DNA of 64,000 bases from a virus: positions 38,066 to 102,065 of the IMG/VR virus record IMGVR_UViG_3300032291_002123; one strand, written 5' to 3'. Both the position numbers and the translations under genes were made by a program. The notes beneath the pieces were generated by a model. It was given only the letters and a program-made list of their open reading frames with translations. It did no database searches and was not told the DNA's origin. Below, one piece after another: positions 1-64,000 of the stretch (positions are counted from its first letter, which is position 1; the number at the start of each line of letters is the position of its first letter).

Positions 1-3000
1 CATACATATACTTATCCCCGTATCTATCAGCAACTTCCCTTCTCAAGGCGGTTCTATCTTTGTAACTTCTTAGTAGTTCATTAGGGACGAGCATTTCCAT
101 AACTGAATAACCTTCCGAACTTGCAAACTGAGATGCTCTGCTATAGTTTGTAGAAACGTAAGTTCCAGGACCGATAACGCCATTTCCAATAAACGGCTTA
201 CCGTCAACTAACTCTTGAGAAGCATTATTGGGAGCACCCCTAAAAATTCTTGTCAGCCCCAGTTGAGCAGCGCTATTCCAAAGTTCTCTAAATTCATCTT
301 TTGTTACGCCTATTGCTGGTTTATCCCACCCTTGAGCCTCGATAACTTCTTTCATTTTTCTAAAATCTGTCTTATATCCATTGTTTTTTGGATTGTCTTC
401 TTCTTGCCCCCTATTCATAGGATATGAACCTAAGTCAATCTTCTTTCCGATTTTTGCTCTTTGGACGGCTTCATCAGCAACGGCATTTAAATCTTTAGGA
501 GTAGGTGAGCCTAAGTCCTCGTCAGTGGGGGTCTGTGAAGATTGAACCTTGCCAGCAAATTTTTCTCCGTCATCAGTTAGGTTCGAACTGTGGTAAATAG
601 GCATTCCAGCATTTGTTCTAGCAAACTCTAGAATCGCTGTAGCGAGACCCCTACGTTGGAAATCTTCGTCAACTTCAATCATGTTAATAGTAGAGAAAGG
701 CTTGAATTCATCAAAATTAGGGTCGTCTAAAGAACTACCGCCTATGGCATCGGGCCACCAGCGTCTTGAACCGTCAGGTAGGGTCTCTGAGGGAGGCTCT
801 GCATAAGTGACTAATGCTACAGGATTTATGTCTACTTCTCCATTAGGTTCATACGGGTACGCTAGCACTTTGCCATATCGTAGTTCTTCTCCACGCTGAT
901 TAATACTCCATCTATCGTCTCTAACTAACTGGAATCGATTACCGTCGGCGTCAGTGTATTCGCCAGTTTCGGTGATATTTTTGCGTTTACCTTCTTCCGA
1001 GATTTCAGTTTCTAGGTTGTTATCAGACTTAACACGCTTTCTAATTCTTTTTTGGGGAGTTAGGTCTGCGTCCTTGTCTTGGAATACAAGAGTAAATTCT
1101 TCGCCTAGGTCTTCTTCCATAACTTGGCTAGAAGATTGGACAGCGTCTGCGAAGCGAGACCCAGATGGAGTTCTGGTTGCGTCGTGATAGATAGGCATGC
1201 CAGCGTTGGTTCGGGCAAACTCCATCATTGCAGTAGCAATACCTTCACGCTGTAGGGAGTCGTCTACTTCAACCCAGTCGACGGTAGTGAACGGCTTGGT
1301 GTTATCAATTCTCACATTTTCTGAAGAGCCACCGACCTCGGTTTCATCCCACCTTAGTTTTTCTCTAGAGTTATCGTCGACTATGTAATAAGACTTTGCT
1401 TCAGAGTAGTAGAACGAGCCAATGGGCCAAGGGTCAACTTCCGTTGGCTCGATGAAAGAACCTGCGCCTGTGTCGTAAGCACCTTCGGCAGGTAGATATG
1501 CCTCTACGCTTCCTCTGCTTAAATACTCTCTGCCTTCATTGTCGATGTCCCACTGGTCATGGCGAGACAGGATAATCTTTTTGCCATCCTTGGTAACGTA
1601 TTCACCAGTCTCGGTGACGGTTCTAACCTTAGGGAACTCTTTGTTGGCAAACTGACCGCTTAGGTCTAGTTCTCTAACGCTGCTTTTTAGGTCATTGTTA
1701 GATTTAATGCGACTCTTAATTTCTTCTTGAGCGAGTCTTTTTTCCTCAGGTATCTTGCTTGTCACCCTTTCGAACAGAGCCTGAGAAGGAGAGACTCTGT
1801 CACGGACATCGCCGAGGTCTTCATCGAGAACTTGAGCAGGAGATTGGACTCCTGCAGCAAACTCCCTACCATCTTCGCTTAAGTGCTTGCTGTGGTAGAT
1901 AGGGAAGTCAGTGTCGCTGCGAGCCGCTTCTAGCATTGCAGTTGCTAGCCCACGGCGTCTGAACTCATATCTTACTAAAATGCCAGAAATTGTGTAGTAA
2001 GGCTTGTCTTCATCCACTTGGCTTATGTTGACGTCTGCAACTGCGTTCCAAGCACCGTAGCCAACTGGATACATGCTGTAGTCCATGTCACCAACAAGTA
2101 AGAGAGTCTCTTTGCCCCTAGCCATGACGTTGTGCTCTGCCACCATATAGATATTTTTCTCTATTGCCTCTGCTTGTCTCATTGCTGGGCGTGTGTGACT
2201 TATGATGTACTCGTTGCCTTGGGGGTCTGTATAATCAAAATCTTGTCGTATATGTTCTACGCCATCAATGACTAATTTTCTAGGCTCTGCGGCAGACTTA
2301 GTTAGGCGTTGCTTAACGCTTCTGTATTCCGCTGGAACGTCACTTCTAGAAGGTGCGCCTAGGTCTTCCTCTACTACCTGAGCACTAGATTGGACGGAGT
2401 TAGCAAACTGTCTACCGTCATCGCTTAGTATCGGGCTGTGATAAACAGGTGCGTCTAGTGATTCTCTGGCAGCCTCAAGCATTGCGGTTGCTAAACCTTT
2501 GCGCCGCTGTGCTGCATTTACGTAAATTGATGAAATACTATTAAAGGGCTTGTTTTTGTCAAACGGGGCGTAGTTCCCAGCCTCGTCTGGCGGAATGTAT
2601 ACAATTCCTCTTGGGTCAGTTCCTGCATCCCACTGGCTAAGCAGCATGCCGCCCACGTAATTTCCCTCAGAATCTTGTATATTGACAAGCGGGTCGAAAT
2701 AATACTCTGCTAAATCAGGTGAAACTGGCTCTTTTTCTGTAACTTTGGTTTGAGACACTATAACAGTAAACTTTTCTCCATCTTCTGAAGTGTAATCAAA
2801 AGTCTTAAGAGTCTCGCTTTGAGTGCTAGTTGGGTAATTTGTTTTAGTAGTCTTCTCATCGGCTTTTTTAAGTCTAGAAAGAACACTTCTAGATTTCTCG
2901 GAGTCTGGAATTCTAGAACTAGTGCCTAAGTCTTCATCCACGGTAGCGGCAGTAGATTGAACCGCTTCAGCAAATCCTCTACCCCTGTCGGTTATGACGG

Positions 3001-6000
3001 CGCTGTGGTAGATGGGGTAAGGTGCAGTTTGACGTGCAGCCTCAAGCATGGCGGTGGCTATACCCTGCCTTCTAAATTCTTCACCGACGTTAACTCCAGT
3101 GATGGTGTAGAAAGGCTTATCTAAATCGGCTTGTTCTAGGTTTATATCCGATATAAGCGAGAGAAGTTGAGACCTAGATTCTCCAGAGACATTTCGTAGC
3201 CTGTAGGTCATAGTGGCAACGCCACCATTTTCATTTTTTGCCGTTACTGACTGAGCGCCAGTGTACTCATTGGCATCGCCAAAGTTTGAGATGTTGCTAG
3301 TTACAGTGTATTTTTGTCCTTCAGGAGCCTCGTAATCAAAATTGTATTGACTGCGAGAAGGCACGCCCTTAGGTGCGACAATTTTATTTTCAGATGTTCT
3401 CTTTAGCCTGCTTCTAACTTCAGCAGATTTTGCGGAAACGTTAGTGTCGGCTGATACTCCCAAGTCTTCTTCTAATACTTGACTACTAGATTGAACGGCG
3501 TTAGCAAACGCTTCACCGACGCCATCGTTACCTAAGTACTTGCTGTGGTAGACAGGTATGTTAGTAGATTGTCTAACAGCCTCTAGCGCCGCTGTAGCCA
3601 AGCCTTTACGTCTTTTGTCTGGAGCAACAAATACTGAAGATATAACGTAAAAAGGTTTTTTGGTGTTTACACTGTCAGCATCTGAATCTCTCACAAAAAC
3701 CCTAGGGTCTGTCGCCCCAGCAGGGATTATCGACATTTGCATTCCACCAGCACGTTCGCCATTTGAATCATAGATTTTGATATGAGGCGGAATGTACATT
3801 GTGTTGCCAAATCTAACTTTTGCTCGATTAAGGCTAAATTTAATTTGGAACTTTTCCCCGTCTTCTGCCTCGTACTCAAACTCGTGGCTTACACCAATGT
3901 GGGTAGTCCCAAACCTTGCTTTCCAATACCTAGCGCCGCTACTACGACTTTTAGAGATATCTATTCTTTTTAGTCGTTTAAGAACTTCTTCATTCTTGGT
4001 GATGGCTTCTTTGTCAGATTTAGCATTTAGGTCAGACTTAAAGAAAGCGTCAATAGGTTTGATTTTGTCCAACAATCCAGACAATCTGTAGCGCAGCGCA
4101 TCTACTTGACGTCTGGCAGCCTCGGCAACCTGAGGGTTTTTAATTCCGTTAGCAATCTCGGCTGCTCTGTTTACAGAGTCTGCTGCTTTTTTCAGCGTAT
4201 CGTCGTCTAGTTTTTGTTGCTCTAGGTCAGCCTCGGCTGCGTCTACATATGTTCCTAGGTCTTCTTGCAGAATCGGCGGTGGAGATAAGAATTCTTCTGT
4301 GGTGCCAGTGGATGCAGAGTCAGTCTTGTCTTTGTCCTTAGCAGCCTTAACCAGCATTCCCATAGTGAAGGCATCGCTGTTAGCACCGATGAGCATATCT
4401 TCGGCTGATAGTTCACCATTTTCATAAGCCTCTACAACTTTTGAATTGTTGATGTATAGAACATCGTGGCGAGCCGACAAAATACGCTCTGTTCCAACAG
4501 TAAATACTTCATAGGCAGAGTCTGAATTTAGTTCTAAGTTCAAGCCGTCTTGACGGTCATAGAAATATACTCTTCCCGTGTATCTCTCCCTAAACATGTC
4601 ATAAAAAGCGACTTCATCGCTGTTCGGGTGAGTGTTTCTGCCAAGCGTGGAATATGACTCTAGAGAAATAGCGTTTCGGTCTTGACTGTCGTCCATGGCG
4701 TTAGGTCTAGAGCCGTCAGGGTTTTTAGGGAGAATCTGAGAGAACAAGAATCCCCACTCCATACTCTTTAGTTCTGGGTAAGCCTGCTCAAATAGGTGAC
4801 CTAATTCGTGCACGCCAACTGAACCGCCGAGTGGAATATCTGAATCGTGTGCATGCGTGCTTAGTGTTAGTTCGGTGCCGTCTCTATAGCCACCTCTGCC
4901 GTCAGGAGACCAGTCAACAGGCAGCATGCCACCCCAGAATTTTCCAGAATTCTTTACGTAGTCAGCCATTTTTTCTACTACTGCAGCAGGATAACTTCTC
5001 AAAGCCCACTTAATTGATTCTTTGGCTAAATCTACGGAGTCAGACATTTTAGGGTCTGGCATAGTCCTTCTTCTAATGCCATCAAACGAGATGAACTCGC
5101 TGCCGTCACCCTCGTACATAGGAATATCTAGGTCTTTAAAGAGTTGCTGGTATTCTTCCCTTGAAACTACACCTAATCTGTCAGATGCCTTAACGTAATT
5201 CTTTTTAATGTTTCTCAGTTCGATGCGACGTTTATACATGTCGACAACTTCTTGAACGTTGTTTTCGAGAGCGTACCACTCTAACGCCTGTTTTTTGTCG
5301 CCATTTGGTTTCTCAACGATTTTGACCCACTCGCTGTCAATTTTTCCTTGAATCCAATCTTCTTTACTGCGTTCTAATGCTTTTTGAAGAGCGAGGTTTT
5401 TTTGTTTAGGGTCTACAATATCCCTAATATCCTTACCTTCTGAGGCAACACGTATAAACATGGATTCCAGAAAGTCTTTTCTTTCTTCATACTGTTTCTC
5501 AGCCAAGGTGCGAGCGTAATCCCTAGTCTTTTGCTGTAGACGTTTTTCTTCTTCATTTCCAGAAACAACGCTAGCAAGTTTCTCAAAAATGTCGTCGCCA
5601 AACTCGTTTCTCATACGCTGAGAGATTCTTGCTCTGGCAGCAGCAGTTAGCGCCTGAGAGTTCTCGATAAAGGCGTCCATCTCGTCTAGAACTTGGTCGT
5701 CTGGACGCTGCTTCAATTTGAATGAGTCTGGGCTATTTGGAAGGAACTCGGCAAGACGCTTCATCTTTACCATGATGCGAGTGCCTAAACTCTGTTCGTT
5801 GGCATCTTTGTTTACAACTTCTGGAGAAAATAGGAAACTCGGAACAGAAGCATCCATCTCTAGAGCCATCTGCGCTAGAGTCTTATCCTCTTCTGTGGTT
5901 TGTAGGTCGATGCCAACCTTGGCAAGAGTCTCTTTTACTTCTGGAGAGTTAGGAGTGCCTAGGTCTTCTGGAAGAGTAGCCTTAGGGTCTCCACTGTAGA

Positions 6001-8044
6001 GCATCTGACCTTGACGCTCTTCACGCAGTTCTAATTCAGTCTTAGGGCGGTCAGAGCGAGAGTCGTTTTCTTCGGTCATCCACTCTGCAGCATTTTCAAT
6101 TGCTTGCTCTGGGTTGTCGTAAGTTCTACGGCTTGCAGGGTCGAACGAGTCTTGAGATTTCTTGTCGTTGTAAACCTCGCTGACCCATCTGCCTTGAGCG
6201 TTCTGTATAACCGTGCTGCGTAACGCTTCGTCAGAACTTGGCTCAGTGGCGTAAGAGCCGTCTTCTTGCTTAATGAAATCTTCAGGAGTAATTACATCGT
6301 CGTCGTGGACGTGCTCTAAACCTAATCTGTTCTTAAAGTCTCTAGCCTTTTTGTCTCTAGGGTTAGGCTGACGTGGAGAAGTGGTTTCGTTGTTCTCGGC
6401 AATAGCCTGAACGTCTTCCCAGTCTTGTGCGTAGCCGATAACTTCAGGCTTAATGTTCTTGTCTTCCCAAGGTGCAACTTGGCGAGTAATTTCAAAGATT
6501 GGCTGGTCGTCTTCAATTTCGGTTGAGCCACTGCGGAAGCCGTTAACTATAGCGCCGTTCTTAACGTTTGCTTCCATGCGCTGCTGCACTTCCTTGTGCT
6601 GCGCTGGCTGATAGCGTCTTACAGTGAAGCCGCCCAAATCCTTAGCGTTGTTCTTTGTCCTATAAGTCGAGTAAGGCAATCCCTTCTCGGGGTCTGCAGG
6701 AGTAACTGCGTCAAATGTGTTCTTAGGGAATTCTCCTTGAGGAACGTCTCCCCACATACGTCTCTGAACGCTTCCAGCACGCTTCTGGTCGTTCTTTCGG
6801 TCATAGCGTGATACGCCTGCCTGAACATCTCCCCAAGACTGGTAGTAGCCGATTGACTCATTTCCACTCTCGGTGAATCTACCTCGAGGTTGGCTTAGAG
6901 GATTAGTCATAACCTCATAAACAGGATACTTAGGGTCGAGAGCGCCGTTCTCACCTAAGCCTTTTACTTCTGCGCCATACTGCTCTTTGTGACGTTCTAA
7001 ATCTGGCAACGCTGCGCCAGCCTCGTGCTTAATCGCATAGTAGCCGTCAGCAGAAACGAATCCGTTTCCACCAGCAACCCAGCCAGATGGTGCGTCAATT
7101 TTTTGTAGCGTGTTTACATCTAATGCGTAGTCTCTTGCATAATCTGCTGAAGCCTTACCCTTGAGAGAAAGCATCTTTCCAAGTTTGCCGCCGATGTATG
7201 CCTTAACGCCTTCAACATTTGTGGCAGGAATTCTGAAGATTCCAGTTCCTAGAGTTGGGTGGTCAAATACTTCAACGTCAAAGGTATTAGTTTTAGGGTC
7301 TGAGCCGACAAACTTACCAACAACAGAATCGATGAAGCCTTTTAGTCCTCTGGTAAAGAACCTTGCTCCACCACCCATCCAAGCGAAGCGACCTCTACGG
7401 TCTCTACGCTGGAGTTTCGCCCGTGCCGAACGTGCTAAAAAAGAGTTCTCTCCTGAAAACGGGTTACTTGCAGCGATAATCGCAAGCACCACTTCTCTAG
7501 GCACGTCCTGTGCATCAGCAGACTCTAAGCGAGCGATAGAAAACTGACGCTCTACGGTATCTGGCACGGTTAGATACGCTGAAGCGACGACAGGTCTATA
7601 CTCCTCACTAATTCTTGAGTCTGCTGCAAACCACTCACTTCTCTTCTCAATCTTCTCGAGTAGAGATGCATACTCGGTAGAAGTTGATAGAGGGTGACCG
7701 ATAGGTAGTAGGTCGGTGTTGTTTTGAGAAATCTTAGATGGAGTTCCAGTGGTAGCCATGTTTATGTAATCTGAAACTTCACGCAAGGCGGTGAACGCTC
7801 TTGCTTGAGCATCTTGTGACATGATGCTTCTACTTAGTGAACGCTGTGCAACCGTCATAGCCTCGATTGGCATAACCTTACGAGCGTCTAGGACGTTCTC
7901 GTTGGCAGATGCAACCATAGCCTTGATGGTCTCCGAAAAACTTAACTCGCTTGACGGTTCGTCAGAAGGGAGTTCGTTAACGGCAGCAACGTCCAGAGCG
8001 TCAATCAACTGATTGACTGGGTTCTCTTCGTTACTAGGGTACAT
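1..8044 (-). CDS. Giant polyvalent (probably virion-delivered) effector protein, >2680 aa, 3'-truncated by the window: N-terminal domain, zincin metallopeptidase, 6 tandem GNAT domains, ADP-ribosyltransferase-like domain
   Basis: ATG at 8044 with AGAAGGA RBS (MYPSNEENPVNQLIDALD...). The same frame was open at every point I translated down to base 2, and the ORF track lists nothing in this frame, consistent with no stop. HELGH at 4796-4810 followed by YEVFTVGTE; six (Q/R)R(R/K/Q/E)G(L/I)ATA(M/I/A)(L/M)E motifs; RIFRG (236-250) ... GPGTYVSTNYSRASQFA (122-172). Confidence 0.9.
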   Translation of the reverse strand, partial: MYPSNEENPVNQLIDALDVAAVNELPSDEPSSELSFSETIKAMVASANENVLDARKVMPIEAMTVAQRSLSRSIMSQDAQARAFTALREVSDYINMATTGTPSKISQNNTDLLPIGHPLSTSTEYASLLEKIEKRSEWFAADSRISEEYRPVVASAYLTVPDTVERQFSIARLESADAQDVPREVVLAIIAASNPFSGENSFLARSARAKLQRRDRRGRFAWMGGGARFFTRGLKGFIDSVVGKFVGSDPKTNTFDVEVFDHPTLGTGIFRIPATNVEGVKAYIGGKLGKMLSLKGKASADYARDYALDVNTLQKIDAPSGWVAGGNGFVSADGYYAIKHEAGAALPDLERHKEQYGAEVKGLGENGALDPKYPVYEVMTNPLSQPRGRFTESGNESIGYYQSWGDVQAGVSRYDRKNDQKRAGSVQRRMWGDVPQGEFPKNTFDAVTPADPEKGLPYSTYRTKNNAKDLGGFTVRRYQPAQHKEVQQRMEANVKNGAIVNGFRSGSTEIEDDQPIFEITRQVAPWEDKNIKPEVIGYAQDWEDVQAIAENNETTSPRQPNPRDKKARDFKNRLGLEHVHDDDVITPEDFIKQEDGSYATEPSSDEALRSTVIQNAQGRWVSEVYNDKKSQDSFDPASRRTYDNPEQAIENAAEWMTEENDSRSDRPKTELELREERQGQMLYSGDPKATLPEDLGTPNSPEVKETLAKVGIDLQTTEEDKTLAQMALEMDASVPSFLFSPEVVNKDANEQSLGTRIMVKMKRLAEFLPNSPDSFKLKQRPDDQVLDEMDAFIENSQALTAAARARISQRMRNEFGDDIFEKLASVVSGNEEEKRLQQKTRDYARTLAEKQYEERKDFLESMFIRVASEGKDIRDIVDPKQKNLALQKALERSKEDWIQGKIDSEWVKIVEKPNGDKKQALEWYALENNVQEVVDMYKRRIELRNIKKNYVKASDRLGVVSREEYQQLFKDLDIPMYEGDGSEFISFDGIRRRTMPDPKMSDSVDLAKESIKWALRSYPAAVVEKMADYVKNSGKFWGGMLPVDWSPDGRGGYRDGTELTLSTHAHDSDIPLGGSVGVHELGHLFEQAYPELKSMEWGFLFSQILPKNPDGSRPNAMDDSQDRNAISLESYSTLGRNTHPNSDEVAFYDMFRERYTGRVYFYDRQDGLNLELNSDSAYEVFTVGTERILSARHDVLYINNSKVVEAYENGELSAEDMLIGANSDAFTMGMLVKAAKDKDKTDSASTGTTEEFLSPPPILQEDLGTYVDAAEADLEQQKLDDDTLKKAADSVNRAAEIANGIKNPQVAEAARRQVDALRYRLSGLLDKIKPIDAFFKSDLNAKSDKEAITKNEEVLKRLKRIDISKSRSSGARYWKARFGTTHIGVSHEFEYEAEDGEKFQIKFSLNRAKVRFGNTMYIPPHIKIYDSNGERAGGMQMSIIPAGATDPRVFVRDSDADSVNTKKPFYVISSVFVAPDKRRKGLATAALEAVRQSTNIPVYHSKYLGNDGVGEAFANAVQSSSQVLEEDLGVSADTNVSAKSAEVRSRLKRTSENKIVAPKGVPSRSQYNFDYEAPEGQKYTVTSNISNFGDANEYTGAQSVTAKNENGGVATMTYRLRNVSGESRSQLLSLISDINLEQADLDKPFYTITGVNVGEEFRRQGIATAMLEAARQTAPYPIYHSAVITDRGRGFAEAVQSTAATVDEDLGTSSRIPDSEKSRSVLSRLKKADEKTTKTNYPTSTQSETLKTFDYTSEDGEKFTVIVSQTKVTEKEPVSPDLAEYYFDPLVNIQDSEGNYVGGMLLSQWDAGTDPRGIVYIPPDEAGNYAPFDKNKPFNSISSIYVNAAQRRKGLATAMLEAARESLDAPVYHSPILSDDGRQFANSVQSSAQVVEEDLGAPSRSDVPAEYRSVKQRLTKSAAEPRKLVIDGVEHIRQDFDYTDPQGNEYIISHTRPAMRQAEAIEKNIYMVAEHNVMARGKETLLLVGDMDYSMYPVGYGAWNAVADVNISQVDEDKPYYTISGILVRYEFRRRGLATAMLEAARSDTDFPIYHSKHLSEDGREFAAGVQSPAQVLDEDLGDVRDRVSPSQALFERVTSKIPEEKRLAQEEIKSRIKSNNDLKSSVRELDLSGQFANKEFPKVRTVTETGEYVTKDGKKIILSRHDQWDIDNEGREYLSRGSVEAYLPAEGAYDTGAGSFIEPTEVDPWPIGSFYYSEAKSYYIVDDNSREKLRWDETEVGGSSENVRIDNTKPFTTVDWVEVDDSLQREGIATAMMEFARTNAGMPIYHDATRTPSGSRFADAVQSSSQVMEEDLGEEFTLVFQDKDADLTPQKRIRKRVKSDNNLETEISEEGKRKNITETGEYTDADGNRFQLVRDDRWSINQRGEELRYGKVLAYPYEPNGEVDINPVALVTYAEPPSETLPDGSRRWWPDAIGGSSLDDPNFDEFKPFSTINMIEVDEDFQRRGLATAILEFARTNAGMPIYHSSNLTDDGEKFAGKVQSSQTPTDEDLGSPTPKDLNAVADEAVQRAKIGKKIDLGSYPMNRGQEEDNPKNNGYKTDFRKMKEVIEAQGWDKPAIGVTKDEFRELWNSAAQLGLTRIFRGAPNNASQELVDGKPFIGNGVIGPGTYVSTNYSRASQFASSEGYSVMEMLVPNELLRSYKDRTALRREVADRYGDKYMY
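509..4000 (-). repeat. Six diverged tandem GNAT-domain repeats (~540-710 bp each) inside the giant ORF
   Basis: Each unit carries KP(F/Y)...V...RRxG(L/I)ATA.LE.AR....P(I/V)YH......G..FA..VQS......EDLG; units end at EDLG 3458, 2924, 2357, 1811, 1103 and 509. Confidence 0.9.
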
Positions 8045-8062
8045 TTTGTATCCTTCTGATTT

Positions 8063-8569
8063 CTAGAATTGAATAACTTGAACTTGTGTTGCGTCTGCAC
8101 CAACGATGGTGCCAAGTTGCCATAGCCACTTGTCATGCATGTCGATGCGCTCTGCAAGGAAGTTTATGATTCCCTGCTGGTTTAGAGCATTTGCGATTTC
8201 AAACGCCTCGAGCAGTGAGTCACGAAGAGTTTGGTTAATTCCGTGAAGAACTAAGGACATGGCAACAGGGTCGCCACCAGTTGGGCGAACCTCGATGCAA
8301 GAAAGACTTACGAAGTCTTGCAAGGTGAAAGGTGCGTCGTATCCGAGTTTACGAATGTGCTCAGCAAGTGGGTCAACTGCACTGTCTGCATCTTCGTAAA
8401 GTTTTTGGAAGAACTTGTGATACTGACTAAATTCAATGCCACGAACGTTCCAATGAAAACCTTGAGCGGTGAACTTGTAGGCAGTGGTGTCTGCAAGAAG
8501 GCAAGACAACTTATGGACTAGTTCTTGCTTGCCAACGCTAGCGCTGAGTTCGATTTCGATGTTTTCCAT
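8063..8569 (-). CDS. dps: Dps family DNA-binding ferritin-like protein
   Basis: HWNVRG.EF.QYHKFF..LY.....VD.LAE.IRKLG ferroxidase signature; HDKWLWQL C-terminus. Confidence 0.92.
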   Translation of the reverse strand: MENIEIELSASVGKQELVHKLSCLLADTTAYKFTAQGFHWNVRGIEFSQYHKFFQKLYEDADSAVDPLAEHIRKLGYDAPFTLQDFVSLSCIEVRPTGGDPVAMSLVLHGINQTLRDSLLEAFEIANALNQQGIINFLAERIDMHDKWLWQLGTIVGADATQVQVIQF

Positions 8570-8578
8570 TTATATCTC

Positions 8579-10393
8579 CTAGATTTCTATCTTCGGTTCA
8601 GCAAGCAATCCTGCTGGTGCTTCGTCGCCTGTAGGTGCTGCAGGTTGCGGTGCTTCTGCTGGTGCAGGAGTAGGCGCTGCTTCTGGGGTAGGTGCAGGTT
8701 CGGCTGGCGGTGCTTGTTCTGGTGCAGCAGGTGGTGCTTCACCCTGAAGCATTTGCTCCATACCTGGCGGCATAGGTGCAGGGTTACCAGCCTGTGATGC
8801 CTCACGAACCTTGTCCATAACGTCTGGTGCAACAACACCAAGCATTGCCTCTGTAAGTTCAGGTGTGATGACACCCTTGTTGATTAGAAGACGTAATGCA
8901 ACTTCAGTTGGAGACGGAGCCTCTGCCTCTGAGAAACCGTGGGTTCTACGCCAAGTCTCGAGGCTAACTGCCATCTTGTCGAAACCAGAGTCTGCATCTT
9001 GAGCACGGTCATTGCGAGTAGCAACAGCAGTAGGGTCAAACCAAACAACGATGCGGTTGACGTCGTTCTCTGAGAAACCGTTAGCAAGTAGATACGGACG
9101 TAGATACATAACAGTAAGAGCGTCAGCAATAAGCAACATCAGTGGTTCAATGTGTGCTTTGTAAAGGCTCTCGTCGATTTGTAGAGCATTTGAATACTTA
9201 ACGTTAGCCAAACCAGTAACGATGTCCTTAGGGACGTCTAAGCCTTGGAGGATGCGCTCAAGCACACGGTCAGAACGCTCGGCAAGCATTGGGTCGAATG
9301 AACGCTCGAACTTAAACTGCTTAATCTTGTCGCCCAGTTCAGCAGGACCTCTAATGATAAGTGGGACTACGGCTGAGGCGCTGTCCTCGTCCTTAATCGG
9401 CGTGGTCATAGCGTCGATGAGTTGGTCTTCGAACTCGTCTTCGACTTCCTCTGGAGTTGGGTCGGTGTAGATGCCGTCTTGGTCATCGTAAGGGTAGTCA
9501 GGGTCTGGAGAAGCAGAAACGCTAAGTCCATCTGGCAAGTAAAGAGCACCTGCGTTTAGACGACTCTTAGCGGTGGCACGGAAAGTGCGGTTAAGCAAAA
9601 GAAGTTCAGAGCAAAGGTCAAGGATTCCACGTAGTGATGAATCCGCCTCTTCAGAGAAACGTGGGTGTGCTTTCCAAATACGTCCAACGAACGCACCCTT
9701 AGGAATTGGGATAACGCCTGGCTTACCTGCTGATGCTGCAGCAACCTTCAACTCTCGACGTGGAGTGATTAGGTAGTTGCCCTTACCATCTGTGGTCAAC
9801 TCGTCAATAGAACGGATATCCCAAGACTCAGGCGCACCCGTTCCCGGACGTGCAGGAATCTGGCTTAGGTAGCACTCGCCAGCAACCTGCAAGTTAAGTG
9901 CAGCATCTCGTAGCAAACCAGCCTGACCGCCGTATGCGCTGTCGAGACGTGCGAGTGCACGCTCTGAAGCAGAAACCAAACGCTCGTCATAGTTTTCGAC
10001 GTTGCGAATAGGTGACGGAGTTTCAGATGGGTTTTCAACTACTGCTGCATAAAGACGCACTCTTGAGACAACGGCAGCAACAAGGTTGAAAGCGTATTTG
10101 ATTTCACCAATTGCGTCGTAATACTCCCACGCTTCCGTCTGCCACATGCTAGAGCCAGCACTACGACGTTGCCTAAACATATCTGCTTCATTGCGGTCAC
10201 CAAGTTTGATTTGGGTAGCAGCAGCAGTAAGTGGACGTGGTGTCGAGTAAACCGCTGGCTGTGCAGAGTTTGGGTTCTGATTTAGGAATACGGGTGGAAT
10301 GTATTGTGTCTGAGGTGCGACAGGAGCCGACGCTCTTATACCCTGTTGTGGTCTTTTAGGGTTAGAGGCAGGTTCTTTACTAAAGATGCCCAA
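8579..10393 (-). CDS. Portal protein (actinophage type)
   Basis: WQTEAWEYYDAIGEIKY...SRVRLYAA and ASAVVPLII motifs as in actinophage portals; Pro/Ala-rich tail; close to the terminase and upstream of head genes. Confidence 0.8.
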   Translation of the reverse strand: MGIFSKEPASNPKRPQQGIRASAPVAPQTQYIPPVFLNQNPNSAQPAVYSTPRPLTAAATQIKLGDRNEADMFRQRRSAGSSMWQTEAWEYYDAIGEIKYAFNLVAAVVSRVRLYAAVVENPSETPSPIRNVENYDERLVSASERALARLDSAYGGQAGLLRDAALNLQVAGECYLSQIPARPGTGAPESWDIRSIDELTTDGKGNYLITPRRELKVAAASAGKPGVIPIPKGAFVGRIWKAHPRFSEEADSSLRGILDLCSELLLLNRTFRATAKSRLNAGALYLPDGLSVSASPDPDYPYDDQDGIYTDPTPEEVEDEFEDQLIDAMTTPIKDEDSASAVVPLIIRGPAELGDKIKQFKFERSFDPMLAERSDRVLERILQGLDVPKDIVTGLANVKYSNALQIDESLYKAHIEPLMLLIADALTVMYLRPYLLANGFSENDVNRIVVWFDPTAVATRNDRAQDADSGFDKMAVSLETWRRTHGFSEAEAPSPTEVALRLLINKGVITPELTEAMLGVVAPDVMDKVREASQAGNPAPMPPGMEQMLQGEAPPAAPEQAPPAEPAPTPEAAPTPAPAEAPQPAAPTGDEAPAGLLAEPKIEI

Positions 10394-10422
10394 AATGGCT
10401 CTCCGTTCCTGTCGAATTATCG

Positions 10423-10776
10423 CTAGTGGTCATAGCGAGACGTAATTATGCCAGCAACTGCGGATAATGCGAAAGGTAGGGCAACGACCACAGTTGCTGT
10501 TGGAACTATTGTATAGCAAATCGTGAGTAGTGATGCTACCCAAACGCTCATGCACCAGTTGCAAGTGAACAAATAACCTAATTTTGTGAGCGGAGAATAG
10601 CGCTTCCAAAGTCGTTGACGTAGGTCGTCAAAGATAACGTCGGTGGTAAGCAAACGTGAAAATCTGAACGTTGCTAAGGAGAGAATAATTAGTTGAATGA
10701 AGGGTTCGTTAAGCACTTGGGTCTTTCGTAGAGGATAGAGTGCGGTATGGATTCCAACTTCTGAGGCGAGAGCCAC
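10423..10776 (-). CDS. DUF1360-family membrane protein
   Basis: LATFRFSRLLTTDVIFDDLR...LGYLFTCNWCMSVWVA. Confidence 0.75.
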   Translation of the reverse strand: MALASEVGIHTALYPLRKTQVLNEPFIQLIILSLATFRFSRLLTTDVIFDDLRQRLWKRYSPLTKLGYLFTCNWCMSVWVASLLTICYTIVPTATVVVALPFALSAVAGIITSRYDH

Positions 10777-11095
10777 ATCCGCAGTTGGTGTCTTTCTTGA
10801 AGGCTAGCATCTTTCCAGAAGAGGTCTTCACCTTGGAGTCTTCTTCCTGCTTTGGGTTCTTAATGAACTCTTGGATGCTCTCTTGGAAAACTATCTGTGC
10901 GCCATCAGGAGAGTCGGTGGCAATTACAACCATAGGAACGTCGACGTCATTGGTTATAACGATAACTCGAGCCGTTTGGATGTAGAAAGCGCCGTCTTGC
11001 TGAGGGTGGGATTGTAAGAGTTCGAGATTGCCGTCTTTGAAGGATGCAGGGGCGACGGAAACGTGGCAAGGAAAGATGTCGGATTGGATTTTCAT
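10709..11095 (-). CDS. Hypothetical protein with a C-terminal CGCG motif
   Basis: Co-oriented ORF packed between neighbours; NCGCGSRLRSWNP. Confidence 0.65.
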   Translation of the reverse strand: MKIQSDIFPCHVSVAPASFKDGNLELLQSHPQQDGAFYIQTARVIVITNDVDVPMVVIATDSPDGAQIVFQESIQEFIKNPKQEEDSKVKTSSGKMLAFKKDTNCGCGSRLRSWNPYRTLSSTKDPSA

Positions 11096-11097
11096 GT

Positions 11098-11601
11098 TTA
11101 TTTTCCTAGACGTCGAGCGATTGCACGGTTAGTAACGTTTGACGCTCTAGCAATCTCCGAAATGGTTACGTTTTCATTATACAGGCTTTGAATTAGGAGG
11201 TTGAACTCGACGTTGGCTAATGCAGGTAGGGACGTCGACGCCATCCCACTACGGAATAGACGTGCTTCTTGGCTTAGAGTGGCTAGTTTCTTCTGGACGT
11301 CGACGGGAATGCCTGGCGAAAGCGGAGTCTTGCGCTGGTAACCCTTAGGCGGTGGAGTGTCGTCACCCCAAGGAGTTGGAACTGGATTTTGAGTGACGTT
11401 CGTCTGAGAAGCCGTTTTCACCCAATACTGAATGGTTGAACGTCCGAAAGGCGGTGAGAACGCTGCTCCGATTGCTTGTAAAGTCCAACCGACGTCGTAA
11501 AGTTGCTTCGCACGATACTTGAGTTGGCGTTGCGTAAGGGTGCCGAGCAACTCAACTTCCTGCGGGGGGAGTTTCTGGTCACGGGCATACTGTCTGGACA
11601 T
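11098..11601 (-). CDS. Double helix-turn-helix DNA-binding protein
   Basis: GWTLQAIGAAF...GRSTIQYWV and VTISEIARASNVTNRAIARRL; similar to 14642-15190. Confidence 0.7.
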   Translation of the reverse strand: MSRQYARDQKLPPQEVELLGTLTQRQLKYRAKQLYDVGWTLQAIGAAFSPPFGRSTIQYWVKTASQTNVTQNPVPTPWGDDTPPPKGYQRKTPLSPGIPVDVQKKLATLSQEARLFRSGMASTSLPALANVEFNLLIQSLYNENVTISEIARASNVTNRAIARRLGK

Positions 11602-12157
11602 AATGTATTACTTTAGCACGAAAGTTCGAATGGTATTTCTTTGGAAAAATTTTTGGGGGATTCTTATGCTACAGAGGGCGTTACGGTTTCGTTATAATAA
11701 CTTTTTACTGACGGCAAAAATGATACATTAACGTATTTTGGATTTGTTGCGTGAGAGGGCAGCGGTTATATTTCGACGCTCCCAGAAACGTTTCCGGAAA
11801 CCATTTGATTGGTCAAAGGTCGAATTGTTTGGATGCGAATGACATTTGATTGATGTCGAGTTGCGATGGTGAAGTCAGGTTGTCAATGTTGCTATGTCAT
11901 AAAAATGGATGACAACCTGTTCAGGTCGGGAATCGGCAATCGGCTACTTTCGCTTTGATTGTATCAATCAACAATCATTAGGAAGCAAACGATTATTTGT
12001 ATTCTTGATGAGAGTGAATCTATGACATAAGAATTGACATAACTAATAAGCACTAAACAAAAGCAAAAGCAATTCGGCAATCAGAGAGATTTACTTTGAT
12101 GCTAGTGAATTACAAAAGCCATAGGGGTCTTAGATGATTGGCATCACTAACAAAGTT

Positions 12158-12187
12158 GATGAGTGTGATGAGTGATGAGTGATGAGT
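12158..12187 (+). repeat. Tandem GATGAGT repeats (4 copies) in a 760-bp non-coding gap
   Basis: gatgagtgtgatgagtgatgagtgatgagt read directly. Confidence 0.8.
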
Positions 12188-12364
12188 AGAACTATTACAT
12201 AAGGATAGAGATAGGTCATCCGCATCTGAGGTCATCAATCACATAATGATTTTTATTTGTTAGGTGATAGAAGTCGGGTAAGGTAATCCTTACTTGACAT
12301 CAAACATAGATGCCCATAACCTTGATACTGACACCATAAACAAAATCAAAAGGATGAAGCACTA

Positions 12365-12901
12365 ATGAATGACAATGACGGCGCACAATCGGCAAGCGAT
12401 ACCAGAGAATCATTTGCGGCAATAGACCGCAGAACTTATCCGAAGTATACGCCCGTATGGTCAGAGATTCTGCCAGGCTTATGGCAAGGCGGCACATTAG
12501 ATTCTGATAAGCACAATCAATACGCCGTACCGCTAATCTCAAAGAGAGAGTTCGATTCGGTATTTACTTTGTATGCTCACGCCAATCCTGTTGATTGGTT
12601 TGTGAAAGAGTTTCGATTTGGGTTTATGGATAGCGATGATACTGAGTTTGACACGGCACTACTAAAAAGAGTTGTTGCTCTTGCTCACGGCGATTGGAAG
12701 CGTGGCGAGAAAGTTCTCATTAGATGTCAAGCAGGTCTCAACCGCTCAGGCATAATCACCGCACTAGTTCTTATTCGTGATGGTCATTCTCCGAGCGAAG
12801 CAATTACTCTAATGAGAGCGAAGCGGAACGATTGGGTTCTATTCAATCCACACTTTGAGAAGTGGATTCTCAAACAATCACCGCAAGAGTGGCAAGACTA
12901 G
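12365..12901 (+). CDS. Dual-specificity / tyrosine protein phosphatase
   Basis: CX5R loop IRCQAGLNRSG; SEILPGLWQGG; NPHF; TTGACA at ~12295 and AAGGA RBS upstream. Confidence 0.9.
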   Translation: MNDNDGAQSASDTRESFAAIDRRTYPKYTPVWSEILPGLWQGGTLDSDKHNQYAVPLISKREFDSVFTLYAHANPVDWFVKEFRFGFMDSDDTEFDTALLKRVVALAHGDWKRGEKVLIRCQAGLNRSGIITALVLIRDGHSPSEAITLMRAKRNDWVLFNPHFEKWILKQSPQEWQD

Positions 12902-14286
12902 CGAAGTCTAAACAAACTCGAACGAGGGTCAGCAAGTTTCTTACTACCCATCGAGCGAGCAGTAATCTTTCCGCCAACGAACCCGGCAGGTGGCTTGATT
13001 AGTAAAGCCGTAAGAGCGTGAACAAGCGCATCAACTCGGTCAGGTGATTTGCCCTCACCCGGAATCCAAGAATACATTTGTGATTCGAGGTCTACGAGGT
13101 AGCCAACGTGATGAACACGCCCTTGCTCATAAGCAAGAGTTACGGGTTCGGCTCTCAGCGCTTTGCCGTATTTGCTATGAACCTCTAACACTTTGATGGT
13201 CGGGTCAATCGCATTGATGGCATTGCGAACTAGCGCACCTCCTTGGTTCACCTCGGCGATAACCGGGCAACCCCATTTGCGAGCCATAGCCACAACTTTG
13301 TTAGCCCAGACCTCAGGCGAACCTAACACCGAAGCATCCTCCAACACCCAAGCATTACGCTTATACAAGTCTCGCTCACCCGTCGATGAAACAACTACGA
13401 TGCCACATTCATCACGAGGGTTCTCCGCAACTGATGGGTCTACACCGATACAACGAAGTGGGGTGTTAGGTGGGTAAGTAGATTGTCTGTGCTTCTCGAT
13501 GAGTTCCTCTGTCCATAGCGCACCCTCGACAGCATCAAGCATCTCTCCATAAAGTTCTTGCTGTGCCAATCGAGTTCCAGCATAGACACCTGTAATCGCA
13601 TCAATGTATGAGTTCGAGAGGTTGCCCGAGTTATCCATAGTCGAGCCACGAGTAATCACTACTCTGCCAGACTTAGCCTCCTCGATAAGTTTGTAAAGCA
13701 ACGGCACACGCTTAGGTGTGGTGGTCACTAAGATTTGTGGGTTAGAGCCTAGACGAGTTCCAACTCGCAAGTTGTCGAACGCTGTCATACCGGCAGCATC
13801 AGGTGTCTGTCTCCAAGCAGCAATCTCATCGCCCCAAGCGTGAGTGAACTGAGGACCACGAAGTGAGTCAGGTTCATCCGCAGTAAAGCAAGTTGCTGTA
13901 TTGCCATTGGGCCAAGTCAATCGTCGCTTAGATGGTTCGTAGAGTGGTCGCTCACTAGGTGGCGAGACATTCATAATCCCAGACTCACCCTCGACGATAA
14001 CATCTCGCACATCCGCCGCAGTTCTAGCAACAAGAGCGAAACGCCTTTGCCCCGTGGTCGTGTATTTCGCTTGGTCTCGCACCCATTCGGCTGCCAGCCT
14101 AGTCTTACCGAATCCACGCCCAGCCATTACTAGCCAGATGTTCCAATCGCCCTCGGGTGTTTGCTGTTCAGGTCTACCCCAGACACTCCAATCCCATAGC
14201 AACGAGTCGGCATCCATACCAGATAAAGCCAACGCTCTTTCGTCGTCAGGCAGTTCAGCGAGAAGTTCCATAATACTTTTAGACAT
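12898..14286 (-). CDS. terL: Terminase large subunit
   Basis: Walker A AGRGFGKT, LRGPQF..AWGDE Walker B, TTTP motif III, RNase H-like GVDPS...SPDRVDA. Confidence 0.95.
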   Translation of the reverse strand: MSKSIMELLAELPDDERALALSGMDADSLLWDWSVWGRPEQQTPEGDWNIWLVMAGRGFGKTRLAAEWVRDQAKYTTTGQRRFALVARTAADVRDVIVEGESGIMNVSPPSERPLYEPSKRRLTWPNGNTATCFTADEPDSLRGPQFTHAWGDEIAAWRQTPDAAGMTAFDNLRVGTRLGSNPQILVTTTPKRVPLLYKLIEEAKSGRVVITRGSTMDNSGNLSNSYIDAITGVYAGTRLAQQELYGEMLDAVEGALWTEELIEKHRQSTYPPNTPLRCIGVDPSVAENPRDECGIVVVSSTGERDLYKRNAWVLEDASVLGSPEVWANKVVAMARKWGCPVIAEVNQGGALVRNAINAIDPTIKVLEVHSKYGKALRAEPVTLAYEQGRVHHVGYLVDLESQMYSWIPGEGKSPDRVDALVHALTALLIKPPAGFVGGKITARSMGSKKLADPRSSLFRLR

Positions 14287-14298
14287 AGGTCTATTGTA

Positions 14299-14565
14299 TT
14301 ACTGATTCTCCCTAAGCATTAGAGTCAAACCGAGCGCAGTTAGTTCAACGCTCACCGCAATCAACGCCTCAATCCGAGCGTTCATCCTCGCTATGTATGG
14401 CGGTGGTTTTGGGTGTCCATCATTTAGCGAGTCTTGGGTTTGGCTTATCAACTTACTGAACAGCGCACAATACATCTCGCAATGAACCGAGTGGGTAATC
14501 TCACCCCATTCGATTTCGCTGTTGTATTTTTCGTATAGGTCTTTTGTCATTTTATTCATAATCAA
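14299..14565 (-). CDS. Hypothetical protein
   Basis: Lies directly downstream of a TGTCAG-N10-TACATT promoter; the true start may be a few codons in. Confidence 0.6.
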   Translation of the reverse strand: MIMNKMTKDLYEKYNSEIEWGEITHSVHCEMYCALFSKLISQTQDSLNDGHPKPPPYIARMNARIEALIAVSVELTALGLTLMLRENQ

Positions 14566-14641
14566 AATGTATCACGCACCTCTGACATTCTGAGATAAAG
14601 AAAGACCCCAACCGAAGTCGAGGTCTTTCTTGGTTGTCCGA

Positions 14642-15190
14642 TTAGGCAACTCGGTTCTTGCTGTTGATTGGTTTGTATACCTTAGAGGTAGCGTTAGGCG
14701 CAGGTTTGTATCCATAGCGAGCAAGTCGGAATCGAATTGCCCCGTGAGATACGCCTAGTCGCTTTGCCAATCGGTAGAGCGTAACTCCATCTATGCTGTG
14801 CGCTTGGTTCAGCAAGCGAGTGTATTCCTCTGCCTCAGCACGATACCTAGGCGAGTGAGAGCGAACCTGTTGCGCTAGCGGTTGTAGTTCGAGCAGACGA
14901 GTTAGAATCTCGTCAGACGGCTCAACATACTCACGCTTGATTTTCTCAGGGTGGAATGGTGGTGTCGGAATGATGTAGTCGTCTCCTAGTTCAAGACCGG
15001 GAGATTTCATTTCGATAATCTGTCGGATACGCTCACGAGAGATACCGCAAGCATTTGCGATTGATTGAAGTGTCCAACCCATCGCTCTCAACTTGCGAAC
15101 ATACTCGTTGCGCTCGTCTCCGTCTTTGATTGTAAGAATCTTTGCTCTTACCTCAGGCGGTAGAGTGATTTGTCTTTTCATTTGGTTCAT
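14642..15190 (-). CDS. Double HTH protein (sigma70 region-4-like first HTH)
   Basis: WTLQSIANACGISRERIRQI and VTLYRLAKRLGVSHGAIRFRL. Confidence 0.75.
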   Translation of the reverse strand: MNQMKRQITLPPEVRAKILTIKDGDERNEYVRKLRAMGWTLQSIANACGISRERIRQIIEMKSPGLELGDDYIIPTPPFHPEKIKREYVEPSDEILTRLLELQPLAQQVRSHSPRYRAEAEEYTRLLNQAHSIDGVTLYRLAKRLGVSHGAIRFRLARYGYKPAPNATSKVYKPINSKNRVA

Positions 15191-15266
15191 TTGTCTGTCC
15201 TTATGTTGTTGTTTCTAGTTTAGATGGTTTGTTCAGTTCGTCAAGAGTTGTATGCTCTTGGCTAAC

Positions 15267-15635
15267 TTAGTCAATAATCAATTTCACCTTGTCATCTCCA
15301 TCAAAGACGGCAAGTAAGGTTGCTTCATCAACCACGCCCGTGATTTGTAATCCGTTTTTCTCTTGGAATAACATAATGTCGCTCTTAGTAGCATCACCGA
15401 ACCAGCCCTCTTTGTCTTTGAGAGCAAGTGTGAAGCCCAACTCGGCAAGTCTCTGCTGTAAGTAGTAGACACTCACCGAACGCTTAGAGATTGGGTTCTT
15501 GAATACAATCGCAGATAGGCGAACCTCAGCGATGTCGTCAAGTTTTATCCCAGCCTCAACCAATTTCCGCTCTTGGTGAGCATAAACTTGGTCTAAGGAT
15601 ACGGGAATAGGCACTTTGTATCGCTTTTCGGTCAT
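15267..15635 (-). CDS. Peptidoglycan-binding domain protein
   Basis: VYYLQQRLAELGF...GWFGDATKSDIMLFQEKNGLQITGVVDEATL (PG_binding_1 pattern). Confidence 0.8.
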   Translation of the reverse strand: MTEKRYKVPIPVSLDQVYAHQERKLVEAGIKLDDIAEVRLSAIVFKNPISKRSVSVYYLQQRLAELGFTLALKDKEGWFGDATKSDIMLFQEKNGLQITGVVDEATLLAVFDGDDKVKLIID

Positions 15636-15805
15636 TCAGACCTCTGTGCGAGGATTGATGCCACGATAGCCCCAGAAGCAAGGGAAATCACTAAATTAGT
15701 GGCTCCGGGAGCCAAAATAGCCACAAAAATAGCCAAAATCGTCAAAAATACAGCAAAAATGGCACTCCAAACCACATTTTTCAGCAAAAATCGCAGTTTA
15801 TTCAT
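15632..15805 (-). CDS. Small two-TM membrane protein (57 aa)
   Basis: Manual translation MNKLRFLLKNVVWSAIFAVFLTILAIFVAILAPGATNLVISLASGAIVASILAQRSE; AAGGAG RBS; stop overlaps the next ATG. Confidence 0.65.
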   Translation of the reverse strand: MNKLRFLLKNVVWSAIFAVFLTILAIFVAILAPGATNLVISLASGAIVASILAQRSE

Positions 15806-15973
15806 CTTTTTTCTCCTTTTTAGAGGTCGGCAGCACTACCCCAAGCAAAGGGCCGCTGTTTTTCCACGCATTTTGTTTCTTTATTATGATTTTCTGTATA
15901 ACATAATACAAACCTCCATAAATAGCAAGCAATCCGAGCAGAGATAGCACGATAATTAGTTCCATTTGAGTTC

Positions 15974-16969
15974 CTAACTCCTAACCAATGTATTCGAGTA
16001 GATGTCTTTGACAACATTTGCCCAGATTCTAGGCGTGTGGGTCTCGGCTTGGTATCCGCCAGCCCCGCCAATCAACACTCGCCCCTTACAATGCTTGTTA
16101 GCAAGGTCAGCGACAACACTTGAAGCATAGCGGTAGCCATCGTAGGTGTATTTCAAGCCCCAGCCCTCGCCCTCGTGTCCATCTGCCCCTGTTGCGAGCA
16201 GAATTACATCAGGCTCATACTCGTCAATCTTTTCGGCAATCAGGTCAATAGCCCAAGCCAACGCCTCGTCGCCCTCTCCTCGCTGTAAGTTGAAGTTATA
16301 CCAATGCTTGTCAGGGTCAGAGTATTCGTAGTTGCCTAGGTCATCCATCCCTCGCAACCAAGTGTCTGAGTGAACAGGGTAGACTCCGTGTCCGTGAATC
16401 GAGAAGGTGGGTATGTCCGTATCCTCTAAGAGATTCTGAACGCCGTCGCCAGCGTTTACATCCCAATCGATGTAGGCAACTTTCAAGCCAGCCTTACGAA
16501 ACTCTTTCGCAGCCCAAGCGAAGTCATTGAATACACAGAAGCCCTCAGACCAGCCGTATTGTGCGTGGTGTTTAGCACCCTGTGGATTGAAGCCAACCTG
16601 AGTTTCGCCAGCAATCATTTTCTCAACAAGGCGAGCAGTTCCAGCGAACATCTGAAAGGCGGTGTTGCCCATCTCTGTGCGCTTTCCATCCCAATCGTGA
16701 GACACTCCCTTATCAATTACCTCGCTCACGAACTTAGGGTCGTGGATAGTCTCCAACGCCTCCCTATCGCCATCACGGATTTCGGGTTCGATAATCTCCA
16801 CATTATCCGCACCAAGTTCCTCGGTAATGTATTGGGTAGCCAACTTAGCCCTAATCGGTTTCGTAGGGTGCGAGCCATCGCCAGAGCCTAACTGCCATTT
16901 GAGGTAGTCGTCGCTGTAAGCGATTGTTAGTTTATTTGGGTATGTCAATCTGTCCTTTTTTTCTTTCAT
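15974..16969 (-). CDS. Histone deacetylase / AcuC-family Zn-dependent deacylase
   Basis: HP.KP.R, GAKHHA...GFCVFND, YIDWDVNAGDGVQ, SIHG, GADGH, GGAGGY. Confidence 0.9.
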   Translation of the reverse strand: MKEKKDRLTYPNKLTIAYSDDYLKWQLGSGDGSHPTKPIRAKLATQYITEELGADNVEIIEPEIRDGDREALETIHDPKFVSEVIDKGVSHDWDGKRTEMGNTAFQMFAGTARLVEKMIAGETQVGFNPQGAKHHAQYGWSEGFCVFNDFAWAAKEFRKAGLKVAYIDWDVNAGDGVQNLLEDTDIPTFSIHGHGVYPVHSDTWLRGMDDLGNYEYSDPDKHWYNFNLQRGEGDEALAWAIDLIAEKIDEYEPDVILLATGADGHEGEGWGLKYTYDGYRYASSVVADLANKHCKGRVLIGGAGGYQAETHTPRIWANVVKDIYSNTLVRS

Positions 16970-17240
16970 CGTGTTTCTAAGTTATCAAATAAACTAGAAA
17001 AAGTCAAGTTTTGCGTGGAAAATCCTTGACCCTTTGTAATAAGCCTTATGTAATAACTTAGTCTCCGAGGTGTTCGTGCCTATCGTGCTTGTTCAGCCAA
17101 TCGGTAAGCCAGAATAAGCCAGCCAGCATTATGACGATAGAGCCAATAACAGCACCAAAAATTAGTAGAGTTTCCATAGCCATAATCTAGCATAAAAGAA
17201 ACCCCCTGACATAAGTCAAGGGGTCGTGTCTTTTTAGGGT

Positions 17241-17486
17241 CTAGCCCTCCACAGAAGCCTCATAGAAAGGCGGAAGTGGTTGAGTTGATGCCAGAGCCTT
17301 GCCGAACTTTTCTATCGCCAAGCAGGTGTCAGCAATCCAAGTGTCGTAAAGCACCTTGTCCACACCTGAGTGGGCTTCGTTCTTTTTTGCTTTCAACTCG
17401 GTAAGCGAGAACAAAAGAACGCTTTTCATAAATTGTAGTTCTTGGGTCTCGAACTCTACTGAGGTTGAGGTTTTTGTTTCTGTCAT
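17241..17486 (-). CDS. Hypothetical protein
   Basis: RBS, co-oriented, followed by a hairpin at 17201-17224. Confidence 0.65.
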   Translation of the reverse strand: MTETKTSTSVEFETQELQFMKSVLLFSLTELKAKKNEAHSGVDKVLYDTWIADTCLAIEKFGKALASTQPLPPFYEASVEG

Positions 17487-17500
17487 TTCTTTCTCCGTTT

Positions 17501-17929
17501 CTAGTTGTTTTTGTTGTTTAGGTAGTTGATGTAGCCGTCGCTGTTGATTTCTGCCTGATACTCGTCGGCATACACCCTCGGGTTAGTTTCTACTCTTGGG
17601 TAAGCACAGGTAGAGCAAAGGTCGTAGTCGATGTCAATCCCAACTCCGCAAACGCACTTGCGCTCCTCCAACTCCTCGGGTTCGGGTTCGATGTCTCGGG
17701 TATCGCCCTCGTCGATAATCGGGTTAGCCAATCGCTCTCGCTCATACTCCTCACCCTGAGCAACTCCAACCTCGTAGCCCGTGTCATAGGCGAGGTCGAA
17801 AATCATACGGGTGTTGTAGAGGTGTAGGTATGGTTCGGTCTTGTTATACCAATCCCAGAACGCAGCCTCTCGCACTCGTGCTTTTCGGGTGCTTACATCT
17901 AGGAAAGCGTTTACTTCGTCTTGTGTCAT
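17501..17929 (-). CDS. Hypothetical protein (CxC...CxxC)
   Basis: AAAGGA RBS; acidic; Cys pairs. Confidence 0.65.
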   Translation of the reverse strand: MTQDEVNAFLDVSTRKARVREAAFWDWYNKTEPYLHLYNTRMIFDLAYDTGYEVGVAQGEEYERERLANPIIDEGDTRDIEPEPEELEERKCVCGVGIDIDYDLCSTCAYPRVETNPRVYADEYQAEINSDGYINYLNNKNN

Positions 17930-18283
17930 TTTTGTCCTTTCTACAATACTAGGTTAGTCCGTGTCGAAGTGTTTGTCAAGTTCACTCGCCAAATAATTTA
18001 CGGCAATCGCAAGAATTAGGAAACACCCACCGATTAGCAGATTTGAGAATACAAGAGCATAACCAAAAGTTCCGCTAAACAGGATTGCCAGAGCAACTCC
18101 TCGAAGTAGGATTACCAATCCCTCCCGATTGTTCTTGCTCACTTGTTCCTCTGCGGTCTGCTCTTGGCGATTTGATTTATAGCCCAAGCAAAAGCCAACG
18201 CCCCAGATACAATCAGCCCAATAGCAGCCACTAAAAGTAGTTCTCTCATTTTGTCCTTTCGTCGTTTCTATGTTAGCACATTA

Positions 18284-18550
18284 TCACAGATAAGGCAACA
18301 TACCAAGCCGTCTCGACAATTCTGCCTCACATTGCGTTGAGAGGTCGCCAAAGACCTCCTCAGCGTTCGGGATAGTTCCTGACCTGTCTAGGTAAGTAAT
18401 CCCAGCGATAAGGCTCACGAGAGTGTTTACCGAGAACTCAATCTCATTGTCAAAGTCTAAAAATCCAGCGGTGAAGTTGTCGTTCACTCGATTGACAAAG
18501 GCGACGATTTCGTCGTCTGTCATTTCGGTAATGCTTTTTTCGGCAGCCAT
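18284..18550 (-). CDS. Hypothetical protein
   Basis: GAAAGG RBS; co-oriented. Confidence 0.6.
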   Translation of the reverse strand: MAAEKSITEMTDDEIVAFVNRVNDNFTAGFLDFDNEIEFSVNTLVSLIAGITYLDRSGTIPNAEEVFGDLSTQCEAELSRRLGMLPYL

Positions 18551-18661
18551 AGTAAGCCTTTCTTTGTTTATTATTTTAGCAGATTATTCTGCGTGGAAAA
18601 TCCCCTACCCTTTACGACAGAGCCGAACTCTCGCTCGGCTTGTCGGTGGGTGGGTGTATCC

Positions 18662-18880
18662 TTACCCGAAAAGATTTTTCCAGCAGGGTGGGCAATACCC
18701 TGATTGGAAACGCTCACGCTGGTCGGCGGTGAGATTAGGGAAAGCGTTTTGTATCAACGCCCCCTGATTGTAATCGAACAGGTTCTTGGAACTGACCTCA
18801 ACCTGAATAGTTCCCTCACACTTAGGGCAAGGCTTAGAGGTTGCGAGATACTCGCCCTCTTTGATTTTCTCGAACTTCAT
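18662..18880 (-). CDS. Small zinc-binding hypothetical protein
   Basis: CPKC...IQNAFPNLTADQRERFQSGYCPPCW; AAGGAG RBS. Confidence 0.7.
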   Translation of the reverse strand: MKFEKIKEGEYLATSKPCPKCEGTIQVEVSSKNLFDYNQGALIQNAFPNLTADQRERFQSGYCPPCWKNLFG

Positions 18881-19042
18881 TTTGCTCTCCTTTTTATTTT
18901 CTAACTAAACACGAACTCGGTAAACTCGCCAAGCGAGATTTCGCCACGGATAAGTTGCCATAGCAAAAGTGTCTGCCTCTTTTTTCGTAGCGAACTGATA
19001 AGGCTGAACACCTTGACCACGAACCTCAATAACCCAAATCAT

Positions 19043-19531
19043 TTACACCAACTCCTGTTCATCTTGTAAAACCACAAGCGAGACCACGCCTCGCTCTTTG
19101 ATTGGGTAGAACCCATACTGACCACGAGCAAAGTGGTAGTAGACATTAGCCAACTTGTAGCCCTTGCTCTCGTAGAACTTTTGCTGTTTGCCGTAAGAAT
19201 TAGCAACCGAAACATTGACCCACGATACAGAACCATCTGGGTTGTTTACTCGCCACACCTTGCCATACTTGCCGTCTACAATTTTTGCGTCTACGACATT
19301 ACCCTCCAAGTCGAGCAAAGCGTTTTCGTAATCAACGCCGTGATTGCGAGCCAAGCGAGCCTCACGGATGTGTTCACGATACATACCCTCGTGATAAAAA
19401 GCGTAGCCGTCGTTATCCAAAATACGCTGTTTGTCTAACTCAACAGCGTGAGCGTTCTGCTCACACTCGACAGCGTGAGCCTCCCACTCTTGTGGCGAAA
19501 CTCCCTCACGATACCAAATCGAAACTGACAT
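19043..19531 (-). CDS. Hypothetical early protein
   Basis: Own hybrid promoter and GAAAGGAG RBS. Confidence 0.7.
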   Translation of the reverse strand: MSVSIWYREGVSPQEWEAHAVECEQNAHAVELDKQRILDNDGYAFYHEGMYREHIREARLARNHGVDYENALLDLEGNVVDAKIVDGKYGKVWRVNNPDGSVSWVNVSVANSYGKQQKFYESKGYKLANVYYHFARGQYGFYPIKERGVVSLVVLQDEQELV

Positions 19532-19583
19532 TTGTATCTCCTTTCACTAAAATAGTATCAAAGACTACTGACATTTGTCAAGT

Positions 19584-20033
19584 CTAAAAGCCATTGTTTT
19601 TCGCACAGACAGGGCCGATACCCTCGGCAACGCTCTTAGGGTCTGTCAGGAAAATACCGCAGACACAGCACATACCTGTTTCCATACCAAAAGCCTTAGC
19701 CTGTTCCAGCGACATTTTGTGTTCTGGTTTTAGGCGATAGATAGCCCCAGCCTCATACTCGAAACCGCCCTCTAATGCGTTCAGTTTCTTAGCGTAAAGA
19801 CGGCTACTCATTTTGCTCGGGTGAACTCGGTAGATGTCGCCGTTCGGCATACGATACATACCAACCTCGCCGACAATTCCAGCAGCCCGAGGTGCTTTTA
19901 GTAGCGAACCGATTAGGTCGCTAGCGTCTTTCGAGGTGAGAACCTCAAAGTTGATTTCCTCGCCATTGTAGACACGCTCGGTTAGGAGTTTCTCGATGAA
20001 CTCCACCTGTCGAACTGATACCTTGTTAGCCAT
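19584..20033 (-). CDS. DUF6011-like zinc-ribbon protein
   Basis: GMCCVCGIFLTDPKSVAEGIGPVCA C-terminus. Confidence 0.75.
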   Translation of the reverse strand: MANKVSVRQVEFIEKLLTERVYNGEEINFEVLTSKDASDLIGSLLKAPRAAGIVGEVGMYRMPNGDIYRVHPSKMSSRLYAKKLNALEGGFEYEAGAIYRLKPEHKMSLEQAKAFGMETGMCCVCGIFLTDPKSVAEGIGPVCAKNNGF

Positions 20034-20263
20034 TTGCTATCCTCTCTCTCTTACAACTAAAAGATAGCACACCCCCCTGACATTTGTCAATTCCTATTAG
20101 GCGTGTCGCTTATGTAATTATTTTGCCAGGCGGTTGCTAGGCTGCCTCGCTCAAAGGGTGGGGCTTTTTCCACGCAAAACCAGCCAAAAATAAAAGATAG
20201 TTAGCGTAAGTAATAAAAAAAGAACCTTGCCTCTCGGCAAAGTTCTTTTTCGTGTGGTTCGGT

Positions 20264-20497
20264 TTACTCCTGCGAAAGTCGCTCGTTCATTAGAGCCAAG
20301 ACCTGTCGGCTGTGAGCCAGCACTTCGGTAAGCCTCTCGACCTCGCTGTGTATTTTTAGGTCAATCACCTTTTGGGATAACTTGACCAATCCCTCCATAA
20401 TTTTTATCTGCTCTGCCATAGCCCATACGATAGCCTCTCGTGGTGCGTTGGCGATTGTGGTTTCCCACTCCTCAATCGAGGTTAGTTGTTTTGACAT
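20264..20497 (-). CDS. Hypothetical protein
   Basis: Start re-set to MSKQ after an AAGGAAG RBS; terminator at 20221-20250. Confidence 0.6.
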   Translation of the reverse strand: MSKQLTSIEEWETTIANAPREAIVWAMAEQIKIMEGLVKLSQKVIDLKIHSEVERLTEVLAHSRQVLALMNERLSQE

Positions 20498-20557
20498 AAC
20501 TTCCTTTGGTTGTTTCGGCAAGGGGGAGATGTTCTCAATCCCCCGAGCCAAGTTTTT

Positions 20558-20767
20558 TTATTTAGCGTTTGCCCAAGCAATCGCTTTGTTGATTAGAGGT
20601 AGGCAAGCCATAAAGACCAGCCAAGAGAAATACATCACGAGCAGGTTATCCCACACGCCAGCACTTCCCGGTTCCGCACCCAGAGCCATTAGCAATAGGT
20701 TTAGAACGACATAAGCCAGAAAAATTACAGGAAAGAAAATCGTTCCTCGAACTAATCGCTTTATCAT
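20558..20767 (-). CDS. Small two-TM membrane protein
   Basis: Two hydrophobic segments; GAAAGGA RBS. Confidence 0.65.
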   Translation of the reverse strand: MIKRLVRGTIFFPVIFLAYVVLNLLLMALGAEPGSAGVWDNLLVMYFSWLVFMACLPLINKAIAWANAK

Positions 20768-20813
20768 TTTTGTCCTTTCGACATTTCTAAGGTATCAAAC
20801 CACTCGGCTTTTG

Positions 20814-21098
20814 TCAAGCGTTGTAGTAAGACCAATTTCGGTGGATTTCCTCTTGCTCGTATTCACGAATACATCTCGCACAATGTTGCTCGTCGTCTTT
20901 CGTGCTGAAAGCAATTTCCTCACCGCAGTTCGCACAGCCCATTTCGGTAGGCGTAGGTTCGTGAGGTGCGTTTCCGTCTGCCTCCTCACAGATTGTTTCG
21001 TCGCCCCACACCTTGTCGCTAATCCAAATGCTCGGCGATACTTCTGTGATTACCTCTCCACAATGTAGGCACTCGTTTTTCTTGGTCATAGTTATCAT
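20814..21098 (-). CDS. Cys-rich hypothetical protein
   Basis: Several CxxC pairs; own TGTCAG-N10-TACCTT promoter. Confidence 0.6.
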   Translation of the reverse strand: MITMTKKNECLHCGEVITEVSPSIWISDKVWGDETICEEADGNAPHEPTPTEMGCANCGEEIAFSTKDDEQHCARCIREYEQEEIHRNWSYYNA

Positions 21099-21119
21099 CT
21101 CCTAATTTCTAAGGTAGCA

Positions 21120-21401
21120 CTACCTACTGACATACTCGGTTTCCAATACTTCTGTTAGTAGTCGGTCATAGTCGTATTCACCCAAACGGAAACCAGCCTC
21201 GACAATAATCTCTGCCAACTTCACGCCCAAGCCATCTGCGACAGATTGGATTACTTCGCTCGACATCTCTTTTACGCCACGCTCTACTTCGCTTAGGTAG
21301 CCGATAGAGACATTTGATTTGGCGGATAGTTGTCTTAGTGTCCAGCCTCTCTGCGTTCGTAGGTCTCGAACTACATCACCTACGGCAACTCGCAACATCA
21401 C
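21120..21401 (-). CDS. clgR: ClgR-like XRE-family transcriptional regulator
   Basis: LRVAVGDVVRDLRTQRGWTLRQLS....VSIGYLSEVERGVKEMSSEV closely follows the actinobacterial ClgR consensus (LRE.IGDVLR..R..QGRTLREVS..ARVSLGYLSEVERGRKE.SSE). Confidence 0.7.
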   Translation of the reverse strand: MMLRVAVGDVVRDLRTQRGWTLRQLSAKSNVSIGYLSEVERGVKEMSSEVIQSVADGLGVKLAEIIVEAGFRLGEYDYDRLLTEVLETEYVSR

Positions 21402-21805
21402 GACCAAACACCAGCCAAATACTTTTCGGCGGCTAGGTTTGCCTTTTCAGCAAAATCGATTGCCACATCTAGTTCGTGAAAAGGTTCGCTGAACCACTCG
21501 GTATCTGTTTCGTGTAGAACTACGAACCAAGAATTATTTACCCAACAAAAAACTTCCTCGTCTTTGCCAGACCAATCGCTAAGTTCCTTGTCGGTCTTGA
21601 TACCGAACTCCTCTAACTTATCGGTGTAGCGGATTACTTCGTCGTGTCCATTTTTATTCACAGCGTTGATACGCATTTCACCCTCACGATAAACCGCAAA
21701 AGGATTGTCCTCGCTTGACCACACCAATTCAGTTCCAACTTCGTTGGTGTAGAACGCACTATCCTGTCGCTTTGGGTCAGTTCCGTATTTCGTCAGTTTT
21801 GTCAT
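21398..21805 (-). CDS. Hypothetical protein
   Basis: AAGGAG RBS; translationally coupled to the ClgR-like gene. Confidence 0.65.
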   Translation of the reverse strand: MTKLTKYGTDPKRQDSAFYTNEVGTELVWSSEDNPFAVYREGEMRINAVNKNGHDEVIRYTDKLEEFGIKTDKELSDWSGKDEEVFCWVNNSWFVVLHETDTEWFSEPFHELDVAIDFAEKANLAAEKYLAGVWS

Positions 21806-21991
21806 TTTGTTTTTTCTCCTTATAGATAGAACTTGTCGTCAAACTTTTGCGAGGATAAAAGTCGAAACTCCACTAACTTTTTTCCATTTAGTTTTGACCG
21901 AACGATTTTTTTCTCTGCGTGTTTCTGCGTGTTGGCGATAAGCGATACTTGTCGTATTCGTGGAACGCCGATGATTTCGTAGGTGTAGAGG

Positions 21992-22270
21992 TTAGCCACT
22001 ATTGATACCCCTCTCGGTGAAAATCTCCAAGTGATAGTTCTCCAAGAGGATTGACGCAGGGGCTTGGTTAGAGCCAGCAACGCTGTATCCACTCGGCAAC
22101 TCAATCAACGCCTCTGGGTTGCCAGCGATAGTTTCCTCAACTGCTTTTAGGCAAGCAGGGTAGAGAACCTCGTTGATTGGCTCATAGAAATTGGTTGATA
22201 GGTGTAGCGAGATTTTCTTGTCTAATGGCAAATCGCTAGTTGCTATGCCTATGGCATTTATCAATCCCAT
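21992..22270 (-). CDS. Hypothetical protein
   Basis: GAAAGGA RBS; HL..NFY.PI...C..A...HL motif. Confidence 0.65.
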   Translation of the reverse strand: MGLINAIGIATSDLPLDKKISLHLSTNFYEPINEVLYPACLKAVEETIAGNPEALIELPSGYSVAGSNQAPASILLENYHLEIFTERGINSG

Positions 22271-22318
22271 AATTGTCCTTTCGTCTTTTTCATCTCTTAC
22301 CTAATTAGGTTATCAGGT

Positions 22319-22537
22319 TTATTGCTCTGTGTCAATCTCGGTAGAGTTCGGCACTTGTCCTACAAAGGTCAGCATAGGACCTGCGTAGGTTGGGTCGTTC
22401 ACGAGGTTCGAGAAATACGACACGAGTTCCTTAGAACTCTCTGCCACAAACTTGACGGCACTCGCCTCGTCTGTGATTGTGCCAGACTTCTCGACCTCGA
22501 ATACGAACTCGACATTTACTTTGTAAGTTTCAGCCAT
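22319..22537 (-). CDS. Hypothetical protein
   Basis: Co-oriented, RBS. Confidence 0.6.
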   Translation of the reverse strand: MAETYKVNVEFVFEVEKSGTITDEASAVKFVAESSKELVSYFSNLVNDPTYAGPMLTFVGQVPNSTEIDTEQ

Positions 22538-22580
22538 TTTATTTCCTGCTTTCAGTTGGTTCTATTTTACACCAACTGCC

Positions 22581-23063
22581 TTATGTGATTAGTGAGTTTA
22601 GGTGAATACGAGCATCAAGGTAGATGTCCTCGTTTTCTCCTTCTCCAACGCTCTCCCACTCCTCGCTTTCCTTGTTCCAAACATCAGCACTACCAAACAA
22701 AGCCTCTGCTCTGTCGTCGTCTAGGAAAGTAATAGTTGGCTTGCCGTTGTTCATCTCTACCGCAACCACGAAATAAACCTGCTTGGTGTCTGGGAAATCC
22801 ATACCAAACAGACTTTCGAGGCTGTCGTATTGGTCAAGATTTTCATCAAGCCACTCCTCGAACTCCTTGGTGTATTCGGTATCGGTGATTAGCCAATTAC
22901 CATCATTGTAAGAATTATCCTTGCTCAATTCCAGCCATTGTTTAGTTCCTCGCCAGAGGAACGCAACACTTCGCTTTTGATTGTCGGCGTAGTCCTCAAC
23001 GCTTTTGATTTCTACATCTGGGATAAATGCGTTGTTGGGTGTTGCGTAAATGTCGTATGTCAT
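22581..23063 (-). CDS. Acidic hypothetical protein
   Basis: AAGGAG RBS; coupled to the upstream ORF. Confidence 0.65.
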   Translation of the reverse strand: MTYDIYATPNNAFIPDVEIKSVEDYADNQKRSVAFLWRGTKQWLELSKDNSYNDGNWLITDTEYTKEFEEWLDENLDQYDSLESLFGMDFPDTKQVYFVVAVEMNNGKPTITFLDDDRAEALFGSADVWNKESEEWESVGEGENEDIYLDARIHLNSLIT

Positions 23064-23257
23064 CAGTACTCCTTCTGTTCGATTGTTTCCGTGCCACCAA
23101 GAAACTCGAAGTCGTCTTGGTCGTGTTTTAGTAGAACCATACCGAAATCGGCTAGGTCAGCATTTCCAAAGAAAATGTGGAAGTGATTGAGAGCAACTCG
23201 TGGGTCGTCTGCCTCAACTTCATACTGCTCTGTTTTTGTAATTACAAATGTCGCCAT
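23063..23257 (-). CDS. Hypothetical protein
   Basis: GAAAGGA RBS with a TTGACT promoter upstream. Confidence 0.6.
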   Translation of the reverse strand: MATFVITKTEQYEVEADDPRVALNHFHIFFGNADLADFGMVLLKHDQDDFEFLGGTETIEQKEY

Positions 23258-23317
23258 TGTTATCGTGTCCTTTCCTTGACATTTCTAGGTTAGCAAATTA
23301 TGTGCGATAAGTCAATC

Positions 23318-23590
23318 TTATTTACGGCGTGGTCTGCCACGACCAGCCTTGATGTTTCGGCAGATTATCTCGGCTCGTGGTGCGAACCACTTGTCGAGTT
23401 CCTCTGGGTCAAAGAGAATAACATTGTTAGTAGTTCGAGCGACTTCCTTTGGTCTGGTAGTCGAGTTCTCGTCATAGTTCACAAAGTAGAGAACTCTCGC
23501 AGCACTAATGTCGTATTTCTTGGCGAGGTCTTTGTAAGACCAGAGTTGCTTTCCATCTAGGAAATAAGTAATTCGTTTTTCGAGTTTCAT
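23318..23590 (-). CDS. Small basic DNA-binding protein (winged-HTH/excisionase-like)
   Basis: WSYKDLAKKYDISAARV...LFDPEELDKWF...GRGRPRRK; hybrid promoter and RBS. Confidence 0.55.
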   Translation of the reverse strand: MKLEKRITYFLDGKQLWSYKDLAKKYDISAARVLYFVNYDENSTTRPKEVARTTNNVILFDPEELDKWFAPRAEIICRNIKAGRGRPRRK

Positions 23591-23738
23591 TTGTATCCTT
23601 TCTACATTACAGAGTATGCCACACACCCCTGACATTTGTCAAACTCAAAGGGTAGCGAGTTTTCCACGCAAATCCACGCAAAAAAAATAAAGCATAAAAA
23701 AGCACCCCGACTTTCGTCGGGGTGGGAAGCGACTTATC

Positions 23739-24062
23739 TCACTTTACGAGAGAAATAAAGTCGTAAGGGTTCTCATACGAAGCGGCTTCAAACGCTTCTG
23801 GGAACGCACTTTTCAGCACATCACGCTTCAAATCGACACGGCTTCTGCGCTCAATCTTGAACGCTGGAACACCGCCGACATTAGCGAACTCCGCTTTTCC
23901 AATCGCAGAACGGAGAACCTGTTCAGCAACAGCCTTGCGAGCCTTTGCTTCCTTTTCCGCATTTGCGGCTTCGGCAAAGTCAGCAATCGCCTTGCGAACT
24001 TCGGGGTTGAACCCAACTTCAACCGAACTTCCTGGAACAAAAGCAACTAATACTTTCGACAT
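23739..24062 (-). CDS. Hypothetical protein, paralog of 29227-29550
   Basis: Start re-set to MSKV after a GAAAGGAG RBS; 107 aa, collinear with the paralog. Confidence 0.8.
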   Translation of the reverse strand: MSKVLVAFVPGSSVEVGFNPEVRKAIADFAEAANAEKEAKARKAVAEQVLRSAIGKAEFANVGGVPAFKIERRSRVDLKRDVLKSAFPEAFEAASYENPYDFISLVK

Positions 24063-24390
24063 CTTTATCAACTCCTTTCCGTGGGACCCCCACATTTTTA
24101 TTATGTCATAGACCCCTGACATTAGTCAAGTCTATCGCTCGTTGTCTTTTGCGACAGCGATTTGGATTTCGATTAGGGCTTCCTCGGCGTTTATCTCTCG
24201 TGCTTCAAATCGGTCAAGGATTGCCACAAACTCGGCAGCAAGTAGTTCGTTCATTTTTCATCACCTCTCTTACAAAGAAAGTATCGCACCACCCCCTGAC
24301 ATAAACAATTTTTAGAAGGGTAAGGGATTTTCCACGCAAATCCAGGCAAAAAAGAAACCCCGTGCTTTCACACGGGGCTTCCTTTTGTGG

Positions 24391-24996
24391 CTAGTTCGTC
24401 TGTTCTATCAGCCGAACAAATGTTGCGGTGCTGTGTCGAAACGACGGGTCATCGAGCGAGATTATGGAAGTGCTTGTGCCTTTCCTAAATCCTGCGTGTA
24501 TGACCTTGTTATCTCCAATGTAGATAGACGAGTGATAGTAGGACTTCGACCCTTTGTAGCCGAATACCACTATGTCGCCAATCGCCGGGGTTCTCACCTT
24601 TGTTCCCGAATTGCCTTGCTTATTGGCTGAGTGTTCCACAGGAACTCCCAACTGCCCATAAGCCCAATAGACCATACCCGAGCAATCCCAGCCCTGCGGT
24701 GTGTGTCCTGAAAATACATACCAAGTCTTTCCAACTCGGCTTTTCAGTTGTTTCACCACAGACAGAACTCTTTCGGTATTGTCTGCTAGTCGCTCTGCTC
24801 TCCGCACTTCCAACTCCAACAATGTCTGTGGGTGTTTTGGTTTGTCAAACAGATTGGCTAGATTTACTTGCTTATGAGCAACAGGAGTTTCCATACTCCT
24901 TGTCGCTCTGTCGCTTGCGCTCGCATTTTCTCCATACGGAAAACTTCCCGTAGTCATAGAGATAATGACAAGTCCTATTGCTAGCAACCATTTCAT
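24391..24996 (-). CDS. Secreted NlpC/P60 (C40) cell-wall peptidase
   Basis: Signal peptide; YVFSG.TPQGWDCSG...GDIVVF...HSSIYIGDNKVIHA. Confidence 0.9.
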   Translation of the reverse strand: MKWLLAIGLVIISMTTGSFPYGENASASDRATRSMETPVAHKQVNLANLFDKPKHPQTLLELEVRRAERLADNTERVLSVVKQLKSRVGKTWYVFSGHTPQGWDCSGMVYWAYGQLGVPVEHSANKQGNSGTKVRTPAIGDIVVFGYKGSKSYYHSSIYIGDNKVIHAGFRKGTSTSIISLDDPSFRHSTATFVRLIEQTN

Positions 24997-25208
24997 AGTC
25001 AGCCTACCTTTCCTTGCGTTAGTACTTGGCTGTGTTTTGTCTTGGTTCTCCCAAATCGGTATTCAGTTGTGTTCCAATTCTACACCCAAAACGACTTGAC
25101 AAACAAGATAGTATGTGAAAGATTGTCGTCCTGGAACATTGGCTAAATTGCGTGGAAAATAAAGCACCCTTGTAAAAATCACCCCCGAGCGTGTGTCGGG
25201 GGTTGGGG

Positions 25209-25406
25209 TTATACTTCTTTTTCTTTTTTGATTTTTTCGATTGTCTTTTCCAATCCGTGTTTCTCAATCTCACGGAGAACATAATCAACTCCGTCGTTCC
25301 AACCCTGACAAAACATTTCATAGTTCTTTTGTCGTACTGGGTCTGCGTATAGCGGTATGGTTTTCTTTTCGCTCACTTGTCTATTCCTTTCACTTTTAGT
25401 ATCCAA
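25209..25406 (-). CDS. Hypothetical protein
   Basis: Co-oriented; true start probably the GTG near 25376. Confidence 0.5.
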   Translation of the reverse strand: MDTKSERNRQVSEKKTIPLYADPVRQKNYEMFCQGWNDGVDYVLREIEKHGLEKTIEKIKKEKEV

Positions 25407-25594
25407 TCAAGCACTTCGCCAAAGAAATACCTTTGGGGGCTTGGTATCGGTAATGGCTTTGGAAAGCCGGGGTCGTCTTTGTATTTCAGTAGAAAACTCG
25501 GCGACACTTTTACGGCGTAGAACTTCCTTGTGTAATGAGCAATCAAGTTCAGGCTCATAAGAGTTCCACGCCACTCGTCGTTTGGTTTTTCCAT
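25373..25594 (-). CDS. AlpA/excisionase-like small DNA-binding protein
   Basis: DPGFPKPL...RYFFGEVLDWI pattern. Confidence 0.45.
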   Translation of the reverse strand: MEKPNDEWRGTLMSLNLIAHYTRKFYAVKVSPSFLLKYKDDPGFPKPLPIPSPQRYFFGEVLDWILKVKGIDK

Positions 25595-26038
25595 TGGAAA
25601 CCAACTCCTAACTAACTACTGAAAACGAACTTTATTTACGAACTGCTTTGCGAAAGCAACGAACTTCTTGACCAACTTCTCGCCGAACTCGTAAACCTTG
25701 TCGCCGGGAGATTTGTAGAAACCAACTTCTGCTTGTTCAGCAGCCAAGAACTCAGCACCAGAGCGATAAACACCCATAACCAATCACCACCTTTCCCTTA
25801 CATACAAAGTATGACATAGACCTACGACATTTGTCAAGTCCTGAGCAAACTATTTTTCCGTGTCGTTTCGGCGCTCGCTTATACCACCACCCCCTGACAT
25901 CAACTAATCTGTCGCATAAGAAATAACCCCACTAAGTAATTTCCGGGCAGCGGCGTGCGTGCGTGGAAAATTGGCTACCCTTTCCAAATCGGCAAAAAAA
26001 AACCGAGCGATTTCTCGCTCGGCTCTTTTACTTCCTCT

Positions 26039-26257
26039 TTACGAGGAACTCGTCAGTTCGTTTTGTGCGTAAGTTTTCAGCACGGCGGCAATCGCCTCGT
26101 CGTTTGTATCGCCCCAACTATCGCAAATCAAGTCCAGCGCCTCGTCGTAAATGGTCGCACGGAACTCTGTTCCCTTTCCCTCGGAAACATCATCAACGAT
26201 AATCCTCAGCGTAAAGTCGCTCGTGATTTCATCTCGGTAGGTTGTTTGTTCTGTCAT
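26039..26257 (-). CDS. Hypothetical protein
   Basis: AAGGAG RBS; terminator at 26001-26030. Confidence 0.6.
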   Translation of the reverse strand: MTEQTTYRDEITSDFTLRIIVDDVSEGKGTEFRATIYDEALDLICDSWGDTNDEAIAAVLKTYAQNELTSSS

Positions 26258-26258
26258 T

Positions 26259-27104
26259 TTATTCTCCTTTACTTGCTTTGTATTTTGCTACTTCTCTTTC
26301 ATACTGCGAAACCTTTTTCGCAATCTTTGGTTCAGCCTCGGCACGAACTTCATCAACCGAAAGATTTTTCTTTTTCGCAATCGCAGCGAGAACTCGAACG
26401 AAATCTAATTTCCTGTTTTCGTTTTTCTCGGCTTGCCAAGTTCTCTCTGGGTCAAAGGTCGCAATCTCAAAACCAGCATTGACCAACCAAATCTCCGCAG
26501 AGCGCAAAGTGTTGATTGGCTCTCGGTAATCTCCAAAGCCGTAAACTTTGAGAGGGTTTCCGTCAAGGTCTTTGATACCTTTGAGTTCCCGTGCTTCATC
26601 ACGCACACGCTTTGCTTCATCACGCACACGCTTTGCCTCGACAAGTTCTGGGTCGGCAATCACACAAGGGCGATACTTGTAATCAACGGGGGCGTTCGGG
26701 AAACAAACAGAGCAAGCCATTTCCCCAGCGTCTTTCACAATCTTGTCCTCATCAGCGCCAGAGTATTCGGTGAGCCACAAGAACTGAGTGGTTGGGTAGC
26801 AAGTGCCACAATTCATAGTTGAGTGGATGTGTCCATTACCATTACGCACGAGAAACGCTCTTGACCAGCCCTCGTATTTCTTTTCCAACTCGGCAATCTC
26901 GTTTATCAACTTATCGAACTGCGGAGATAACTCGGCAATCTTTTCCTCGTTGCTAACGATAATCTTGTCGTAGTAAGAGTATGCGCTCTTACGGAAACGC
27001 TGGTTCTGCTCGGTGAGGTTTTGGATTTCGTAGAACACTCGGCTCTTTTGTTCCCACGCTTTCGCTAGGGCGGTATCCACTTCTATTGGATTTACTGTAT
27101 ACAT
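26259..27104 (-). CDS. Hypothetical coiled-coil/zinc-binding early protein
   Basis: GHIHSTMNCGTC...CSVCFPNAP; perfect TGTCGG-N10-TACCTT promoter and GAAAGGAG RBS before the ATG at 27104. Confidence 0.75.
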   Translation of the reverse strand: MYTVNPIEVDTALAKAWEQKSRVFYEIQNLTEQNQRFRKSAYSYYDKIIVSNEEKIAELSPQFDKLINEIAELEKKYEGWSRAFLVRNGNGHIHSTMNCGTCYPTTQFLWLTEYSGADEDKIVKDAGEMACSVCFPNAPVDYKYRPCVIADPELVEAKRVRDEAKRVRDEARELKGIKDLDGNPLKVYGFGDYREPINTLRSAEIWLVNAGFEIATFDPERTWQAEKNENRKLDFVRVLAAIAKKKNLSVDEVRAEAEPKIAKKVSQYEREVAKYKASKGE

Positions 27105-27518
27105 TACAACTCCTTTCCTACATCTATAAGGTAGCACTAGCCCCCGACATTTGTCAAGTTTATTCCCAATCTTTTTTAGCGTTTCGCTTTACTGATTGGC
27201 GAGTTTTTAGTCGGCGAGTTCTCCTATCGGCGTGAGTTCCATTAGCACCCGAACGATTACGCTCTCGCAACAGAACGGATAGGGCGAACGCCTCGACATT
27301 ACGCCGAGCCAAGTTTGTTCGGTTCAGTTTCATCTCTCTCTCCTTTCACTTTTAGAATACAGCATACCTCTGACATCTGTCAATGTCCAAAGGGTAGCCC
27401 TTTTTCCACGCAAATCACGCTAAAAAAATAAGCGACCTGGTATCGCATAAGACTTTCTGTTTGTCAAGTCGGCAAGAAAAAAGCCGAGATTTCTCTCGGC
27501 TCTCTCTGTCGGTATCGC

Positions 27519-27767
27519 TTAGACAATCTCAAAGGTGAGGTCGTCGAGCAAGCCAGCGAAGTCTGGGTGGCTCTCCTGCCACTCCTGAAACTCCTCCATT
27601 TCCTCCCTAGTCCATTTACCCTCTGGGTCAATGGCAATCACCTCGTAGCCCTCTCCCTCGGCGTAGGCAAACTTGTAGTAAAAGTCCTTGCCCTTATAGG
27701 TCGCAATTCCTTTTCTTGTCCAAGCGTTAGTTTCCTCGCTCACGCTGACGATTTTGATTTCGCTCAT
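27519..27767 (-). CDS. Hypothetical protein
   Basis: Translationally coupled; AGGAG RBS. Confidence 0.6.
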   Translation of the reverse strand: MSEIKIVSVSEETNAWTRKGIATYKGKDFYYKFAYAEGEGYEVIAIDPEGKWTREEMEEFQEWQESHPDFAGLLDDLTFEIV

Positions 27768-27955
27768 AGGTATTCTCCTGTTTTCTCTACTGTGATTTCT
27801 AGAACATCAAGCGTTCCAATGTCTATGCCGTCGTAGGCTAGTTTGTCCTCGGCTTGACCTATCGGCAACTCGTCGTTCTCCTCTGCCACATAAGCCAGCG
27901 TGGTTATAGAGCAATTCTCTAACGAGAACCGCACTTCGTATTCGTGGGTTGTCAT
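27764..27955 (-). CDS. Hypothetical protein
   Basis: ATGA overlaps on both sides. Confidence 0.6.
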   Translation of the reverse strand: MTTHEYEVRFSLENCSITTLAYVAEENDELPIGQAEDKLAYDGIDIGTLDVLEITVEKTGEYL

Positions 27956-28245
27956 TCCTTCTCCTCTGCTAGTTTGTCGGTTTCGGCAAGCAAGCGATAC
28001 TGCTCTGCCACATCATTCGGGTCGGCAACTTCGGTAGCACCGCACTCCTCGCACTCGTTTAGGTTTCGGTCTGTCCAAAGAACCCAAGTGTGATACTCGC
28101 ACTCTTGGTCGTAGTCCAGCAGAACCTCTTGGCAATCTCCGCACTCAACGGCAACATTCACTGGGTCGCTTGGGTCGCCGTAAGTATTGACACTCACTTT
28201 ATGACCAGCGTGAGCAACCAATTCCGCAAAATTATTTACGCTCAT
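27952..28245 (-). CDS. Zinc-binding hypothetical protein
   Basis: HAGHKV...NVAVECGDCQEVL...CEECG; own promoter. Confidence 0.65.
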   Translation of the reverse strand: MSVNNFAELVAHAGHKVSVNTYGDPSDPVNVAVECGDCQEVLLDYDQECEYHTWVLWTDRNLNECEECGATEVADPNDVAEQYRLLAETDKLAEEKE

Positions 28246-29082
28246 TTTATTTCTCCTTTTCTCTCCAACACTTTTACTATACTGCTAGCCTCTGACACTC
28301 GTTCGGCGGTCTATCTCTGTCGGGCAATACTCGACGGGAAAGCCAGCGTGGTCGTGCGACCACAATCCGTCAAGCACGAGATACGACGAGGTGATACGCA
28401 ATCCGCACTCGGCACATTCGCCGAACCACACACGATTATCTTTTCGGTATCCATCTCCGGGATTTAGAACCGAGAAGTTTGTGCCTAATCCTTTTTCCCG
28501 GATTGACTTCACATTTATTTCTGTCATTTCATCTCTCCCTATCCCAAGTGGATAAACGCCCGAAACTTTTTCTCGCAATTCCAGCAAAGGATTTTGCCAG
28601 ACCAACTCGTGATGAACTTTGGTTGCTTTTTACCGAACGATACTCCGCACTTTTCGCACTTGCTAGCACTCAACGATTTGTGGTTCACGAACGAAATTGC
28701 CATTTGATTTCTCCTAATCTTTCCGACACTTTTAGGGTATACCCACCCTCTGACACTCGACCTACTCGCTGTCGAAAATACAATGGCTACGAACCTCGAC
28801 CACGAAATCCTTGCCAGCGACTTTGCCACCGAACTCTTTTAGTCCGTAGACATAAGAACGAACCTCGACTTCGGTAAAGAACTCTCGCTCGATACCACTC
28901 GACAATTTGACAACCCACGACACAGCACCAACGCTCATAGTGCCTCCCTTCACTTCTTACGATACGGCAATTCTCCACTTATGTCAAGAGAAACGCCGTA
29001 AGTTTTTAGAAAGTTTTTTCGGCAAAGGGTCGGTGATTTTCCACGCACCAGAGGCAAAAAAAGATTGGAACTCTGCGACATA

Positions 29083-29218
29083 AGAAAATCCCCTATCACG
29101 AAAGGGGGGGGGGGTGTGATAGGGGATTTCTTTTACTATCGGGGGAGAACCTCGGCAGGTATGTTATCTAGAAAGGGGGGGGGATTAGATAACGGCGTTG
29201 AGGTCGTCAGCCCGATAG
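29083..29218 (-). ncRNA. 6C-like small RNA / 3'-UTR element: two hairpins with C9 and C11 loops
   Basis: gttatcta-atCCCCCCCCCtttc-tagataac nested in longer stems, then cccctatcac-aCCCCCCCCCCCtttc-gtgatagggg followed by a U-tract. Confidence 0.6.
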
Positions 29219-29226
29219 CCTCGGGG

Positions 29227-29550
29227 CTACTTTACAATAGCCACGAAGTCATACGGGTTCTCGTAAGACGCTTTTTCCCAAGCCTCTGGGAAAGCGGTTT
29301 TGAGAACATCTCGTTTGAGGTCGGTGCGGTTTCGGTGTTCGATTTTGTAGACGGCAACTCCACCCACAGTTGCGAACTCGGCAAGTCCGATTGCTTTACG
29401 CAGAACTTCCTCGGCTTGTGCCTTCTTAGCCTTCGCCTCTTTTTCGGCGTTGCTCGCCTCGGTAAAGTCGGCGATTGCCTGTCGAGCCTCGGCACTAAAT
29501 CCAACTTCTACGGAAGTGCCTTTTACAGTAGCGGTAATAGTCTTTGACAT
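29227..29550 (-). CDS. Hypothetical protein, paralog of 23739-24062
   Basis: Shared SVEVGF...AIADF.EA.NAEKEAKA...R.DLKRDVLK.AFPEA.E.ASYENPYDF. Confidence 0.8.
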   Translation of the reverse strand: MSKTITATVKGTSVEVGFSAEARQAIADFTEASNAEKEAKAKKAQAEEVLRKAIGLAEFATVGGVAVYKIEHRNRTDLKRDVLKTAFPEAWEKASYENPYDFVAIVK

Positions 29551-29663
29551 CTCACCACTCCTTTCATTTTGTCATTTCGGTTTTGTGGGAACTCCCACAT
29601 TTCTAGGGTAAGGGATACAATCCCTTTTGTCAATTCCAAACACGGCGTGTCGGAAAAGTTTTT

Positions 29664-29972
29664 TTATCCAACTACATCTTGGAAAGTCTGGGCAACTGCC
29701 TCGTCAAGAGCCTCGACCAACTCGGCAATCTTGTCGTCTGGCAAATCACGAACTAGGTCAAGGGTGATTTCAGATTTCCACACCACAACCTTGTCAGCGT
29801 TCGCCAATCGGAAATCTCCGAGAGCCTCGGCAACTCCGCAAGCAGAACAAATCTCGGTCTTGTTATCGGCACGAGAAATCGCTCCGGGATACGCCCCCGG
29901 GTTTTCGTTGCTTGGTATGTAGCCAGAACACTTCGGGCAACGAACCAAGTCTTTGTCATAAGCATCGCTCAT
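29664..29972 (-). CDS. Zinc-binding hypothetical protein
   Basis: Start re-set to MSDA after GAAAGGAG; CPKC...YPGAISRADNKTEICSACG. Confidence 0.7.
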   Translation of the reverse strand: MSDAYDKDLVRCPKCSGYIPSNENPGAYPGAISRADNKTEICSACGVAEALGDFRLANADKVVVWKSEITLDLVRDLPDDKIAELVEALDEAVAQTFQDVVG

Positions 29973-30226
29973 TTTGTATCTCCTTTCACTTCTGATTGTG
30001 CCAGAGTATCGAACTTTTGTCAAGTCTATTTTGACATTTTTCCAAACTTTTTTTCGGCGACCATCTCGATTTTTTTGTGTGTCAATTCCACGATACCAAG
30101 ACCCTCTGACATTGGGCGAAAGTCGTTTTGACATAAGCGAAAAGTATTTCCGGGATTAGCCCGGTTTTGCGTGGAAAATCGGCAACCCTTTACAAAAAAG
30201 GATTGGCTCTCGCCAATCCAATTTTG

Positions 30227-30493
30227 CTAGTTCAGACCTTCAATCCGTAATTCGCAGGTATCGCAGACCTTGTGGTTTCCGTCGAAATCCCAATCCGTCG
30301 TATTGAACTGATGCTCACCCGCTACGAAGTGTTCGGCTAGTTCTCGTCTCTCGCTATCACCAGCATCATCTATCGCACTCCACATTAGTTCTGTCCAAGA
30401 ACTCGTATCCGTTAGCACTAAGTCCTTAGCATCTCCGTATGAACCATCCTCGGCAAAATAAGTCTTGCTCTTAGCGGTTTCGCTTGCCGTCAT
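30227..30493 (-). CDS. Hypothetical protein
   Basis: Coupled to the upstream ORF; terminator at 30199-30218. Confidence 0.6.
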   Translation of the reverse strand: MTASETAKSKTYFAEDGSYGDAKDLVLTDTSSWTELMWSAIDDAGDSERRELAEHFVAGEHQFNTTDWDFDGNHKVCDTCELRIEGLN

Positions 30494-30843
30494 TAGACAT
30501 CATCCTCTCCGATAAATACAATCTCCAACTTGGCAACTCGTTCTCCCCAGCCGTCGAGGTCTACGAAGTGGGCGACTACTGGATACAATCCGTCTCCCAA
30601 TCCTGTCCGTGATACTACTCCCGAGCCAGCGTGTCCAGCAAGGAAGTTCAACTGTCCGTTATCCTCTTGCCGTAGGGTCAGGTCGCAAGCACCAGCGTAG
30701 GAATAGTCTCCGTTAGGAACTCTCGTGCCGTATTCGTTGTCTCCCCATCCACCGAGATAACTCGGGTCGGTGATAAGTATCTGTCCACTATCGACGGCAC
30801 AGAATCCGATTACGGCTTGCCGTGTTTTGTTTTTGGTTGTCAT
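30493..30843 (-). CDS. DUF4241-like hypothetical protein
   Basis: GFCAVDSGQILITDPSY...TGLGDGLYPV. Confidence 0.6.
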   Translation of the reverse strand: MTTKNKTRQAVIGFCAVDSGQILITDPSYLGGWGDNEYGTRVPNGDYSYAGACDLTLRQEDNGQLNFLAGHAGSGVVSRTGLGDGLYPVVAHFVDLDGWGERVAKLEIVFIGEDDV

Positions 30844-30985
30844 TCCTTCTCCTCTGTTTTCGGCGGTGATAGTTTCCACTCTAAAGTCTCGAGCGTGTTC
30901 TCGTCGTAGTCGCCCGTCGAACGCATCTCGGCAATCGTGTCAAGAACATCCGTAATAATCTTTTCGTAAATCGTCGGGTCAATCA

Positions 30986-31207
30986 TTACGCATCCACGCT
31001 CTCTACCTCATACTCGGCGGTCTCGCACCAGTTCTTGAGAACTCGTGCCGTGTCGTCGCCGAACGAATCGCTGTCCTCTAAGTAATCGGCAATCGCCTCA
31101 AACTGCTCGGGGTTGTATGAAGTGTGTTCGGCAACCAAGAACTGAAATACAATCGGCTCGTCTGGGTCGAAAGTTTTCAGCAGGTCGATTAGTTTTTGAA
31201 CTGTCAT
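30986..31207 (-). CDS. Hypothetical protein
   Basis: MTVQKLIDLLKTFDPDEPI N-terminus; GAGGAG RBS. Confidence 0.6.
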   Translation of the reverse strand: MTVQKLIDLLKTFDPDEPIVFQFLVAEHTSYNPEQFEAIADYLEDSDSFGDDTARVLKNWCETAEYEVESVDA

Positions 31208-31379
31208 TTTGTCTCCTCTGTTTTCGGTTTTTCGTTATAGACATAAATTATGTCGGTGAAACAATCAACGCACTCAAGCCCTGCTGTTTCGTCGTATCGA
31301 AAGAACAATCGAACTGCGTGTCCTCGGTGGTCGGCAAGTTCGTCGTAAGTGATAGTTGCCTCGTCAAACTTCTGTGTCA

Positions 31380-31988
31380 TTAGTTCTCCTCCTTGAAGTA
31401 GTCGTAGATGCTGTATTCGCTGGCGTTCTCCCAGTCAATGCATCCATCCTCGTCGAGAGGAACTCCAAGCGACTTGTAGATGTCTGGGGTAATGTCTACA
31501 CACTCGTCGTCTAGTTCGCCATCCTCGATAAACGCACGACCTAGATAGCCAACGCCCTCCTCGGCGTAAAGGTTCTTGACCCGAATTGGATACTGCTCAC
31601 TTAGGGTTTGCCAGAATGGTAGAGCAGGAGACCACGCTGTCGAATAGCCAATCTCAAACTTGAACTGCTTGCCATCTGTTGTCGGCACAATCTTGGAAAT
31701 CTGCGTGGTATCAAAATCCAAATCCCACTTAGTTCCCCAGTTGCCTAGTCGCCAGTTATACCAGTTTGTGTAGGCATACTTGCGATTACCAGCGAGAGCG
31801 TTCATCCACTCTGTCTCGTCGTTAGCAGACTTACCTTTTCCAAAGTTCCTATCGCCCAAGCCCTCTGGTTGTGGAACTAACTGCTGAAACGAAAACGCTT
31901 GGTTATCATCTTTTGCTTTTGCGAGAATCGTCTCGAGAACTTCTTTATCTCCAACGACCTCAACTGTGTTGTCGCACCAATTTGGCAT
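31380..31988 (-). CDS. DUF1281/YubB ferredoxin-like domain protein
   Basis: MPNWCDN...WYNWRLGNWGTKWD...TAWSPA...YAEEG. Confidence 0.8.
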   Translation of the reverse strand: MPNWCDNTVEVVGDKEVLETILAKAKDDNQAFSFQQLVPQPEGLGDRNFGKGKSANDETEWMNALAGNRKYAYTNWYNWRLGNWGTKWDLDFDTTQISKIVPTTDGKQFKFEIGYSTAWSPALPFWQTLSEQYPIRVKNLYAEEGVGYLGRAFIEDGELDDECVDITPDIYKSLGVPLDEDGCIDWENASEYSIYDYFKEEN

Positions 31989-32045
31989 TTACATCATCTC
32001 CTCAATCTTGATTGTGCCATAGTTTGTTTTGTTTGTCAAGTCCTG

Positions 32046-32234
32046 TTAGGACATTTTTTCCAACTCAACTCGTGAGTTCAGGTGATGCTCGAGAGACGAA
32101 ACCAAGTTGTCAATCTCTGGGTTCTGGTGCATCTGGTTGTAAGCCTTGATGAACCCCACCAACTTGAGTTGGGCTTTTACTTCTTTGCGAACCTTGATTA
32201 CTCGAAACAGTTTTTTCATTTTTATCTCCTCCAC
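32046..32234 (-). CDS. Hypothetical protein
   Basis: GGAGGAG RBS before the ATG at 32219. Confidence 0.55.
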   Translation of the reverse strand: MEEIKMKKLFRVIKVRKEVKAQLKLVGFIKAYNQMHQNPEIDNLVSSLEHHLNSRVELEKMS

Positions 32235-32401
32235 TTACGATTATGCCAAAAATAATCTCGCTTGTCAAGTTTTATTATTTCAGCGTGTCGCAGGTTCTTA
32301 TGCGATAACTATGACGCAGAAATCTCGACTCGCTCTGCGTGGAAAATTGGCGACCCTTTACGAAAAAACCCCAAGCGAACTTGGGGTGATTTCGATTTTG
32401 G

Positions 32402-32809
32402 CTATCGCCAGAACTCAGGGAGTTTTCGACTGAACGAGCCGGGGAACATAGTTTCCTCCTCGTATTCGATTCCAAAAATCTTGGTGAACGCCTCTCGCAC
32501 TTTGTCGCTGATGTCGAGCCACTCAGCGTAATACAACTCGCTCGTATTGCCCTCGTAGCCGGGAACTGCGTTCTCCTGCGTGTAGTCGCCAACGACCACG
32601 ACCCTATCGCCAGCCCAGCGACCAGATGCATCGGTCAGCGGAAAGTCGCCACCGCCAGATTCCGGGCTAATCATAGTCAGCAGATAAATCGCATCCGATA
32701 GTCCTCCGATGCTACCCGTATGCTCGAACTGCTTTCCCAGCAATCCGATTGCATAAGGGCTTACCTGTTCCTGCTTGTCTAGGTTTACGAGTTTGTGATA
32801 CTGACCCAT
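32402..32809 (-). CDS. Hypothetical phage protein
   Basis: MGQYHKLVNLDK...GRWAGDRVVVVGDY. Confidence 0.75.
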   Translation of the reverse strand: MGQYHKLVNLDKQEQVSPYAIGLLGKQFEHTGSIGGLSDAIYLLTMISPESGGGDFPLTDASGRWAGDRVVVVGDYTQENAVPGYEGNTSELYYAEWLDISDKVREAFTKIFGIEYEEETMFPGSFSRKLPEFWR

Positions 32810-32921
32810 CCGTTTATTTCCTTCCGTCTCTTTCGCTTGCCGTTTGGCAATCCGTTTACTACCTATTCAGTTTAGGGCATCTCTTGCCGTTTTGTCAAGC
32901 GTTAGGCTAGCCGTGTTTCGA

Positions 32922-34925
32922 CTAGCCGTTTCGCTTGCCAGCGGTTGTCAATGCTCGGGCCGCTGATTCGCCAATCATCGTCGAGATTGACCCTGCGGTT
33001 GCACCTCGCTTGATTTCGACATACACCGCATCCGTTCCTCTTATGTGATAAGGGATGAAGTCATTCCCACCACCCTCGAACCCGAGCCAGAGAACTGCCA
33101 CGCCGTTCCGTTGGCACGAGGCTAGCCAATGCTTTACCTGCTCTCGTTCCTCCTGCGTGTAGTATCCGTCAGACACAATCACGAGCAGTCTCGCACCCGA
33201 GCCGTGAAGTAGATTCATCGAGCCGTCAATCGCCTTGAACGCCTTGCCGAACTTCTCGGTGTTGTCTCGTGCCGTATACACATTCACATCGGTGAGGTGC
33301 TGTCCCGGCTTGAGAGTGGCGAACACATCGTTGCCGTAGTAGACCATAGATGCCTTGCCGTGAACTCGTCGAACTGCCTCTGACATAACCCAAGCGGTAG
33401 TCGCCATTGGTTGCATCGCCTCGCCCATCGAGCCAGAGATGTCCACCATAATTCCGACATTCAGTTCTGGGTTGTCTGTGTGCTTGCGCTTGGTCGCTCT
33501 CCAAGGTTCGACCTTGGCATTGACACCATTCGCTTTATAGGCTGCTCTCTGAACCATCGCACGAGAACGCAGACGACCTACTGGCAACTCGCTCGTAATC
33601 TCGACCTGCGAACGCTCACGATACTTTGCCTTCTCGAGCAGTCGTGCAACACGAACTGCACTCGCTCGTTCCTCGCCAGTTGGTTTACGAACCTCGACCA
33701 GTTTTGAGTTGGTTGCTAATCCATCAGAAGGACCTGTGCCACGACCAAACACTTCAGTCGCAACATCCTTGTGCTGTTTCGCCTCTTTCGCTGAATCTGC
33801 CTTGTCCTTGGCAATCTCTTTCCACTCCTCTGATTCAATCTGTTCCTCTGCATCAGAACGAGATGAAATCTCGGCGTTGTCCTTTGCCTCGTTCAAGGCA
33901 TCGAGCATCTCTTTGATAAGGTCTTGCTCGGCAGAAGTTGAACCTGAACCAGAACCTGAATCAGAACCCTCCTCTGATTCGCCAGATTCTGAATCGCTAG
34001 AACCTGAACCTGAACCAGTCTCACCAGATTCTGAATCGCCAGATTCTGATTCGCCAGAACCAGAACCAGTCTCGCCAGTTGGAGATGGAGTTCCTGAACC
34101 AGATTCTGATTCGCCCTTCTCACCAGTCGGCGATGGAGTTGGGTGGCAACCGGGGTGAGGTGAGTTTCCAGTCTCGCCCTTTTCTGCTTTTGTCTCGTTG
34201 ATAACTTTGACCCACTCACGAGCGAGGTCGTAAAGTTTTGTCGCATCAGCGTGAAGGTCGTGCGCTTGGAACTCAATCCAAATCGCACGAAGTTTTGCAA
34301 CGACATCTGCACCAAGAATCTTTTCGAGAACAGGAACAACAGGTTCGACATCACTCTCGTCAAGAACACCTGCATCAACTCGAGCGAGGGTTAGAGCAGC
34401 GAGGAAAGATGCACCTGCAACATTAGTAATCTTTGCAACTTGGTTTTCCAAATCTGCAACCACGATGTGCAACGCAGATGAACGCAGAAAAACTTTGTTC
34501 TTTGGATTCGTGCGAATACCAAAAGCCTCGATACGACCCTCCTCCAAATTGAACAGCGCACCAAACTCGTCTCGAGTTAGTTCTGCTTGTGCTTGTTCGA
34601 TTGACCAGCGTGAGAATCGAGCGTGGAGTGCCTCGTGGAAAATTGCGCCAGTCGCAACTGGGTGAGCAAGTTGATTGATTCGCTTAGTGAGGTCTCCAAC
34701 CTCGGCAGGTTCGATGTTGCCAAAAGCAACTTTTGTATTTACTTCAATCTCGGCACTTCGTGGTGAGAACGCAGCCGGGGCACCAGACACAGTTGTCTCG
34801 CCCAAGTTCACTACTAGGTCGTTTCGGAACGACCAGTCATTGACCAGCGCACCAATCTGCGCCCCTGCTCGTAGCCATTCGCTAGGTGTTGATTTTCTTG
34901 TCTCGGCAATTCCATAGTGAGCCAT
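32922..34925 (-). CDS. vWA-domain protein with N-terminal HExxH metallopeptidase-like domain (CobT/vWA-MoxR partner)
   Basis: FHEALHAR...NLEEGRIE; long G/S/E linker; MIDAS DISGSM, T, VSDG. Confidence 0.85.
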   Translation of the reverse strand: MAHYGIAETRKSTPSEWLRAGAQIGALVNDWSFRNDLVVNLGETTVSGAPAAFSPRSAEIEVNTKVAFGNIEPAEVGDLTKRINQLAHPVATGAIFHEALHARFSRWSIEQAQAELTRDEFGALFNLEEGRIEAFGIRTNPKNKVFLRSSALHIVVADLENQVAKITNVAGASFLAALTLARVDAGVLDESDVEPVVPVLEKILGADVVAKLRAIWIEFQAHDLHADATKLYDLAREWVKVINETKAEKGETGNSPHPGCHPTPSPTGEKGESESGSGTPSPTGETGSGSGESESGDSESGETGSGSGSSDSESGESEEGSDSGSGSGSTSAEQDLIKEMLDALNEAKDNAEISSRSDAEEQIESEEWKEIAKDKADSAKEAKQHKDVATEVFGRGTGPSDGLATNSKLVEVRKPTGEERASAVRVARLLEKAKYRERSQVEITSELPVGRLRSRAMVQRAAYKANGVNAKVEPWRATKRKHTDNPELNVGIMVDISGSMGEAMQPMATTAWVMSEAVRRVHGKASMVYYGNDVFATLKPGQHLTDVNVYTARDNTEKFGKAFKAIDGSMNLLHGSGARLLVIVSDGYYTQEEREQVKHWLASCQRNGVAVLWLGFEGGGNDFIPYHIRGTDAVYVEIKRGATAGSISTMIGESAARALTTAGKRNG

Positions 34926-35060
34926 TTAGCCACCAGTCCTTTCATCTCTACTTCTCAATTATTGCAAAATCTCTGACTAATGTCAAGTCCTTCTTTGGTG
35001 TGTCTGGGGCGATGGGATTGGAGACCACCACCCCAGACGAACACGAATCTAGGGAAGGAA

Positions 35061-36071
35061 CTAGATTCGTGCTGGCTTGACTTCCTCGCCGAACGCACGA
35101 CTGAAAACATCGGCAACGACTGGTCTGTCAAGTTCTGGTGCGCTAGCAAGCAAGTTGCTAATCGCAAACGAAGTTCCGAACAACTCGGCGAGGTCTCGGA
35201 AAGCGAGAACTTCACGCATCTGCGGAGACCACGACACTTCATCACTCGCTTGCTTTTTCGCAAGATTCTGGCTGGCAGTAATCACAACAGCAGGAACGCC
35301 CAACTTACGAGCGATAGTCCAGTCAGTAGTCATTTCTGCTTGAACAGAGAATCGAGAGAGCAACGCCTCGGAGAGAACAACTCCCGGTGCATTGGGGTTC
35401 GTTGCACTAACCACAAAGAATCCATCCTTGGCTTTTACTGTGCCACGCTCCGGGTTTTGAGTGATAGTGATTTCACCACGACCATCCATTAGTCCATAGA
35501 CCAACGAAAGAACTTTCGGGTCTACCAAACCAATCTCGTCAATCAGGAGAACTTTACCCTCCTCGACTGCACGAACGAGAGGACCATCAATCCACTCGAA
35601 CCCACCACTTGCAGTCTGAACATAACCACCAACGAAGTCTGCAACTTCGGTGTCGCCAGTTCCAATGACTGTGTAGAGGTCGTCGCCAAAAGCAGCCTCG
35701 AGCATCGCAGTCTTACCAGTTCCCGGTGCGCCATAAAGCAGAACATACTTCTTGGCATCACGAGACTTGCGAATCACTTCGATGTCGGCGTGTTCAGTAT
35801 TACCCCACTTGCGAGAAGTGTAGGTCTCACCATTAGGTCGAACATAAACTCCTTCACCACTAAGTGCCTCTGCCACGATGGTTTTCACCCTCTTTGTAGT
35901 TCCTGAATTGTCTCGCACACGAATGACTGCACGACCAGATGCCTCGTCGAAAAACTTGTCAAGCGATGCATCTAATTCTGCATTTAGTTTTTGACCACTA
36001 ACTGCAAACAGAGCCTCGGAAAGTTCTTTCGAGAATCGTTCTTGGTCGATAATTACTTGTTGTCTATTCAT
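35061..36071 (-). CDS. MoxR/CbbQ/CobS-type AAA+ ATPase
   Basis: GAPGTGKT, DGPLVRA, LLIDEI, ATNP, LSEALLSRF. Confidence 0.9.
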   Translation of the reverse strand: MNRQQVIIDQERFSKELSEALFAVSGQKLNAELDASLDKFFDEASGRAVIRVRDNSGTTKRVKTIVAEALSGEGVYVRPNGETYTSRKWGNTEHADIEVIRKSRDAKKYVLLYGAPGTGKTAMLEAAFGDDLYTVIGTGDTEVADFVGGYVQTASGGFEWIDGPLVRAVEEGKVLLIDEIGLVDPKVLSLVYGLMDGRGEITITQNPERGTVKAKDGFFVVSATNPNAPGVVLSEALLSRFSVQAEMTTDWTIARKLGVPAVVITASQNLAKKQASDEVSWSPQMREVLAFRDLAELFGTSFAISNLLASAPELDRPVVADVFSRAFGEEVKPARI

Positions 36072-36086
36072 TGTAATCTCCTCCTA

Positions 36087-36587
36087 TTACGCTGATACTG
36101 CTACTGAATTGAAAAGTGATTCGCCCCACGAGAGTGCTTTACGAGAACGCTCGATTCGACGATAGAGACCATTCGGAGTTTTTCCGTCTCGAATGTTTGC
36201 CAAGTCCTCGTAAGAAAACTCAACTGCGAGTGGTCGCTGATACAAAGTCCAACCTTGTGCATACAACTGATTGAACTGGTGAGCGATTGCGCTAACATTC
36301 TGCCCAGCGTGTTCTTGTGCTTGGTCGAGTTCCAATGGCTCGAACTCACCATAAGCATCACGAGATGGTGCTGGATAAGTTAGTGGGCCATTGTTCTTGT
36401 CGATTGTCCAGTTTCGACGAGGGTGGTAAGTAGAGATTCGTCTGCGTAGGTTTGCAAACGGAACTACTTCATTCTCCAGCGTGATTGCCCAAGGGGTGAT
36501 AATCATCTGGTAGGTGTATACATCCTTGCGGAACTCCAAGTAGAGTGCCTTCCCGGCTGCATCCTTTTTGGTTTTTAGAGTTGTCAT
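36087..36587 (-). CDS. Hypothetical protein
   Basis: First gene of the AAA/vWA operon; RBS and TTGACT promoter. Confidence 0.7.
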   Translation of the reverse strand: MTTLKTKKDAAGKALYLEFRKDVYTYQMIITPWAITLENEVVPFANLRRRISTYHPRRNWTIDKNNGPLTYPAPSRDAYGEFEPLELDQAQEHAGQNVSAIAHQFNQLYAQGWTLYQRPLAVEFSYEDLANIRDGKTPNGLYRRIERSRKALSWGESLFNSVAVSA

Positions 36588-36665
36588 TTTTTCCTTCCTT
36601 CTAACTCTTACTTACTAATTGAAACATAGTTTGATTCAAAAGTCAAGCGTGTCGCCAAACTTTTT

Positions 36666-37115
36666 TTAGTCAATTCGTGAATCTGCATAAGCCTCGATGC
36701 CAATCGCATTTAGGTGCTGAGATACTCCTCGAGCGACTTGCTCTTTGAGTTGTAGCGACTGTCGAGTTTGAGCGAACCCTTTACCATCGACCCAGAACTG
36801 CACGCCCTTGTAGCCACCACCCCATTGGTAGTGCTTGTATCCTTTACCAGTTTCGAGAATCCACTTAGCGAACGCAGAACGCCCATTCGGAACTACGACC
36901 CAAGCGAACCCACAAACTCCATCTGCTACGAAGTAGGTTTTTTTAGAGTAGTCGATGTCATTCCCGAGGGGAGTGGTTGGTGAACCCACAATCATAGGAG
37001 TGGGTGGAGTGGCTTTTGCCAATGCCTCGTGCGATACACGCTGGAGGTCTAGCCAAATCTGCTCGAACTTGCGCTGATTGGCAACGCTGACTTTTGCTTT
37101 TTTAGTGGTTGTCAT
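36666..37115 (-). CDS. Hypothetical phage protein
   Basis: GVCGFAWV...QSLQLKE...A...L...GI.....SRID; hybrid promoter. Confidence 0.75.
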   Translation of the reverse strand: MTTTKKAKVSVANQRKFEQIWLDLQRVSHEALAKATPPTPMIVGSPTTPLGNDIDYSKKTYFVADGVCGFAWVVVPNGRSAFAKWILETGKGYKHYQWGGGYKGVQFWVDGKGFAQTRQSLQLKEQVARGVSQHLNAIGIEAYADSRID

Positions 37116-37186
37116 TTTGTCCTTCCTTCTACTCTCTTATTATTGCATACACCTCTGACACTTGTCAAGGGTATTTTTAGGTGTGT

Positions 37187-37438
37187 CTAATCGCTGACTA
37201 TCTCGTAGCCCTTCTTGGTTTTTTTATCTACGAGGTCGTCGATGAAAATCGAGGCGAGGAACTTGCTATCAAAAGTGTGCTGTTTTTGCTGTCGTGAATA
37301 CCACATCTCTGCTCGACCCCAACTAACTTGAACGACTGACTTACCACTCGACACTTCAAAGAGGTCAACCACATAACGCTTTTTGAACCCCCAGTCGCCT
37401 CGTGCGCCTTGGGAGGTTGCTTCCAAAATAATCTTCAT
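37187..37438 (-). CDS. WGR-domain protein
   Basis: KKRYVV...VQVSWGRAE...KTKKGYE; start re-set to MKII. Confidence 0.65.
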   Translation of the reverse strand: MKIILEATSQGARGDWGFKKRYVVDLFEVSSGKSVVQVSWGRAEMWYSRQQKQHTFDSKFLASIFIDDLVDKKTKKGYEIVSD

Positions 37439-37479
37439 ACTCAGAGTATGGCAAAAAAATTGGCAGATGTCAAGTTTGT

Positions 37480-37710
37480 TTATAGAACAGGCGTGGCGCA
37501 CTCAGCGCAGACAATCCATTCAGCCTCGTCGTCCAGACATACAACGAATGCGACGAAGCCAGCGTCAGTGCTGCCCACTTGCTCGTGGCATTGCTCGCAC
37601 GACTCGTCGTCGAAGATGTCGAGTCCCACTGCGTTACCAGCGTCGACGTCGTGCGGTTCTTCAATCAGGTGCATCTCGATGTGTCTCATGTTTATAGGAT
37701 AAAACATCAT
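37480..37710 (-). CDS. Cys-rich hypothetical protein
   Basis: CEQC...CAEC. Confidence 0.5.
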   Translation of the reverse strand: MMFYPINMRHIEMHLIEEPHDVDAGNAVGLDIFDDESCEQCHEQVGSTDAGFVAFVVCLDDEAEWIVCAECATPVL

Positions 37711-38126
37711 CCGTTACGTGATTTGGACGTTGCTGCTACACGTCTGGTGCGAGTCATCCGTTTGCTGCGGCTGACTGTAGCATAAGCGTAAGTCGCACCC
37801 GTTGCTTGCTGAGCAGCGTCCCCGTCACTGGCTACGCAGCAATCCCTTGCCGTCATCGCATGCCGTTATGTAATTCCCAGCGCAGCGGGAGTCATCCATC
37901 AACGTGCGTGGAAAATCAGGCACCCTTTGGTGGCACGCCGTTGCTGCGTGGAAAATCAGGCACCCTTTGGCTCGCCGCTGCGAGAAGACATCCGTTATCA
38001 CTTACCGTTATGTAATAAACTCGCCAGGCTCCACACCAGGTGGGACACCAGGCTCGCCGCTGGTCATCTGTAACACAAGCCGTTATGTAATTAACAGCGC
38101 TGCGGGTCTCTTGGTCGTTTCGGTTC

Positions 38127-38894
38127 TTACTGAACTGCTATAAACAAACCCGTTAGGGTGGCAAGCCGTTGCAAAGAGGGGAAGTCAACGTCACCCGTTG
38201 AGGTTGATGCGGGGTAACCGATGCTCCGTTGGAACTTAGCGTAAGCAAGTCGAGTGCGGGTATCGAAGTGTCCCCTTGGCAAGCCGTTGATGTTGAGCAG
38301 CACACCCAGTGCGAGTTGCACCGTCTCGACGTTCTTGTGCTTTATACCCGTCCTCACCTGTGCGGTTGAGATTCGAGGCACCGTTGCGTTTTCGGGGAGT
38401 GGCGTATGGCTTGCCGTTGAAAAGGACGGACGTCCAAACCCCATCACCTCGTGCGTCGAGCGTATCCGTTTAAACACTCCGTCATCTTGGGCAGTGCGCT
38501 TTGGCATGCCGCTGACCGTCATACCCTCCACCGTTTCGAACGTCCCGTCTATGGCGTGCCGTTCAGTGTTTATTACTATACCCACATGTGGCGTGCCGTA
38601 ATCGTTAACCGTTGACGTCTCGAAGAAGACAATGTCCCCCCGTCGAGGTTTATTATAAAAGCGACCCGTCTTCAGGAATTCGCTTAATCCGTTAAGCGGA
38701 TATGTCAGAGAGGGAAGTGGCGTGCCGCTTTCCTTTGCGACGACGTCAATGAACGCACCGTCCCACGGTTGTCCGTTATTACCTAATCGCTCGCCGAAGA
38801 TGTTGTCTCGGTTAGGGCGTGCCGTGTATCCGATGTAACTTAAGGCTTTATCAATGAAGCGCTGGACGTTATCCGTCGGAGTTCTGAATATCAT
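38127..38894 (-). CDS. CHAP-like amidase domain plus peptidoglycan-binding domain (catalytic Cys replaced)
   Basis: ALSYIGY...GQPWDGAF...PRRGDIVFF...HVGIV...TVEG; C-terminal VETVQLAL...GHFDTRTRLAYAKFQ. Confidence 0.75.
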   Translation of the reverse strand: MIFRTPTDNVQRFIDKALSYIGYTARPNRDNIFGERLGNNGQPWDGAFIDVVAKESGTPLPSLTYPLNGLSEFLKTGRFYNKPRRGDIVFFETSTVNDYGTPHVGIVINTERHAIDGTFETVEGMTVSGMPKRTAQDDGVFKRIRSTHEVMGFGRPSFSTASHTPLPENATVPRISTAQVRTGIKHKNVETVQLALGVLLNINGLPRGHFDTRTRLAYAKFQRSIGYPASTSTGDVDFPSLQRLATLTGLFIAVQ

Positions 38895-39075
38895 TAGCAG
38901 GTAATCCGTCTTCCGTGTAATTCATAAGGGAGTGGAGAATGTTAGATGCTTCGTTAGCACGAGCCGTTACTCGAACATGTTCCATTCTAGTCGACGCAAG
39001 TTGAACATCCTCGGCAAGCCGCAAAGCGTGTTCGGTTGCCATTTCAATTATATCATTTAGAGTCATCGTTGTCAA
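38869..39075 (-). CDS. Hypothetical protein
   Basis: Overlapping co-oriented ORF. Confidence 0.6.
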   Translation of the reverse strand: MTTMTLNDIIEMATEHALRLAEDVQLASTRMEHVRVTARANEASNILHSLMNYTEDGLPANDIQNSDG

Positions 39076-39964
39076 CTACTTCTTCCGCATCTACTATAAC
39101 TTCGTTTTCTTGCTGAGTTGCTTCGAAGCGCCGCTGCGCTTCGATTGCGTTATTACTTAAGCGCTGCAGACGTTCAGCAATAATGCTTGCGGCGGGACGC
39201 ACGTCTAGTGAGACTTCGGTGTTAATGTCAAACCCAGCACGCACACCAGCACGGTCTAGGATTTCCGTTGCCGCTTTCAACTTGACAGGCTCTGACTCTG
39301 CGTTATCCATCAAATCTTCTAATATATCAACGGCGTTAGGTGCGGCTTGGGTCAGACGTTGACGAGCACGTTCTACTGAGTCCGTTGGTTTATTACGTAA
39401 GGAACCTAAGTGGACACGACAGAAGCCGTCATCACCCGGGCGTCCTCCACTCCAAAGTTGACAGCGGATGCCGTCATCTTTGATTGCCTTGCATCGGTGA
39501 GGAAGAGGTGCTGGTTTCTTGGGGGCGACGCCCGTAAGTTCGAATTCGTTGCTTTGCTTCTGCCAAGCACGGGTTGCTCCAAGTACCCACGGTGGAACAA
39601 TGAGGTCAGCCGCCTCTTCAACAAGAAGGTCGACGCCCGTTAAGTAATTACTGTTCTTGTCAGAGGGGTCAACTAAAATAGCCCGCTTCTCGTCGATGGA
39701 ACGTAGACGTTGTTCAGATTGCATCTCGGGTGAGATTGCTTGGATGGTTCCAGTAGGAACGCCGTTAATTGCGTAAACAGGAATCCAGTTGAACTTTGCT
39801 CGGCGGAGGGCTTGCCGATTTTCAAATGTATCTTCGCAGACGCCTCTGTCAACTTCTTCGATGCCGTGAAGGGAAAGGTCGGGGCGGAGGTTGATGGGGG
39901 TGTCGATTTGAACGACAGGAGTTTCAAGTTCAGGTTTAGAGAACGGGTCTACCATCTCTGACAT
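39053..39964 (-). CDS. Candidate terminase small subunit (C-C-C-H zinc motif plus helical oligomerisation region)
   Basis: RCKA..DDG.RC...GFCRVHLG followed by ARQRL..AAP.AV..L..L...AESE.VKLKAATEILDRAG, a pattern common in TerS-like proteins. Confidence 0.45.
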   Translation of the reverse strand: MSEMVDPFSKPELETPVVQIDTPINLRPDLSLHGIEEVDRGVCEDTFENRQALRRAKFNWIPVYAINGVPTGTIQAISPEMQSEQRLRSIDEKRAILVDPSDKNSNYLTGVDLLVEEAADLIVPPWVLGATRAWQKQSNEFELTGVAPKKPAPLPHRCKAIKDDGIRCQLWSGGRPGDDGFCRVHLGSLRNKPTDSVERARQRLTQAAPNAVDILEDLMDNAESEPVKLKAATEILDRAGVRAGFDINTEVSLDVRPAASIIAERLQRLSNNAIEAQRRFEATQQENEVIVDAEEVVDNDDSK

Positions 39965-40257
39965 AAGCCTTCGACATCCTTAAGTAAGACCGAGCAGGAA
40001 GACTTGGGGAGAGACTGCTTCCTGCCCGGTCGACTTTTGCAACGTTCTTAAGGTTGCCGTCTTAAGGTGTCTCTTCCCGCCAAGGTTTTTATAAACCCTG
40101 ACGTATAACACTATAAAGGGAAAGCCGAATAGCGTTCGGACGATTTTTTGGGTGAGGTGAGGGAGAGAGAAGCGTTTTCCGTTTAGAAAGGCAAAAAAAT
40201 CCCCTAGAAATCAAGGAACTCGAAATCTAGGGGAAGTTTTTTGAAAGTGATTTGAAA

Positions 40258-40617
40258 TTACTTCTTTTTTGGTGCTGGTTTCTTTTTAGCCGTTGGCTTT
40301 TTAGCGACAGGTTTTGTCTTGTCTTCAATCTTGATGTCAGTCTTTTTAGCCGTTGGTTTTTTACTTACAGGGTCAGGAGAGCAAGAGCACTTACCTTTTC
40401 CGCCACAGCATTTGATGATTTGAGTCTCAGCCTTTTTCTCTTGGATAAGGGTGAACTTCTCGATTCGTTTAGGGTCGTCATTCTTGTAGACGAGTTTCTG
40501 CTCGTCGTCAGTCACCCATTTACCTTTGCTGTCTCGTGCAATCTGTTCGATGTAGATGTCGGTACGGCGAGACTTTTCAAACCTGATTTTGTTCAGATAG
40601 TTTTTTAGCCACTTCAT
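40258..40617 (-). CDS. Hypothetical protein with a Lys/Pro/Ala-rich tail
   Basis: KKPTAKK repeats; CC...C.C. Confidence 0.6.
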   Translation of the reverse strand: MKWLKNYLNKIRFEKSRRTDIYIEQIARDSKGKWVTDDEQKLVYKNDDPKRIEKFTLIQEKKAETQIIKCCGGKGKCSCSPDPVSKKPTAKKTDIKIEDKTKPVAKKPTAKKKPAPKKK

Positions 40618-40880
40618 GTTGGTTCCTTTTCGGATTGGTTGGAATTAGATTCTAGCGGTTCTGATTCTTGACCATCAGTCTCGGTCCGTGCTGATAGGTC
40701 AGTGGTCGGCTCGGGAAGAATATCTTGCGAATTAGATTTTTCATTTTTGTCCTTTTTGTCATTTTGTTTATCTTTGCATTTCTCACAGTGACAATACCAG
40801 ATTCTCTCGTAATATACAAGTTCTGGCTTGCACGTGTCGTGATGTCCTGTAATGCACCATCCGCAGATGTGCTCGGACAT
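40614..40880 (-). CDS. Cys/His-rich hypothetical protein
   Basis: CGWCITGHH..C...CHCEKC; coupled. Confidence 0.6.
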   Translation of the reverse strand: MSEHICGWCITGHHDTCKPELVYYERIWYCHCEKCKDKQNDKKDKNEKSNSQDILPEPTTDLSARTETDGQESEPLESNSNQSEKEPT

Positions 40881-41308
40881 TATACAATTCCTTTGTCGCT
40901 ACCGCTCTCGGTTAGCATGCTTGCTTGCATCCATTTTCCAAAGAACTCTCCTAACTCCATCGGAGTGAGTTCCTCGAATTCTTCAACTCGCTTAGGGTCA
41001 ATCAATCCAAGTTCGACAATCTTGAGAACTTGCTTTAGGAAAACTGCGTAGTCCCCTGCTTGCTCGAAGTCTAAGTCTCGACGCTCCTCTGGAATTTCCA
41101 AGAACGACAAGATATCAAGTTCTTTTATATCTTTGTAGTTGATGGTCATAACATTTAAACTCAACTCGAACTTACTTGGGTCGTCGTTTATGGAACTTCC
41201 CAAATGATTTCCTTGTGGTGCTGAACTTTTACCATTGGGTCTAAGTAAACCTTGTAGCCATTTCTTTGTGCGTTTATACACCATGAGTAGTCCTCTCCTA
41301 TATTGCAA
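40880..41308 (-). CDS. Hypothetical protein (true start probably ~41150)
   Basis: Co-oriented; the 5' part overlaps the upstream gene. Confidence 0.5.
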   Translation of the reverse strand: MQYRRGLLMVYKRTKKWLQGLLRPNGKSSAPQGNHLGSSINDDPSKFELSLNVMTINYKDIKELDILSFLEIPEERRDLDFEQAGDYAVFLKQVLKIVELGLIDPKRVEEFEELTPMELGEFFGKWMQASMLTESGSDKGIV

Positions 41309-41880
41309 ACGTGAGACAAGTTATCCCACTGGACATATTCAATTTTGAACCAAGGTCTGTCCATACCTTCGAACACTCCCGACTTCATAGCCACAAAGCC
41401 GAAACCTACTCCGCCAACTTCGAACGGTTCATCTTTCATAAAGAGTTCTCGTTCGTTGATGATGTTTGGTCTCCCAAACTGGTCATACTTGTTGGCAGCG
41501 ATTGTGCCATCGAGACTGGTCATGTAGACGCCACTCACAATCTCTAGGTCTGAAGTAAAGATTCTCGCAAAGTCTTCGACCTTCCAAGAGATGTCACTAT
41601 CAATCCAAAAGATTTTGTCGTAAGTGTATTCACCACAACCAACTTCTTTAGTATCCCACCGATTCACACTGCTGTCAAGTGCTGTCAATTCTCTACCGCT
41701 TGGAATGAATGACGACGCTTTACCAATCAACCGATAGGTGTATCCCATTTCATTCAGCCACGAAGTTGTCGCAACCAAACTCTGAACATACTCTGCCACC
41801 ATGTATTTTCCCGGTGTAGCAATCAGAACGTTGTAGTGCTTTTTATTTGCCATGGTCATAACATCCTTTGCATAACCCAT
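41188..41880 (-). CDS. GT-A fold glycosyltransferase-like protein
   Basis: VLIATP, FWIDSDI (DxD), GFGFVAMKSGVFE, GEDYSWC, H. Confidence 0.75.
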   Translation of the reverse strand: MGYAKDVMTMANKKHYNVLIATPGKYMVAEYVQSLVATTSWLNEMGYTYRLIGKASSFIPSGRELTALDSSVNRWDTKEVGCGEYTYDKIFWIDSDISWKVEDFARIFTSDLEIVSGVYMTSLDGTIAANKYDQFGRPNIINERELFMKDEPFEVGGVGFGFVAMKSGVFEGMDRPWFKIEYVQWDNLSHVCNIGEDYSWCINAQRNGYKVYLDPMVKVQHHKEIIWEVP

Positions 41881-42457
41881 CGTCTTCGTTTAACCAAGGT
41901 TGGAATCTACTTAACATAAAAGTTTTCCCTGCCCCTGACATTGAAAAAGTTCTGTAGCAGATTTTACAGCGACCAACTCGCTCTTCTCTAAAGCAAGGGT
42001 CTAGTGCTATTCGCTTTCTAACTGTCTCGGAGTAATCAATCATTGCTTGGTAAGCGTCGACTCTACGGACATGCTTTTCTGGTGTAAGTGGATACAGCAA
42101 CTTGTCTACTTCATACACATACGGGTCAGGGTCAATATCGACGTTGTATTTCATCTGATACCCAAAAGTCCAACCAGCAGGGACATCAACATCAGTCATT
42201 CCGTATTCGTACTTAGCAGGAACGAACCCGAGAATTAATCTCCAGTGCCACATTCCACCTTGGCTCTTTGCATTTTCGTAGACACAGTAATCACCCAACC
42301 CAAAACTCCACTCAGCGTCCATGTCATAACGCACGCTGTTGTTGTAGGCGTAGCAATCTTTTTCGAACTCAACAATCTGAGCCTCCGTCATTCCTTGTTC
42401 AACCAACACGGCACTCCCTACATAGCATCTTGTCCCAACCAGTTGCATCATTAGCAA
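41843..42457 (-). CDS. Hypothetical protein
   Basis: Fills the gap between co-oriented genes; start uncertain. Confidence 0.5.
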   Translation of the reverse strand: MLMMQLVGTRCYVGSAVLVEQGMTEAQIVEFEKDCYAYNNSVRYDMDAEWSFGLGDYCVYENAKSQGGMWHWRLILGFVPAKYEYGMTDVDVPAGWTFGYQMKYNVDIDPDPYVYEVDKLLYPLTPEKHVRRVDAYQAMIDYSETVRKRIALDPCFREERVGRCKICYRTFSMSGAGKTFMLSRFQPWLNEDDGLCKGCYDHGK

Positions 42458-42848
42458 CTCTGCCGTCTTGTGTCATAGGTACTGGAGCAACTGCAACTTC
42501 GGCGTTGCATTTGTCGCACTTCTGCTCAATCAGCCACTCAATCTCTGCGCCAAGTTTCTGAGCAGCGATGATTCCCTGAGTTAGCGCATGCAACCCACCA
42601 GCACCATGAGTCTTACGAATAAACACTCTGGTGTTGCTACTCTCAAGAACTGCTCTTGGAGTTCGACATGGGCAACTCTGTTTCTGAGCATTACACTTGT
42701 GAACTCCACGGTGAGAGATAAACGCATGAAACTTCATCGTGTGACCGCAGATACAAATTCTGCCGTCTCGATTTCCATAACGCTCGACTTGCTCGAACGC
42801 TTCCTTTGCTTCATCCTCTGAAACATCTAAAAAATCAAACGCTGACAT
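42399..42848 (-). CDS. Zinc-finger hypothetical protein
   Basis: CICGH...H...C...C.C; CDKC...CREC; AAAGGA RBS. Confidence 0.7.
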   Translation of the reverse strand: MSAFDFLDVSEDEAKEAFEQVERYGNRDGRICICGHTMKFHAFISHRGVHKCNAQKQSCPCRTPRAVLESSNTRVFIRKTHGAGGLHALTQGIIAAQKLGAEIEWLIEQKCDKCNAEVAVAPVPMTQDGRVANDATGWDKMLCRECRVG

Positions 42849-42894
42849 TTTTTCCTTTTCCTAAATATAAATCCTTGAAACATACTCTAGCACA

Positions 42895-43235
42895 CCTAAC
42901 CCTACCTAAACAACCTAATCTATTCAATAATCTAATAGACCGTGTTTCAGGTCACCTCCATACGCACACGCACACGCGTATAGTGATTTACAGTCTATTA
43001 GATTATTAGGTTAATTAGGTTAGAGATACTATCACGAAAAAGTCCTTTTCTTTCTACTTTTCCTAGATAGTATCCTGAAAAACCACTCTTAGAGATACTA
43101 TCCAAAAACGCCGTTTTTAATATCACTTTTCGAGATAGTATCTTTTTCTCTATAATAACTATTGACATAACCCTTAAACACCATAAACAACTTTAAACTA
43201 ATTCTTTTTTCACTTTTTCAGATAGTATCTCTAGC
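42895..43235. repeat. Candidate replication origin: 5 inverted/direct AGATACTATC-type iterons plus a 13-bp inverted repeat at the strand switch
   Basis: Cores at 43024, 43065, 43093, 43133, 43220; taatctaatagac (42928) / gtctattagatta (42993); AT-rich; genes diverge here. Confidence 0.6.
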
Positions 43236-43289
43236 ATTTCTACCTCCGCCTCCTCGAAATCAGTTTCACCCAATGCGGTAAAATTAACT

Positions 43290-43526
43290 ATGTTTAGTCT
43301 CGAAGATTATCAAGAAGCAGTCGAATCTAACTTAAGAAAGATTCGTCTAAGCGAACTAGTCGTCTCCGAGGCTCACTCGAACTTAGTTGTTCCCATCTAC
43401 CCCGAAGATAAAGCAGACCTTTTAATTGCTACCGAAAGGCTTGCGGAGTCTGCTTTCCTACTCTTAGAGCAGGTTAGAGAGATTGTTTGGGAAGAGTCGA
43501 AGAACCAGCCGTCTAGCGAAAGTTAA
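43290..43526 (+). CDS. Hypothetical protein
   Basis: First plus-strand ORF after the switch; probably leaderless after TAAAAT. Confidence 0.6.
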   Translation: MFSLEDYQEAVESNLRKIRLSELVVSEAHSNLVVPIYPEDKADLLIATERLAESAFLLLEQVREIVWEESKNQPSSES

Positions 43527-43536
43527 ATAATAAAAG

Positions 43537-45972
43537 ATGCTACGCCCTAACAGGGGCGAGGGAGAGCGTCCGAAGTATAAAGCACCGCAGATTACTCTTG
43601 CAGTGCTTCTATCTGCCTACCCAATTTGTATGGCAGAACAGGCTACTTACGCTTCTGTTTCCTCATTTGGCGTATTGCCACAATCGTCGCAACAATCACC
43701 ATTATCAACCAACCAGCGCCTATTCCAATCAGGAAACTGGCTAGGTCTAAATACAGGTAAAATTCCATTTTTAAATCCTTTCAATCTGACCCCAGAAGAG
43801 TATCAGAAAGAAGTCGAGAAGGCAACCGCTAGGGTCGAAACTGCCCAAAAACGCCTATCTACCGCCCAAAACAGCCTAGATACTGCCACAACAGCCAAGG
43901 ATAAGGCTCAATCAGCCCTAGACACCGCCAAAACAGCCTTTGACACAGCAACTGACCTTCTAGATAGTCTAAAAGACAGCACTGACAGCACGTCTGACAG
44001 CCTAGATGCTGCCAAAAAAGCCTTAGACACGGCTCTAGATGACTTGACTTCTGCTAAAGAAGCGCTACAATCTGCTGACGAACTGCTGAATCGTCAGACG
44101 ACTATCACGCAATCAGCACAGGCTGCCCTAGCGACTGCCCAAGCAAGTCTCAGCACAGCGTCTTCAAACTTACAATCAGCACAGACTGCCTATAACTTAG
44201 CCAGCACCACTCTCAGCAACTCACTCTCAGCATTACAGTCTGCACAGTCTGCCTATGACTCCTCACAAGTTCCTAACCCAAACTACGTTGCTCCAACCAC
44301 AACTTTTGTTCCAGTTTCTTACAACATTCCAGACAACAACTTCACAACAGGCACCCCTTGGATTGGTGACGGTTCAGGACAAAACGGACAGCCAGAGATT
44401 CACTCAGGACACTTGCACTTCTCTTATGTTGCAACAGAGGTGTATCAAGACATTCTTATTTCGCCACGTGCAATTGCTAACTACACCTTCACCGTTGGAG
44501 TTTGGAACCAAGACCAAAACTCGATAGGTCAAGGAGCAGTCGCAGATACGTATGGCTTACGTATTTATTTCTACGACACCAACAACAACTTAGTCCACCA
44601 AGATGCTTTCACATCTAACGCAATTCACTCTTGGCAGGATGTCGTCTTGCAAGGCAACACTAATACTCAAACTCAGATAAGCAGAGTTCGTATCGCCGTT
44701 TACGGAATCGACAATGGTTACTGGGCAGGCACATACGGTCCTGCCATGAACAACGTTCGTCTCCTTCTAGGTTGGACAACTGGCGTAACTCAAGGTTCAA
44801 CCACAACTGGAACCATGCAAGTAAACATTAACGAAGGCGGAGAATCAACCTACACAGCGCCTAATGGTGGAGTGTTTACTTCAAGCAACTTGCGCTACGA
44901 GGCTATCGACGACCCAACCTGCGGAACAAATGTTACCCCCTCAAACCTAGGCTCCAACACCATCACCCTTGCTGCCGACAACGGACTATGGGGCGACCCT
45001 TGCGGAGGCTACTACAAGCGTATTGTTGGAACTCTCACCTACTCTACCAATGAGCCACAGTTCATCAAAGACCCAACACTCTACACAGCATTGCAAACAG
45101 CACAAAGCCAATACAACTCAGCGCAGTCTGCTTATGTAACAGCGCAGTCATCTCTACAACAAGCGCAGGTTGCTAGAGACGAAGCGCAGTCATCTGTAGA
45201 AGATGCACAACCTTATGTCACAGATTCCCAAACAGACTTATTAAACCTTCAAGACTCTAAAGATGAAGCCGTTGCAACCGTTGCTAGTCTTCAAGCGATT
45301 TACGATACTGCAGAAACTACCTATGAGTCAGAGCAATCAAAACTAGAAGCGTCTCAATCTGAATTAGAGGAAGCACAGACTGCTTATGAAAAAGCAGAGG
45401 CAACTTACGAAACAGCGCAGAGCAACTTTGACGATACAGAAACAGAATTCGAGTCTGCCTCTTTAAGTGTCGAAGAAGCGACTACTGATTTAAAGGATGC
45501 TCAAGAAGAGTTGGACTCAATTCCAGAACCAGAAGAACCGAAAGAGCCAGAGGCTCCAGAGATTCCAGAAGTTGACCCTAAGGAACTAAGCGAAGCAGAA
45601 GTAGAAGAACTTGTCTCTCAAGCAGAGGAAGTCCTAGAGTCTGCAGAGCAAGGCTCACCAGAATACCAACAAGCACTGGAAGCCTTGGCATTTGCTGCCG
45701 AAGCAGATGACCCAGAAATCTCTGCAGAACTTGCTGCTATCCCACTCCTAGGTGATGCAGCAGCAGCAGCATTAGAAGTTCTAAACAACCTAGGAAACGT
45801 CGGTGCTGACATGGCACCAGCAGTTCGAGAGGACGCAGAGAAAACAATCCTTGCATCCGTCATCGCAACTGGAGCCGCAATTAACGCAGTTCAAGCAGCA
45901 GCAGGGGCAGCCGCTTCTGCCGCAACCACCGCAAGCGCATCAACATCAAGCACACCAAGAAGGAGCATCTAA
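43537..45972 (+). CDS. Long coiled-coil surface protein with central carbohydrate-binding-like domains
   Basis: Hydrophobic N-terminal segment; A/S/Q/T heptads on both sides of a beta-rich insert containing WGDPCGGYYKRI; acidic PE-rich linker; Ala-rich C-terminus. Confidence 0.7.
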   Translation: MLRPNRGEGERPKYKAPQITLAVLLSAYPICMAEQATYASVSSFGVLPQSSQQSPLSTNQRLFQSGNWLGLNTGKIPFLNPFNLTPEEYQKEVEKATARVETAQKRLSTAQNSLDTATTAKDKAQSALDTAKTAFDTATDLLDSLKDSTDSTSDSLDAAKKALDTALDDLTSAKEALQSADELLNRQTTITQSAQAALATAQASLSTASSNLQSAQTAYNLASTTLSNSLSALQSAQSAYDSSQVPNPNYVAPTTTFVPVSYNIPDNNFTTGTPWIGDGSGQNGQPEIHSGHLHFSYVATEVYQDILISPRAIANYTFTVGVWNQDQNSIGQGAVADTYGLRIYFYDTNNNLVHQDAFTSNAIHSWQDVVLQGNTNTQTQISRVRIAVYGIDNGYWAGTYGPAMNNVRLLLGWTTGVTQGSTTTGTMQVNINEGGESTYTAPNGGVFTSSNLRYEAIDDPTCGTNVTPSNLGSNTITLAADNGLWGDPCGGYYKRIVGTLTYSTNEPQFIKDPTLYTALQTAQSQYNSAQSAYVTAQSSLQQAQVARDEAQSSVEDAQPYVTDSQTDLLNLQDSKDEAVATVASLQAIYDTAETTYESEQSKLEASQSELEEAQTAYEKAEATYETAQSNFDDTETEFESASLSVEEATTDLKDAQEELDSIPEPEEPKEPEAPEIPEVDPKELSEAEVEELVSQAEEVLESAEQGSPEYQQALEALAFAAEADDPEISAELAAIPLLGDAAAAALEVLNNLGNVGADMAPAVREDAEKTILASVIATGAAINAVQAAAGAAASAATTASASTSSTPRRSI

Positions 45973-46226
45973 TGAAGAAATTCATTAACGACCTATTAGG
46001 TCAAGCATGGACTCTGCTAGGTATGTTCGTAGCGTGGGTAGTTCTCGAAGGGTCTGCAAAGACCATCGTTGGCTACTGCATTATGGGCACCCTCGCAGTA
46101 TGGGTAGCGACCTATCCGCTAAGAAATCCAGCCGAACCAGAGGATGAACCTGTGGACGGCGACAAAGATGGTTTCGTTTACGACGGAACTCCAAAACAAC
46201 GTAAGGCTAGCAAAAAGGAAAAGTAA
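45972..46226 (+). CDS. Two-TM membrane protein (holin-like candidate)
   Basis: Two TM segments; DGDKDGFVYDGTP; upstream of the endolysin. Confidence 0.6.
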   Translation: MKKFINDLLGQAWTLLGMFVAWVVLEGSAKTIVGYCIMGTLAVWVATYPLRNPAEPEDEPVDGDKDGFVYDGTPKQRKASKKEK

Positions 46227-46367
46227 CCTGAATGCCAAAAACCACCGAGCAACTATGGGCAGAAGCACATTACGAGTTAGGAAAGTTGGAGGCTTTACAG
46301 GGGAGAAAATTCTGGTGGCTCAAGCGAATTAAATTCGTTATGAACTACATAGAGGAGAGAGAAAATA

Positions 46368-46571
46368 ATGAAGACAGTAAAGCAGATAATTAGATACTTC
46401 AGACTTATGAATGAGCCTGATAAGAAAGAACTAGCGGAAATGGCGTATAACTCTGCCAAAGAGTATTATAGAACTAAACCACACACTCGCTTAGAGTTTC
46501 AGACTTATCAGCGTTCTTACATGGGCGCTTATCGCAGACAGTATGCCAACAGGGAAATAGCCAATCTCTAA
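46368..46571 (+). CDS. Hypothetical protein
   Basis: GAGGAG RBS. Confidence 0.55.
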   Translation: MKTVKQIIRYFRLMNEPDKKELAEMAYNSAKEYYRTKPHTRLEFQTYQRSYMGAYRRQYANREIANL

Positions 46572-46612
46572 AAGGTTTAAAATTAAGTGACCCCTACTAT
46601 ATAAGGATTACT

Positions 46613-47479
46613 ATGTCAAAGGCACAATACCCTATCGACGGGAAACTAGGCAAAGACTTCAAGGTCACCAGCCTAATGGGTATGCGTATCCACCCAGTCA
46701 CTAAGCAAAAGAAACATCACAACGGAACTGACATCTGGTCAAAGCACGAACCATGCTGGATTGAAGCACCATATGACGGCACCGTTCTTGACGCTAAGAA
46801 GTCAACCGCACCCGGCGGAGGCTTCGGTAACTTTGTTATCTTGCTGCACAAGATTGACGGAAAGTTCTACACCACTCTTTACGCTCACCTACAAGACGGA
46901 ACTCTAAAGGTTAAGAAGGGTCAGAAAGTAACAGCAGGCTCACCACTCGGAAAGATGGGTACCACTGGTATGTCAACTGGCAAGCACCTCCACTGGGAAC
47001 TACGTCTAGGTAAGTCGCACGTCTGGGATGCAATGGGCAAGAACTACATTGAGCCAATCGCATTCTTCAAGGCTCTAATTGCTAAAGAAGCAGCCATCGC
47101 AACTGCAGGCGTTGTCGCAACTGATGACGACCCAGTAGCAGAAGCACCAGAGCACAACGAAGACCAAGCAGCAAAGGTTGAAGCAGCACGTGTAGCAGCG
47201 AAGGTTGCTCCAGTTGCTAAGCCAGTTGTTGTCACCCCTGTTAAAGCAACAGTTCCCCCAGTTGTGGTTCCTGCAACTAAGCCAGTACTAAAGGGTGAAC
47301 TCAAGAAGGGTTCTAAGGGAGCAACCGTTTCTTACTTACAGAAGGCTCTCGGCTTAACACCTACTGGCGTTTTTGACCAAGCACTGCACGTCGCTGTCAT
47401 CACTCTACAAAAGAAGCACTCTGACATCACATTGGACGACGGAATCGTTGGACAACTAACTTGGAGCAAGATTAAATAA
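46613..47479 (+). CDS. Endolysin: M23 peptidase plus peptidoglycan-binding domain
   Basis: HNGTD (HxxxD), YAHL, GTTGMSTGKHLHWE; C-terminal LKKGSKG..V..LQ..L...DDGIVG..TW. Confidence 0.9.
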   Translation: MSKAQYPIDGKLGKDFKVTSLMGMRIHPVTKQKKHHNGTDIWSKHEPCWIEAPYDGTVLDAKKSTAPGGGFGNFVILLHKIDGKFYTTLYAHLQDGTLKVKKGQKVTAGSPLGKMGTTGMSTGKHLHWELRLGKSHVWDAMGKNYIEPIAFFKALIAKEAAIATAGVVATDDDPVAEAPEHNEDQAAKVEAARVAAKVAPVAKPVVVTPVKATVPPVVVPATKPVLKGELKKGSKGATVSYLQKALGLTPTGVFDQALHVAVITLQKKHSDITLDDGIVGQLTWSKIK

Positions 47480-48987
47480 TGAACCTCATTCCTGAAGAGC
47501 AGGAGTTAGCCAAGGCGCTACTTCGCATTACACAAAAGTATGGCAAGTTCAACGCAGACGATACTGGCGTTTGGGCTGGCTACACTCCTGCCTCAGAGAA
47601 TGAAGTAAAAGATATTGGTGTTGCATGCAAGAACTGCGTCTTCTACACCCACGACAAAGACGGTAAAGACGTCTGTCAAATTATCTCTGCTAAAATCGAA
47701 GAACTTGGCAAGTGTCGTTTTGCTGTAATTCCAGACGGCGTTGTTAAGCCAGAAAAGATATTCTCTAAGTCTCCTAACCTGACCCAAGACAGTCTTAAGG
47801 AAAAGGTCAAAGAGATGGGGGAAAGTTTTACTGAAGAATTAGTGAAGATTTCTAACTTAACTCCAACCCAAGACTACTTAGACCCAGTAAAACTTGAGGA
47901 TGCAGGTAGCAACAATAAGCCAATCATTGTTTACAAGGATGATGAAGGCTTCAAACTCGTTGATGGTCACCACCGTTGCGCTTCTAAAGTTATGTCTGGT
48001 GAAAAGTACATCATGGCAAAACTATTTAAAAGCCATTTCATGCCTAAGCCAATATCAATCAATCCAGAAGACATGGAGTTTTCTAACAAGAGTCCATGCT
48101 GGGATGGCTACAAGCAAGTTGGTATGAAGAAAGGTAAGAACGGGGACATGGTTCCCAACTGTGTACCAGACAACGAAGCGTCTGTGACTGCCACTGCAGG
48201 TTCGAAGCCAGCGCCTAAGAAAGACCAAATCAAAGGCTCAGACAAAAACAAGAAAGGCTCAGCCTCTGATGGCAAGGGCGTAACTTTTACTGCCTCAATC
48301 ACTAAGGCATTAGAGAAGAAAGTCGAAGAGCACAACGCTAAAGCAAAGAATGGTCGCAAGGTCACGCTAGCAAAACTTAAAGCCGTCTACCGCCGTGGAG
48401 CAGGTGCGTTCTCTTCTTCACACCGCCCAGACCAGAATCGCAACTCATGGGCAATGGCTCGTGTAAATGCTTTCCTTAAATTAGTTCGCTCAGGTAAACC
48501 TAACAACCCTAAGTACGTTCAGGACAACGACCTTCTACCAAAGATGCACCCACGTCACTCAGAGGCATCTACTATGTCTCCATTAATGGCGTCGATGGTT
48601 TTCGCTTTAGACGACGCATCTTGCCCACCTGCAACTCAAGACATTGTTCTCAACATCGAGAACAGACAGAACGCTATCGACAACGTTGGATACGGTCCGT
48701 TAAACCCTGACGAACCAAACACAGAGTTCTGGCAAGAGAAGGCTGACCGTTGGGATACTACTCCAGTTGAGGCAAGCAAGAGCATCTGCGGAAACTGTGT
48801 GTTCTTTGTTCGCACTCCAGAAATGCTTGACTGCATTTCTAGCGGAATTGAGCAGGGAGCCTCGGGCGAGAAGAACGCTTGGGATGCTATTGACCAAGCA
48901 GAGTTAGGTTTCTGCGAGGCGTTGGACTTTAAGTGTGCTGCCTCAAGAACTTGTAATGCTTGGGCTGCTGGCGGACCAATCGTTTAA
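47479..48987 (+). CDS. Multidomain head-associated-type protein with a ParB/Srx-like domain and Cys-rich modules
   Basis: CKNCVFY...C...C; LTPTQD...PIIV....LVDGHHR; CWDGYKQVG...VPNCVP; LKAVYRRGAGAF...DLLP..HP; CGNC...C...C...C. Confidence 0.7.
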   Translation: MNLIPEEQELAKALLRITQKYGKFNADDTGVWAGYTPASENEVKDIGVACKNCVFYTHDKDGKDVCQIISAKIEELGKCRFAVIPDGVVKPEKIFSKSPNLTQDSLKEKVKEMGESFTEELVKISNLTPTQDYLDPVKLEDAGSNNKPIIVYKDDEGFKLVDGHHRCASKVMSGEKYIMAKLFKSHFMPKPISINPEDMEFSNKSPCWDGYKQVGMKKGKNGDMVPNCVPDNEASVTATAGSKPAPKKDQIKGSDKNKKGSASDGKGVTFTASITKALEKKVEEHNAKAKNGRKVTLAKLKAVYRRGAGAFSSSHRPDQNRNSWAMARVNAFLKLVRSGKPNNPKYVQDNDLLPKMHPRHSEASTMSPLMASMVFALDDASCPPATQDIVLNIENRQNAIDNVGYGPLNPDEPNTEFWQEKADRWDTTPVEASKSICGNCVFFVRTPEMLDCISSGIEQGASGEKNAWDAIDQAELGFCEALDFKCAASRTCNAWAAGGPIV

Positions 48988-49202
48988 TCGATTTCTTTCA
49001 CTCGATACTGAGCCACGTTCACCATAATCATTCTGTCGTTGTCTTCCCTAACAACAATCTTGACCGGGACTTTAGCCTGCTCTATGTAAGTAACTTCTCC
49101 AGACACCTGCTGCTGATTTGCGGGGAAGTAAGGCGAGTGAAGCACGACTCGCTTACCAATCAACTCTAGATTGATGTCTTCGCTATCAAAAGCATTTCCC
49201 AT
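48984..49202 (-). CDS. Hypothetical protein
   Basis: Convergent small ORF with an AAAGG RBS. Confidence 0.55.
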   Translation of the reverse strand: MGNAFDSEDINLELIGKRVVLHSPYFPANQQQVSGEVTYIEQAKVPVKIVVREDNDRMIMVNVAQYRVKEID

Positions 49203-49409
49203 ACCTTTATTATAAATTACTTCTAATTAGGCGAGAAAAGGAAAACCCCCAGCGCTAGAAAGGAGTTAAGAACGCTGGGGGCTTCCCGTGAAAGGAGATG
49301 ATACTACAACATGCAAAACACATTTTGAGGATACGTGTATTACCTAGATATGTTAACACGACGTTTTCGAGATTTGCAAGCAGACTTACAAAAATCTTTT
49401 TATTATAAC

Positions 49410-50420
49410 TTAAGGCTTCTTAAATACCAGAACAGGCTCATACTTGTAGCCACCCTTAATCATCGAGGACAGCAATAACTTCAATTCTTCCTCTAACTCA
49501 AAGCCTTCTTCTTGAGCAATCCTGATGGTGTCTGCCACCAGCGTCTTGTGCGTCTTAACGTCTGCAACATTAAGCACCATGTATTTCCCAGACTTCAGCA
49601 CCCTCATGCAGTTCCTGATTGTCTCCCGAAGAAACCCCTCGTTCCACAACTCAACCGAGTCAAACTTTTTGTAACTCTGTGCTTCATCATCTGAATACTT
49701 TTCCGTATCAAAGTATGGTGGCGAGGTGAAACAGAAGTCTACTGACTCGTCTTCCATAGGGACGTCCACCTCACTGCCCTGCTTAAACAGGTCAATGAAA
49801 GTCCTCCCCCTCAACCCAAAGTCTTTTTGGATTCCAATCAAACCTTGCATGGTTTCTGTTGCAGGGTCTGTTCCAATGTAGCGAACTACGTTTGGCGAAA
49901 CCATCGCACCAAGCAATCGTCCACCATACCCACAACTCATATCCCACACCGTTGCGTTCTCACCAGCGTATTTGACATAGATGGCAGCAGCAGCCGTAGG
50001 TCTAAAGTTAGAAACGCTTTGCACTCCAGAGTAAGTTCTCAATCCCTTACGCATACCAGAATCAGAGAAGTAGTCTCCACGCACCATACGTCGACGAATC
50101 GCTTTCATAAGCAACTCGTCATTCTCGAACACCTCCATAGGTGTCTTCATGTTGCCGACTTTTACGCTCCAAGAGTGATGCATGTAACTCCACGCTAGCG
50201 CCAACCCATGCATTGTTTGCTTTACTTTGCCATCTTCAATCAAGGTGTCCAAGTTCTTGTCTACATAGTTCTGTAGTTTCTCGAACTCAGCCTCACGCTC
50301 TTCAGCGGTTAGGTTGTAGTAAGGGAATCCGTTCTTACGGGCGTCTGCGAAAATCTTTTCCGCAAACTCCTGCTGACCCTGTTCATCTAAATCTTTCCAT
50401 TCTGATTTAGAAATCGTCAT
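49410..50420 (-). CDS. Amino (N4C/N6A) DNA methyltransferase
   Basis: Motif I WDMSCGYGGRL; motif IV FTSPPYF. Confidence 0.85.
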   Translation of the reverse strand: MTISKSEWKDLDEQGQQEFAEKIFADARKNGFPYYNLTAEEREAEFEKLQNYVDKNLDTLIEDGKVKQTMHGLALAWSYMHHSWSVKVGNMKTPMEVFENDELLMKAIRRRMVRGDYFSDSGMRKGLRTYSGVQSVSNFRPTAAAAIYVKYAGENATVWDMSCGYGGRLLGAMVSPNVVRYIGTDPATETMQGLIGIQKDFGLRGRTFIDLFKQGSEVDVPMEDESVDFCFTSPPYFDTEKYSDDEAQSYKKFDSVELWNEGFLRETIRNCMRVLKSGKYMVLNVADVKTHKTLVADTIRIAQEEGFELEEELKLLLSSMIKGGYKYEPVLVFKKP

Positions 50421-50724
50421 ACAAGGTTTCCTCTACTTCTTTTACAGTTCGTGCGTGTCCAGTTAGCGCTTCAAGTTCTGTTGAATAGCGTTTTTGGTCG
50501 CCATTCATGTTGCCACCAAACACCAAGGTCTCAAAGATGATTGGCATTCCAGTTCCCATACCATGGTCTGCGCCTAACCAAACAGTAGAAATAAGAACGT
50601 CTTCGCCATCGCCTTTGGGGTTTTTAAATGTGGTTCGCTCTACGATTTTGTATTGAGGGTCTTCAAACGTTTCCATAAACTCTTCTAGAGTTATTGGTGC
50701 ACCGTCTCTGTTGTAGTAATTCAT
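50407..50724 (-). CDS. Hypothetical phage protein
   Basis: ISTVWLG.DH....P.IFETLVFGG....RYST..EA..GH. Confidence 0.7.
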   Translation of the reverse strand: MNYYNRDGAPITLEEFMETFEDPQYKIVERTTFKNPKGDGEDVLISTVWLGADHGMGTGMPIIFETLVFGGNMNGDQKRYSTELEALTGHARTVKEVEETLYDDF

Positions 50725-50742
50725 TTTGTCTTTTCCTAAATA

Positions 50743-51087
50743 CTAATCTTCTACTAGATAAGCGACCAACGCTGGGTTATCTCTTAGCAACATTAGCAGA
50801 GGCTCTTCCCAAATACCAATGAAGTAATGCTCCCAAGTGTCGAAATCATCTTTCTTGCTTGGCTTGACAGAAGTATCGAAAACGAAACCCATAGCGTGCA
50901 TCAGTTCATGCAATAGCGTAAGACGCTTTTTACTAACAGGTAATTGCTTATCAACCACAATTAGGTTCTGCAACTCCAAGGTGTAACCAAGGGTATTGTC
51001 ATTTAGCATGCCATCCTCGTCTCGACTACGCATGGTAATCGTAAAGACCTGAGCACCGATTTTGACGGTGGATGGCATCATGTTCAT
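50743..51087 (-). CDS. Small HExxH metallopeptidase-like protein
   Basis: TLLHELMHAM...EE...LLRDNP. Confidence 0.7.
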   Translation of the reverse strand: MNMMPSTVKIGAQVFTITMRSRDEDGMLNDNTLGYTLELQNLIVVDKQLPVSKKRLTLLHELMHAMGFVFDTSVKPSKKDDFDTWEHYFIGIWEEPLLMLLRDNPALVAYLVED

Positions 51088-51968
51088 AGCAGTTTCTTAA
51101 CCTCGGCGTGTAGATACTCTATTGTATCAGAGTTGCCAATAATGGCATCGAAGTCATATCCGTCTAAAGCATGCTCAGACTCGTGGTCATTGGCTGCCCC
51201 AAACCCATCTCTGCCTACTCTCCAGACTTCTCCGCCCAGTTCTTTTATAGCATCTGCTTCGTTTGGATAACGGACGTCGGCGAAAACGACTTTACCCCCG
51301 TCTGGAATTCGTGCCAAAGCATAGTCAACCCAAAAGTCAGGGGAAAACATTTCCCTCCCCACCTCTGTGCCAAAGCGTTGCAGTAGTGGTCGAACTTCGG
51401 TGCTGGCAGTTTTTAAGTACTCCCAGCCAAAACTGTTAACAGCATGCTTCAGGCTGGAGCGAGTCTCAAAAATGTCAATCACAGGGTCTAGGTTTACCAA
51501 AGCATCTCGTATCGGCTGAGCGAAAGACATCTTTGTAAAGCCACAGTTTTCTACTAGCCAATCAGCAACAGTGTCTTTTCCTGCTCTAGCCCATCCGCTT
51601 AAGCCAAGAACCTTTACACGAGGTCTCAGTTCTCCATCCTTAAGGACGTAGATTGGAACACCAATCGCATTAGCGACGTGCACCTCAAGCGATGCGCCTT
51701 TTGAATCCTGCCAACCAGGTAGAACACAAATGGCGTCACACTCAAGAACGTGTGGCAAATCCCTACGCATATACCAAGCCCAAGTGTTGTTAGGTCTCTC
51801 TGGCAATCCAGCAGACTCGAGAGCCAACTCTAACGTTGTGCCATCACTATGTGCAGGGTTGATTACTTCATAACCCAATTTAAGTAGTTGCCGTTCGGCT
51901 TCAAAGAAAGCAGGGAAATTCCACTGGTCGTATCCCGTCATCGGTCCTGCCACGTAAATCTTCGTCAT
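51084..51968 (-). CDS. DUF4406 (NDT-like) domain fused to deoxynucleoside monophosphate kinase
   Basis: IYVAGPMTG...NFPAF...INPA...CDAI..LPGW..SKGA.LE; then GLSGWARAGKDT, SFA.PIR, R.LLQ.FGTE.GR, DVRYPNE, H.SE. Confidence 0.85.
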   Translation of the reverse strand: MTKIYVAGPMTGYDQWNFPAFFEAERQLLKLGYEVINPAHSDGTTLELALESAGLPERPNNTWAWYMRRDLPHVLECDAICVLPGWQDSKGASLEVHVANAIGVPIYVLKDGELRPRVKVLGLSGWARAGKDTVADWLVENCGFTKMSFAQPIRDALVNLDPVIDIFETRSSLKHAVNSFGWEYLKTASTEVRPLLQRFGTEVGREMFSPDFWVDYALARIPDGGKVVFADVRYPNEADAIKELGGEVWRVGRDGFGAANDHESEHALDGYDFDAIIGNSDTIEYLHAEVKKLL

Positions 51969-53446
51969 TTATCTTCTCTCAACTTGATTGCTTTAATAAT
52001 CTTGTCCTTAACCACCTTGGTGATTCCCGTTCCTTCTAGATTCTTAATGACGTCGACGATAGCGTCTCGCTCATACTTAACACCGTCTTTAACCCACATC
52101 GAGTGGCACTCGACGAACATGTTCTTTACTTCTGTATTAAGCGGCGTCTGGTTCTGAGCCATCTTCTTCTCCCTTGGTAAGAGCATGAATTTCAATCTGC
52201 TGTTGCTCAATCAATCTTTGAAACGCAACCATTTCAGGAGTTAGTTTCAATCCCATACGCTCATAGGCTGATAGCCATAGCATCGTGCGAAATCGTTCCA
52301 TTAGCCAAGTTTGATATGCTGCATATGTTGCGTTGCTCACTTGTTCTCTCCCTTGATTTTGGCAATAATCTCGCCAATTCGCACTTCGTAATCCCACTGT
52401 GACTTGCAGTCACGAGTTTCTTCTAGCAAAGCCAAAATGCGCTCACGCTCACGCAACATACCCTCGTTCATTATGGAAAGCATTAGTAACTGCTTAGCCT
52501 CAGAGAGTGCGCTGGTGTTAATTTCAATGGTTGTGTATTCTTCTTCTTCTTCTTTACTCATTTTTGCCTTCTTCTTTTTCCTTTATCAAAACCCATTTGT
52601 AGCCTAACGGAACGTAAGTCTTATTCACTAATTCCATCCAGCGAAGCAGGTAGTCCATCCCAAAGCGGTATCTGCGTTTAGCCATCTTTACTTACGGTCT
52701 TCGTCTTCCCTGCTCCAAATCATTATCAAGTAGATAAAAGTAGCCAGATAGATGAACGCTACTGCGTAGGACAGGATGTACACTGGACTCATTTATTTTC
52801 CTTTATTAGAGAGATTAGGTATTCACGCCATCCACCCTTAGTGCCTTCAATCGGCTCTAGGGAGTCTTTTAATTCTTCCTTAAGTATTGCAATGATGCGC
52901 TCACGCTCAGCCTCAACGCCCTTGTCGTATTCACGCTCTCTGGTGCGTTGCATTCTTTCAGCCCAATCAGGCTTGTTCACTTGTTCTCTCCGTCTTTAAT
53001 AAAGTCCACTAAGTTCTCAGACTTAAAGTGGTCACGATAGATTCCGAAGCCCATGTCCGTGCGATTACTGCTAATCCACTCAAGAGTTCTCTCTCGCTCA
53101 ATCTTTCTGCCTACTGCAATGGCTTTATAGATTAGTTCGATAACCTTGTCTTCATCTATCATTACTTGCCTCCCTGAATCTTCCTCAATGCTGTCTCTAA
53201 GTCTCCACTAGATGCCTCAATAATGTCAACGACACGCTGTCTTTCGTCCAGCACTCCTAGTTCATACCCGAACGTCGACGAAGTCTCAATTGCCTCAGCA
53301 GCGGCGTCAGTTAACGCTTGTCTAGCACTCATGGCTAAACGCACCGCTATCTGCAACTTATCTGCCACCACGTCATCTCTTTCGTCGAAAGCAACCTTAC
53401 TGACGTCGACGTTTTCTAACTCGTAGTCAAAGTCTGGAATACTCAT
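51965..53446 (-). other. Run of small coupled ORFs, five sharing a G...ER(E/Q/D)(R/A) helix (51965-52210, 52337-52561, 52789-52980, 52977-53162, 53162-53446), plus 52137-52397
   Basis: GVKYERDAI, GMLRERERIL, GVEAERERII, GRKIERERTL, GVLDERQRVV; mostly ending in (G)ENK/GGK. Confidence 0.7.
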
Positions 53447-53739
53447 TACTTCTCCACCACGGCAATCAAATCAATCGTCTCCATAACGATGTATGACTTT
53501 CCGTCATACGAAACCTTAGTTCCGCCATACATAGAGTAGATAACCTTGTCTCCCACCTTGACGTCGAAAGGAATAGGTTCACCCTTAGAGTTGATGCCAC
53601 CAGTTCCTAACCCGACGACAATCGCTTCCTGCGGAACCTGCTGCGCTGTGTCGGGGATAATCAACCCAGACGAAGTTGTCTGCTCTGCTGCGATAGGTTC
53701 GATTAATACTTTGTTGCCTAGTGGCTTGATGATTGTCAT
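53446..53739 (-). CDS. groES: Co-chaperonin GroES
   Basis: IKPLGNKVLI...TTSSGLIIPDTA..PQEA.VVG.G.G...DVKVGDKVIYS.YGGT. Confidence 0.93.
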   Translation of the reverse strand: MTIIKPLGNKVLIEPIAAEQTTSSGLIIPDTAQQVPQEAIVVGLGTGGINSKGEPIPFDVKVGDKVIYSMYGGTKVSYDGKSYIVMETIDLIAVVEK

Positions 53740-54434
53740 GGGGCTACTCTTCCGTTTTTATTAAATGTTGCGTATGTGATTGGCATCTTCTCTGCGAACA
53801 GTTCTTCCATCTGTTCTGCTACCATCTCGATTTCACGCTGAGGGTAACTAGGGAATTTGGCATCGTCACGCTTGGTGCGTAGCGAAAGGAAATTCATAAG
53901 CGCACGAGCGTTCATGGTTACGAACATCGAAGAATAGATGTTTACTGGCAGAACCGCACGAGCAACCTCACGAGCAACTCCCTCAGAGAGCATGTCTTGG
54001 TAGTAGTTGTAAGACTGCATGCTACTTTCCTTGATGCAAGCAAAAGTAGTTTTGTATTGCTCGTCGCTACCAGCAACAAACTCGTAAGCACCAGTCTTAC
54101 CGATTTGGATTAGTTTGCGCTCTGGGTCTGGTAAATAGAACGTTGGCTCTAGTTCCTTGTAGCGACCCGACTCTTCGTTGTAAGAAGCGATGCGGTGTCG
54201 CATAAACTCACGGAACACGAAGATTGGCGCTTCTACATAAAAGGTAAAGCCGTTGTGCTCAAACGGGGTGCCGTGTCTATCCCTCATTAGATAGTTAATT
54301 AATCCTGCGTCTTTTTCGGGCGTCGACGAACTTCCGCCAGTAGATACTCGTGCTGACATAACTACCGACTCGTCACCGCCCATCGACTGGACTAATTTGA
54401 CGGTCATGTCTGAGCGGAAAGAGATAGGCATCAT
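53736..54434 (-). CDS. thyX: FAD-dependent thymidylate synthase
   Basis: HGTPFEH, REFMRHRIASYNEESGRY, AREVARAVLP, NARALMNFLSLR. Confidence 0.95.
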   Translation of the reverse strand: MMPISFRSDMTVKLVQSMGGDESVVMSARVSTGGSSSTPEKDAGLINYLMRDRHGTPFEHNGFTFYVEAPIFVFREFMRHRIASYNEESGRYKELEPTFYLPDPERKLIQIGKTGAYEFVAGSDEQYKTTFACIKESSMQSYNYYQDMLSEGVAREVARAVLPVNIYSSMFVTMNARALMNFLSLRTKRDDAKFPSYPQREIEMVAEQMEELFAEKMPITYATFNKNGRVAP

Positions 54435-54480
54435 GGGATTATTCTACCAACTTTGTCGCCTAAGTCGAACTCAAAATTAA

Positions 54481-55113
54481 CTACTTAGTGAAATTCACAG
54501 CGTTAGATAAGTCCCCACGTTTACCAAAAAAGAACACTAAAGCACTTCTTACTCCACCAGTAACTACTTCAACTTCGTGCGGATGCTTGTGGTCTCCTTT
54601 GAAGAAAACTAACTGCCCCTTCACTGGTTCATGGGATATTTCTTGTTTTGGAAAGACTATCTTTCCACCAGTAAATTCTTCGTCATAAGAACTTAGATAT
54701 ACCAAGGCTGACCATTGAAGTTCTTCAGGAGTGCCGTCTTCGTTTAGCGGAGAGCCGTCTAACTTACTGCTGTCAGAGTGCAGACTGTTTTTAGCACCTT
54801 CCAGCATTTGATTATATACATACTGAACGGTATCCATCTCGGCAGAAAAAGAACTCTCTAACGTTTCTTTCACACGTATCAGTAGTTCACCTAAGTCTTT
54901 TACGGTTTGTTCGTGCTCTGTGCCTTCATACCCTTCTAAAACGGGGATAGAGTACCCAACCTTAGAAGCGACTATTGAAGTCGGGTAGCCCATAGCAATT
55001 CGAAACTTAGGTTTGTTAGGTAGAGGCTGGACGATACTTGCTAGGAAAGTATTAAATCTTTCAGCATCTTCTTTGGGTATGAAGTTATCAATTATTATCG
55101 GATACTCGGTCAT
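54481..55113 (-). CDS. 2OG-Fe(II) oxygenase (prolyl-hydroxylase-like)
   Basis: HSD...SALVYL....FTGG.I.F...G.LVFF....HEVEVVTGGVR. Confidence 0.88.
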   Translation of the reverse strand: MTEYPIIIDNFIPKEDAERFNTFLASIVQPLPNKPKFRIAMGYPTSIVASKVGYSIPVLEGYEGTEHEQTVKDLGELLIRVKETLESSFSAEMDTVQYVYNQMLEGAKNSLHSDSSKLDGSPLNEDGTPEELQWSALVYLSSYDEEFTGGKIVFPKQEISHEPVKGQLVFFKGDHKHPHEVEVVTGGVRSALVFFFGKRGDLSNAVNFTK

Positions 55114-55307
55114 GTGTTTTCTATGTCCTCTAGGTCAGACTCGAACTGACACTGTGCAGATTTTAAGTCTGCTGCCTCTGCCATTGGGCTACTAGAGGTT
55201 TCTCTTTCTCTCTTTGCTTGATAGAACTTACGCTTTTCTTCAGTAATTCTTCTCTGCTTTATCGTAGCGACAGCCTTACGGACGTCGGCGTCAGTGAAGT
55301 CACTCAT
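55110..55307 (-). CDS. Hypothetical ORF reading through tRNA-Leu
   Basis: Basic N-terminal half; the stop forms an ATGA overlap with the oxygenase start. Confidence 0.4.
   Translation of the reverse strand: MSDFTDADVRKAVATIKQRRITEEKRKFYQAKRERETSSSPMAEAADLKSAQCQFESDLEDIENT
55126..55198 (-). tRNA. tRNA-Leu(TAA), short variable arm, CCA not encoded
   Basis: CCTCTAG/CTAGAGG acceptor stem, TAGCCCAATGGCAGAGGC D-arm, GCAGA-CTTAAAA-TCTGC anticodon arm, GTTCGAGT T-loop. Confidence 0.88.
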
Positions 55308-55407
55308 TTAATCGAGCGGTCTTTCTTACGTCTGTCTTTGTAGCACTGAGGGCAGATGCTCCCAGTGAACCTAATCCTATGCGTTCTGCACGGATAACCT
55401 ACATTAC

Positions 55408-55821
55408 TCATAACCCAATCTTCCTTAGAACGTCTACTACTGGAACCAGTCTACCGATACTGGCGTTTGTATTTAGGGTTGCGATTGGCTGATGCACTAC
55501 ACGATAGTCATTTTCCCTAAGCAGTTCTTTTAGGGATTCAGTCTTTATCATTACAAAGCCGTTTTTGTTCGGTCCAGCAAAGCACCAATACTCAGCCTGT
55601 GTGACATTGATGCCAGATGGCTTCTTATCTATTGCGTTAGGTTGCTTGTATTGCCAAGTTTCAATATAGAAGTTCCCCGTCTCCCAAGCACGATAATCAG
55701 TTTTGACCTCAAACTTGTTCCCAGCCAAGTCAGCCAGAAAGGTATTTAGTAAGTCTTCGCCTACCTTGCCACGCTCTAAGTCAGTATCGAAGTGCGGTTG
55801 GTATCCAACCACCATTGTCAT
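55408..55821 (-). CDS. Hypothetical protein, PD-(D/E)xK-like
   Basis: FDTDL..G..GE...FEVKTD....TGN.YIE...PSGI..T.A.YW. Confidence 0.65.
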   Translation of the reverse strand: MTMVVGYQPHFDTDLERGKVGEDLLNTFLADLAGNKFEVKTDYRAWETGNFYIETWQYKQPNAIDKKPSGINVTQAEYWCFAGPNKNGFVMIKTESLKELLRENDYRVVHQPIATLNTNASIGRLVPVVDVLRKIGL

Positions 55822-55834
55822 TACCTTTCTGTCG

Positions 55835-55905
55835 CTCCCCGACCTAGATTCGAACTAAGACTAACGACTCCAAAGGTCGCTGTGCTGCCATTACACCATC
55901 AGGGA
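55835..55905 (-). tRNA. tRNA-Gln(TTG), CCA not encoded
   Basis: TCCCTGA/TCGGGGA acceptor, TGGTGTAATGGCAGCAC, GCGAC-CTTTGGA-GTCGT, GTTCGAAT. Confidence 0.9.
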
Positions 55906-55911
55906 TTGCTA

Positions 55912-56472
55912 CTACTTTATGTGTGCGTTAGGCATTATGTCCACCATCAAATGAACTCTGTCTACTTCAGAAAAGTTATTTACGTAGTGCAAGCGTGAAT
56001 TGTTAATTTCCCAGCACTCGCCTTCTGCCATAGACAACTCCTCACCACCTACCCCGAAGTACGTATCCTTAGAAGTAACGATAGGGATGTGATGTCTCCT
56101 ACACACGTTTAGGTATATCCCCTTGTCGGTATGCTCTGAAACACTTTTATTTGCAGGCAACTTGATTAGAACAATCTGTCCACGTTTGCCGTTATGTATT
56201 TCTTCTAAGCGAGACACGATTGGCTCAACTAGTTCTAGCAACTCAGCGTTATCGCTTACTAGAGTAATTATGCAACCAGACCCCACGTGCCACTCAAAAT
56301 CTGTTTTATATAAGAAGTAGGAGTTAGTTTCCTTGTGGACTTCGTGAATTTCTTGACGCTCAGTATTTACTAGCCACTCTTCTTGGAAGTTATGCACCAG
56401 TTCTTTTATATCACTTACGTCGAAAGACCCGTGGTTTCGGAAATTGAATGGCTCATTTGCTTTGCTTTCCAT
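55912..56472 (-). CDS. Aspartyl/asparaginyl beta-hydroxylase family 2OG oxygenase
   Basis: KLPA...VSEHTD...RHHIPIVT...GECWEINN...HYVNN....RVHLMVD. Confidence 0.85.
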   Translation of the reverse strand: MESKANEPFNFRNHGSFDVSDIKELVHNFQEEWLVNTERQEIHEVHKETNSYFLYKTDFEWHVGSGCIITLVSDNAELLELVEPIVSRLEEIHNGKRGQIVLIKLPANKSVSEHTDKGIYLNVCRRHHIPIVTSKDTYFGVGGEELSMAEGECWEINNSRLHYVNNFSEVDRVHLMVDIMPNAHIK

Positions 56473-56516
56473 GTGTCTATCTTACCTTCTGGACGTCGAC
56501 GCTATAAGATGTTCTT

Positions 56517-57038
56517 ATGTTTACAGTACAGATGACAAAAGATGAAATCCGCAGATGTGCGAATATGGCAGTTGAACTCTGGATTGAGAAGTTCGGCAGT
56601 GAAGACCGCCCTAACTATGCTGAGGGTAAGAAAAATGGCTCACTCCAGCACGACCTAACCTCTAACACCAGAACCATCACCGCTGAGATGGCTGTTGCCA
56701 AAGCCACAAATACGACTCTTAACTACCCCGTTTACTCGAACTACCTACACCCATACAGAAAGCACCTTCCTGATGTCGGCGGCAACATGGAGGTTCGCAC
56801 CGTTCGCACTCGTGGAGAAGTTCCCATCTGGAAGAAGGACGCCGGCAAGGCAATCGTGGGCTGTTATGTTCCAGACGAGGAGTTCTTCTCCGAAGTAGAG
56901 ATTTATGGATGGGTCATGGCTGACGATGTTATTGGAAAGCCAGAATTCGAGGACTCCTACATTGGTGGCTGGCGTTATCCACTTACGTCGATGACAGCGT
57001 TTCCAGAGCCAGAGCACTTAAATAAGCCAATCTGGTAA
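56517..57038 (+). CDS. Hypothetical protein (possible restriction-endonuclease-like fold)
   Basis: AEMAVAK...PDVG...EVRT...GW. Confidence 0.65.
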   Translation: MFTVQMTKDEIRRCANMAVELWIEKFGSEDRPNYAEGKKNGSLQHDLTSNTRTITAEMAVAKATNTTLNYPVYSNYLHPYRKHLPDVGGNMEVRTVRTRGEVPIWKKDAGKAIVGCYVPDEEFFSEVEIYGWVMADDVIGKPEFEDSYIGGWRYPLTSMTAFPEPEHLNKPIW

Positions 57039-57105
57039 AAGTTATATAATAATGTATCACTTTTGGACAGATTATCTCTTATAGACTTAAGTTTAAGTTT
57101 ATAAA

Positions 57106-57453
57106 TCAGTTCTCGTCTTCGCTGGCTTTCAAAGCCCTTTCAGCCTTCTTGCGTTCTTTCAATGCTTTTACGAGATTAGCGTCGGTAGTGCTCTTGGCGT
57201 GAACGGTTTTCACTTTGTCGAGCGTAAAACTGCGGAACGACTCCATCCCCTTAGGACCTCCGATGACGGTAATCCACTCTTTTCCCTTATCCGTCTTTGT
57301 GTAGTTGACAAATCTAAAGCGACCACGCTCACCAGCGATTTTAAGTTCTGTTCCGTTAGTGACGTTGCGACCATTAATCTGCATCTCCGTGATGTACTCC
57401 CAATCATCGTTGGGGCACGGAGTGCTTTTCTTTGACTTCTTAATTTTCGCCAT
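57106..57453 (-). CDS. Hypothetical protein (SH3-like, actinophage type)
   Basis: GTELKIAGERGRFRF....WI.V.GG....FRSF. Confidence 0.65.
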   Translation of the reverse strand: MAKIKKSKKSTPCPNDDWEYITEMQINGRNVTNGTELKIAGERGRFRFVNYTKTDKGKEWITVIGGPKGMESFRSFTLDKVKTVHAKSTTDANLVKALKERKKAERALKASEDEN

Positions 57454-57473
57454 GATGCCTACTATACATGAAA

Positions 57474-57763
57474 AGTAAAAAACCTCGCATCTTTCGACAC
57501 GAGGCTTTTTACCTTGACTATCCAGCCAAGAGGTCTTCCATCACTATCCAGCAATGGTCGAATATTTATACTTCATACTCTATAACCGTGACCCACCTTA
57601 TCCGAGTTGCGAATTCGGACTTTCCACTACTTCCCTGTTCTCGCATTTCACCTAAGAATCTAGGTCTACTTTTTGATACTGCGGTTCTGTGAGGGGACGT
57701 GCTAACTGCATACACCAGTCAATAGGTCAGTAGAACTACGATACGGAATTAGTATTCAGTTGT
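57474..57763 (-). ncRNA. Candidate unknown structured RNA directly downstream of tmRNA
   Basis: ~290 nt with no credible ORF; starts with a boxA-like TGCTTGACAACTGAATA; ends in a GC hairpin plus U-tract at 57477-57510. Confidence 0.45.
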
Positions 57764-57776
57764 CAAGCATTTCTTT

Positions 57777-58112
57777 TGGTGGAGATGAGGGGAATTGAAC
57801 CCCTGTCCTGAGATATTCGATTTGTTCTTCTACACGCTTAGGCAATGAATATTTAAGGGACTGCATTGCCACATCCCTTGGTGCTTCAGTTTTACGTCTC
57901 CAGCATGGACGTGGTGCTGGGTGTTCTATTTACTTAAAACCTGACTGCCCACCTAGAACTAGTGCTTTGTCAGGGGCAACTAGCAATTTTTAGGCTGCTA
58001 GAGCGAATGCAGAACGTGATTCAGCATTTATTTCTTTTAGCGGTTTTACAAGACTCCGCTATCTTGGCGTGCTTCACCAAACTTCAGATGCCAGTCGAAA
58101 CCTGTCATCCCC
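57777..58112 (-). ncRNA. ssrA: tmRNA, tag (A)AESRSAFALAA
   Basis: 5' GGGGATGACAGGTTTCGAC; resume context ATAAAT-GCT GAA TCA CGT TCT GCA TTC GCT CTA GCA GCC TAA; 3' GGACAGGGGTTCAATTCCCCTCATCTCCACCA. Confidence 0.95.
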
Positions 58113-58425
58113 TTGTCACTATTGAGTTATGTGTCTATAGTAGCACAGACATTAATCTTTTGCAACTAGGCGACGCTTAATTGGGTCAAATACTTTAGGG
58201 TGCTTTTTAGCCGCCTTGCCGTTTTGACGGTCAGAGTTATTGCTTTTTGCGGCAGGTGCGCCGCCTTTGCCTTTTGCCATCAGATACCTTCCAATAAGTT
58301 TGCTTATAAATATTAGCATAACTATGTTCGCTCTGAGCGATAAAAAAGAACTTGCAGTTCTATAAAGAGTGTGTCTATAATCAGGTATAAAGGTTTTACC
58401 AAATGACAAAAGATGAAAGGCAACA

Positions 58426-58893
58426 ATGACAGACAACGAACTGGTAGCGCAATACGCACCAAGACTTATCGAACTACTACCGCTGGCTCGCAAGGCTTAC
58501 GGCTCACGCAACACCAAATCTCCTCAGCACGACGCCAGCCGTGAATATACCAACCTGCTAGTTGAGTATTACAACAAGGGTGGCAGTCTAATTGCAATCT
58601 CTGAGGCAGTAGGTGTCACCTATGCAGGTGTCCGTCGTCGTGTTACAACCGTCAACATTGCACCTGCAACCAAGCGTGTTCGTAGCAAGGCAACTCCAGA
58701 GCAGGTAGCCGAGGCAGTAGAGCGAATCAAGATTGCAAAACTTCAGAGCGCAGAGGCTTACCACGAGGCTCTCCGCCACGAGTATGAAGACAATGGAATC
58801 TCGCTAACTAAGATTTCCAAAGGCATGGGATTGAGTTCTTCTAACCCTCTCTACTACGGAGTGGCTAGAACGAAAATCAAGTCTGCTGTATAG
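58426..58893 (+). CDS. Double HTH DNA-binding protein
   Basis: GGSLIAISEAVGVTYAGVRRRV and GISLTKISKGMGLSS; the first half resembles the second half of 14642-15190. Confidence 0.7.
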   Translation: MTDNELVAQYAPRLIELLPLARKAYGSRNTKSPQHDASREYTNLLVEYYNKGGSLIAISEAVGVTYAGVRRRVTTVNIAPATKRVRSKATPEQVAEAVERIKIAKLQSAEAYHEALRHEYEDNGISLTKISKGMGLSSSNPLYYGVARTKIKSAV

Positions 58894-58898
58894 CAAAA

Positions 58899-58937
58899 AA
58901 AAATAACCCCCTGAATTAACAGGGGGTATTTTTTTTA
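58899..58937. terminator. Bidirectional intrinsic terminator
   Basis: A-tract, accccctg-aattaa-cagggggt, T-tract between convergent genes. Confidence 0.85.
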
Positions 58938-58940
58938 TGA

Positions 58941-59201
58941 CTAGCGAGTTCCCTTATTCTTTGCTACTTCTGCCTCAGCAGACGATGCAAATGCAATGTT
59001 AATTTCGTCTTCGTCAAGTGTGCCGTCTACAACATAAGCACGAGCGAGCGACTCAGCAACTTCCATAATTCCAACAAATGCTGCAATTAAGGCTGACTGC
59101 CAAAGTTCTACGCCACCGAGACTACCAGCAGCAAGAACTGCGCTGACCTTGAGGATTACAAGCGCAATCGTACGCTTGAGGATTGTTTTTGCGATGTTCA
59201 T
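58941..59201 (-). CDS. Small membrane protein (holin-like)
   Basis: Two hydrophobic helices followed by DG.LD.DEIN.AF. Confidence 0.6.
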   Translation of the reverse strand: MNIAKTILKRTIALVILKVSAVLAAGSLGGVELWQSALIAAFVGIMEVAESLARAYVVDGTLDEDEINIAFASSAEAEVAKNKGTR

Positions 59202-59257
59202 GGTTTCTCCCTGAGAGTGAGGTAATTTAAGGTCGCCTCTCTCCCAAGGGCTTGATA

Positions 59258-59587
59258 CTATTTTACCTCTGTTTTGCCAGCCCTATTTTTAGCATGAGCA
59301 ATCTGCCTACGAATCTTTCTTCGCTCCAACTCATTAGTTCCTCCCCAAATACCAGCGACCCTTTCTCCCTGAGAAAGAGCGTAATCTAAGCATCTTGCTT
59401 TGTAAGGACAAGAGTTACAAATTTCCTTAGCCCCAGTCTCGTCATAGTAGGTTGATGAAACCAAGACGCCGTGGAATTCATTCTCCTGAGGAAAGAATAG
59501 TTCTGGGTCTACCTGAGCGCAGAGTGGCAGCCCTTTGTCAATGAATCTTGGAGAATTAGGGATAAAGCCAATGCTTGATAAGTCCAA
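59258..59587 (-). CDS. whiB: WhiB-family transcription factor
   Basis: CAQVDPELFFP...AKEICNSCP...CL.YAL......GIWGGT.E.ERR. Confidence 0.93.
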   Translation of the reverse strand: MDLSSIGFIPNSPRFIDKGLPLCAQVDPELFFPQENEFHGVLVSSTYYDETGAKEICNSCPYKARCLDYALSQGERVAGIWGGTNELERRKIRRQIAHAKNRAGKTEVK

Positions 59588-59687
59588 TTAATAGTTCTTC
59601 CTATTAGGTTTAACAGAGCCTAACACCGGACATCATTTCATGCAAGTCGAGAAATAAAAAGCCACCCTTTCGAGTGGCTTTTTATTT

Positions 59688-59918
59688 TTAGTCCTGATGA
59701 ACGAGAGTGTTAAGTTTATCCAAACGAAATCCAGACCAACTATCTTCTCCGACAACCACAACTGGAGCAGAGCGATAGCCCTTCTCTTCAATTAATGGCA
59801 TAATCTCAGGACTATCAGCAATCATTTTTGATTCAAACTCAATACCTTTGACAGTTAGAAAGCGCTTGGTTTGCTCACACTGCGTGCAGTTTGGGTTGCT
59901 GTAAACAATTACTGACAT
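59688..59918 (-). CDS. nrdH: NrdH glutaredoxin-like protein
   Basis: VYSNPNCTQC..TKR.L...GYRSAPVVVV...WSGFRLDK. Confidence 0.92.
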   Translation of the reverse strand: MSVIVYSNPNCTQCEQTKRFLTVKGIEFESKMIADSPEIMPLIEEKGYRSAPVVVVGEDSWSGFRLDKLNTLVHQD

Positions 59919-61960
59919 TATTTGCTGTTCTCCACAATCAACTTGATTTCACAGGCGTCTGTGGTGCAATATTTTTCGCCCACGGCATCCAACCCCATAC
60001 CAGCGTAGATACCAGCGAAGTCAATCGGGAACAACTTTCCAGCAGCCTCGTTATATTCTTCTTCGGTAATCTGCGTGTAAGGCATCTGAGGATATGTAAA
60101 GTTTCCACTAGGTAGGAACGATACAGTCTTCAACTGACCGTCGTACATGTGAAGAACCTTCTCAACATCTCCACCCTCAGTTTCTGGGTTGAAAGAGATA
60201 GTTACTGAAACAGAGTTATCTGACCAGTAGCGTTGAGCAGTTGCTGCCAAGTTCATCTTCTCGTAGATACTTACGTCTTTCTCAGCACGCTTTGCAGATG
60301 CCTTGATTGGGAAGTAAACAACAGAAGTGTGCTCAGGGTTCTCTGACGCAGGCTCTACGGTGTAGTTAGCCATCTTAAACAAAGCCAACTGCGGGTCATC
60401 GTTACCGAAGCGAATAGCACGGTTGAAGTATTCTCCACCCGGTGACCAGTGTGCGCCCGGAGACTCGCCAGCAAGAATTGACACAGTTCCAGAAGGCTTG
60501 ACAGTCGTGGTCTTAATTGACTCACGGATACCTAGCCACTCAGAGTAGATGTTGTCGTAGTGCTTGATAACGGCATAACCTGCATCCATCCAATTGCGGA
60601 GTTCAGGCAAGCCCTTGTTGTCTGCAAAGTTAGCGATACCAGACATCGAAGTTCCAATGCGACGGTTACGCTGCATAATTGCGTTGGTCTCTTCCCAGTG
60701 TGTCGGAAGTAGCGTCACGGTTTTGGCATAAAGGTAGGCGAACTTCAAGGTGCGCTTGTAATCCTCTAGTGATTCGTGACGGTTTAGGTAAGTCTCGACC
60801 AAAGTACACATTTCATATGACTCTAGAGACTGCTCTGCACAAGGGTTGTAGCCAGCGATACGCCAGTCTTTGTTGTTAATTGGGTCAGCAAGACGACCAT
60901 ACTGCTTCGACATGTCTTCCCAAATAACGCCGGGTTCACCGTTGCGGATAATTCCGTCAACGATTGGCGAGAAGTCAGTTCCAACGTTTACCATGACCGA
61001 GTTGTTTGACATCCAACCCCAGCCAGGATTTTCTGGGTCATAAGAGTTACGGTCAGGAAAAACTTCAGCGTTCTTTAAGTTCAAGAAGTCTTGGTCATCA
61101 ATGCGACCAATAAGCAACTCAGCCGAACGACGAACGTTTCCAGAAACAACACACTTGCCAATTAGGTTGCCGATGTCAGCAATATCAACGGTAGTTAGTT
61201 TCTCTCCAGCACGACCAGTAAAAATTTTAGTGATGGTTTTGTGGAGAGTAATTAGTGGGTCAGGACCTGAAGCAGTTCCACCAAAGGTTTTGATAGGAGC
61301 ACCGTATAGACGAATTTCCGAGTAATCAAACTCAAGGGTCTTTTGCTCAGGCTTTAGGAACGAGTTGATTAGGGCAATAGTAGATTCCTGCCAACCCTCA
61401 CGAGTATCAGGAATTAGGTATGTCTGAACTTCAGGAAGAGGTGCGTAGATTTCAAAGTCCTTGTCAGCACCCTTGTCATCAAAGCCCACGCCCACGCCCA
61501 GCATTGACGCTTCCATAAGGAAAGCAAAAGGCTTACCGGGGTTCTGCTTGGTCATTTCCAAGGTAGAGACAAACGCACAGTTTTGTAGGGACGCCGAGTT
61601 CTTCTGGCGGTTTACTAGGTCAGTGCCCATTTGAGATAAGCCACGACCAGGTGGACTCCACTTTAGGTTGAACAGAGAGTCAAAAAATTCTTTAGCCGAG
61701 GCTGCTGCCTTAGCATCTGACCAAGGCAAACGCTGCTGCTTTGCGTAGTCTTTCTGAAGAGAGTAAGTGCCGTTAGTTACACGCTCACAAACTTCTAGCC
61801 AAGTTTCCTTGGTGCCATCTTCTTTTTTACGAGAGTAGGTTCTGAGAAATGTAATCTCGCCTACAGAGTTACCAGCGGCATCTTTAAAACCGAATGGCGA
61901 CTCCTTGTCTTTGTAACCTGCTACGAACTCTTTATTGAGTTCAAATGAAAATAAAGACAA
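59918..61960 (-). CDS. nrdJ: Class II adenosylcobalamin-dependent ribonucleoside-triphosphate reductase
   Basis: RTYSR, PPGRGL, LQNC, VVSGNVRRSA, NPCAEQ.L...E.C.L.E, TTVKPSGT, C-terminal CTTDAC. Confidence 0.93.
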   Translation of the reverse strand: MSLFSFELNKEFVAGYKDKESPFGFKDAAGNSVGEITFLRTYSRKKEDGTKETWLEVCERVTNGTYSLQKDYAKQQRLPWSDAKAAASAKEFFDSLFNLKWSPPGRGLSQMGTDLVNRQKNSASLQNCAFVSTLEMTKQNPGKPFAFLMEASMLGVGVGFDDKGADKDFEIYAPLPEVQTYLIPDTREGWQESTIALINSFLKPEQKTLEFDYSEIRLYGAPIKTFGGTASGPDPLITLHKTITKIFTGRAGEKLTTVDIADIGNLIGKCVVSGNVRRSAELLIGRIDDQDFLNLKNAEVFPDRNSYDPENPGWGWMSNNSVMVNVGTDFSPIVDGIIRNGEPGVIWEDMSKQYGRLADPINNKDWRIAGYNPCAEQSLESYEMCTLVETYLNRHESLEDYKRTLKFAYLYAKTVTLLPTHWEETNAIMQRNRRIGTSMSGIANFADNKGLPELRNWMDAGYAVIKHYDNIYSEWLGIRESIKTTTVKPSGTVSILAGESPGAHWSPGGEYFNRAIRFGNDDPQLALFKMANYTVEPASENPEHTSVVYFPIKASAKRAEKDVSIYEKMNLAATAQRYWSDNSVSVTISFNPETEGGDVEKVLHMYDGQLKTVSFLPSGNFTYPQMPYTQITEEEYNEAAGKLFPIDFAGIYAGMGLDAVGEKYCTTDACEIKLIVENSK

Positions 61961-62027
61961 TTACGTCACCTTTTCTTGAATTAGTTTGGGATTGAAAATC
62001 AAGTATACATCCAAAAAAATTGGAGTA

Positions 62028-62252
62028 TTACTGGTTTCCCAAGAATAGTGCGTCAACAATTTCTTTGCAAACAGAACAAACCCTTAATTTTTCAGGGTCT
62101 CTAGAGGGTATGAAAACCTTTCCGCATAGGGCTATTACGGGAGTTCCCATAATATACCCTTCAGTTACTTCCGCCGCCTCCGCATAGTGAGCAAAATGAT
62201 TCGAGTCATCTGTGTTTTTTTCTTTTGGTTTTTCTAGTAGTTCTAACATCAC
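62028..62252 (-). CDS. DUF3039 family protein (actinobacterial)
   Basis: FAHY......E....GTPVIALCGKVFIPSRDPEK..VC..CKEI. Confidence 0.85.
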   Translation of the reverse strand: MMLELLEKPKEKNTDDSNHFAHYAEAAEVTEGYIMGTPVIALCGKVFIPSRDPEKLRVCSVCKEIVDALFLGNQ

Positions 62253-63202
62253 ACTGACCTCAACATGCCCATAACTGCTTCTAAATTAATTTTACCAATG
62301 TGAGCAGATATGTCTTCTCTACCAAATGACACCCAAACTTCGTCATTCTTTACAATCAAGCCAGCGCCGAACTCAATACCATGACCTAAAAACTGAAATG
62401 GATTGGACAATTCAAACAAAACTCCATACTCGTTGTATCTAGCAAAACGGTGCTCATAATTTTTTACCGAGTTAGTGCAAACACCAAATCTTTTAGCGTC
62501 ATAGTATTCAACTTTTTTTATGTAAGTCTTATGAACTAATGCCAAATAAGTTCCGTCATCTAACTTCCACAAATTAGAGCCGCCACGGACTCCCTTTATT
62601 TCATCGTTCTCTTCTCTAACTTGATAACGATACCTGTTAATCAGTTTTTGCGTAGGAGAATAGATATAATCAAAATGCTCACTTTGCTCGTAAGGAAGCA
62701 TCCAATTCTTTTCCGCTCTAGTCGGGTCTTCGCCATCAAATCCACCAAACTCAACCATTTCTGCATGATTACCTTGAAGCGAAAATCTCACTAAACGAGG
62801 AATTGGAACTCCGTCTGCTTCTCTTACGATTGCCGTAAACTGCCAATGTCCGTTTCTATAGTAAAGTTTTGCATCCTCGGCACCTCTGGACATAATTACG
62901 TTTATATCTTGCCAAGGTATGTCACCAAATGTAATTCGCTCTATGTTGCTGACTTTTAAGTCATCGTCTAAATCACATAAGTAGAGACGATTTTGTATTT
63001 TGTTGCCCTGAGTGACAACTAATTCGCCAGTTTCCCTAATAATTGTATAATTACTAGACCGCAAAGCCATTTTTATCTCACCCTGTGGCGAGATGGCTAT
63101 TGAAGGATTAAAAGCAGACCAAGACTGGTCTTGGGGGTCAATAAGACGTCGCACCTGCTTAACAGTGCCACCAAGTTCCGTAAAAAGCGGATAATCAGAC
63201 AT
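62249..63202 (-). CDS. Five-bladed beta-propeller glycoside hydrolase-like protein
   Basis: FNPSI, GAEDAKL, EKNWM, RGGS, IEFGAGL, SFG..D blade motifs. Confidence 0.65.
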   Translation of the reverse strand: MSDYPLFTELGGTVKQVRRLIDPQDQSWSAFNPSIAISPQGEIKMALRSSNYTIIRETGELVVTQGNKIQNRLYLCDLDDDLKVSNIERITFGDIPWQDINVIMSRGAEDAKLYYRNGHWQFTAIVREADGVPIPRLVRFSLQGNHAEMVEFGGFDGEDPTRAEKNWMLPYEQSEHFDYIYSPTQKLINRYRYQVREENDEIKGVRGGSNLWKLDDGTYLALVHKTYIKKVEYYDAKRFGVCTNSVKNYEHRFARYNEYGVLFELSNPFQFLGHGIEFGAGLIVKNDEVWVSFGREDISAHIGKINLEAVMGMLRSV

Positions 63203-63226
63203 AGGGTTTCATCTATAATGATACAC

Positions 63227-63430
63227 ATGGAGACAATAGCAGAAGAAACCGACTATCTACTAACTAACAATGACCGCTGCGATGCCTGCGATTCCCAAGC
63301 ATATGTTTACGTCAATTTTGAGTCAGGATACTTACTCTTTTGCCTTCACCACTGGAAAAAAAATCAGGAAAGTGCATCTAAAACTGCTACCGAAATCCAC
63401 GATGAATCGGAGCGTTTACTACTTAGATAG
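63227..63430 (+). CDS. Small zinc-binding protein (actinobacterial type)
   Basis: LT..DRCD.C..QAYV......L.FC.HH; TATAAT just upstream (near-leaderless start). Confidence 0.7.
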   Translation: METIAEETDYLLTNNDRCDACDSQAYVYVNFESGYLLFCLHHWKKNQESASKTATEIHDESERLLLR

Positions 63431-63506
63431 CCCTTATCCTAAAAGTCATACAAGTCGTTTTATTGTAAAATAAAAGAGACTGTATCCTCCCACGGAAAGA
63501 GGCATT

Positions 63507-63872
63507 GTGAGTTGCTGCCCACCTGCTGGAATCTATAACATTATCGCCGACCAGGGCGCAACGCTTTCTCGCACCGTGACTTGGAAAGATTCAGCAAAAA
63601 CTCCAATTAACGTGACTGGCTACACAGCCAGAATGCACGTTCGCAGCAATGTCACTTCAAATACAACTGTTTTAGTGCTTACCACCGAAAATAACAGAAT
63701 TTCACTAGGTGGAGCCACTGGAACCGTGACTTTAACTGTTTCGGCAGCAGACATGACTAACGTTACATCTGGTCAGTATGTCTATGACTTGGAGTTAGTC
63801 GCACCTGTATCAAACGTAGTATCAAGACTTATTCAAGGAAACTTTTCAGTAAGAGCCGAGGTTACTCGCTAA
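63507..63872 (+). CDS. Virion structural-type protein
   Basis: YNI..DQGAT......W......P.N.TGYTARM.VR...YVYDLEL.....V.RL..G.F.V..EVTR. Confidence 0.65.
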   Translation: MSCCPPAGIYNIIADQGATLSRTVTWKDSAKTPINVTGYTARMHVRSNVTSNTTVLVLTTENNRISLGGATGTVTLTVSAADMTNVTSGQYVYDLELVAPVSNVVSRLIQGNFSVRAEVTR

Positions 63873-64000
63873 TGTCAGTCTCTTATGAAGATAAACCTAA
63901 TATTGTCCAAATTGACAAAACTGGTAACAGCGTAACTATTGCTTATGGGGGCCCTCAAGGGGTGCAAGGACCGACAGGTGCTACAGGCGCAACAGGCGTA
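63872..64000 (+). CDS. Collagen-like Gly-X-Y protein (5' part only)
   Basis: MSVSYEDKPNIVQIDK...GGPQGVQGPTGATGATGV, running off the window. Confidence 0.7.
   Translation, partial: MSVSYEDKPNIVQIDKTGNSVTIAYGGPQGVQGPTGATGATGV

Follow-up and report, generated by a model that had tools for sequence, protein, structure and literature searches.

The giant protein PVP1 is a head-module polyvalent protein of an uncultured freshwater phage that is kin to the predicted actinophage DSL-LC01. It probably acts as a virion-delivered effector polyprotein, which would be loaded into the procapsid, cut at repeated boundary tags and injected, with its toxin domain held by a separate 71-residue protein. From N- to C-terminus PVP1 comprises an N-terminal region, a gluzincin metallopeptidase, six GNAT-fold units, an ART-fold domain and a RelA/SpoT-type, Apk2-like domain. 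The original prediction, made from the DNA letters, had missed the Apk2-like toxin with its putative immunity gene, a second giant protein termed PVP2 and the EDLG tags at the module boundaries, and these change the mechanistic picture.

The PVP1 gene and its genomic context

The window analysed, a stretch of 64,000 nucleotides, corresponds to bases 38066-102065 of a virus record that is 102,065 bp long. An open-ended ORF listing reveals one minus-strand ORF of 2681 codons at window positions 2-8044, with an open 3' end. The unbroken frame of at least 2681 codons described in the original prediction is thus real, and it is indeed invisible in the ORF track, the sole reason for its absence from the default ORF list being that it runs off the window edge. 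Extension and translation of the contig, which had been proposed as a check, show that the frame continues for 886 nt past the window start to give a complete gene of 2976 residues (protein P0002), located on the minus strand from 46109 down to 37179 of the whole record (7182-16109 of locus L004). Residues 1-2681 lie inside the window (1-8044, minus strand). The start ATG is found at positions 8044-8042, with a good ribosome-binding site, GAAGGA, at 8056-8051, and the gene upstream has its stop codon at 8065-8063. As first seen, the protein appeared to end with the ART-like part; in the complete gene 295 more residues follow, and the last domain is a further enzyme domain.

The portal protein gene (8579-10393, minus strand, 604 residues), located two genes upstream of PVP1, matches phrog_776 (6.5e-104), in agreement with the expectation of a phage-type polyvalent protein near the portal. 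Its counterpart in Actinomycetia phage DSL-LC01 is 68.5% identical, and Actinomycetia are the predicted host group. Between the portal gene and PVP1 lies a Dps/ferritin-like gene (8063-8569, minus strand, 168 residues; Ferritin PF00210, 3.5e-14; phrog_3636, 2.6e-22). Downstream of PVP1 are found a MuF-like/prohead-protease fusion of 1737 residues, the major capsid protein gene and the second giant, PVP2 (3866 residues), the prohead protease being encoded three genes downstream. PVP2 has no HExxH motif, though the tags are present, and is not matched by the GNAT unit profile. The giant ORF of DSL-LC01 contains neither EDLG nor HExxH and has only the N-terminal region in common with PVP1. Genomic contexts of the relatives were taken from IMG/VR loci L009-L011.

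N-terminal region and gluzincin module

The N-terminal region extends over residues 1-696 (5957-8044, minus strand) and ends in EDLG at 5957-5968. It is kept in all full-length relatives, matching P0003, P0004, P0005 and P0008 end to end, and its residues 34-360 align at 34% identity with the N-terminus of the giant ORF of DSL-LC01. No Pfam or PHROG match and no known family was found for these 696 residues, and Pfam and PHROG scans of PVP1 detected neither a MuF domain nor any other known head-targeting signal. A module of ~87 residues (residues 198-284; 7193-7453, minus strand) corresponds to the N-terminus of PVP2 (residues 22-108) with 40% identity (E 3e-12) and is also present in two DSL-LC01 proteins. 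This common module is a candidate capsid-targeting or packaging module, and we presume that the N-terminal region serves head incorporation or anchoring.

Residues 697-1264 (4253-5956, minus strand) comprise a helical region followed by a gluzincin-type core at approximately residues 1000-1200, and terminate in EDLG at 4253-4264. The HELGH zinc-binding and catalytic motif is located at residues 1079-1083, exactly at the position originally reported (4796-4810, minus strand). As is characteristic of gluzincins, the HExxH helix is accompanied by a downstream helix with the third-ligand Glu. Seven diverged homologues, among them the distant P0029, all keep the HExxH motif, the Glu at +3 and the downstream E-x7-E helix unchanged, which substantiates the proposed zincin peptidase. 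The Atlas lead for the region is 'zincin-like metallopeptidase' (score 0.94); no peptidase family was matched in Pfam (E up to 5) or PHROGs (E up to 1), and no sequence match was found in the PDB.

Six GNAT-like units

The zincin region is followed by six alignable units of ~180-235 residues, with 29-45% identity to unit 1 and 26 invariant columns, all encoded on the minus strand and each ending in an EDLG tag. A helical linker (residues 1265-1342) and unit 1 (residues 1343-1529, KRRKGLATAALE) together span positions 3458-4252 (EDLG at 3458-3469). Unit 2 extends over residues 1530-1707 (FRRQGIATAMLE; 2924-3457, EDLG at 2924-2935), unit 3, which was modelled, over residues 1708-1896 (QRRKGLATAMLE; 2357-2923, EDLG at 2357-2368) and unit 4 over residues 1897-2078 (FRRRGLATAMLE; 1811-2356, EDLG at 1811-1822). 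Units 5 and 6 comprise residues 2079-2314 (LQREGIATAMME; 1103-1810, EDLG at 1103-1114) and 2315-2512 (FQRRGLATAILE; 509-1102, EDLG at 509-520), respectively. All six acetyl-CoA motifs quoted in the original prediction are present, one per unit.

Whole PVP1 matches Acetyltransf_1 with an E-value of 1.9e-24 (86.6 bits against a Pfam gathering cut-off of 20.7). Taken singly, units 1, 2, 3, 4 and 6 score 21.0, 21.4, 20.3, 21.5 and 16.2 bits, respectively, against this cut-off, unit 5 gives no match, and the single-unit matches span only the motif A region. A profile of the six units matched GNATs in the PDB only over 26 residues of motif A (E 0.035). Every Foldseek match listed for the AF2 model of unit 3 (pLDDT 86.5, pTM 0.82) is a GNAT, the best being ESCO1 (4.6e-4), and approximately 47 of the 50 VIA matches listed belong to the GNAT superfamily (Z 5.4-7.4), including HAT1 (Z 7.4, rmsd 3.1 over 95 aligned residues). 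These fold matches are middling, with TM of about 0.3-0.4 and Z below 8. The model displays long N-terminal β-hairpins and lacks the usual α1-α2 helices and C-terminal strands, and GNAT catalysis is for this reason not assured. This confident model places the PVP1 repeats in a divergent, minimal GNAT fold, consistent with the six GNAT units originally proposed.

The motif A pyrophosphate loop, Q/R-x-x-G-x-G/A, is found after strand β4 in all six units and in 21/21 units from four phages. Among the 21 units the R, G, T and A of motif A are invariant, and the R-x-G-x-A-T-A loop motif and a P-x-x-H-S segment are invariant or nearly so, which is difficult to account for unless the units bind a ligand; in their N-terminal halves the units diverge strongly. 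The unit tree reveals old paralogues that are kept as positional orthologues across phages, and this fits the earlier notion of a diversified acetyltransferase set. The part of that notion that did not stand is the singularity of the array. GNAT arrays are not unique to PVP1, and arrays of 3-12 units are common among metagenomic giant proteins, though no description of the HDQSSH-type motif or of multi-GNAT polyvalent proteins after 2017 was found in a full-text literature search. At least three units were identified in 52 of the 150 best cluster representatives of a metagenome-wide search, with a maximum of 12, and one distant array, P0010, matches Acetyltransf_1 at 4.3e-72. When searched by tblastn with the six-unit array, 50,697 GenBank phage records yielded a single marginal match, to Mycolicibacterium phage Kashi_SSH1 (1e-3). 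The array family thus seems absent from cultured GenBank phages and represents an effector-array class so far known only from metagenomes.

ART-fold domain

The ART-fold domain extends over residues 2513-2742, of which residues 2513-2681 lie in the window (1-508, minus strand). The RIFRG, GPGTYVST and RASQFA motifs occupy residues 2599-2641, and the AF2 model (pLDDT 80.9) adopts an ART fold, so that the ART domain originally read from these motifs is upheld. ART-fold proteins account for nearly all of the best 36 VIA matches (Z 4.0-6.4), including ExoA (Z 6.1, rmsd 5.5 over 143 aligned residues), and Foldseek recovers ExoA, cholix and PARP at 2.4e-3 and weaker. In the alignment R90-G91 and T116-Y117 are invariant and S119 varies between S, T and A, while the putative catalytic Glu, E138, is replaced by Q in the 94%-identical P0007 and by K in the distant P0110. 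ART-PolyVal is the Atlas feature lead for this segment (0.91); hmmscan at E up to 5 gave no match of ART-PolyVal (PF18760) to PVP1. The segment has no usable Pfam or PHROG match and no PDB sequence match, and no close relatives were found in the IMG/VR scan. The best VIA match of the model is a chain of the cyanophage A4 pre-ejectosome (Z 6.4, rmsd 5.9), a loose lead because the A4 paper does not name that domain ART.

Apk2-like domain and a candidate immunity protein

The last domain, an Apk2-like pyrophosphokinase (RSH) domain comprising residues 2743-2976, lies outside the window and is encoded, together with the remainder of the ART domain and the ninth EDLG, at 7182-8066 of L004 (minus strand). 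It matches PDB entry 8vx3 (3.3e-11), Tas1 (0.019) and phrog_2859 (6.6e-54), and contains the RYT, GxN and xH signatures as well as the catalytic Asp. Matches by tblastn (1e-13 to 4e-16) are head-morphogenesis proteins of Pasteurella and S. pneumoniae prophages, which constitute the Apk2 family (PMC12226406). In some relatives the domain is internal and not C-terminal.

The toxin cassette is present twice, in PVP1 and PVP2, with 57% identity. Paralogous genes of 71 and 74 residues follow PVP1 and PVP2, respectively, the former located 9 nt after the PVP1 stop codon (6957-7169 of L004, minus strand), and a homologue is found in locus L010 of a relative. The model of the Apk-like domain in complex with the 71-residue protein scores 0.92, against 0.20 for the best control; 58 of 80 solved complexes and 2 of 110 mismatched pairs attain that complex-score mark, counts that hold only roughly because own alignments were used. 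The complex runs have at least 83% of contacts in common, with a partner pLDDT of at least 90, and the modelled contacts of the 71-residue protein include Y126, G128 and N130 of syn3, the acceptor-nucleotide site. This model supports the assignment of the 71-residue protein as the immunity protein of the Apk2-like toxin domain. The small protein presents no PDB sequence match and no detectable similarity to known families. No family was found for the small ORFs of 132, 77 and 224 residues after the giants, and hence no Aph1-type hydrolase was recognised. Solved toxin-immunity pairs of the family exist, such as Tas1-Tis1, on which the complex pass could lean.

Boundary tags

EDLG is found at all nine module boundaries of PVP1, nine copies against 0.08 expected, and 13 of the 14 copies in the six-frame translation of the 102-kb record fall within PVP1 and PVP2. 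The tags conform to [ED]DLG in disordered linker at module ends, and are disordered in both the unit 3 and ART models. In relatives the corresponding places are occupied by E[DE][LIF]P, with 4-14 copies where 0.7-1.5 would be expected, boundaries without a GNAT unit included, and in one relative that lacks the ART module the gap falls exactly between two tags. The capsid protein maturation boundary, when searched for a tag-like site, contained only DEVG at residue 138, too weak a basis for linking the tags to the prohead protease. A tentative proposal, which we hold to be possible rather than probable, is that the boundary tag constitutes a lineage-specific protease code. The giants would then be true polyproteins, programmable chains loaded whole and cut into free, paralogous GNAT effectors, each directed at its own host target, an ART and an alarmone toxin, with modules gained and lost by tag recombination. 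Such a code may be [ED]DLG here, E[DE][LIF]P in relatives and other short motifs in more distant lineages.

Proposed role of PVP1 and alternative explanations

As a virion-delivered effector polyprotein, PVP1 would be loaded into the procapsid via its N-terminal region, part of which PVP2 also has, and a protease would cut it at the tags into pieces mostly of 20-30 kDa. The cutting enzyme could be its own zincin, with which a hydrophobic P1' residue (Leu/Ile/Phe) would accord, or the prohead protease. The pieces would exit together with the DNA and be active in the new host from the outset, with the GNAT units acylating different host targets, the ART domain ADP-ribosylating a target and the Apk-like domain depleting ATP by turning it into (p)ppApp. 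The 71-residue protein, which in the model sits over the acceptor-nucleotide (syn3) site, would restrain the toxin domain as long as it is in the producing cell.

The tags might instead be mere flexible linkers inherited with the duplicated units, in an uncut 330-kDa chain that, like N4 virion RNA polymerase, is packaged whole, or that acts only in the producing cell. Six of the nine tags do belong to repeats, and some MPTase-bearing polyvalent proteins are packaged unprocessed (Iyer et al., PMC5512222). However, tags likewise flank the modules outside the repeats (N-terminal region, zincin, ART and Apk), and they are found in PVP2 too, whose modules are unrelated. The acidic-acidic-hydrophobic-G/P core is moreover kept while the flanking linker diverges, even in ~30%-identical relatives, and the motif is nearly missing from the remaining genome; we regard an uncut chain as somewhat unlikely. 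We consider it unlikely, too, that PVP1 is mainly a MuF-type toxin-immunity weapon used by lysogens in competition or exclusion, with the Apk-like domain as payload and the GNAT and ART modules accessory or decaying. PVP1 has no MuF domain, its GNAT units are individually kept over long divergence and relatives of the same architecture can have the Apk-like domain at an internal position, against which must be set the homology of the C-terminal domain to Apk2tox of temperate prophages (PMC12226406), the immunity-like gene directly 3' and the predicted lysogeny of the relative DSL-LC01 (PMC10611076).

The minimal, atypical GNAT fold with its long N-terminal β-hairpins, the middling fold scores and the very divergent N-terminal halves would also suit catalytically dead structural beads that fill the capsid or line the exit path. 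The near-invariance of R-x-G-x-A-T-A and P-x-x-H-S across 21 units from four phages, and the strong scores of distant arrays such as P0010 against GNAT models, make this quite improbable. Aminoglycosides block early phage infection, AAC(3) and AAC(6') are among the fold matches, and Actinomycetia are the predicted host group, all of which would accord with an array that detoxifies small molecules, for example aminoglycoside-type antiphage compounds from actinobacterial hosts or neighbours. Detoxification is nevertheless very improbable, since the protein acetyltransferases ESCO1, HAT1, RimI and NatA match equally well or better and no sequence feature indicates a substrate class.

Comparison with known systems

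Like the phage-type polyvalent proteins described by Iyer, Burroughs, Anand, de Souza and Aravind in 2017 (J Bacteriol; PMC5512222), PVP1 combines many unrelated conflict-type domains in one chain encoded among late/head genes: a zincin, six GNAT units, an ART fold and an RSH domain are found in one 2976-residue ORF, with the portal gene two genes upstream. In the phage-type proteins the zincin MPTase is a hub domain with a predicted role in processing the chain; the modules listed for them include GNAT, ART and RelA/SpoT, with GNAT usually beside ART, and one domain (ART) reaches up to 12 copies in a single protein (PMC5512222). GNAT modules are single there, in contrast with the arrays of three to twelve divergent units in PVP1-type giants, and that study names no boundary motif or cleavage site, while PVP1 has its EDLG tags. 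The ART family described there is of H-Y-[ED] type, whereas PVP1 presents R-G on strand 1 and Y-V-S-T on strand 2, an R-S-E-like arrangement. Pfam models derived from the 2017 work gave no match in PVP1.

Apk2 MuF polymorphic toxins with IapK/Aph1 immunity occur in prophages of S. pneumoniae, M. haemolytica and P. multocida (PMC12226406). The C-terminal domain of PVP1 is homologous (30-34% identity), shares RYT, GxN and xH and is likewise encoded by a head-module gene, and, as in the mechanism reported for IapK, the product of a small downstream gene is modelled over the acceptor site. In contrast with the Apk2 MuF toxins, the N-terminus of PVP1 is not MuF, the MuF-like segment being located in the separate 1737-residue protein, and the toxin is the last of ~ten modules. 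The 71-residue protein is also without known kin, an Aph1-type hydrolase is not recognised, and the cassette occurs twice.

T4 Alt and IPI-III and P1 Dar (also summarised in PMC5512222) are enzymes or anti-defence proteins that travel inside the head and enter the host together with the DNA; T4 cargo bears an N-terminal capsid-targeting sequence, and the prohead protease cuts it after a short L/I-x-E motif. Each of these small proteins is made separately and cut once, whereas PVP1 comprises ~ten modules on one chain, with a repeated tag as the putative cutting site. The phiKMV-type protein Rac (cited in PMC7824862) is a phage GNAT whose reported substrate is the alpha subunit of RNA polymerase. 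Rac is used early for takeover of a host machine and is a solo expressed protein, in contrast with the putative virion-borne array of PVP1.

The 2017 prediction for polyvalent proteins was that of injected multi-tool weapons cut by their own zinc protease (PMC5512222); the literature searched yielded no naming of their cutting sites and no test of their GNAT modules. A positionally conserved tag at every module boundary now provides a candidate cleavage code for such proteins. The minimal GNAT units persist as long-lived paralogues, in arrays that reach twelve, and their targets would reveal what a phage has to disarm first in its host. The Apk2-like (p)ppApp toxin, found here outside the MuF family in two copies and with a new small predicted immunity protein, extends Apk2-like toxins beyond the temperate prophages of pathogens. 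PVP1 is a heavily armed version of polyvalent proteins already known, and its tags may mark where such proteins are cut.

PVP1 gene and its position in the head module

The unbroken minus-strand frame of the original prediction was recovered in full. With open ends allowed, ORF listing revealed a single minus-strand ORF of 2681 codons at positions 2..8044 that runs off the window, and in the whole viral record (102,065 bp, of which the window spans 38066-102065; 76% complete according to CheckV) the frame ends at base 37179, yielding a complete PVP1 gene of 2976 aa. PVP1 was hidden from the ORF track only because the window edge cuts the ORF. A GAAGGA box lies 7 nt upstream of the start ATG, and the stop of the preceding gene is located 18 nt before this start.

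Minus-strand gene order comprises large terminase, portal, a 168-aa Dps/ferritin-like gene, PVP1, ORFs of 71 and 132 aa, the second giant PVP2, ORFs of 74, 77 and 224 aa, a 1737-aa protein, the major capsid protein, and connector and tail genes. The portal (phrog_776, 6.5e-104) shares 68.5% identity with its counterpart in Actinomycetia phage DSL-LC01, a freshwater phage of 129 kb that was assembled from a metagenome and has Actinomycetia as predicted host (PMC10611076). The minus-strand 1737-aa protein (L008:431-5641, genome 18428-23641) contains a MuF-like stretch (phrog_2859 positions 164-267) and a prohead-protease region (phrog_18402, 8e-61; Peptidase_S78 weak), and thus looks like a head-morphogenesis/protease/scaffold fusion. 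The 685-aa major capsid protein (phrog_777; L005:6293-8347, genome 16290-18347, minus strand) displays a very acidic N-terminal extension of ~165 aa ahead of the phrog_777 match, with DEVG at aa 138. The Dps/ferritin-like gene (window 8063-8569, minus strand; PF00210, 3.5e-14) lies between portal and PVP1; such a position within the head module is uncommon for a protein that protects DNA or binds iron, and the gene product may also be packaged.

PVP2 (3866 aa; L008:6887-18484, genome 24884-36484, minus strand) has aa 3310-3450 assigned to a Zeta-toxin kinase domain (PF06414, 5.2e-13), and most of its length matched no family.

Domain architecture of PVP1

The first 696 aa of PVP1 matched no family in Pfam or PHROG, and are the best conserved part of the protein among full-length relatives. 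Residues 198-284 recur in two DSL-LC01 proteins and at the PVP2 N-terminus. This region is a likely candidate for a loading or anchoring part. HELGH was found exactly at window positions 4796-4810, as originally claimed. Alignment of seven diverged homologues revealed that the H, E and H of HExxH, the Glu at position +3 and a pair of Glu in the downstream helix are all kept, a gluzincin pattern as described for polyvalent-protein MPTases (PMC5512222). No curated Pfam model matched this region, and a PDB sequence search was also empty.

The six GNAT-like units are alignable over their whole length, and the six acetyl-CoA motifs noted initially, together with the RIFRG...GPGTYVST strings, are all present. 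When the six units were compared with 15 more from three IMG/VR contigs, the R, G, T and A of motif A and a later R and P were invariant, with H-S nearly so. The whole of PVP1 clears the Pfam GNAT cut-off easily; taken singly, the units fall close to it (four score 20.3-21.5 bits and one 16.2, and one has no match). Unit 3 was modelled with confidence (pLDDT 86.5, pTM 0.82), and the GNAT superfamily accounts for all the Foldseek matches listed and ~47 of the 50 VIA matches listed, with only middling scores (ESCO1, 4.6e-4 and TM 0.37; HAT1, Z 7.4 and rmsd of 3.1 Å over 95 residues). The proposed GNAT identity is supported by the fold of unit 3, at these scores, and by motif A in all six. Unit 3 displays a minimal GNAT in which α1-α2 are replaced by long β-hairpins and the chain stops after α4, in a disordered tail. 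In the unit tree, units are positional orthologues between phages; units 1-4 group in a clade specific to the lineage, and unit 5 is sister to unit 6. The units are hence paralogues of old origin that have been maintained separately.

The ART fold, likewise predicted, was recovered in the model of residues 2513-2742 (pLDDT 80.9), which matches almost only ART folds (Z 4-6.4), including ExoA, cholix, diphtheria toxin, PARPs, ParT, MbcT and RES. Conserved residues, in the segment's own numbering, resemble R-S-E (R90-G91, Y117-V-S119-T and E138). E138 is replaced by Gln in a 94%-identical relative that keeps the domain (P0007), so that catalytic competence of the ART domain is only putative. Overall, the domain identities of PVP1 are well supported.

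Tags at module boundaries

PVP1 contains nine copies of EDLG, where 0.08 would be expected, and all of them lie at module boundaries, including boundaries unrelated to the GNAT repeats. PVP2 carries four EDLG and one DDLG, and only one further EDLG was found outside the two giants across the six-frame translation of the 102-kb record. In the models of unit 3 and ART, the tags fall in disordered tails. Close relatives keep [ED]DLG. In relatives of ~30% identity, E[DE][LIF]P occupies the corresponding positions (4-14 per protein vs 0.7-1.5 expected), including both sides of the Apk-like domain and the end of the N-terminal region. More distant arrays bear other short motifs; KH..G.HDQSSHG(S/N)WA, which bounds modules in P0110, P0153-P0157 and L012:9410-10576, was not mentioned in the literature searched. 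In the metagenomic relative P0012 the last GNAT unit is joined directly to the Apk-like domain, ART missing exactly between two EDLG tags. Gain and loss of modules seem to take place at tags.

We infer that the tags may be processing sites. The zincin would be one candidate protease: in the tags, two acidic residues precede a conserved hydrophobic one, which would fit a zincin with hydrophobic P1' preference. PVP2 is tagged but lacks HExxH; were the tags cut, cleavage of PVP2 at least would occur in trans. The prohead protease would be an equal candidate, since the cargo that T4 packages is cleaved behind a short acidic motif. Packaging, cutting, injection and enzymatic activity are presumed properties of PVP1.

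Apk-like domain and candidate immunity proteins

The last 234 aa of PVP1, beyond the window, match SaEAS, an exported alarmone synthetase of solved structure (8vx3, 3.3e-11), Tas1 weakly, and the C-termini of prophage head-morphogenesis proteins of Pasteurella and S. pneumoniae, species that carry experimentally characterised Apk2 (p)ppApp-synthetase toxins (PMC12226406). The Apk2-type signatures RYT, GxN and xH are present, as is the Asp mutated in the 8vx3 crystal construct. The C-terminal domain of PVP2 is 57% identical.

Each giant is followed by a small minus-strand ORF. The 71-aa ORF (L004:6957-7169) starts 9 nt past the PVP1 stop codon, and the 74-aa ORF right after PVP2 (L008:6648-6869) encodes a 52% identical protein; the ORFs of 132 and 77 aa, respectively, come next. 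A homologue of the 71-aa protein follows the giant in contig L010, and none of the three matched a known family. When the Apk-like domain and the 71-aa protein were modelled as a complex, the score was 0.92, compared with 0.20 for the best control, with at least 83% of contacts in common between runs and partner pLDDT of at least 90. Of 80 solved complexes and 110 mismatched pairs, 58 and 2, respectively, attained the mark applied, counts that are rough as our own alignments were used, and the pass may partly reflect likeness, since solved toxin-immunity pairs of the family exist. Modelled contacts cover Y126, G128 and N130, the syn3 acceptor site, as in the reported mechanism of IapK, which covers the acceptor site (PMC12226406). 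The 71- and 74-aa proteins represent a new family of candidate immunity proteins.

Distribution and relationship to known polyvalent proteins

Searching the six-unit profile against 1.84 billion cluster representatives retrieved 345 proteins at E <= 0.001, 75 of them at E <= 1e-10. Among the best 150 of the 345, 84 exceed 1000 aa, 52 have three or more units and nine have five or more, with a maximum of twelve. Distant arrays give very strong GNAT-model scores, and some also have an Arr-type ART. Among IMG/VR relatives, contig L010 encodes very large proteins at 2-13894 (>4631 aa, eight GNAT units) and 14806-20706, a second giant following the first as in the PVP1/PVP2 record, and L011 encodes one of >3367 aa with five units (3542-13642). 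Nothing comparable to the six-unit array was found in GenBank phages.

PVP1 belongs to the known class of phage polyvalent proteins and represents a variant that, as far as could be found in the literature searched, is not described. This variant has a long array of minimal GNAT units and a conserved boundary tag, together with an Apk2-like toxin and its new small candidate immunity protein, duplicated on the second giant. Iyer et al. described GNAT modules beside ARTs and 12-fold ART arrays (PMC5512222); neither GNAT arrays nor boundary motifs were described in that study.

Follow-up and report, generated by a model that had tools for sequence, protein, structure and literature searches.

One sharply bounded block of the phage genome studied here is purged of short words of the restriction type. 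The window, by which we mean the whole 64,000-nucleotide stretch that was analyzed, belongs to a 102,065-bp genome assembled as a linear contig (76% complete); within it, TTAA is missing over 26,363 bp (from 11728 to 38091), and the runner-up gap measures 1,093 bp. The initial annotation had proposed a TTAA-free interval from 11732 to 38090, and the computed gap confirms it in stronger form than first noted. We define the block as this TTAA-free interval (window positions 11729-38090); words were counted over the whole genome, and the count expected inside the block was derived from the density outside it. No second such region occurs in the 102 kb. The pattern suggests to us, as a likely reading, a T5-like early region that would enter the cell first, perhaps within a long terminal repeat, and that has been freed of sites for the restriction enzymes of the host population.

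The purge extends to many words. TTAA has 352 copies outside the block and 0 inside, where 123 are expected; the corresponding values are 192, 1 and 67 for ATAT, 163, 2 and 57 for CATG, 301, 8 and 105 for ACGT, 331, 34 and 115 for TGCA, and 63, 4 and 22 for GTAC. The ACGT copies in the block are restricted to its edges (11788, 13106 or past 37646), and the earlier description of CATG as absent and of ACGT as nearly so until about 37640, and of TGCA as absent until about 31440 (Table 1), proved accurate. GAAGA/TCTTC, present 353 times outside and 4 times inside, has no copy between 11289 and 37432, and outside density predicts 57-123 copies in the block for each of TTAA, ATAT, CATG, ACGT and GAAGA. 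Inside and outside counts are 7 and 288 for GTNAC, 14 and 293 for ACNGT, 17 and 466 for CTNNAG, and 4 and 142 for CASTG. Many 6-mers are purged too, with GAATTC, CTGCAG, TTCGAA and AAATTT each at 0 in the block, and at least 17 word specificities are purged in the block core. CTAG and TCGA are retained. The scarcity of GATC and AGCT that had been seen by eye is real, but "rare" was too weak a word, since both are wholly absent from the genome; CGCG has one copy, and GGCC is likewise avoided throughout. We know of no characterized enzyme cognate to ATAT.

Base composition, which the initial annotation had named as one possible ground for refutation, fails as an explanation of these losses. Ranked by observed/expected ratio in the block, the lowest ten 4-mers are palindromes without exception, and nonpalindromic 4-mers stay close to Markov expectation. 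Synonymous-codon shuffling of the block ORFs leaves 39-91 copies per purged tetramer (minimum 27), and the loss far exceeds the limits set by codon and amino-acid usage. The depletion is restricted to restriction-type words, namely, palindromic 4-mers, interrupted palindromes, 6-mers and the asymmetric GAAGA. With palindromes and a type IIS-like word lost and other words normal, the purge reads as the signature of restriction avoidance, as the initial annotation had proposed.

Table 1. Features in and beside the purged block (window coordinates).
Feature	Coordinates	Strand	Remarks
Portal protein	8579..10393	-	Outside block; site density normal
HTH protein beyond edge	11098..11601	-	First gene of head operon; Pumpernickel gp76 homologue
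TGCA-free sub-zone	11221..31439		
TerL-side edge	11601..12365		0.76-kb gap without coding-strand gene; short direct and inverted repeats
Dual-specificity phosphatase gene	12365..12901	+	Convergent with TerL; within purge
TerL, large terminase subunit	12898..14286	-	Within purge here, outside purge in other lineages
HTH/sigma-70 region-4-like protein	14642..15190	-	Homologous to Pumpernickel gp49
GCGTGGAAAA-N7-CCCTT boxes	15848..37967	both	14 of 14 in the 102-kb genome
Histone-deacetylase-family domain protein	15974..16969	-	
Core sub-zone	16432..30802		Additionally without GANTC
TCNGA-free stretch	17064..26181		
YubB/DUF1281_C-like protein	31380..31988	-	Homologous to Pumpernickel gp13
VWA (CoxE/CobT-like) protein	32922..34925	-	
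AAA+ ATPase (MoxR/CobS-like)	35061..36071	-	Conserved landmark 0.84-1.67 kb inside fixed edge
First small ORF of block, 76 aa	37480..37710	-	
AAA-side edge	37711..38126		Non-coding tract without coding-strand gene; short repeats
Endolysin-like gene (CHAP + PG_binding) beyond edge	38127..38894	-	Pumpernickel gp5 homologue
Pumpernickel gp1 homologue	39053..39964	-	Unpurged here

The block has the character of an early gene region and stands out as a regulatory unit of its own, in which small genes, oriented alike, come with sigma-70-like promoters and a private box of 22 bp; this agrees with the dense small early genes described before. Its homology-supported genes lie on the minus strand, the phosphatase gene excepted. 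TTGACA-N17/18-TAnnnT sites (consensus matches) recur upstream of block genes, and the TTGACA-type promoters share the span of the box, every copy of which falls in the block, as had been claimed for the 14 bipartite boxes.

Both ends fall in gaps without a coding-strand gene and carry repeats, much as first described. The final outside sites on the TerL side are TTAA at 11728, ATAT at 11768 and ACGT at 11788. On the AAA side, ACGT and CATG are back from 37646 and TTAA from 38091, and the tract holds a perfect 26-nt direct repeat (37905 and 37945), three copies of CCGTTATGTAAT and two bipartite boxes; at 37996-38001, 56 different letters stand in place of 4 in contigs from other lakes. Contiguous DNA bridges this edge in four samples, which fits a collapsed repeat and, equally, an internal position. 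The TGCA-free and core sub-zones are nested and together show the block to be a mosaic of segments with differing purge histories. TGCA, GANTC and CTNNAG are found in the promoter-proximal 6.6 kb and are missing deeper in the block. This layout counts against first entry with the AAA side in the lead, for which a simple gradient would run the other way.

The phage's TerL and portal fall in with those of Microbacterium, Gordonia and Arthrobacter phages, which upholds the earlier assignment to the actinophages; this is an uncultured siphovirus-type freshwater actinophage from a lake, and its host would be an uncultured freshwater actinobacterium. Counting a relative as purged when at least 3 palindromes are depleted at least 5-fold inside, we found the purge confined to one side, with the same syntenic edge, in 19 of 39 distinct IMG/VR relatives. 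Palindromes were depleted inside in 136 of 624 cases and outside, the reverse pattern, in none; nonpalindromes were depleted in 6 of 4680. That the reverse is never seen counts strongly against composition, misassembly and module import. The common edge lies 0.84-1.67 kb upstream of the AAA gene in all 10 purged lineages examined, the homologue of the 76-aa ORF marks the start of the purge across relatives, the complete genome G001 among them, and a complete 153.7-kb relative likewise has one such region. Purged blocks measure 13-26 kb. Their word sets are lineage-specific and take in as many as 11 of the 16 tetramer palindromes. Where AGCT, GATC, GGCC and CCGG are not avoided genome-wide, they are purged only inside. 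These varied sets and inside-only purges suggest a continuing arms race more than a single ancestral event. Roughly half of the relatives show no avoidance, with the same genes present.

These comparisons bear on two further explanations. The block might have been imported from a genome-wide avoider such as DSL-LC01, which has 0 TTAA and 0 ATAT in 129 kb, and the nested TGCA, GANTC and TCNGA sub-zones do show recombination within the block. However, the edge stays the same in lineages with unlike word sets, no case among the 39 lineages shows the reverse pattern, the block shares its own genome's lack of AGCT, GATC and CGCG, and contigs from independent samples span the edges; a mosaic origin, which the initial annotation had raised against its own proposal, is close to refuted. 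Alternatively, palindromes might be avoided in early genes for transcriptional, structural or nucleoid-protein reasons, as the block's own promoters and boxes could suggest. Yet the purge is no less complete for the asymmetric GAAGA than for the palindromes, the purged palindromes vary by lineage (TCGA, kept here, is lost in others), and half of the relatives carry the same genes without a purge, which makes a cause other than restriction highly improbable.

The T5-like reading would work as follows. The block is probably DNA that faces host enzymes before the phage can protect itself, an early gene region that would stay naked in the cell until phage-made protection exists. Its DNA would enter and be expressed first, by something like the first-step transfer of T5 or the slow, transcription-coupled entry of T7, and a host type II or IIS site in it would for that reason be lethal. 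Selection by all the restriction enzymes of the host population taken together would have removed the words, chiefly through synonymous changes. An early product would then neutralize restriction generally before the remaining DNA enters or becomes accessible, so that the rest of the genome could retain its sites; AGCT, GATC, CGCG and GGCC are presumably avoided genome-wide because this shield misses the respective enzymes. Candidates for such a shield would be conserved early proteins, among them the YubB-like one, whose gene occurs in 16 of 19 purged lineages and in 4 of 17 without a purge. ArdA (PF07275) had no match in the genome in a search whose positive control gave a signal. We infer how entry is ordered and staged, that a shield exists, and where the genome ends lie.

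For the ends, a comparison is offered by Microbacterium phage Pumpernickel, a soil phage whose TerL is 62% identical to the present one and whose exact 19,963-bp direct terminal repeat is syntenic with most of the block. Its repeat genes gp1, gp5, gp13 and gp49 correspond to window ORFs at 39.9, 38.9, 32.0 and 15.2 kb; gp1 is the first gene after the physical left end, gp13 lies inside the repeat and gp49 close to its inner end. Sixama has an exact terminal repeat of 1,702 bp, and judged from these genomes the TerL clade packages terminal-repeat DNA. In the present phage, a long direct terminal repeat probably contains the block or has largely the same extent, in which case the block would lead whichever end enters. 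We note that the block is offset from the Pumpernickel repeat, since the homologues of the two end-adjacent genes (38.1-40.0 kb) are unpurged here, and TerL is purged although it lies outside the repeat in Pumpernickel. Neither Pumpernickel nor Sixama has a regional purge.

Staging could also serve a different agent: short-site nucleases of the phage itself, made or brought in, would destroy host DNA early, while only the block is in the cell, and the remainder of the genome would escape them, being still inside the capsid or protected later. T5 pre-early functions do degrade host DNA and spare first-step DNA (10.1101/866236), the list of purged specificities in the core is very broad, and the majority of the early proteins have no function assigned. 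But two short RecE-like C-terminal matches are the only sign of a nuclease family in the block, lineage-specific word sets would demand fast turnover of phage-encoded specificities, and staged entry is required here too; we think this unlikely.

Distinctly unlikely, in our judgment, is simultaneous entry of the whole genome with the remainder shielded by covalent modification or methylation of virion DNA, the block being left unmodified and site-free, for example to keep it readable by host RNA polymerase or regulators or beyond the reach of modification-dependent nucleases. An N6/N4 DNA methylase, ThyX, a dNMP kinase and related nucleotide enzymes are encoded outside the block, and the relatives without avoidance must use another strategy. 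Against this, methylases that protect these words would let the block keep them as well, more than 15 specificities are beyond the reach of one methylase, AGCT, GATC and CGCG are avoided genome-wide regardless, and we know of no region-restricted DNA modification in phages.

The initial annotation's term "undescribed system" was overstated. Experiments in T5/BF23 (PMC10644984, 10.1101/866236) and in T7-like phages (PMC12455610) have already established that restriction sites are tolerated outside the DNA that enters first, and that sensitivity comes only from sites within it. The staging principle is already known from T5 and T7, and what is new is the scale and the clade. The present block resembles T5/BF23 first-step-transfer DNA as an early-gene segment that alone is site-poor (0-8 sites inside versus 163-353 outside for TTAA, ATAT, CATG, ACGT and GAAGA, as a sequence footprint), with the terminal position known for T5/BF23. 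A long direct terminal repeat is a further likeness, seen on the present side in a relative. T5 also has a non-coding, repeat-rich injection-stop region at its inner end, to which one of the edges here, with their gaps of 0.4-0.9 kb and short repeats, may correspond. Two-step entry, established for T5/BF23, is a proposal for the present phage; it belongs to an unrelated lineage, its roughly 40 block ORFs gave no PHROG or Pfam match to A1, A2 or dmp, its clade's blocks measure 13-26 kb rather than about 10 kb, and it shows an evolutionary footprint in which at least 17 word types are lost, where T5/BF23 lack a few sites.

The leading region of T7-like Autographiviridae shares co-oriented early genes and host-type promoters, and there sensitivity is set only by motifs in the first-entering, host-transcribed region (PMC12455610). 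What has been published there deals with type I systems and single motifs, in contrast to the wholesale loss of 4-5-bp words here. Ocr (PF08684) and a phage-type single-subunit RNA polymerase (PF00940) had no match in the present, incomplete genome, in searches that lacked a positive control and a control signal, respectively.

Genome-wide avoidance, of which the GATC-free staphylococcal phage K is an example and which Sharp 1986, Rocha 2001 and Rusinov 2018 reportedly surveyed in phages, has its counterpart in AGCT, GATC and CGCG here and in TTAA and ATAT in DSL-LC01; the second, much larger tier seen here is limited to one region, a signal that surveys averaged over whole genomes would miss or underestimate. 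In SPO1, the long terminal repeat bears a host-takeover module whose numerous small early genes are read from strong host-type promoters. The block resembles this module in such genes and promoters, but SPO1 DNA is protected by hydroxymethyluracil, and regional site avoidance is not among its described features. Leading regions of conjugative plasmids enter first and carry early-expressed anti-defense genes, and YubB, which we take to be an F-plasmid leading-region gene, has a counterpart encoded in the block; plasmids, however, are a different type of element and transfer single-stranded DNA.

With rather less confidence than in the reading of the block itself, we propose that a large and abundant clade of uncultured freshwater actinophages combines staged entry with a shield, made early and broad in spectrum, against type II and IIS enzymes, and that its early regions record the whole restriction repertoire of the host population, here at least 17 specificities including ATAT. 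Such regions would make it possible to read, by computation alone and from phage DNA, which restriction repertoire uncultured lake bacteria possess, and they would point to a general antirestriction function among the small early proteins. To our knowledge, staged entry has not been described for siphovirus-type phages of Gram-positive actinobacteria, and if the proposal is true, the T5 strategy of site-free first DNA and active protection of the rest extends to them.

TTAA occurs at position 11728 of the window and next at 38091, while every other gap between TTAA sites in the window is 1.1 kb or shorter. Counted over the 102-kb genome, this stretch (11729-38090, hereafter the block) contains no TTAA against 352 copies outside it; the corresponding counts inside and outside are 1 and 192 for ATAT, 2 and 163 for CATG, 8 and 301 for ACGT, 4 and 63 for GTAC, and 34 and 331 for TGCA, where the outside density predicts 22-123 copies per word inside. 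The initial annotation had described a TTAA-free interval with frequent TTAA on both sides, which these counts bear out, as they do the near absence of ACGT and the lack of TGCA up to ~31440 (zero in 11221-31439). CATG, which it took to be absent up to ~37640, has only 2 copies in the block, and AGCT and GATC, which it called rare in the window, are depleted to the point of being zero in all 102 kb. CGCG occurs once in the genome and GGCC 15 times, and GTAC and CCGG are low. Avoidance is two-tiered: a few words are shunned genome-wide and many are shunned in the block alone.

The loss in the block is specific to certain words. When 4-mers are ranked by observed/expected ratio inside it, the ten lowest are all palindromes, and non-palindromic 4-mers are close to the Markov expectation. 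Also purged in the block only are GTNAC, ACNGT, CTNNAG, CASTG, and GGNNCC, the hexamers GAATTC, CTGCAG, TTCGAA, AAATTT, and GTCGAC, and the asymmetric, MboII-type word GAAGA/TCTTC, which is missing over 26.1 kb (11289-37432) and present 353 times elsewhere. We take the purged words to be sites of the type II/IIS enzymes MseI, NlaIII, MaeII, RsaI, MaeIII, HpyCH4III, TspRI, MboII, EcoRI, and PstI; to our knowledge, no characterised restriction enzyme recognises ATAT. A general aversion to palindromes conflicts with the GAAGA loss and with the lineage-specific word lists of the relatives. When the codons of the block ORFs were shuffled synonymously, the mean count per purged tetramer was 39-91, with minima of at least 27, against the 0-5 observed; the depletion therefore exceeds what composition and codon usage explain. 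Taken with the inside/outside counts and the word specificity, this rules out chance, composition, and codon bias as its source. We note separately that TCGA (161 vs 92 expected) and CCGG (28 vs 9) are commoner inside 11729-38090, mostly in coding DNA. Clustering of sites in the gaps between genes was looked for and is absent from this phage.

Some words are absent from part of the block only: CTNNAG from 11669-30881, TGCA from the zone already given, GANTC from 16432-30802, and TCNGA from 17064-26181. The block is thus a mosaic in which three or more segments differ in their purge history, laid over one common purge. The core lacks at least 17 word types. The nested GANTC-, TCNGA-, and TGCA-free zones point to recombination among lineages whose purge sets differed.

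The virus record is a single contig of 102,065 bp (IMG/VR class linear, CheckV completeness 76%), of which the window is the final 64 kb, and its DNA is present in lake-water metagenomes from 17 studies (20 runs). Megablast of two 8-kb window pieces against the phage collection gave no match, and the clade was assigned by protein-level searches. By portal and large terminase (TerL), the nearest relative is the Actinomycetia phage DSL-LC01 (72-77% identity), with a syntenic gene order, followed by Microbacterium, Arthrobacter, and Gordonia phages. DSL-LC01 comes from a Chinese lake, and its record is a metagenome assembly (PMC10611076). Its sequence (OQ999401.1, our entries L001-L003; 129,469 bp, 53.6% GC) has zero TTAA, ATAT, and GAATTC genome-wide and retains TATA (114) and AATT (142); it shows no regional purge beyond composition. 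Nor is a regional purge found in Sixama and Pumpernickel, soil relatives with proven repeats.

The regional pattern recurs among IMG/VR contigs, many of which are recovered with either TerL or the AAA protein as query. Many AAA-centred loci have 10-30 sites per kb up to a step, and none after it, ~1 kb upstream of the AAA gene, and in 19 of 39 distinct loci at least three tetramer palindromes are depleted at least 5-fold inside. Over the 39 loci, depletion inside is seen in 136 of 624 palindrome-by-locus cases and depletion outside in 0; the 120 non-palindromic tetramer pairs give 6 of 4680 and 0. The word sets are lineage-specific: some lineages have lost 9-11 of the 16 palindromes inside, among them AGCT, GATC, GGCC, and CCGG where the lineage retains these words elsewhere. 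In each of the 10 purged lineages examined, the AAA-side edge (37711-38126 in the window) is found 0.84-1.67 kb upstream of the AAA gene. The other edge varies: it is ~1.1 kb past TerL in the window phage and one close relative, and further lineages have it 2.7, 4, or 5 kb before TerL, with block sizes of 13-26 kb. One relative, complete at 153.7 kb with its ends joined by a 127-bp overlap, has one purged zone only (131.3-145.0 kb), and about half of the relatives carry the same genes with no purge. The initial annotation had named two alternatives that would undo its reading, and neither holds. Misassembly is ruled out by independent contigs that span both block edges. If modules were imported from a phage that avoids the words genome-wide, the reverse and the observed pattern should be equally frequent; the reverse was seen 0 times, and the absence of AGCT, GATC, and CGCG is common to block and genome, so import is rejected.

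The block holds ~40 ORFs, mostly small and without assigned function; the recognisable ones are among the genes in the table below. Between ~42.8 kb and the start of the window, homology-supported genes are encoded on the minus strand, with the exception of a few ORFs on the plus strand.

Features of the block and its flanks in window coordinates, with homologues in Microbacterium phage Pumpernickel
Feature	Position	Strand	Situation	Pumpernickel homologue
Open frame of >2,681 codons with several GNAT acetyltransferase domains	2-8044	-	outside block, adjoins portal	
HTH gene and portal			directly outside block, TerL side	
Large terminase (TerL)	12898-14286		inside block	
Phosphatase gene			inside block, convergent with TerL	
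ORF	14642-15190			gp49
Histone-deacetylase-family protein	15974-16969		inside block	
YubB/DUF1281_C-like protein	31380-31988	-	inside block	gp13
VWA protein	32922-34925		inside block	
AAA+ ATPase	35061-36071		inside block	
NlpC/P60 protein			inside block	
HTH proteins			inside block	
Endolysin-like gene	38127-38894		directly outside block, AAA side	gp5
ORF	39053-39964			gp1

The long GNAT-domain product is probably a capsid-borne polyvalent protein. TTGACA-type promoter-like sites are repeatedly found upstream of the small block genes, and a 22-bp box, GCGTGGAAAA-N7-CCCTT, is present in 14 copies in both orientations, all of them in the block (15848-37967) as first reported; two lie in a perfect direct repeat of 26 nt (37905 and 37945). 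Promoter and terminator scans of the block edges gave no informative signal. From the sequence, we infer that the block may be an early, host-transcribed regulon. A search of the block for known anti-restriction families and T5 pre-early families found none. Of 19 purged lineages, 16 have the YubB-like ORF and 15 the 76-aa first ORF of the block; of 17 unpurged lineages, 4 have the former and 7 the latter (raw counts that ignore shared ancestry). Because it is enriched in purged lineages and has a homologue within the Pumpernickel repeat, we consider the YubB-like protein a candidate early anti-defence protein.

That repeat is an exact direct terminal repeat of 19,963 bp (OK040790.1; entries L085 1-19963 and L166) with 52 small genes including an endolysin, and the annotated features listed for the two entries include no repeat feature. 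Pumpernickel TerL is 62% identical to that of the window. Gordonia phage Sixama (MN484601.1; entries L084 1-1702 and L167 28299-30000) has an exact terminal repeat of 1,702 bp, and the next 22 kb consist of small genes transcribed toward the left end. Judged by these genomes, the clade packages terminal-repeat genomes. The two ends of the block are displaced from those of the Pumpernickel repeat by ~2 and ~2.6 kb, and that the block coincides with a terminal repeat is a tentative proposition that we regard as somewhat improbable. Contigs of four runs bridge the AAA-side edge and reveal no molecule ends. Contig depth is ~2-fold higher inside than beyond 39.9 kb in two runs, a difference we discount since per-contig depths mix strains and are not copy numbers. 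Of the IMG/VR contigs that end in the 10 kb downstream of TerL, most do so at 0.1-4 kb (L004-L083); the stops are scattered rather than at one site and were rejected as termini, and they look like an assembly-break hotspot between TerL and portal, probably a region that varies among strains. At 37996-38001, contigs from two other runs have 56 other letters where the window has 4, a difference in repeat number within the edge tract.

In T5 and BF23, the leftmost 8% of the genome, within a 10-kb terminal repeat, enters first; entry halts at a repeat-rich non-coding signal until pre-early proteins permit the remainder, and restriction by type I and type II systems requires sites in the first-step DNA (PMC10644984; 10.1101/866236). 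For T7-like phages, motifs in the leading region alone count for restriction (PMC12455610). In the window phage, by our reading, the block and no other part of the genome is exposed to many site-specific nucleases. Given these precedents and terminal-repeat packaging in the clade, we lean toward reading the block as the first-entering early DNA, with a long terminal repeat as its probable location. The fixed edge and gene orientation suggest that the AAA side leads; the fuller purge toward TerL in the window phage suggests that the TerL side does, and recombination could explain that fuller purge. Our literature search found no paper on a regional purge in actinophages, nor on one of such extent; the principle of site-sensitive leading DNA is already published for both T5/BF23 and the T7-like phages.

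Follow-up and report, generated by a model that had tools for sequence, protein, structure and literature searches.

A gene block of a lake phage carries repeated promoters resembling the PafBC class, half of them with an added -35 element

Our analysis of a 64,000-nt window, the whole stretch of phage DNA under study, within a 102-kb phage record shows 14 promoters that share a TGTC[AG]G box (TGTCAG in 13, TGTCGG in one) placed upstream of a -10 element. All lie on the minus strand and together span a block of small genes of about 23 kb. Judged by their sequence, the box-bearing sites are genuine promoters that the host RNA polymerase reads with its housekeeping sigma factor. We give somewhat better than even odds, a probability of roughly 0.55, to the further reading that they may use host PafBC, which is activated by single-stranded DNA, alongside that sigma factor.

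In actinobacteria, the LexA-independent response to DNA damage is under the master activator PafBC, which senses single-stranded DNA and works through sigma adaptation, an unusual mode of activation. A 2025 paper, as it is cited, reportedly ties PafBC to mycobacteriophage resistance. In Mycobacterium and other Actinobacteria, promoters of the PafBC-dependent (RecA-NDp) class are read in this way, and the published examples are without a -35 element (PMC8635444, PMC11804915, PMC6789036). Their consensus is tGTCgg(N10)tA(N3)T, in which the -26 element occupies positions -23 to -28 and the GTC, near-invariant, is read by R46 and R50 of PafB (PMC8635444). The literature searched gave no account of PafBC-type promoters on phage genomes.

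Number and spacing of the promoters

The strict pattern TGTCRG-N10-TAnnnT occurs 13 times in the window versus 0.73 expected, a count reached in none of 100 shuffles. Ten of these matches fall within 14566-30111 on the minus strand, where they precede ribosome sites and start codons. When the first base of the -10 may be A, C or T, the minus strand from 14000 to 38000 holds 12 sites (0.55 expected), and the head TTGAC[AT]-NN-TGTC[AG][GT] is found nine times versus 0.03 expected. The near-invariant gap of 10 nt given in the preliminary description is borne out across the 102-kb record, with 13 occurrences at N10 versus 0, 1, 2 and 4 at N8, N9, N11 and N12.

Every site named in that description is present, at coordinates that it had given about 5 nt inside each motif, and its count of about 15 resolves into 14 accepted promoters with two degenerate variants in addition (Table 1). 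Its division into two tiers also stands: seven promoters are box-only, and seven are fused to TTGACA or TTGACT located 2 bp 5' of the box. Since seven sites are without a -35-like hexamer, the box is kept on its own. Four of the accepted -10 hexamers are one base off TAnnnT (CATACT, CATAAT, AATAAT and GATACT), and a fifth, TATAAG, is without the final T. Most of the accepted boxes lie in intergenic gaps, with a ribosome site and an ATG 18-47 nt downstream.

Two candidates were set aside. A look-alike on the minus strand at 17189..17219 (17211; N11), which had not been listed before, contains TTGAC..TGTCAG by chance and is a terminator rather than a promoter, because CCCCTTGACTTATGTCAGGGGG followed by TTTCTTTT gives a hairpin of -22.8 kcal/mol (z -4.1) with a U-run behind it; it has no ribosome site. 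TGTCAG was also considered as an antisense -35 (CTGACA on the other strand), and no conserved -10 exists on that side.

Table 1. Box-bearing promoters, variants and a tandem partner in the promoter block; the fifth column gives the high coordinate of the box for the 14 accepted promoters
Type	Motif	Coordinates	Strand	Box	Context
box-only	TGTCAG-AGGTGCGTGA-TACATT	14566..14587	-	14587	extended -10 (TGA); ATG 6 nt past -10, so transcript probably leaderless; 86-codon ORF (to 14299), then TerL (12898-14286) downstream
hybrid	TTGACA-AA-TGTCAG-TAGTCTTTGA-TACTAT	19552..19581	-	19573	162-aa gene (19043-19531) downstream
hybrid	TTGACA-AA-TGTCAG-GGGGGTGTGC-TATCTT	20061..20090	-	20082	149-aa DUF6011 gene (19584-20033) downstream
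box-only	TGTCAG-TAGGTAGTGC-TACCTT	21111..21132	-	21132	91-aa gene (20814-21089) downstream
hybrid	TTGACA-AA-TGTCAG-GGGTGTGTGG-CATACT	23613..23642	-	23634	90-aa gene (23318-23590) downstream
hybrid	TTGACT-AA-TGTCAG-GGGTCTATGA-CATAAT	24100..24129	-	24121	107-aa gene (23739-24062) downstream
box-only	TGTCAG-GGGGTGGTGC-GATACT	24280..24301	-	24301	weak TTGTTT one nt upstream; 40-aa ORF (24132-24254) downstream
variant hybrid	TTGACA-AA-TGTCGT-AGGTCTATGT-CATACT	25808..25837	-		degenerate box; 53-aa gene (25616-25777) downstream
box-only	TGTCAG-GGGGTGGTGG-TATAAG	25878..25899	-	25899	tandem, ~40 nt upstream of variant hybrid 25808-25837
hybrid	TTGACA-AA-TGTCGG-GGGCTAGTGC-TACCTT	27128..27157	-	27149	281-aa gene (26259-27104) downstream
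hybrid	TTGACA-GA-TGTCAG-AGGTATGCTG-TATTCT	27354..27383	-	27375	57-aa gene (27160-27333) downstream
box-only	TGTCAG-AGGCTAGCAG-TATAGT	28276..28297	-	28297	97-aa gene (27952-28245) downstream
box-only	TGTCAG-AGGGTGGGTA-TACCCT	28734..28755	-	28755	54-aa gene (28539-28703) downstream
box-only	TGTCAG-AGGGTCTTGG-TATCGT	30090..30111	-	30111	tandem, ~100 nt upstream of an ordinary promoter
ordinary	TTGACA-N17-CACAAT		-		tandem partner of 30090..30111; serves 102-aa gene (29664-29972)
degenerate variant	AGTCAG with N9	34958-34986			outside the 14 accepted
hybrid	TTGACA-AG-TGTCAG-AGGTGTATGC-AATAAT	37139..37168	-	37160	149-aa gene (36666-37115) downstream

The promoter block adjoins the terminase, and the genes downstream of the box promoters are almost entirely without an assigned function. 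The terms "early" and "takeover" that the preliminary description applied to these genes are not supported. The phage is present in 20 sequencing runs, all of DNA and mostly lake-water metagenomes. Among cultured phages, a megablast search with 12 kb of this DNA gave no match, and a BLAST search with one promoter gave chance matches only.

The box in actinobacterial genomes and in other phages

The same box is found upstream of recA in actinobacteria. In 19 of 19 small actinomycete genomes of about 50% GC it reads TGTCAG-TGGCGCCTGC-TACCTT, and it takes the form TGTCAG-[TA]GG...TGC-TACCTT. Among 20 other genomes of the same class, 18 have it, and there AGG is naturally found behind the box. Of 24 scorable Acidimicrobiales genomes, about 21 have it in the form TGTCAC. 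Over the three sets of actinobacterial genomes sampled, the box is present in 58 of the 63 that could be scored. In the host-like genomes, box promoters precede recA and a low-GC island that encodes an SNF2 helicase, a DNA methylase and a NERD nuclease-helicase. The fusion of a -35 to the box occurs once in the 19 host-like genomes.

An adjacent pair of WYL genes is present in five of five small lake-type actinomycete genomes. In one small host-like genome, G379, the pair matches PafB (7p5x_AY, 4e-44) and PafC (7p5x_AX, 2e-26), with both DNA-reading arginines conserved. As a host marker, WhiB gave weak and mixed genome matches; a search of 401 actinomycete genomes gave no counterpart of the phage tmRNA, and a 680-aa phage protein encoded beside an NrdH-like gene had no match in 34 genomes. 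We place the host no more finely than as an actinobacterium of lakes. Isolates of Nanopelagicales, as well as phages, are by now available (PMC10202952).

The box is also found on other phages. Of the 84 occurrences of the fused head TTGACAAATGTCAGnGG in IMG/VR, 53 have TAnnnT behind them at N10, where chance predicts 1.6%, and these sites often have the host form TGTCAGTGG. The head recurs in box-rich lake phages of 112-117 kb that have no detectable TerL similarity to this phage, and for this reason an element set by the host fits better than a lineage-specific phage protein. A WYL activator of the phage's own was looked for with PF13280, which gave matches in control genomes. None was found in this record (76% complete), in the relatives G001-G005 (four complete, one about 90% complete) or in G471-G475, box-bearing phages identified by a scan for the hybrid head (four complete, one 83% complete). 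The TGTCAG box itself is absent from the relatives G005 and G003, and box enrichment is not seen in the cultured relatives Big4, GMA2, GodonK, Mimi and DSL-LC01. Neither promoter type nor promoter position is kept before orthologous genes in relatives.

Alternative readers of the box

The sites could be plain SigA promoters, in which no factor would be dedicated to TGTCAG-RGG and this spacer sequence would persist through descent from duplicated promoter cassettes or because of DNA shape. The seven fused sites fall under the housekeeping definition (a TTGACA-like -35 located 16-19 bp from TAnnnT), whereas the seven box-only sites do not, and an extended -10 TGn is present in 10 of the 14. About 11 box-less TTGACA-N17-TAnnnT promoters are located within the same gene block, and genes look rearranged among relatives as cassettes that each bring a terminator and a promoter, which also fits this explanation. 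However, TGTC[AG]G and the N10 gap stay fixed while the flanks of the box vary, even at seven sites with unrelated upstream sequence, and the same geometry is seen again in a second phage family and in front of host recA. In addition, the spacing from -35 to -10 is always 18 bp in the fused sites versus mostly 17 bp in the box-less promoters, which suggests that the box constrains promoter architecture. We consider plain SigA promoters a rather unlikely explanation.

Quite unlikely, in our view, is a phage-encoded non-WYL activator or sigma-remodelling factor that reads the box in the manner of T4 MotA/AsiA, the likeness to PafBC promoters then being convergence or coincidence. In this gene block, relatives have boxes of other sequence, equally repeated, just 5' of the -10, as expected if a box and its factor co-evolve. 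One of them, DSL-LC01, has 28 copies of GATTCTAAAG-NTGT-TATAAT, and the presence of such other conserved boxes at a similar place implies that factor-specific boxes turn over quickly in this phage family. The flanks of the phage sites, with a purine at -1 and RGG at +7 to +9, are also consistently unlike those of the host-like genomes, which have a pyrimidine at -1 and T at +7 in 42 of 70 matches. A small DUF7455 zinc-ribbon protein (window 63227-63409) is present in seven of seven box-rich phages compared and in neither of two box-poor relatives, and it is the only gene whose presence and absence across these nine phages matches the box pattern in both phage families. However, the cultured DUF7455 carriers Pumpernickel, Bmoc and Olliecat show no box enrichment, and DUF7455 was rejected as the box factor. 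A recognised DNA-binding domain was found in none of the ten profile-matched ORFs scanned. Also against a phage factor, the box is common to two phage families without TerL similarity, and it is improbable that the hexamer and the 10-bp gap would both agree with the host recA promoter by chance.

The preliminary description had named as the alternative a TGACA-N2-TGTCA palindrome bound by a phage repressor. Such an operator, which would shut these promoters off in lysogeny or serve as a timed switch, is highly improbable: a 5+2+5 inverted repeat does overlap the -35 at the fused sites, but any -35 core next to TGTCA yields it, the two being reverse complements, the TGACA half is missing at 7 of the 14 sites, which have the right half only, and the half-site centres are 7 bp apart, a short spacing for a helix-turn-helix dimer.

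Proposed use of PafBC and comparison with known systems

In the PafBC reading that we favor, single-stranded DNA arising in the infected cell would activate host PafBC. The helix-turn-helix of PafB would read the GTC of the box while PafC would hold sigma region 4, and the activated PafBC would then fire the seven box-only promoters. At the seven fused promoters, sigma alone could suffice through the TTGACA located 18 bp from the -10; PafBC would provide a second route there, mutually exclusive with the sigma -35 route. We infer PafBC binding, its activation by infection and the timing of these events; what the sequences themselves establish is the motif with its spacing and place before genes, its agreement with recA promoters, pafBC in host-like genomes and the lack of a WYL gene in the phage. 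Weighing against this reading are the flanks, which are unlike those of the host-like genomes, the -35 of the fused form, which published PafBC promoters do not have and which is joined to the box once in 19 host-like genomes, the other boxes of related phages, and the change of promoter type before orthologous genes.

A joint reading goes further, and we regard it as improbable as a whole. The box-only genes would fire only after PafBC senses phage DNA ends or replication, and the box copies would titrate PafBC off host promoters. With PafBC drawn away from the recA and island promoters, host defence would respond less strongly. The phage would have invented the -35 fusion, which would permit expression before the alarm.

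If PafBC does read these boxes, abundant lake phages time or boost their genes via a single-stranded-DNA-sensing activator of the host, and WYL-family sensors, so far linked to defence, are also a target of phage exploitation. The fused promoters would offer a natural test of competition between sigma region 4 and PafBC on one promoter.

Compared with PafBC (RecA-NDp) promoters, the phage sites share the tGTCgg/TGTCRG hexamer, the 10-bp gap to TAnnnT and the position at -28 to -23, and the seven box-only sites are likewise without a -35. To this extent the PafBC reading of the preliminary description is supported; the fused form is not a member of the class as defined, because the published promoters are without a -35. 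The phage sites further differ in that a phage genome carries them, about 14 copies clustered in 23 kb, and in that half of them are fused to a consensus -35 placed 2 bp upstream of the box. The box is followed by RGG, not TG, and no SOS box lies behind the sites. The class of ordinary actinobacterial SigA promoters (TTGACA-N17-TAnnnT, in many cases with an extended -10) would include the fused sites, with their 18-bp spacer, but in the lake phage TGTCAG is invariant and holds a fixed position within the spacer, and seven sites are without a -35.

The middle promoters of T4, which combine a MotA box with a -10 and depend on sigma appropriation by AsiA and MotA, have been named as a comparison (PMC8635444). 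In both cases the -35 contact made by sigma region 4 is replaced by an activator box 5' of a normal -10, or faces competition from it. The T4 factors are both phage-encoded and remodel sigma, whereas no factor was found for the lake phage and its box equals that of a host activator.

Some phages are tied to the host SOS response via LexA and RecA, either by cleavage of a lambda-type repressor or by LexA-controlled phage genes. The lake phage would resemble them in coupling its programme to a host DNA-damage signal that starts from single-stranded DNA. SOS-wired phages rely on relief of repression, whereas the lake phage, in which LexA boxes are not above chance (5 versus 3.4 expected), would borrow an activator, which, if true, is the mirror image of the classic SOS/repressor link.

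A lake phage and its block of small genes

The source record is a 102 kb IMG/VR virus judged 76% complete, of which the window (bases 38066-102065) has a GC content of 45-50%. The phage encodes a WhiB protein, suggesting an actinobacterium as its host. The large terminase (TerL) is 77% identical to that of DSL-LC01, a metagenome-assembled Actinomycetia phage from Dishui Lake, and 62% identical to those of Big4-type Microbacterium phages. Terminase comparison yields 472 IMG/VR relatives, including genomes of 132-137 kb that are complete and bear terminal repeats. Near-identical DNA occurs in lake-water metagenomes of many studies, with no RNA sequencing runs among the listed holders. Together, the WhiB protein, the terminase relatives and the lake-water metagenomes identify the virus as an uncultured actinobacterial phage from lakes.

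The phage also carries two tRNA genes and a tmRNA, the latter without a BLAST match in 401 actinomycete genomes. The small-gene block additionally codes for a few recognizable enzymes (Table).

Table. Features of the window; promoters are named by the high coordinate of the box
Feature	Position	Strand	Detail
Large terminase (TerL)	12898-14286	minus	
Box-only promoters (n=7)	14587, 21132, 24301, 25899, 28297, 28755, 30111	minus	no -35
Fused promoters (n=7)	19573, 20082, 23634, 24121, 27149, 27375, 37160	minus	TTGACA or TTGACT + 2 nt before box
Opposite-strand box sites	18641-18662, 25194-25215	plus	TGTCGG, TATnCT -10
Histone-deacetylase-family gene	15974-16969	minus	
NlpC/P60 peptidase	24391-24996	minus	
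VWA/CobT-like partner	32922-34925	minus	
MoxR-type AAA ATPase	35061-36071	minus	
tRNA-Leu(TAA)	55125-55198	minus	
tRNA-Gln(TTG)	55834-55905	minus	
tmRNA	57777-58112	minus	tag AESRSAFALAA
WhiB ORF	59258-59587		
DUF7455 zinc-ribbon protein	63227-63409	plus	60-90 aa, CxxC...CxHH

Box promoters of the minus-strand block

The preliminary description reported PafBC-type boxes, TGTCRG, at a nearly invariant 10 nt from the -10 element. Our counts confirm this with small corrections: TGTCRG-N10-TAnnnT has 13 matches in the window versus 0.73 expected, 10 of them on the minus strand at 14566-30111, and across the whole record the 13 at N10 compare with 0, 1, 2 and 4 at N8, N9, N11 and N12. A relaxed box pattern gives 12 versus 0.55 expected. 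Reading each TGTCRG in context adds sites whose -10 is one base off (CATACT, CATAAT, GATACT, TATAAG, AATAAT), and 14 promoters were accepted. The proposed two tiers, with and without a -35, divide these equally (Table); the fused head, -35 plus box, occurs 9 times where 0.03 are expected.

The promoters lie in intergenic gaps, often 3' of a terminator, with a ribosome site and ATG after them. RGG directly follows the box in 12 of the 14, and an extended -10 (TGn) is present in 10. About 11 ordinary box-less TTGACA-N17-TAnnnT promoters occur in this block too. In every fused promoter the spacer is 18 bp; that the box is simply a signature of the spacer, read by no factor, is an explanation we consider unlikely.

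A box look-alike at 17211 was ruled out as a promoter because its strong hairpin with a U-run marks a terminator. The two plus-strand sites are strict boxes with the same G/T-rich spacer and run antisense to genes on the minus strand; they could be antisense promoters or could have arisen by chance.

A bipartite element, (A)AAGGGT-N6-TTTTCCACGCA, recurs in fourteen copies on both strands between positions 15861 and 37968, in intergenic gaps and usually 3' of a terminator. Four copies share one orientation and closely precede box promoters: two lie 5-6 nt ahead of the -35 at 23634 and 27375, one is close to 24301, and one is some 70 nt ahead of 20082. The element is possibly a regulator site.

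Most box promoters have leaders of 18-47 nt. At 14587 (window 14557-14587, minus) the ATG lies 6 nt past the -10, so its transcript is probably leaderless. This promoter reads into an 86-codon ORF and then the large terminase, which marks the end of the gene block. A box promoter heading packaging genes argues against all box-driven genes being early and, since nearly all downstream genes lack an assigned function, the earlier label of 'early takeover genes' amounts to guesswork.

The box in other phages

Box content varies within this phage family. Strict boxes on the coding and opposite strands number 10/3 in this phage; three relatives have 11/0, 8/3 and 7/3, and another two have 3/2 and 1/0. 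Cultured relatives show no enrichment. The promoter type of orthologous genes also differs between relatives. In DSL-LC01 (L088, OQ999401, 223-19256), the syntenic small-gene block, at 57% GC, holds 28 copies of GATTCTAAAG-NTGT-TATAAT, an element that has a different upstream box and neither a -35 nor TGTCAG; a conserved leader ending ACGACGAAAGGACA comes after it. One relative (G005; L129, L130) uses AATGTGCAGC about 16 nt before CCTGTTATAAT, and two others (G001/G002; L121-L124) use GGGAATAAAAA...GTTATAGT.

Across IMG/VR the fused head TTGACAAATGTCAGnGG is frequent: TAnnnT follows at exactly N10 in 53 of 84 occurrences, and these often show the host form TGTCAGTGG. Complete phages of 112-117 kb and 38-40% GC with this head carry 10-15 strict boxes on one strand, and no homologue of this phage's terminase is detectable in them.

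Who reads the box, and comparison with PafBC promoters

We favor, at a probability of roughly 55%, a model in which host RNA polymerase-SigA reads the phage promoters, with host PafBC acting at the box. On this model the fused form would add a PafBC-independent route. A host factor explains the box more easily than a lineage-specific phage protein, because the box is common to two phage families without TerL similarity and is identical to the host recA promoter.

A phage-encoded reader is improbable. A phage WYL activator, suggested earlier as a search target, is encoded neither in this record (76% complete) nor in ten other phages: five relatives, of which four are complete and one is about 90% complete, and five box-bearing phages from the hybrid-head scan (four complete, one 83% complete). 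In a presence/absence screen of nine phages, DUF7455 was the only gene whose distribution matched the boxes in both families, being present in 7/7 box-rich phages compared and missing from two box-poor relatives. However, DUF7455 also occurs in cultured Streptomyces, Microbacterium, Curtobacterium, Arthrobacter and Rhodococcus phages, and the three such phages examined show no box enrichment. That the box is a repressor operator is very improbable.

The in vivo PafBC consensus is tGTCgg(N10)tA(N3)T, with its 5' part at -23 to -28 and no -35; GTC is read by arginines 46 and 50 of PafB, while sigma region 4 is held by PafC (PMC8635444). Single-stranded DNA switches PafBC on (PMC11804915). Upstream of recA, all 19 complete 1.27-1.48 Mb genomes of about 50% GC, from the class that includes Actinomadura, have TGTCAG-TGGCGCCTGC-TACCTT, with AGG after the box in 1 of them. 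Of 20 larger, high-GC genomes in that class, 18 have TGTC[AG]G-N10-TAnnnT, with ACC, TGG or AGG after the box, and Acidimicrobiales have TGTCAC-N10-TAnnnT in about 21 of 24 genomes where recA was locatable. Phage sites such as TGTCAG-TAGGTAGTGC-TACCTT and TGTCGG-GGGCTAGTGC-TACCTT fall within this natural range, and their hexamer has the same A-form as in the low-GC genomes. An adjacent WYL protein pair is present in 5/5 small genomes; one pair matches the solved M. smegmatis complex (PafB, 4e-44; PafC, 2e-26) and keeps both GTC-reading arginines. Genomes flagged as unpublished underlie none of these results.

In the 19 small genomes a LexA box, TCGAACAGATGTTCGGAT, lies directly 3' of the recA -10 (L161-L179), so activator and repressor would act on one promoter. 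One host-like genome, G349 (L237, L238; 430-462 kb), has a low-GC (44%) island with eight TGTC[AG]G-N10-TAnnnT sites, most with a start codon 6 nt past the -10. The genes behind them encode an SNF2 helicase, a C5 DNA methylase, a NERD nuclease with a UvrD-like helicase, a TPR protein and an Rce1/Abi-like membrane protease. The whole resembles an island for defence or repair under PafBC control, and comparable clusters occur in G302 and G334.

In the literature searched, we found no paper describing PafBC-type promoters on phage genomes. A 2025 paper is cited as tying PafBC to mycobacteriophage resistance. Several differences, like the varying box content and promoter types within the phage family, weigh against the PafBC model. 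Host box promoters are often leaderless, whereas most phage ones, 14587 excepted, are not. The flanks also differ: in host-like genomes -1 is a pyrimidine and +7 a T in 42 of 70 matches, whereas both positions are purines in the phage. A -35 is absent from published PafBC promoters, whereas 7 of the 14 phage promoters are fused to one. This window adds a characterized -35 fusion that is near-absent from host-like genomes (1 occurrence in 26 Mb) and present in a second phage family, together with a variety of alternative boxes in relatives.

Follow-up and report, generated by a model that had tools for sequence, protein, structure and literature searches.

Orientation-free bipartite boxes between the early gene units of a lake actinophage, predicted sites for one sequence-specific factor

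What is the role of a short box that recurs between the early genes of a phage, in either orientation, despite flanking genes that are all encoded on one strand? This question is raised by a window of 64,000 nucleotides (positions 38,066 to 102,065 of IMG/VR record IMGVR_UViG_3300032291_002123) from a lake phage infecting actinobacteria. The original prediction had listed 14 such boxes and regarded them either as a binding array for a phage protein that might translocate, shield, or later silence the first-entering DNA, or as recombination sites.

Boxes in the gaps of the early-gene compartment

A pattern search allowing up to two mismatches returned 14 copies of the 24-bp motif TGCGTGGAAAA-N6-ACCCTTT, 8 on the plus and 6 on the minus strand, and exactly reproduced the boxes, strands, and spacers of the original list. 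The chance expectation is 0.01 copies and no shuffled sequence reached 14. Eleven copies are exact, and the boxes at 15847 (GCCCTTT), 24315 (ACCCTTC), and 25149 (ACCCTTG) carry one mismatch each. The spacer has a constant length of 6 bp in all copies and varies in its letters. The arms are not inverted repeats: read on the opposite strand, arm 2 becomes AAAGGGT, which resembles arm 1 in neither the sequence nor the logo. All boxes are located between 15.8 and 38.0 kb of the window at intervals of 0.67-5.6 kb, mostly 0.7-2.2 kb, and a scan of the whole 102,065-bp phage record found no further copy, in agreement with the claim that none lies outside the compartment. The weight-matrix scan was bimodal, with the 14 boxes at 27.8-37.3 bits and the next best site at 13 bits. 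No Rfam family overlapped any box. Searching the exact box word in 185,579 species genomes gave single hits only, none of them actinobacterial.

The compartment (15847..37970), flanked by an endolysin gene (38127-38894) and by the double-HTH and terminase genes (12898-15190), is an early-gene region whose small minus-strand genes, about 55 in number, form about 13 units. Its gene content and unit order vary among relatives. As had been claimed, the boxes are always intergenic. All 14 lie between convincing minus-strand genes, and those at 15847, 24315, 25149, and 29024 are overlapped only by weak ORFs with an internal terminator or no ribosome binding site. Read in gene direction, the gaps share the layout of a terminator, a box in either orientation, and a host-type (sigma70-like) promoter, which supports the predicted position between one terminator and the next promoter. 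A hairpin with a T-run precedes 10 of the 14 boxes by 7-43 nt, and for most boxes a sigma70-like promoter follows 4-66 nt further on. Since the distances to the terminator and to the promoter both vary, no single steric model is fixed. Among 97 boxes of the family in related phages, 39% lie 7-47 nt (mode 15-16) downstream of the end of a canonical terminator compared to 2.3% of control positions, and 15% have TTGAC[ATG] within 10 nt downstream compared to 1.3% of controls, which is true in both orientations; 85% are not directly beside a -35 element.

Six boxes are in gene sense on the minus strand. Box 1 (15847..15870, TGCGTGGAAAA ACAGCG GCCCTTT), in the gap between the HDAC-like gene and the gene of a 57-aa membrane protein, is without a sigma70-like promoter behind it and has an orthologue at 42379(-) in the related genome G001. 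Box 4 (20153..20176) is placed between an upstream terminator (20216-20251) and a downstream promoter (20061-20090). Box 5 (23647..23670) follows a terminator (23703-23724), and the -35 of its promoter (23613-23642) begins 4 nt past arm 2. A half-repeat, GCGTGGATT, immediately precedes its arm 1; extra half copies of arm 1 also occur about 10 nt upstream of boxes in this phage. Box 6 (24315..24338) lies between a terminator (24358-24377) and a promoter 6 nt downstream (24279-24308), box 9 (27389..27412) between a terminator (27432-27446) and a promoter (27354-27383) whose -35 is 5 nt downstream, and box 10 (29024..29047) between a hairpin (29090-29107) and a promoter 36 nt downstream (28959-28987).

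The boxes of opposite sense are on the plus strand. In box 2 (17012..17035), 4 nt separate the end of arm 1 from the -35 TTGACT of the minus-strand HDAC promoter (16979-17007), and the place and sense of this box are kept in G001 and in the box types B, C, and D described below. Four boxes are found 8 nt after a hairpin or terminator: box 3 (18590..18613; hairpin 18622-18639), box 7 (25149..25172; terminator 25181-25203), box 11 (30168..30191; two-way terminator 30200-30219), and box 12 (32336..32359; terminator 32368-32387), the last with a promoter downstream (32240-32268). Box 8 (25960..25983) follows a two-way terminator (26003-26022). Boxes 13 (37905..37930) and 14 (37945..37970) at the upstream (right) edge constitute the tandem pair with which the series had been said to end. 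They are identical over 26 nt, including the spacer TCAGGC, and lie 40 bp apart, and contig L014 (91% identical) has the same pair. The non-coding edge region around the pair (37700..38200, no strand assigned) holds three CCGTTATGTAAT repeats as well as GGCTCGCCGCTG repeats.

A box family with lineage-specific arms

The box family is present in a clade of freshwater actinophages in at least five lineage-specific versions, which have the same geometry and the common core GGAAAA-N7-CCC. Type A is found in this phage (G000) and G001, type B in G007 and G008, type C in G004, type D in L072, L083, and L088, and type E in G013. The complete genomes G004 and G013 carry about 20 copies each, almost all inside the homologous compartment. 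Each version is uniform inside one genome, and the terminases of phages with the five versions are 81-89% identical.

In orthologous boxes of G000 and G001, 62 of 72 arm bases (86%) are kept, compared to 9 of 24 spacer bases (38%) and 80 of 240 flank bases (33%), both at background level. This argues against RNA structure as well as homology-driven exchange. A logo built from 40 sites on 7 related contigs shows no variation in GCGTG and CCC, less than 0.4 bit in spacer and flanks, and a distance of 11.5 bp between the centres of the core blocks. Box sense differs in 7 of 26 orthologous pairs, and tandem or inverted box pairs occur in G000, G001, L019, and G004. These pairs, like the extra half copies of arm 1, speak for binding in several copies. 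The drift of spacer and flanks, the flips at orthologous positions, and the Rfam result fit the earlier view that the boxes are neither promoters nor RNA elements. Judged from the sequences, the fact that only the arms are conserved points to a protein that recognises two blocks spaced by roughly one turn of the helix.

Predicted role and alternative readings

In our assessment, the evidence is evenly balanced on whether the boxes are sites for one sequence-specific factor that coordinates the about 13 early units. Protein binding, the identity of the protein, and the direction of its effect are what we infer here. A single DNA-binding factor would read the two blocks GGAAAA and CCC on the same helix face, and the 6 bp between the blocks would stay unread; the lineage-specific bases lie outside the core. 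Each box is placed in a presumably untranscribed gap, after the terminator that closes one early unit and ahead of the promoter that opens another, and terminator, box, and promoter together may be regarded as a boundary cassette. The likeliest job would be coordinate control by a protein docking at every boundary, probably encoded by the phage and co-evolving with its site. The docked protein may block RNA polymerase reading through the terminator, resulting in insulated units, may switch the adjacent strong promoters off or on together, or may do both.

No binder was found among the recognisable DNA-binding proteins tested. The double-HTH and ParB-like proteins, suggested as box readers in the original prediction, are both well conserved in relatives without boxes, and the recognition helices of the former are invariant across box types. 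The idea of a binding array stands insofar as an array of putative protein sites fits the data, whereas the two proteins named for it fail the phyletic test. A ClgR-like XRE protein likewise occurs in box-less relatives and has recognition helices that are invariant across box types, and an Xis-like protein and the basic p57 are found in box-less relatives or show a patchy distribution. Four proteins match the box distribution, namely the HDAC-like enzyme and three acidic proteins, all of which are unlikely to be DNA binders. A rather doubtful variant is that the boxes are orientation-free insulators bound by an unrecognised phage protein, which has no known DNA-binding fold or is possibly delivered with the virion, and which would have changed its specificity five times or more (A-E). 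If true, each lineage among phages with near-identical structural genes would possess a private boundary code, a counterpart in apparently lytic phages of the immunity groups known from temperate ones.

The binder may instead be a regulator or nucleoid protein of the actinobacterial host, by means of which the phage would wire its early units to the state of the host, or which it would titrate. This agrees with the lack of a phage DNA-binding protein tracking the box distribution and with the promoters beside the boxes, which look like host hybrids of what we take to be the PafBC type. We nevertheless consider it improbable, because five arm versions among such similar phages are not what an unchanging host specificity would lead one to expect, and none of the single hits of the exact box word mentioned above is actinobacterial; to our knowledge, no known actinobacterial site matches the box. 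Still less probable are gene-sense boxes serving as promoters or promoter-replacing activator sites for a phage-directed form of RNA polymerase after the host-type early promoters, with the opposite-sense copies as by-products or drivers of short antisense RNAs. The box after the HDAC gene would suit such a role, as it is in gene sense in G000, G001, and the type C relatives, follows a terminator, and is separated from the ribosome site of the next gene by 12-40 nt that contain no sigma70-like promoter; moreover, two HTHs resembling sigma70 region 4 are found in a 182-aa protein of the phage. However, this protein also occurs in box-less genomes, 8 of the 14 boxes face the opposite way to all genes, leading straight into terminator hairpins, and orientation flips at orthologous places. 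The 6-bp gap is unfit for a -35/-10 layout with hexamers 16-19 bp apart (sigma70/sigmaA type), and no -10-like word was found at a constant spacing to the box. Only very faintly probable are marks of another DNA transaction, i.e. site-specific single-strand nicks, replication starts, or fork barriers, for which asymmetric, bipartite, intergenic sites would be appropriate. Site-specific nicks are made in T5 and phiKMV-like phages, and the nick sites of the latter have a variable middle. Known nick sites are on one strand only, whereas the boxes use both strands, interleaved.

The second option of the original prediction, tyrosine-recombinase or dif-like sites, belongs to the wider idea that the boxes are recombination linkers, at which cassettes are exchanged, deleted, or reordered by a site-specific recombinase or by homology exchange of the PeSL type. 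The units between boxes do differ strongly and change order among relatives, those encoding NlpC/P60, XRE, and DUF6011 being rearranged among G000, G001, and L026, and the region resembles a PeSL-type hyperplastic region (PMC2839356). The 6-bp spacer falls within the 6-8 bp of the central spacer in tyrosine-recombinase core sites, and a small serine recombinase is encoded in complete relatives. We still regard this idea as quite unlikely. The arms are not inverted repeats, and a variable spacer between fixed arms is the opposite of the trace left by homology exchange or a crossover region. A search for PF00589 gave no match in G000, G001, and the complete relatives G004, G013, and G006, while all control genomes matched, and the box-less G006 has the serine recombinase as well. 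Rearrangement breakpoints, expected at the boxes, were found elsewhere. The deletions 16933->18250 and 25078->25820, which are present in at least two lake metagenome runs with few events visible, have their breakpoints 71-340 nt away from the closest box, and those at 25078 and 25820 lie near promoter-like TTGACAA/TTGTCAA words. Furthermore, G000 and G001 keep the flanking boxes while genes within the unit differ, and opposite-sense boxes never gave an inverted gene block.

If one factor reads the boxes as predicted, it would give central access to the host-takeover genes of very abundant uncultured lake phages, which have more than 470 terminase relatives in IMG/VR. Five site versions in similar phages provide a natural experiment on changes of a protein-DNA code, and the design of terminator, orientation-free box, and host-type promoter may be widespread among actinophages of lakes. 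Practical benefits are modest: the box is a clean compartment marker and a ready probe for the putative regulator.

Comparison with known regulatory and cassette systems

The KorB OB sites of plasmid RK2 are 13-bp palindromes in about a dozen dispersed copies, read by a ParB-family protein. They share with the boxes the copy number, the variable promoter distances, and the single global regulator, which is predicted here; the ParB-like protein of this phage, in contrast, does not track the boxes. The marbox, an asymmetric site of about 20 bp recognized by the two-HTH monomers MarA, SoxS, and Rob in two blocks one helical turn apart, is likewise usable in both senses upstream of promoters. Its sequence is different, its orientation depends on the promoter distance, for which the boxes show no equivalent, and no AraC-family Pfam match was obtained among the compartment proteins or other candidates. 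The conserved inverted repeats of the temperate phage phiC31 are reportedly palindromic sites of 17 bp, to which the oligomeric repressor of the phage binds. They resemble the boxes as highly conserved intergenic copies in an actinophage early region, several near terminators, but differ from the asymmetric 24-bp boxes in symmetry and length.

In T4-type phages, PeSL cassettes consist of a sigma70-like promoter and a stem-loop and are thought to be recombination substrates (Arbiol et al. 2010, PMC2839356), exchange among the cassettes leading to indels and mini-circles. Here, too, small non-essential early genes in a gene-shuffling region are framed by strong sigma70-like promoters and stem-loop terminators. 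A third, separately conserved, orientation-free element is located between them in this phage, and the observed breakpoints are outside the box.

Stoperators of Cluster A mycobacteriophages (L5 gp71; TipsytheTRex repressor, PMC9283540) are also many asymmetric copies in short intergenic gaps of actinophages. The solved structure shows an asymmetric site, dispersed over the phage genome, read by a monomeric two-domain repressor (PMC9283540); a single protein with two DNA-binding modules and global control of units are common to both systems if the prediction for the boxes is right. The double-HTH protein has no sequence match to the TipsytheTRex repressor, no stoperator-type repressor homologue was recognised and no tyrosine integrase found in the record, which is 76% complete, and nothing pointed to a temperate life style of this phage. 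A stoperator is a contiguous 13-bp site, found genome-wide including the late genes and tied in orientation to the direction of transcription. The boxes, in contrast, span 24 bp with a gap predicted to be unread, occur in only 22 kb of the 102-kb record, and are free in their sense, and may represent a new form of dispersed phage operator or boundary array.

Box copies in the phage and its relatives

A pattern search allowing up to two mismatches found 14 copies of TGCGTGGAAAA-N6-ACCCTTT in the window (0.01 copies in shuffled sequence) and reproduced the positions, strands and spacers of all boxes listed in the original prediction. The boxes had been reported as absent outside the box-bearing early-gene compartment (15847-37970, minus strand), and the whole 102-kb phage record indeed holds no further copy. 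With a weight matrix derived from related sites, the 14 matches scored 27.8-37.3 bits and nothing else exceeded 13 bits. The compartment reaches from the endolysin gene to the double-HTH and large terminase genes and comprises about 55 small minus-strand genes. Its final two boxes are a perfect 26-nt tandem duplicate spaced 40 bp. Around these tandem boxes, the non-coding edge region at 37700-38200 also contains three CCGTTATGTAAT repeats, repeats of GGCTCGCCGCTG and more CCGTTA words. In this phage and in its relatives, several boxes have recurring CTTATG/CATAAG words nearby.

Searches with the exact box gave 17 single matches to species genomes from unrelated phyla, which we read as chance, and 4 single matches in IMG/VR, three of which proved to be relatives. 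A megablast search against phage records yielded no match and a literature search for the box word returned primers only. The related contigs retrieved by the exact word from IMG/VR and metagenomes share about 70% DNA identity with the window, and the public runs containing the window's DNA are lake-water metagenomes, no RNA run being listed among them. With its counterpart in DSL-LC01, a metagenome-assembled Actinomycetia phage of lake origin (PMC10611076), the portal protein shares 72% identity, and with those of large Microbacterium phages 55-63%.

The related record G001 (79.7 kb) is collinear with this phage and carries 11 boxes, six on plus and five on minus, within the homologous compartment, with a divergent pair at the upstream edge. 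At four positions the boxes of the two phages are clear orthologues and have kept their sense. In box-anchored comparisons of these four pairs, 62 of 72 arm positions were identical, compared to 9 of 24 in the spacer and 80 of 240 in the 30-nt flanks. Judged from these alignments, the arms are conserved islands amid otherwise unalignable DNA and the spacer drifts like the flanks. GCGTG and CCC are invariant across 40 sites on seven contigs.

In IMG/VR, 472 relatives of the terminase were found. Many of the phages in question have a box of this kind that differs in its outer bases, recognised via orthologous gaps such as that upstream of the HDAC-like gene. Five types could be distinguished: type A, TGCGTGGAAAA-N6-ACCCTTT, in this phage and G001; type B, ACATGGAAAA-N6-ACCCTT, in G007 and G008; type C, TGCAT(G/A)GAAAAA-N6-RCCCAGG, in G004 and many others; type D, GGGGTGGAAAA-N6-CCCCTG, in contigs L072, L083 and L088; and type E, CGCTTGGAAAA-N6-ACCCCTTT, in G013. 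They share the core GGAAAA-N7-CCC, whose block centres are 11.5 bp apart and therefore lie on one helix face. In G004 (135 kb) and G013 (133 kb), both of them complete genomes, about 20 copies each are present, in both senses and nearly all inside the homologous compartment; in G004 inverted pairs 30 bp apart are frequent. No boxes were found in the complete G006, in G012 (90% complete), in G009-G011 or in DSL-LC01, the latter having a different, one-directional promoter word in their place. At orthologous places box sense differed in 7 of 26 pairs and is therefore free in evolution, too. Concordance of sense was 19 of 26 when boxes were paired by the downstream gene versus 20 of 34 when paired by the upstream gene, so that the two pairings do not differ clearly.

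Several further features of this genome were recorded. A full-length tmRNA is encoded at 57777-58112 (-) (Rfam RF00023, 139.9 bits, tag peptide AESRSAFALAA), along with tRNA-Leu(taa) at 55125-55198 (-) and tRNA-Gln(ttg) at 55834-55905 (-). Auxiliary genes code for a GroES-like Cpn10 (53446-53739, -), a glutaredoxin (59688-59918, -), a ribonucleotide reductase (59918-61960, -) and an N6/N4 DNA methylase (49410-50420, -). Outside the window, positions 1-5700 of the phage record contain no ORF above 81 aa and no tRNA, and parts of this region are conserved with G001 at the translated level.

Gap anatomy and the proposed role of the boxes

In gene direction, the gaps are ordered as a hairpin with a T-run, a box in either sense, and a host-type promoter. 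Ten of the 14 boxes lie 7-43 nt after such a hairpin. Among 97 boxes of the family, a canonical terminator ends 7-47 nt upstream (mode 15-16) in 39%, versus 2.3% of shifted controls. TTGAC[ATG] occurs on the gene strand within 10 nt downstream of 15% of these boxes (controls 1.3%, other side 1%), and this enrichment is equal for both box senses. The promoters of the compartment belong to one class, TTGACAaATGTCAGGGGgtg-N-cATACT, with about a dozen members there; early promoters of this type span 14.5-37.2 kb on the minus strand (e.g. 23613-23642, 27354-27383 and 20061-20090). Since several of them (19570, 24118, 25826, 27146 and 37157) have no box, the box is not simply a promoter part. Behind the box at 15847 come a ribosome site and a gene, with no recognisable promoter. 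Five gene-sense boxes are preceded, at about 10 nt, by a weak additional copy of arm 1 (GCGTGGATT or similar). A TGACA-N2-TGTCA palindrome overlies the -35 region of the early promoters, whose layout TGTCAGGG-N8-(c)ATACT is reminiscent of actinobacterial PafBC (RecA-NDp) promoters.

The original prediction had offered a protein-binding array or tyrosine-recombinase sites and had denied that the box is a promoter or an RNA element. The array and this denial fit the conserved arms, the neutral spacer and the free orientation, a combination which, as far as sequence can tell, fits a putative protein contacting two successive major grooves. The blocks are spaced too tightly for a -35/-10 promoter, and eight copies point at terminators. 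An RNA element does not fit, the gap being largely untranscribed, half of the copies reading as complement, and no Rfam family matching at any box. Homology-driven exchange, which would homogenise the spacer as well, is no fit either.

It is quite improbable that the boxes are sites at which the small early-gene units between them are shuffled. Unit content and order do vary between relatives, much as T4-type phages vary in their PeSL regions (PMC2839356). However, genes between boxes differ while the flanking boxes persist, the arms are not inverted repeats of each other, and a tyrosine recombinase was not found in the three complete relatives G004, G013 and G006. A small serine recombinase (PF00239) is encoded in relatives with boxes (G004:39321-39761 and G013:12565-13005), but also in the box-less G006 (115199-115639). 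Two deletion variants, 16933->18250 and 25078->25820, each occurring in contigs from at least two lake runs, have breakpoints 71-340 nt off the boxes, the 25078/25820 pair being near promoter-like words. With arms that are not inverted, no tyrosine recombinase found in these relatives and breakpoints away from the boxes, the tyrosine-recombinase option is not supported. In a further joint in contigs, 24023->32359, the 27-nt side probably represents no more than the repeated box.

We give an even chance to the box being an operator-like boundary element. One putative factor would dock at each unit boundary, and once docked might stop read-through polymerase and/or switch the adjacent promoters jointly. 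The hairpin-to-box distance, which ranges from 7 to 47 nt, does not support a tight roadblock geometry.

Candidate readers of the box

Boxes are uniform within a genome and different between lineages, which argues against a host protein and for a putative reader that is encoded by the phage and co-evolves with the boxes. The double-HTH and ParB-like proteins, suspected initially, turned out to be well conserved in box-less genomes, too. The double-HTH protein (14642-15190, -; 182 aa, basic) is encoded just upstream of the large terminase gene and has a paralogue at 11098-11601 (-). It contains two sigma70 region-4-like HTHs (PF04545, 35.9 bits; helix SRERIRQI), neither of which varies among 21 relatives; the two recognition helices stay the same whether a genome has boxes of types A-E or none. 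With these constant helices and its presence in the box-less G012 and G009-G011, the protein was rejected as reader; possible roles are those of a small terminase or of a late regulator that mimics sigma. The ParB-like protein (47479-48987, 502 aa) shares 79-80% identity with its counterparts in G004 and the box-less G006. A ClgR-like XRE protein (21120-21407) is likewise well conserved in box-less genomes, G012 among them, and has the same recognition helix in all box types; this candidate more likely reads the TGACA-N2-TGTCA promoter palindrome than the box.

The basic protein p149 (36666-37115, -), encoded near the compartment edge, is confined to type A genomes. Its confident AlphaFold model (pLDDT 95) has a non-HTH alpha/beta fold, which speaks against a reader; the model had no PDB match, the ESM Atlas gave nothing named, and the protein belongs to an unnamed family of more than 700 representative sequences. 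The basic p166 (36087-36587, -), also encoded near that edge, is universal, and its confident model (pLDDT 88) had no PDB match. The distribution of p57 and of two Xis-like proteins is patchy, p57 being found with box types A, B and E and absent from C. p57 (27160-27333, -; 57 aa, pI 12) has an arginine-rich tail, ADRRTRRLKTRQSVKRNAKK, resembling the arginine-rich motifs of N-type antiterminators. Four proteins, three of them acidic and one an HDAC-like enzyme, had a distribution matching that of the boxes. The enzyme, an HDAC-family deacetylase (15974-16969, -; PF00850, E 3e-44), occurs in all box-bearing relatives and in no examined box-less one.

Comparison with known systems

To our knowledge, the box fits neither a CRP/GlxR site, a sigma54, ECF or SigF-type promoter, nor parS, hix/res half-sites or MraZ repeats, and it agrees with a DnaA box at only 7-8 of 9 positions, which is no fit. 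In the way they appear to work, the boxes come closest to the dispersed actinophage operators, among which are L5-type stoperators and the phiC31 CIRs. The CIRs are palindromes, and the boxes are not in that family. For L5-type stoperators, the reader is a two-domain monomer (PMC9283540). Stoperators are directional and distributed genome-wide, whereas the boxes are free in orientation and confined to the compartment. The boxes are embedded in a PeSL-like cassette landscape, but PeSLs lack a third element, unlike the terminator-box-promoter gaps described here. The box thus belongs to neither the dispersed-operator nor the PeSL family.
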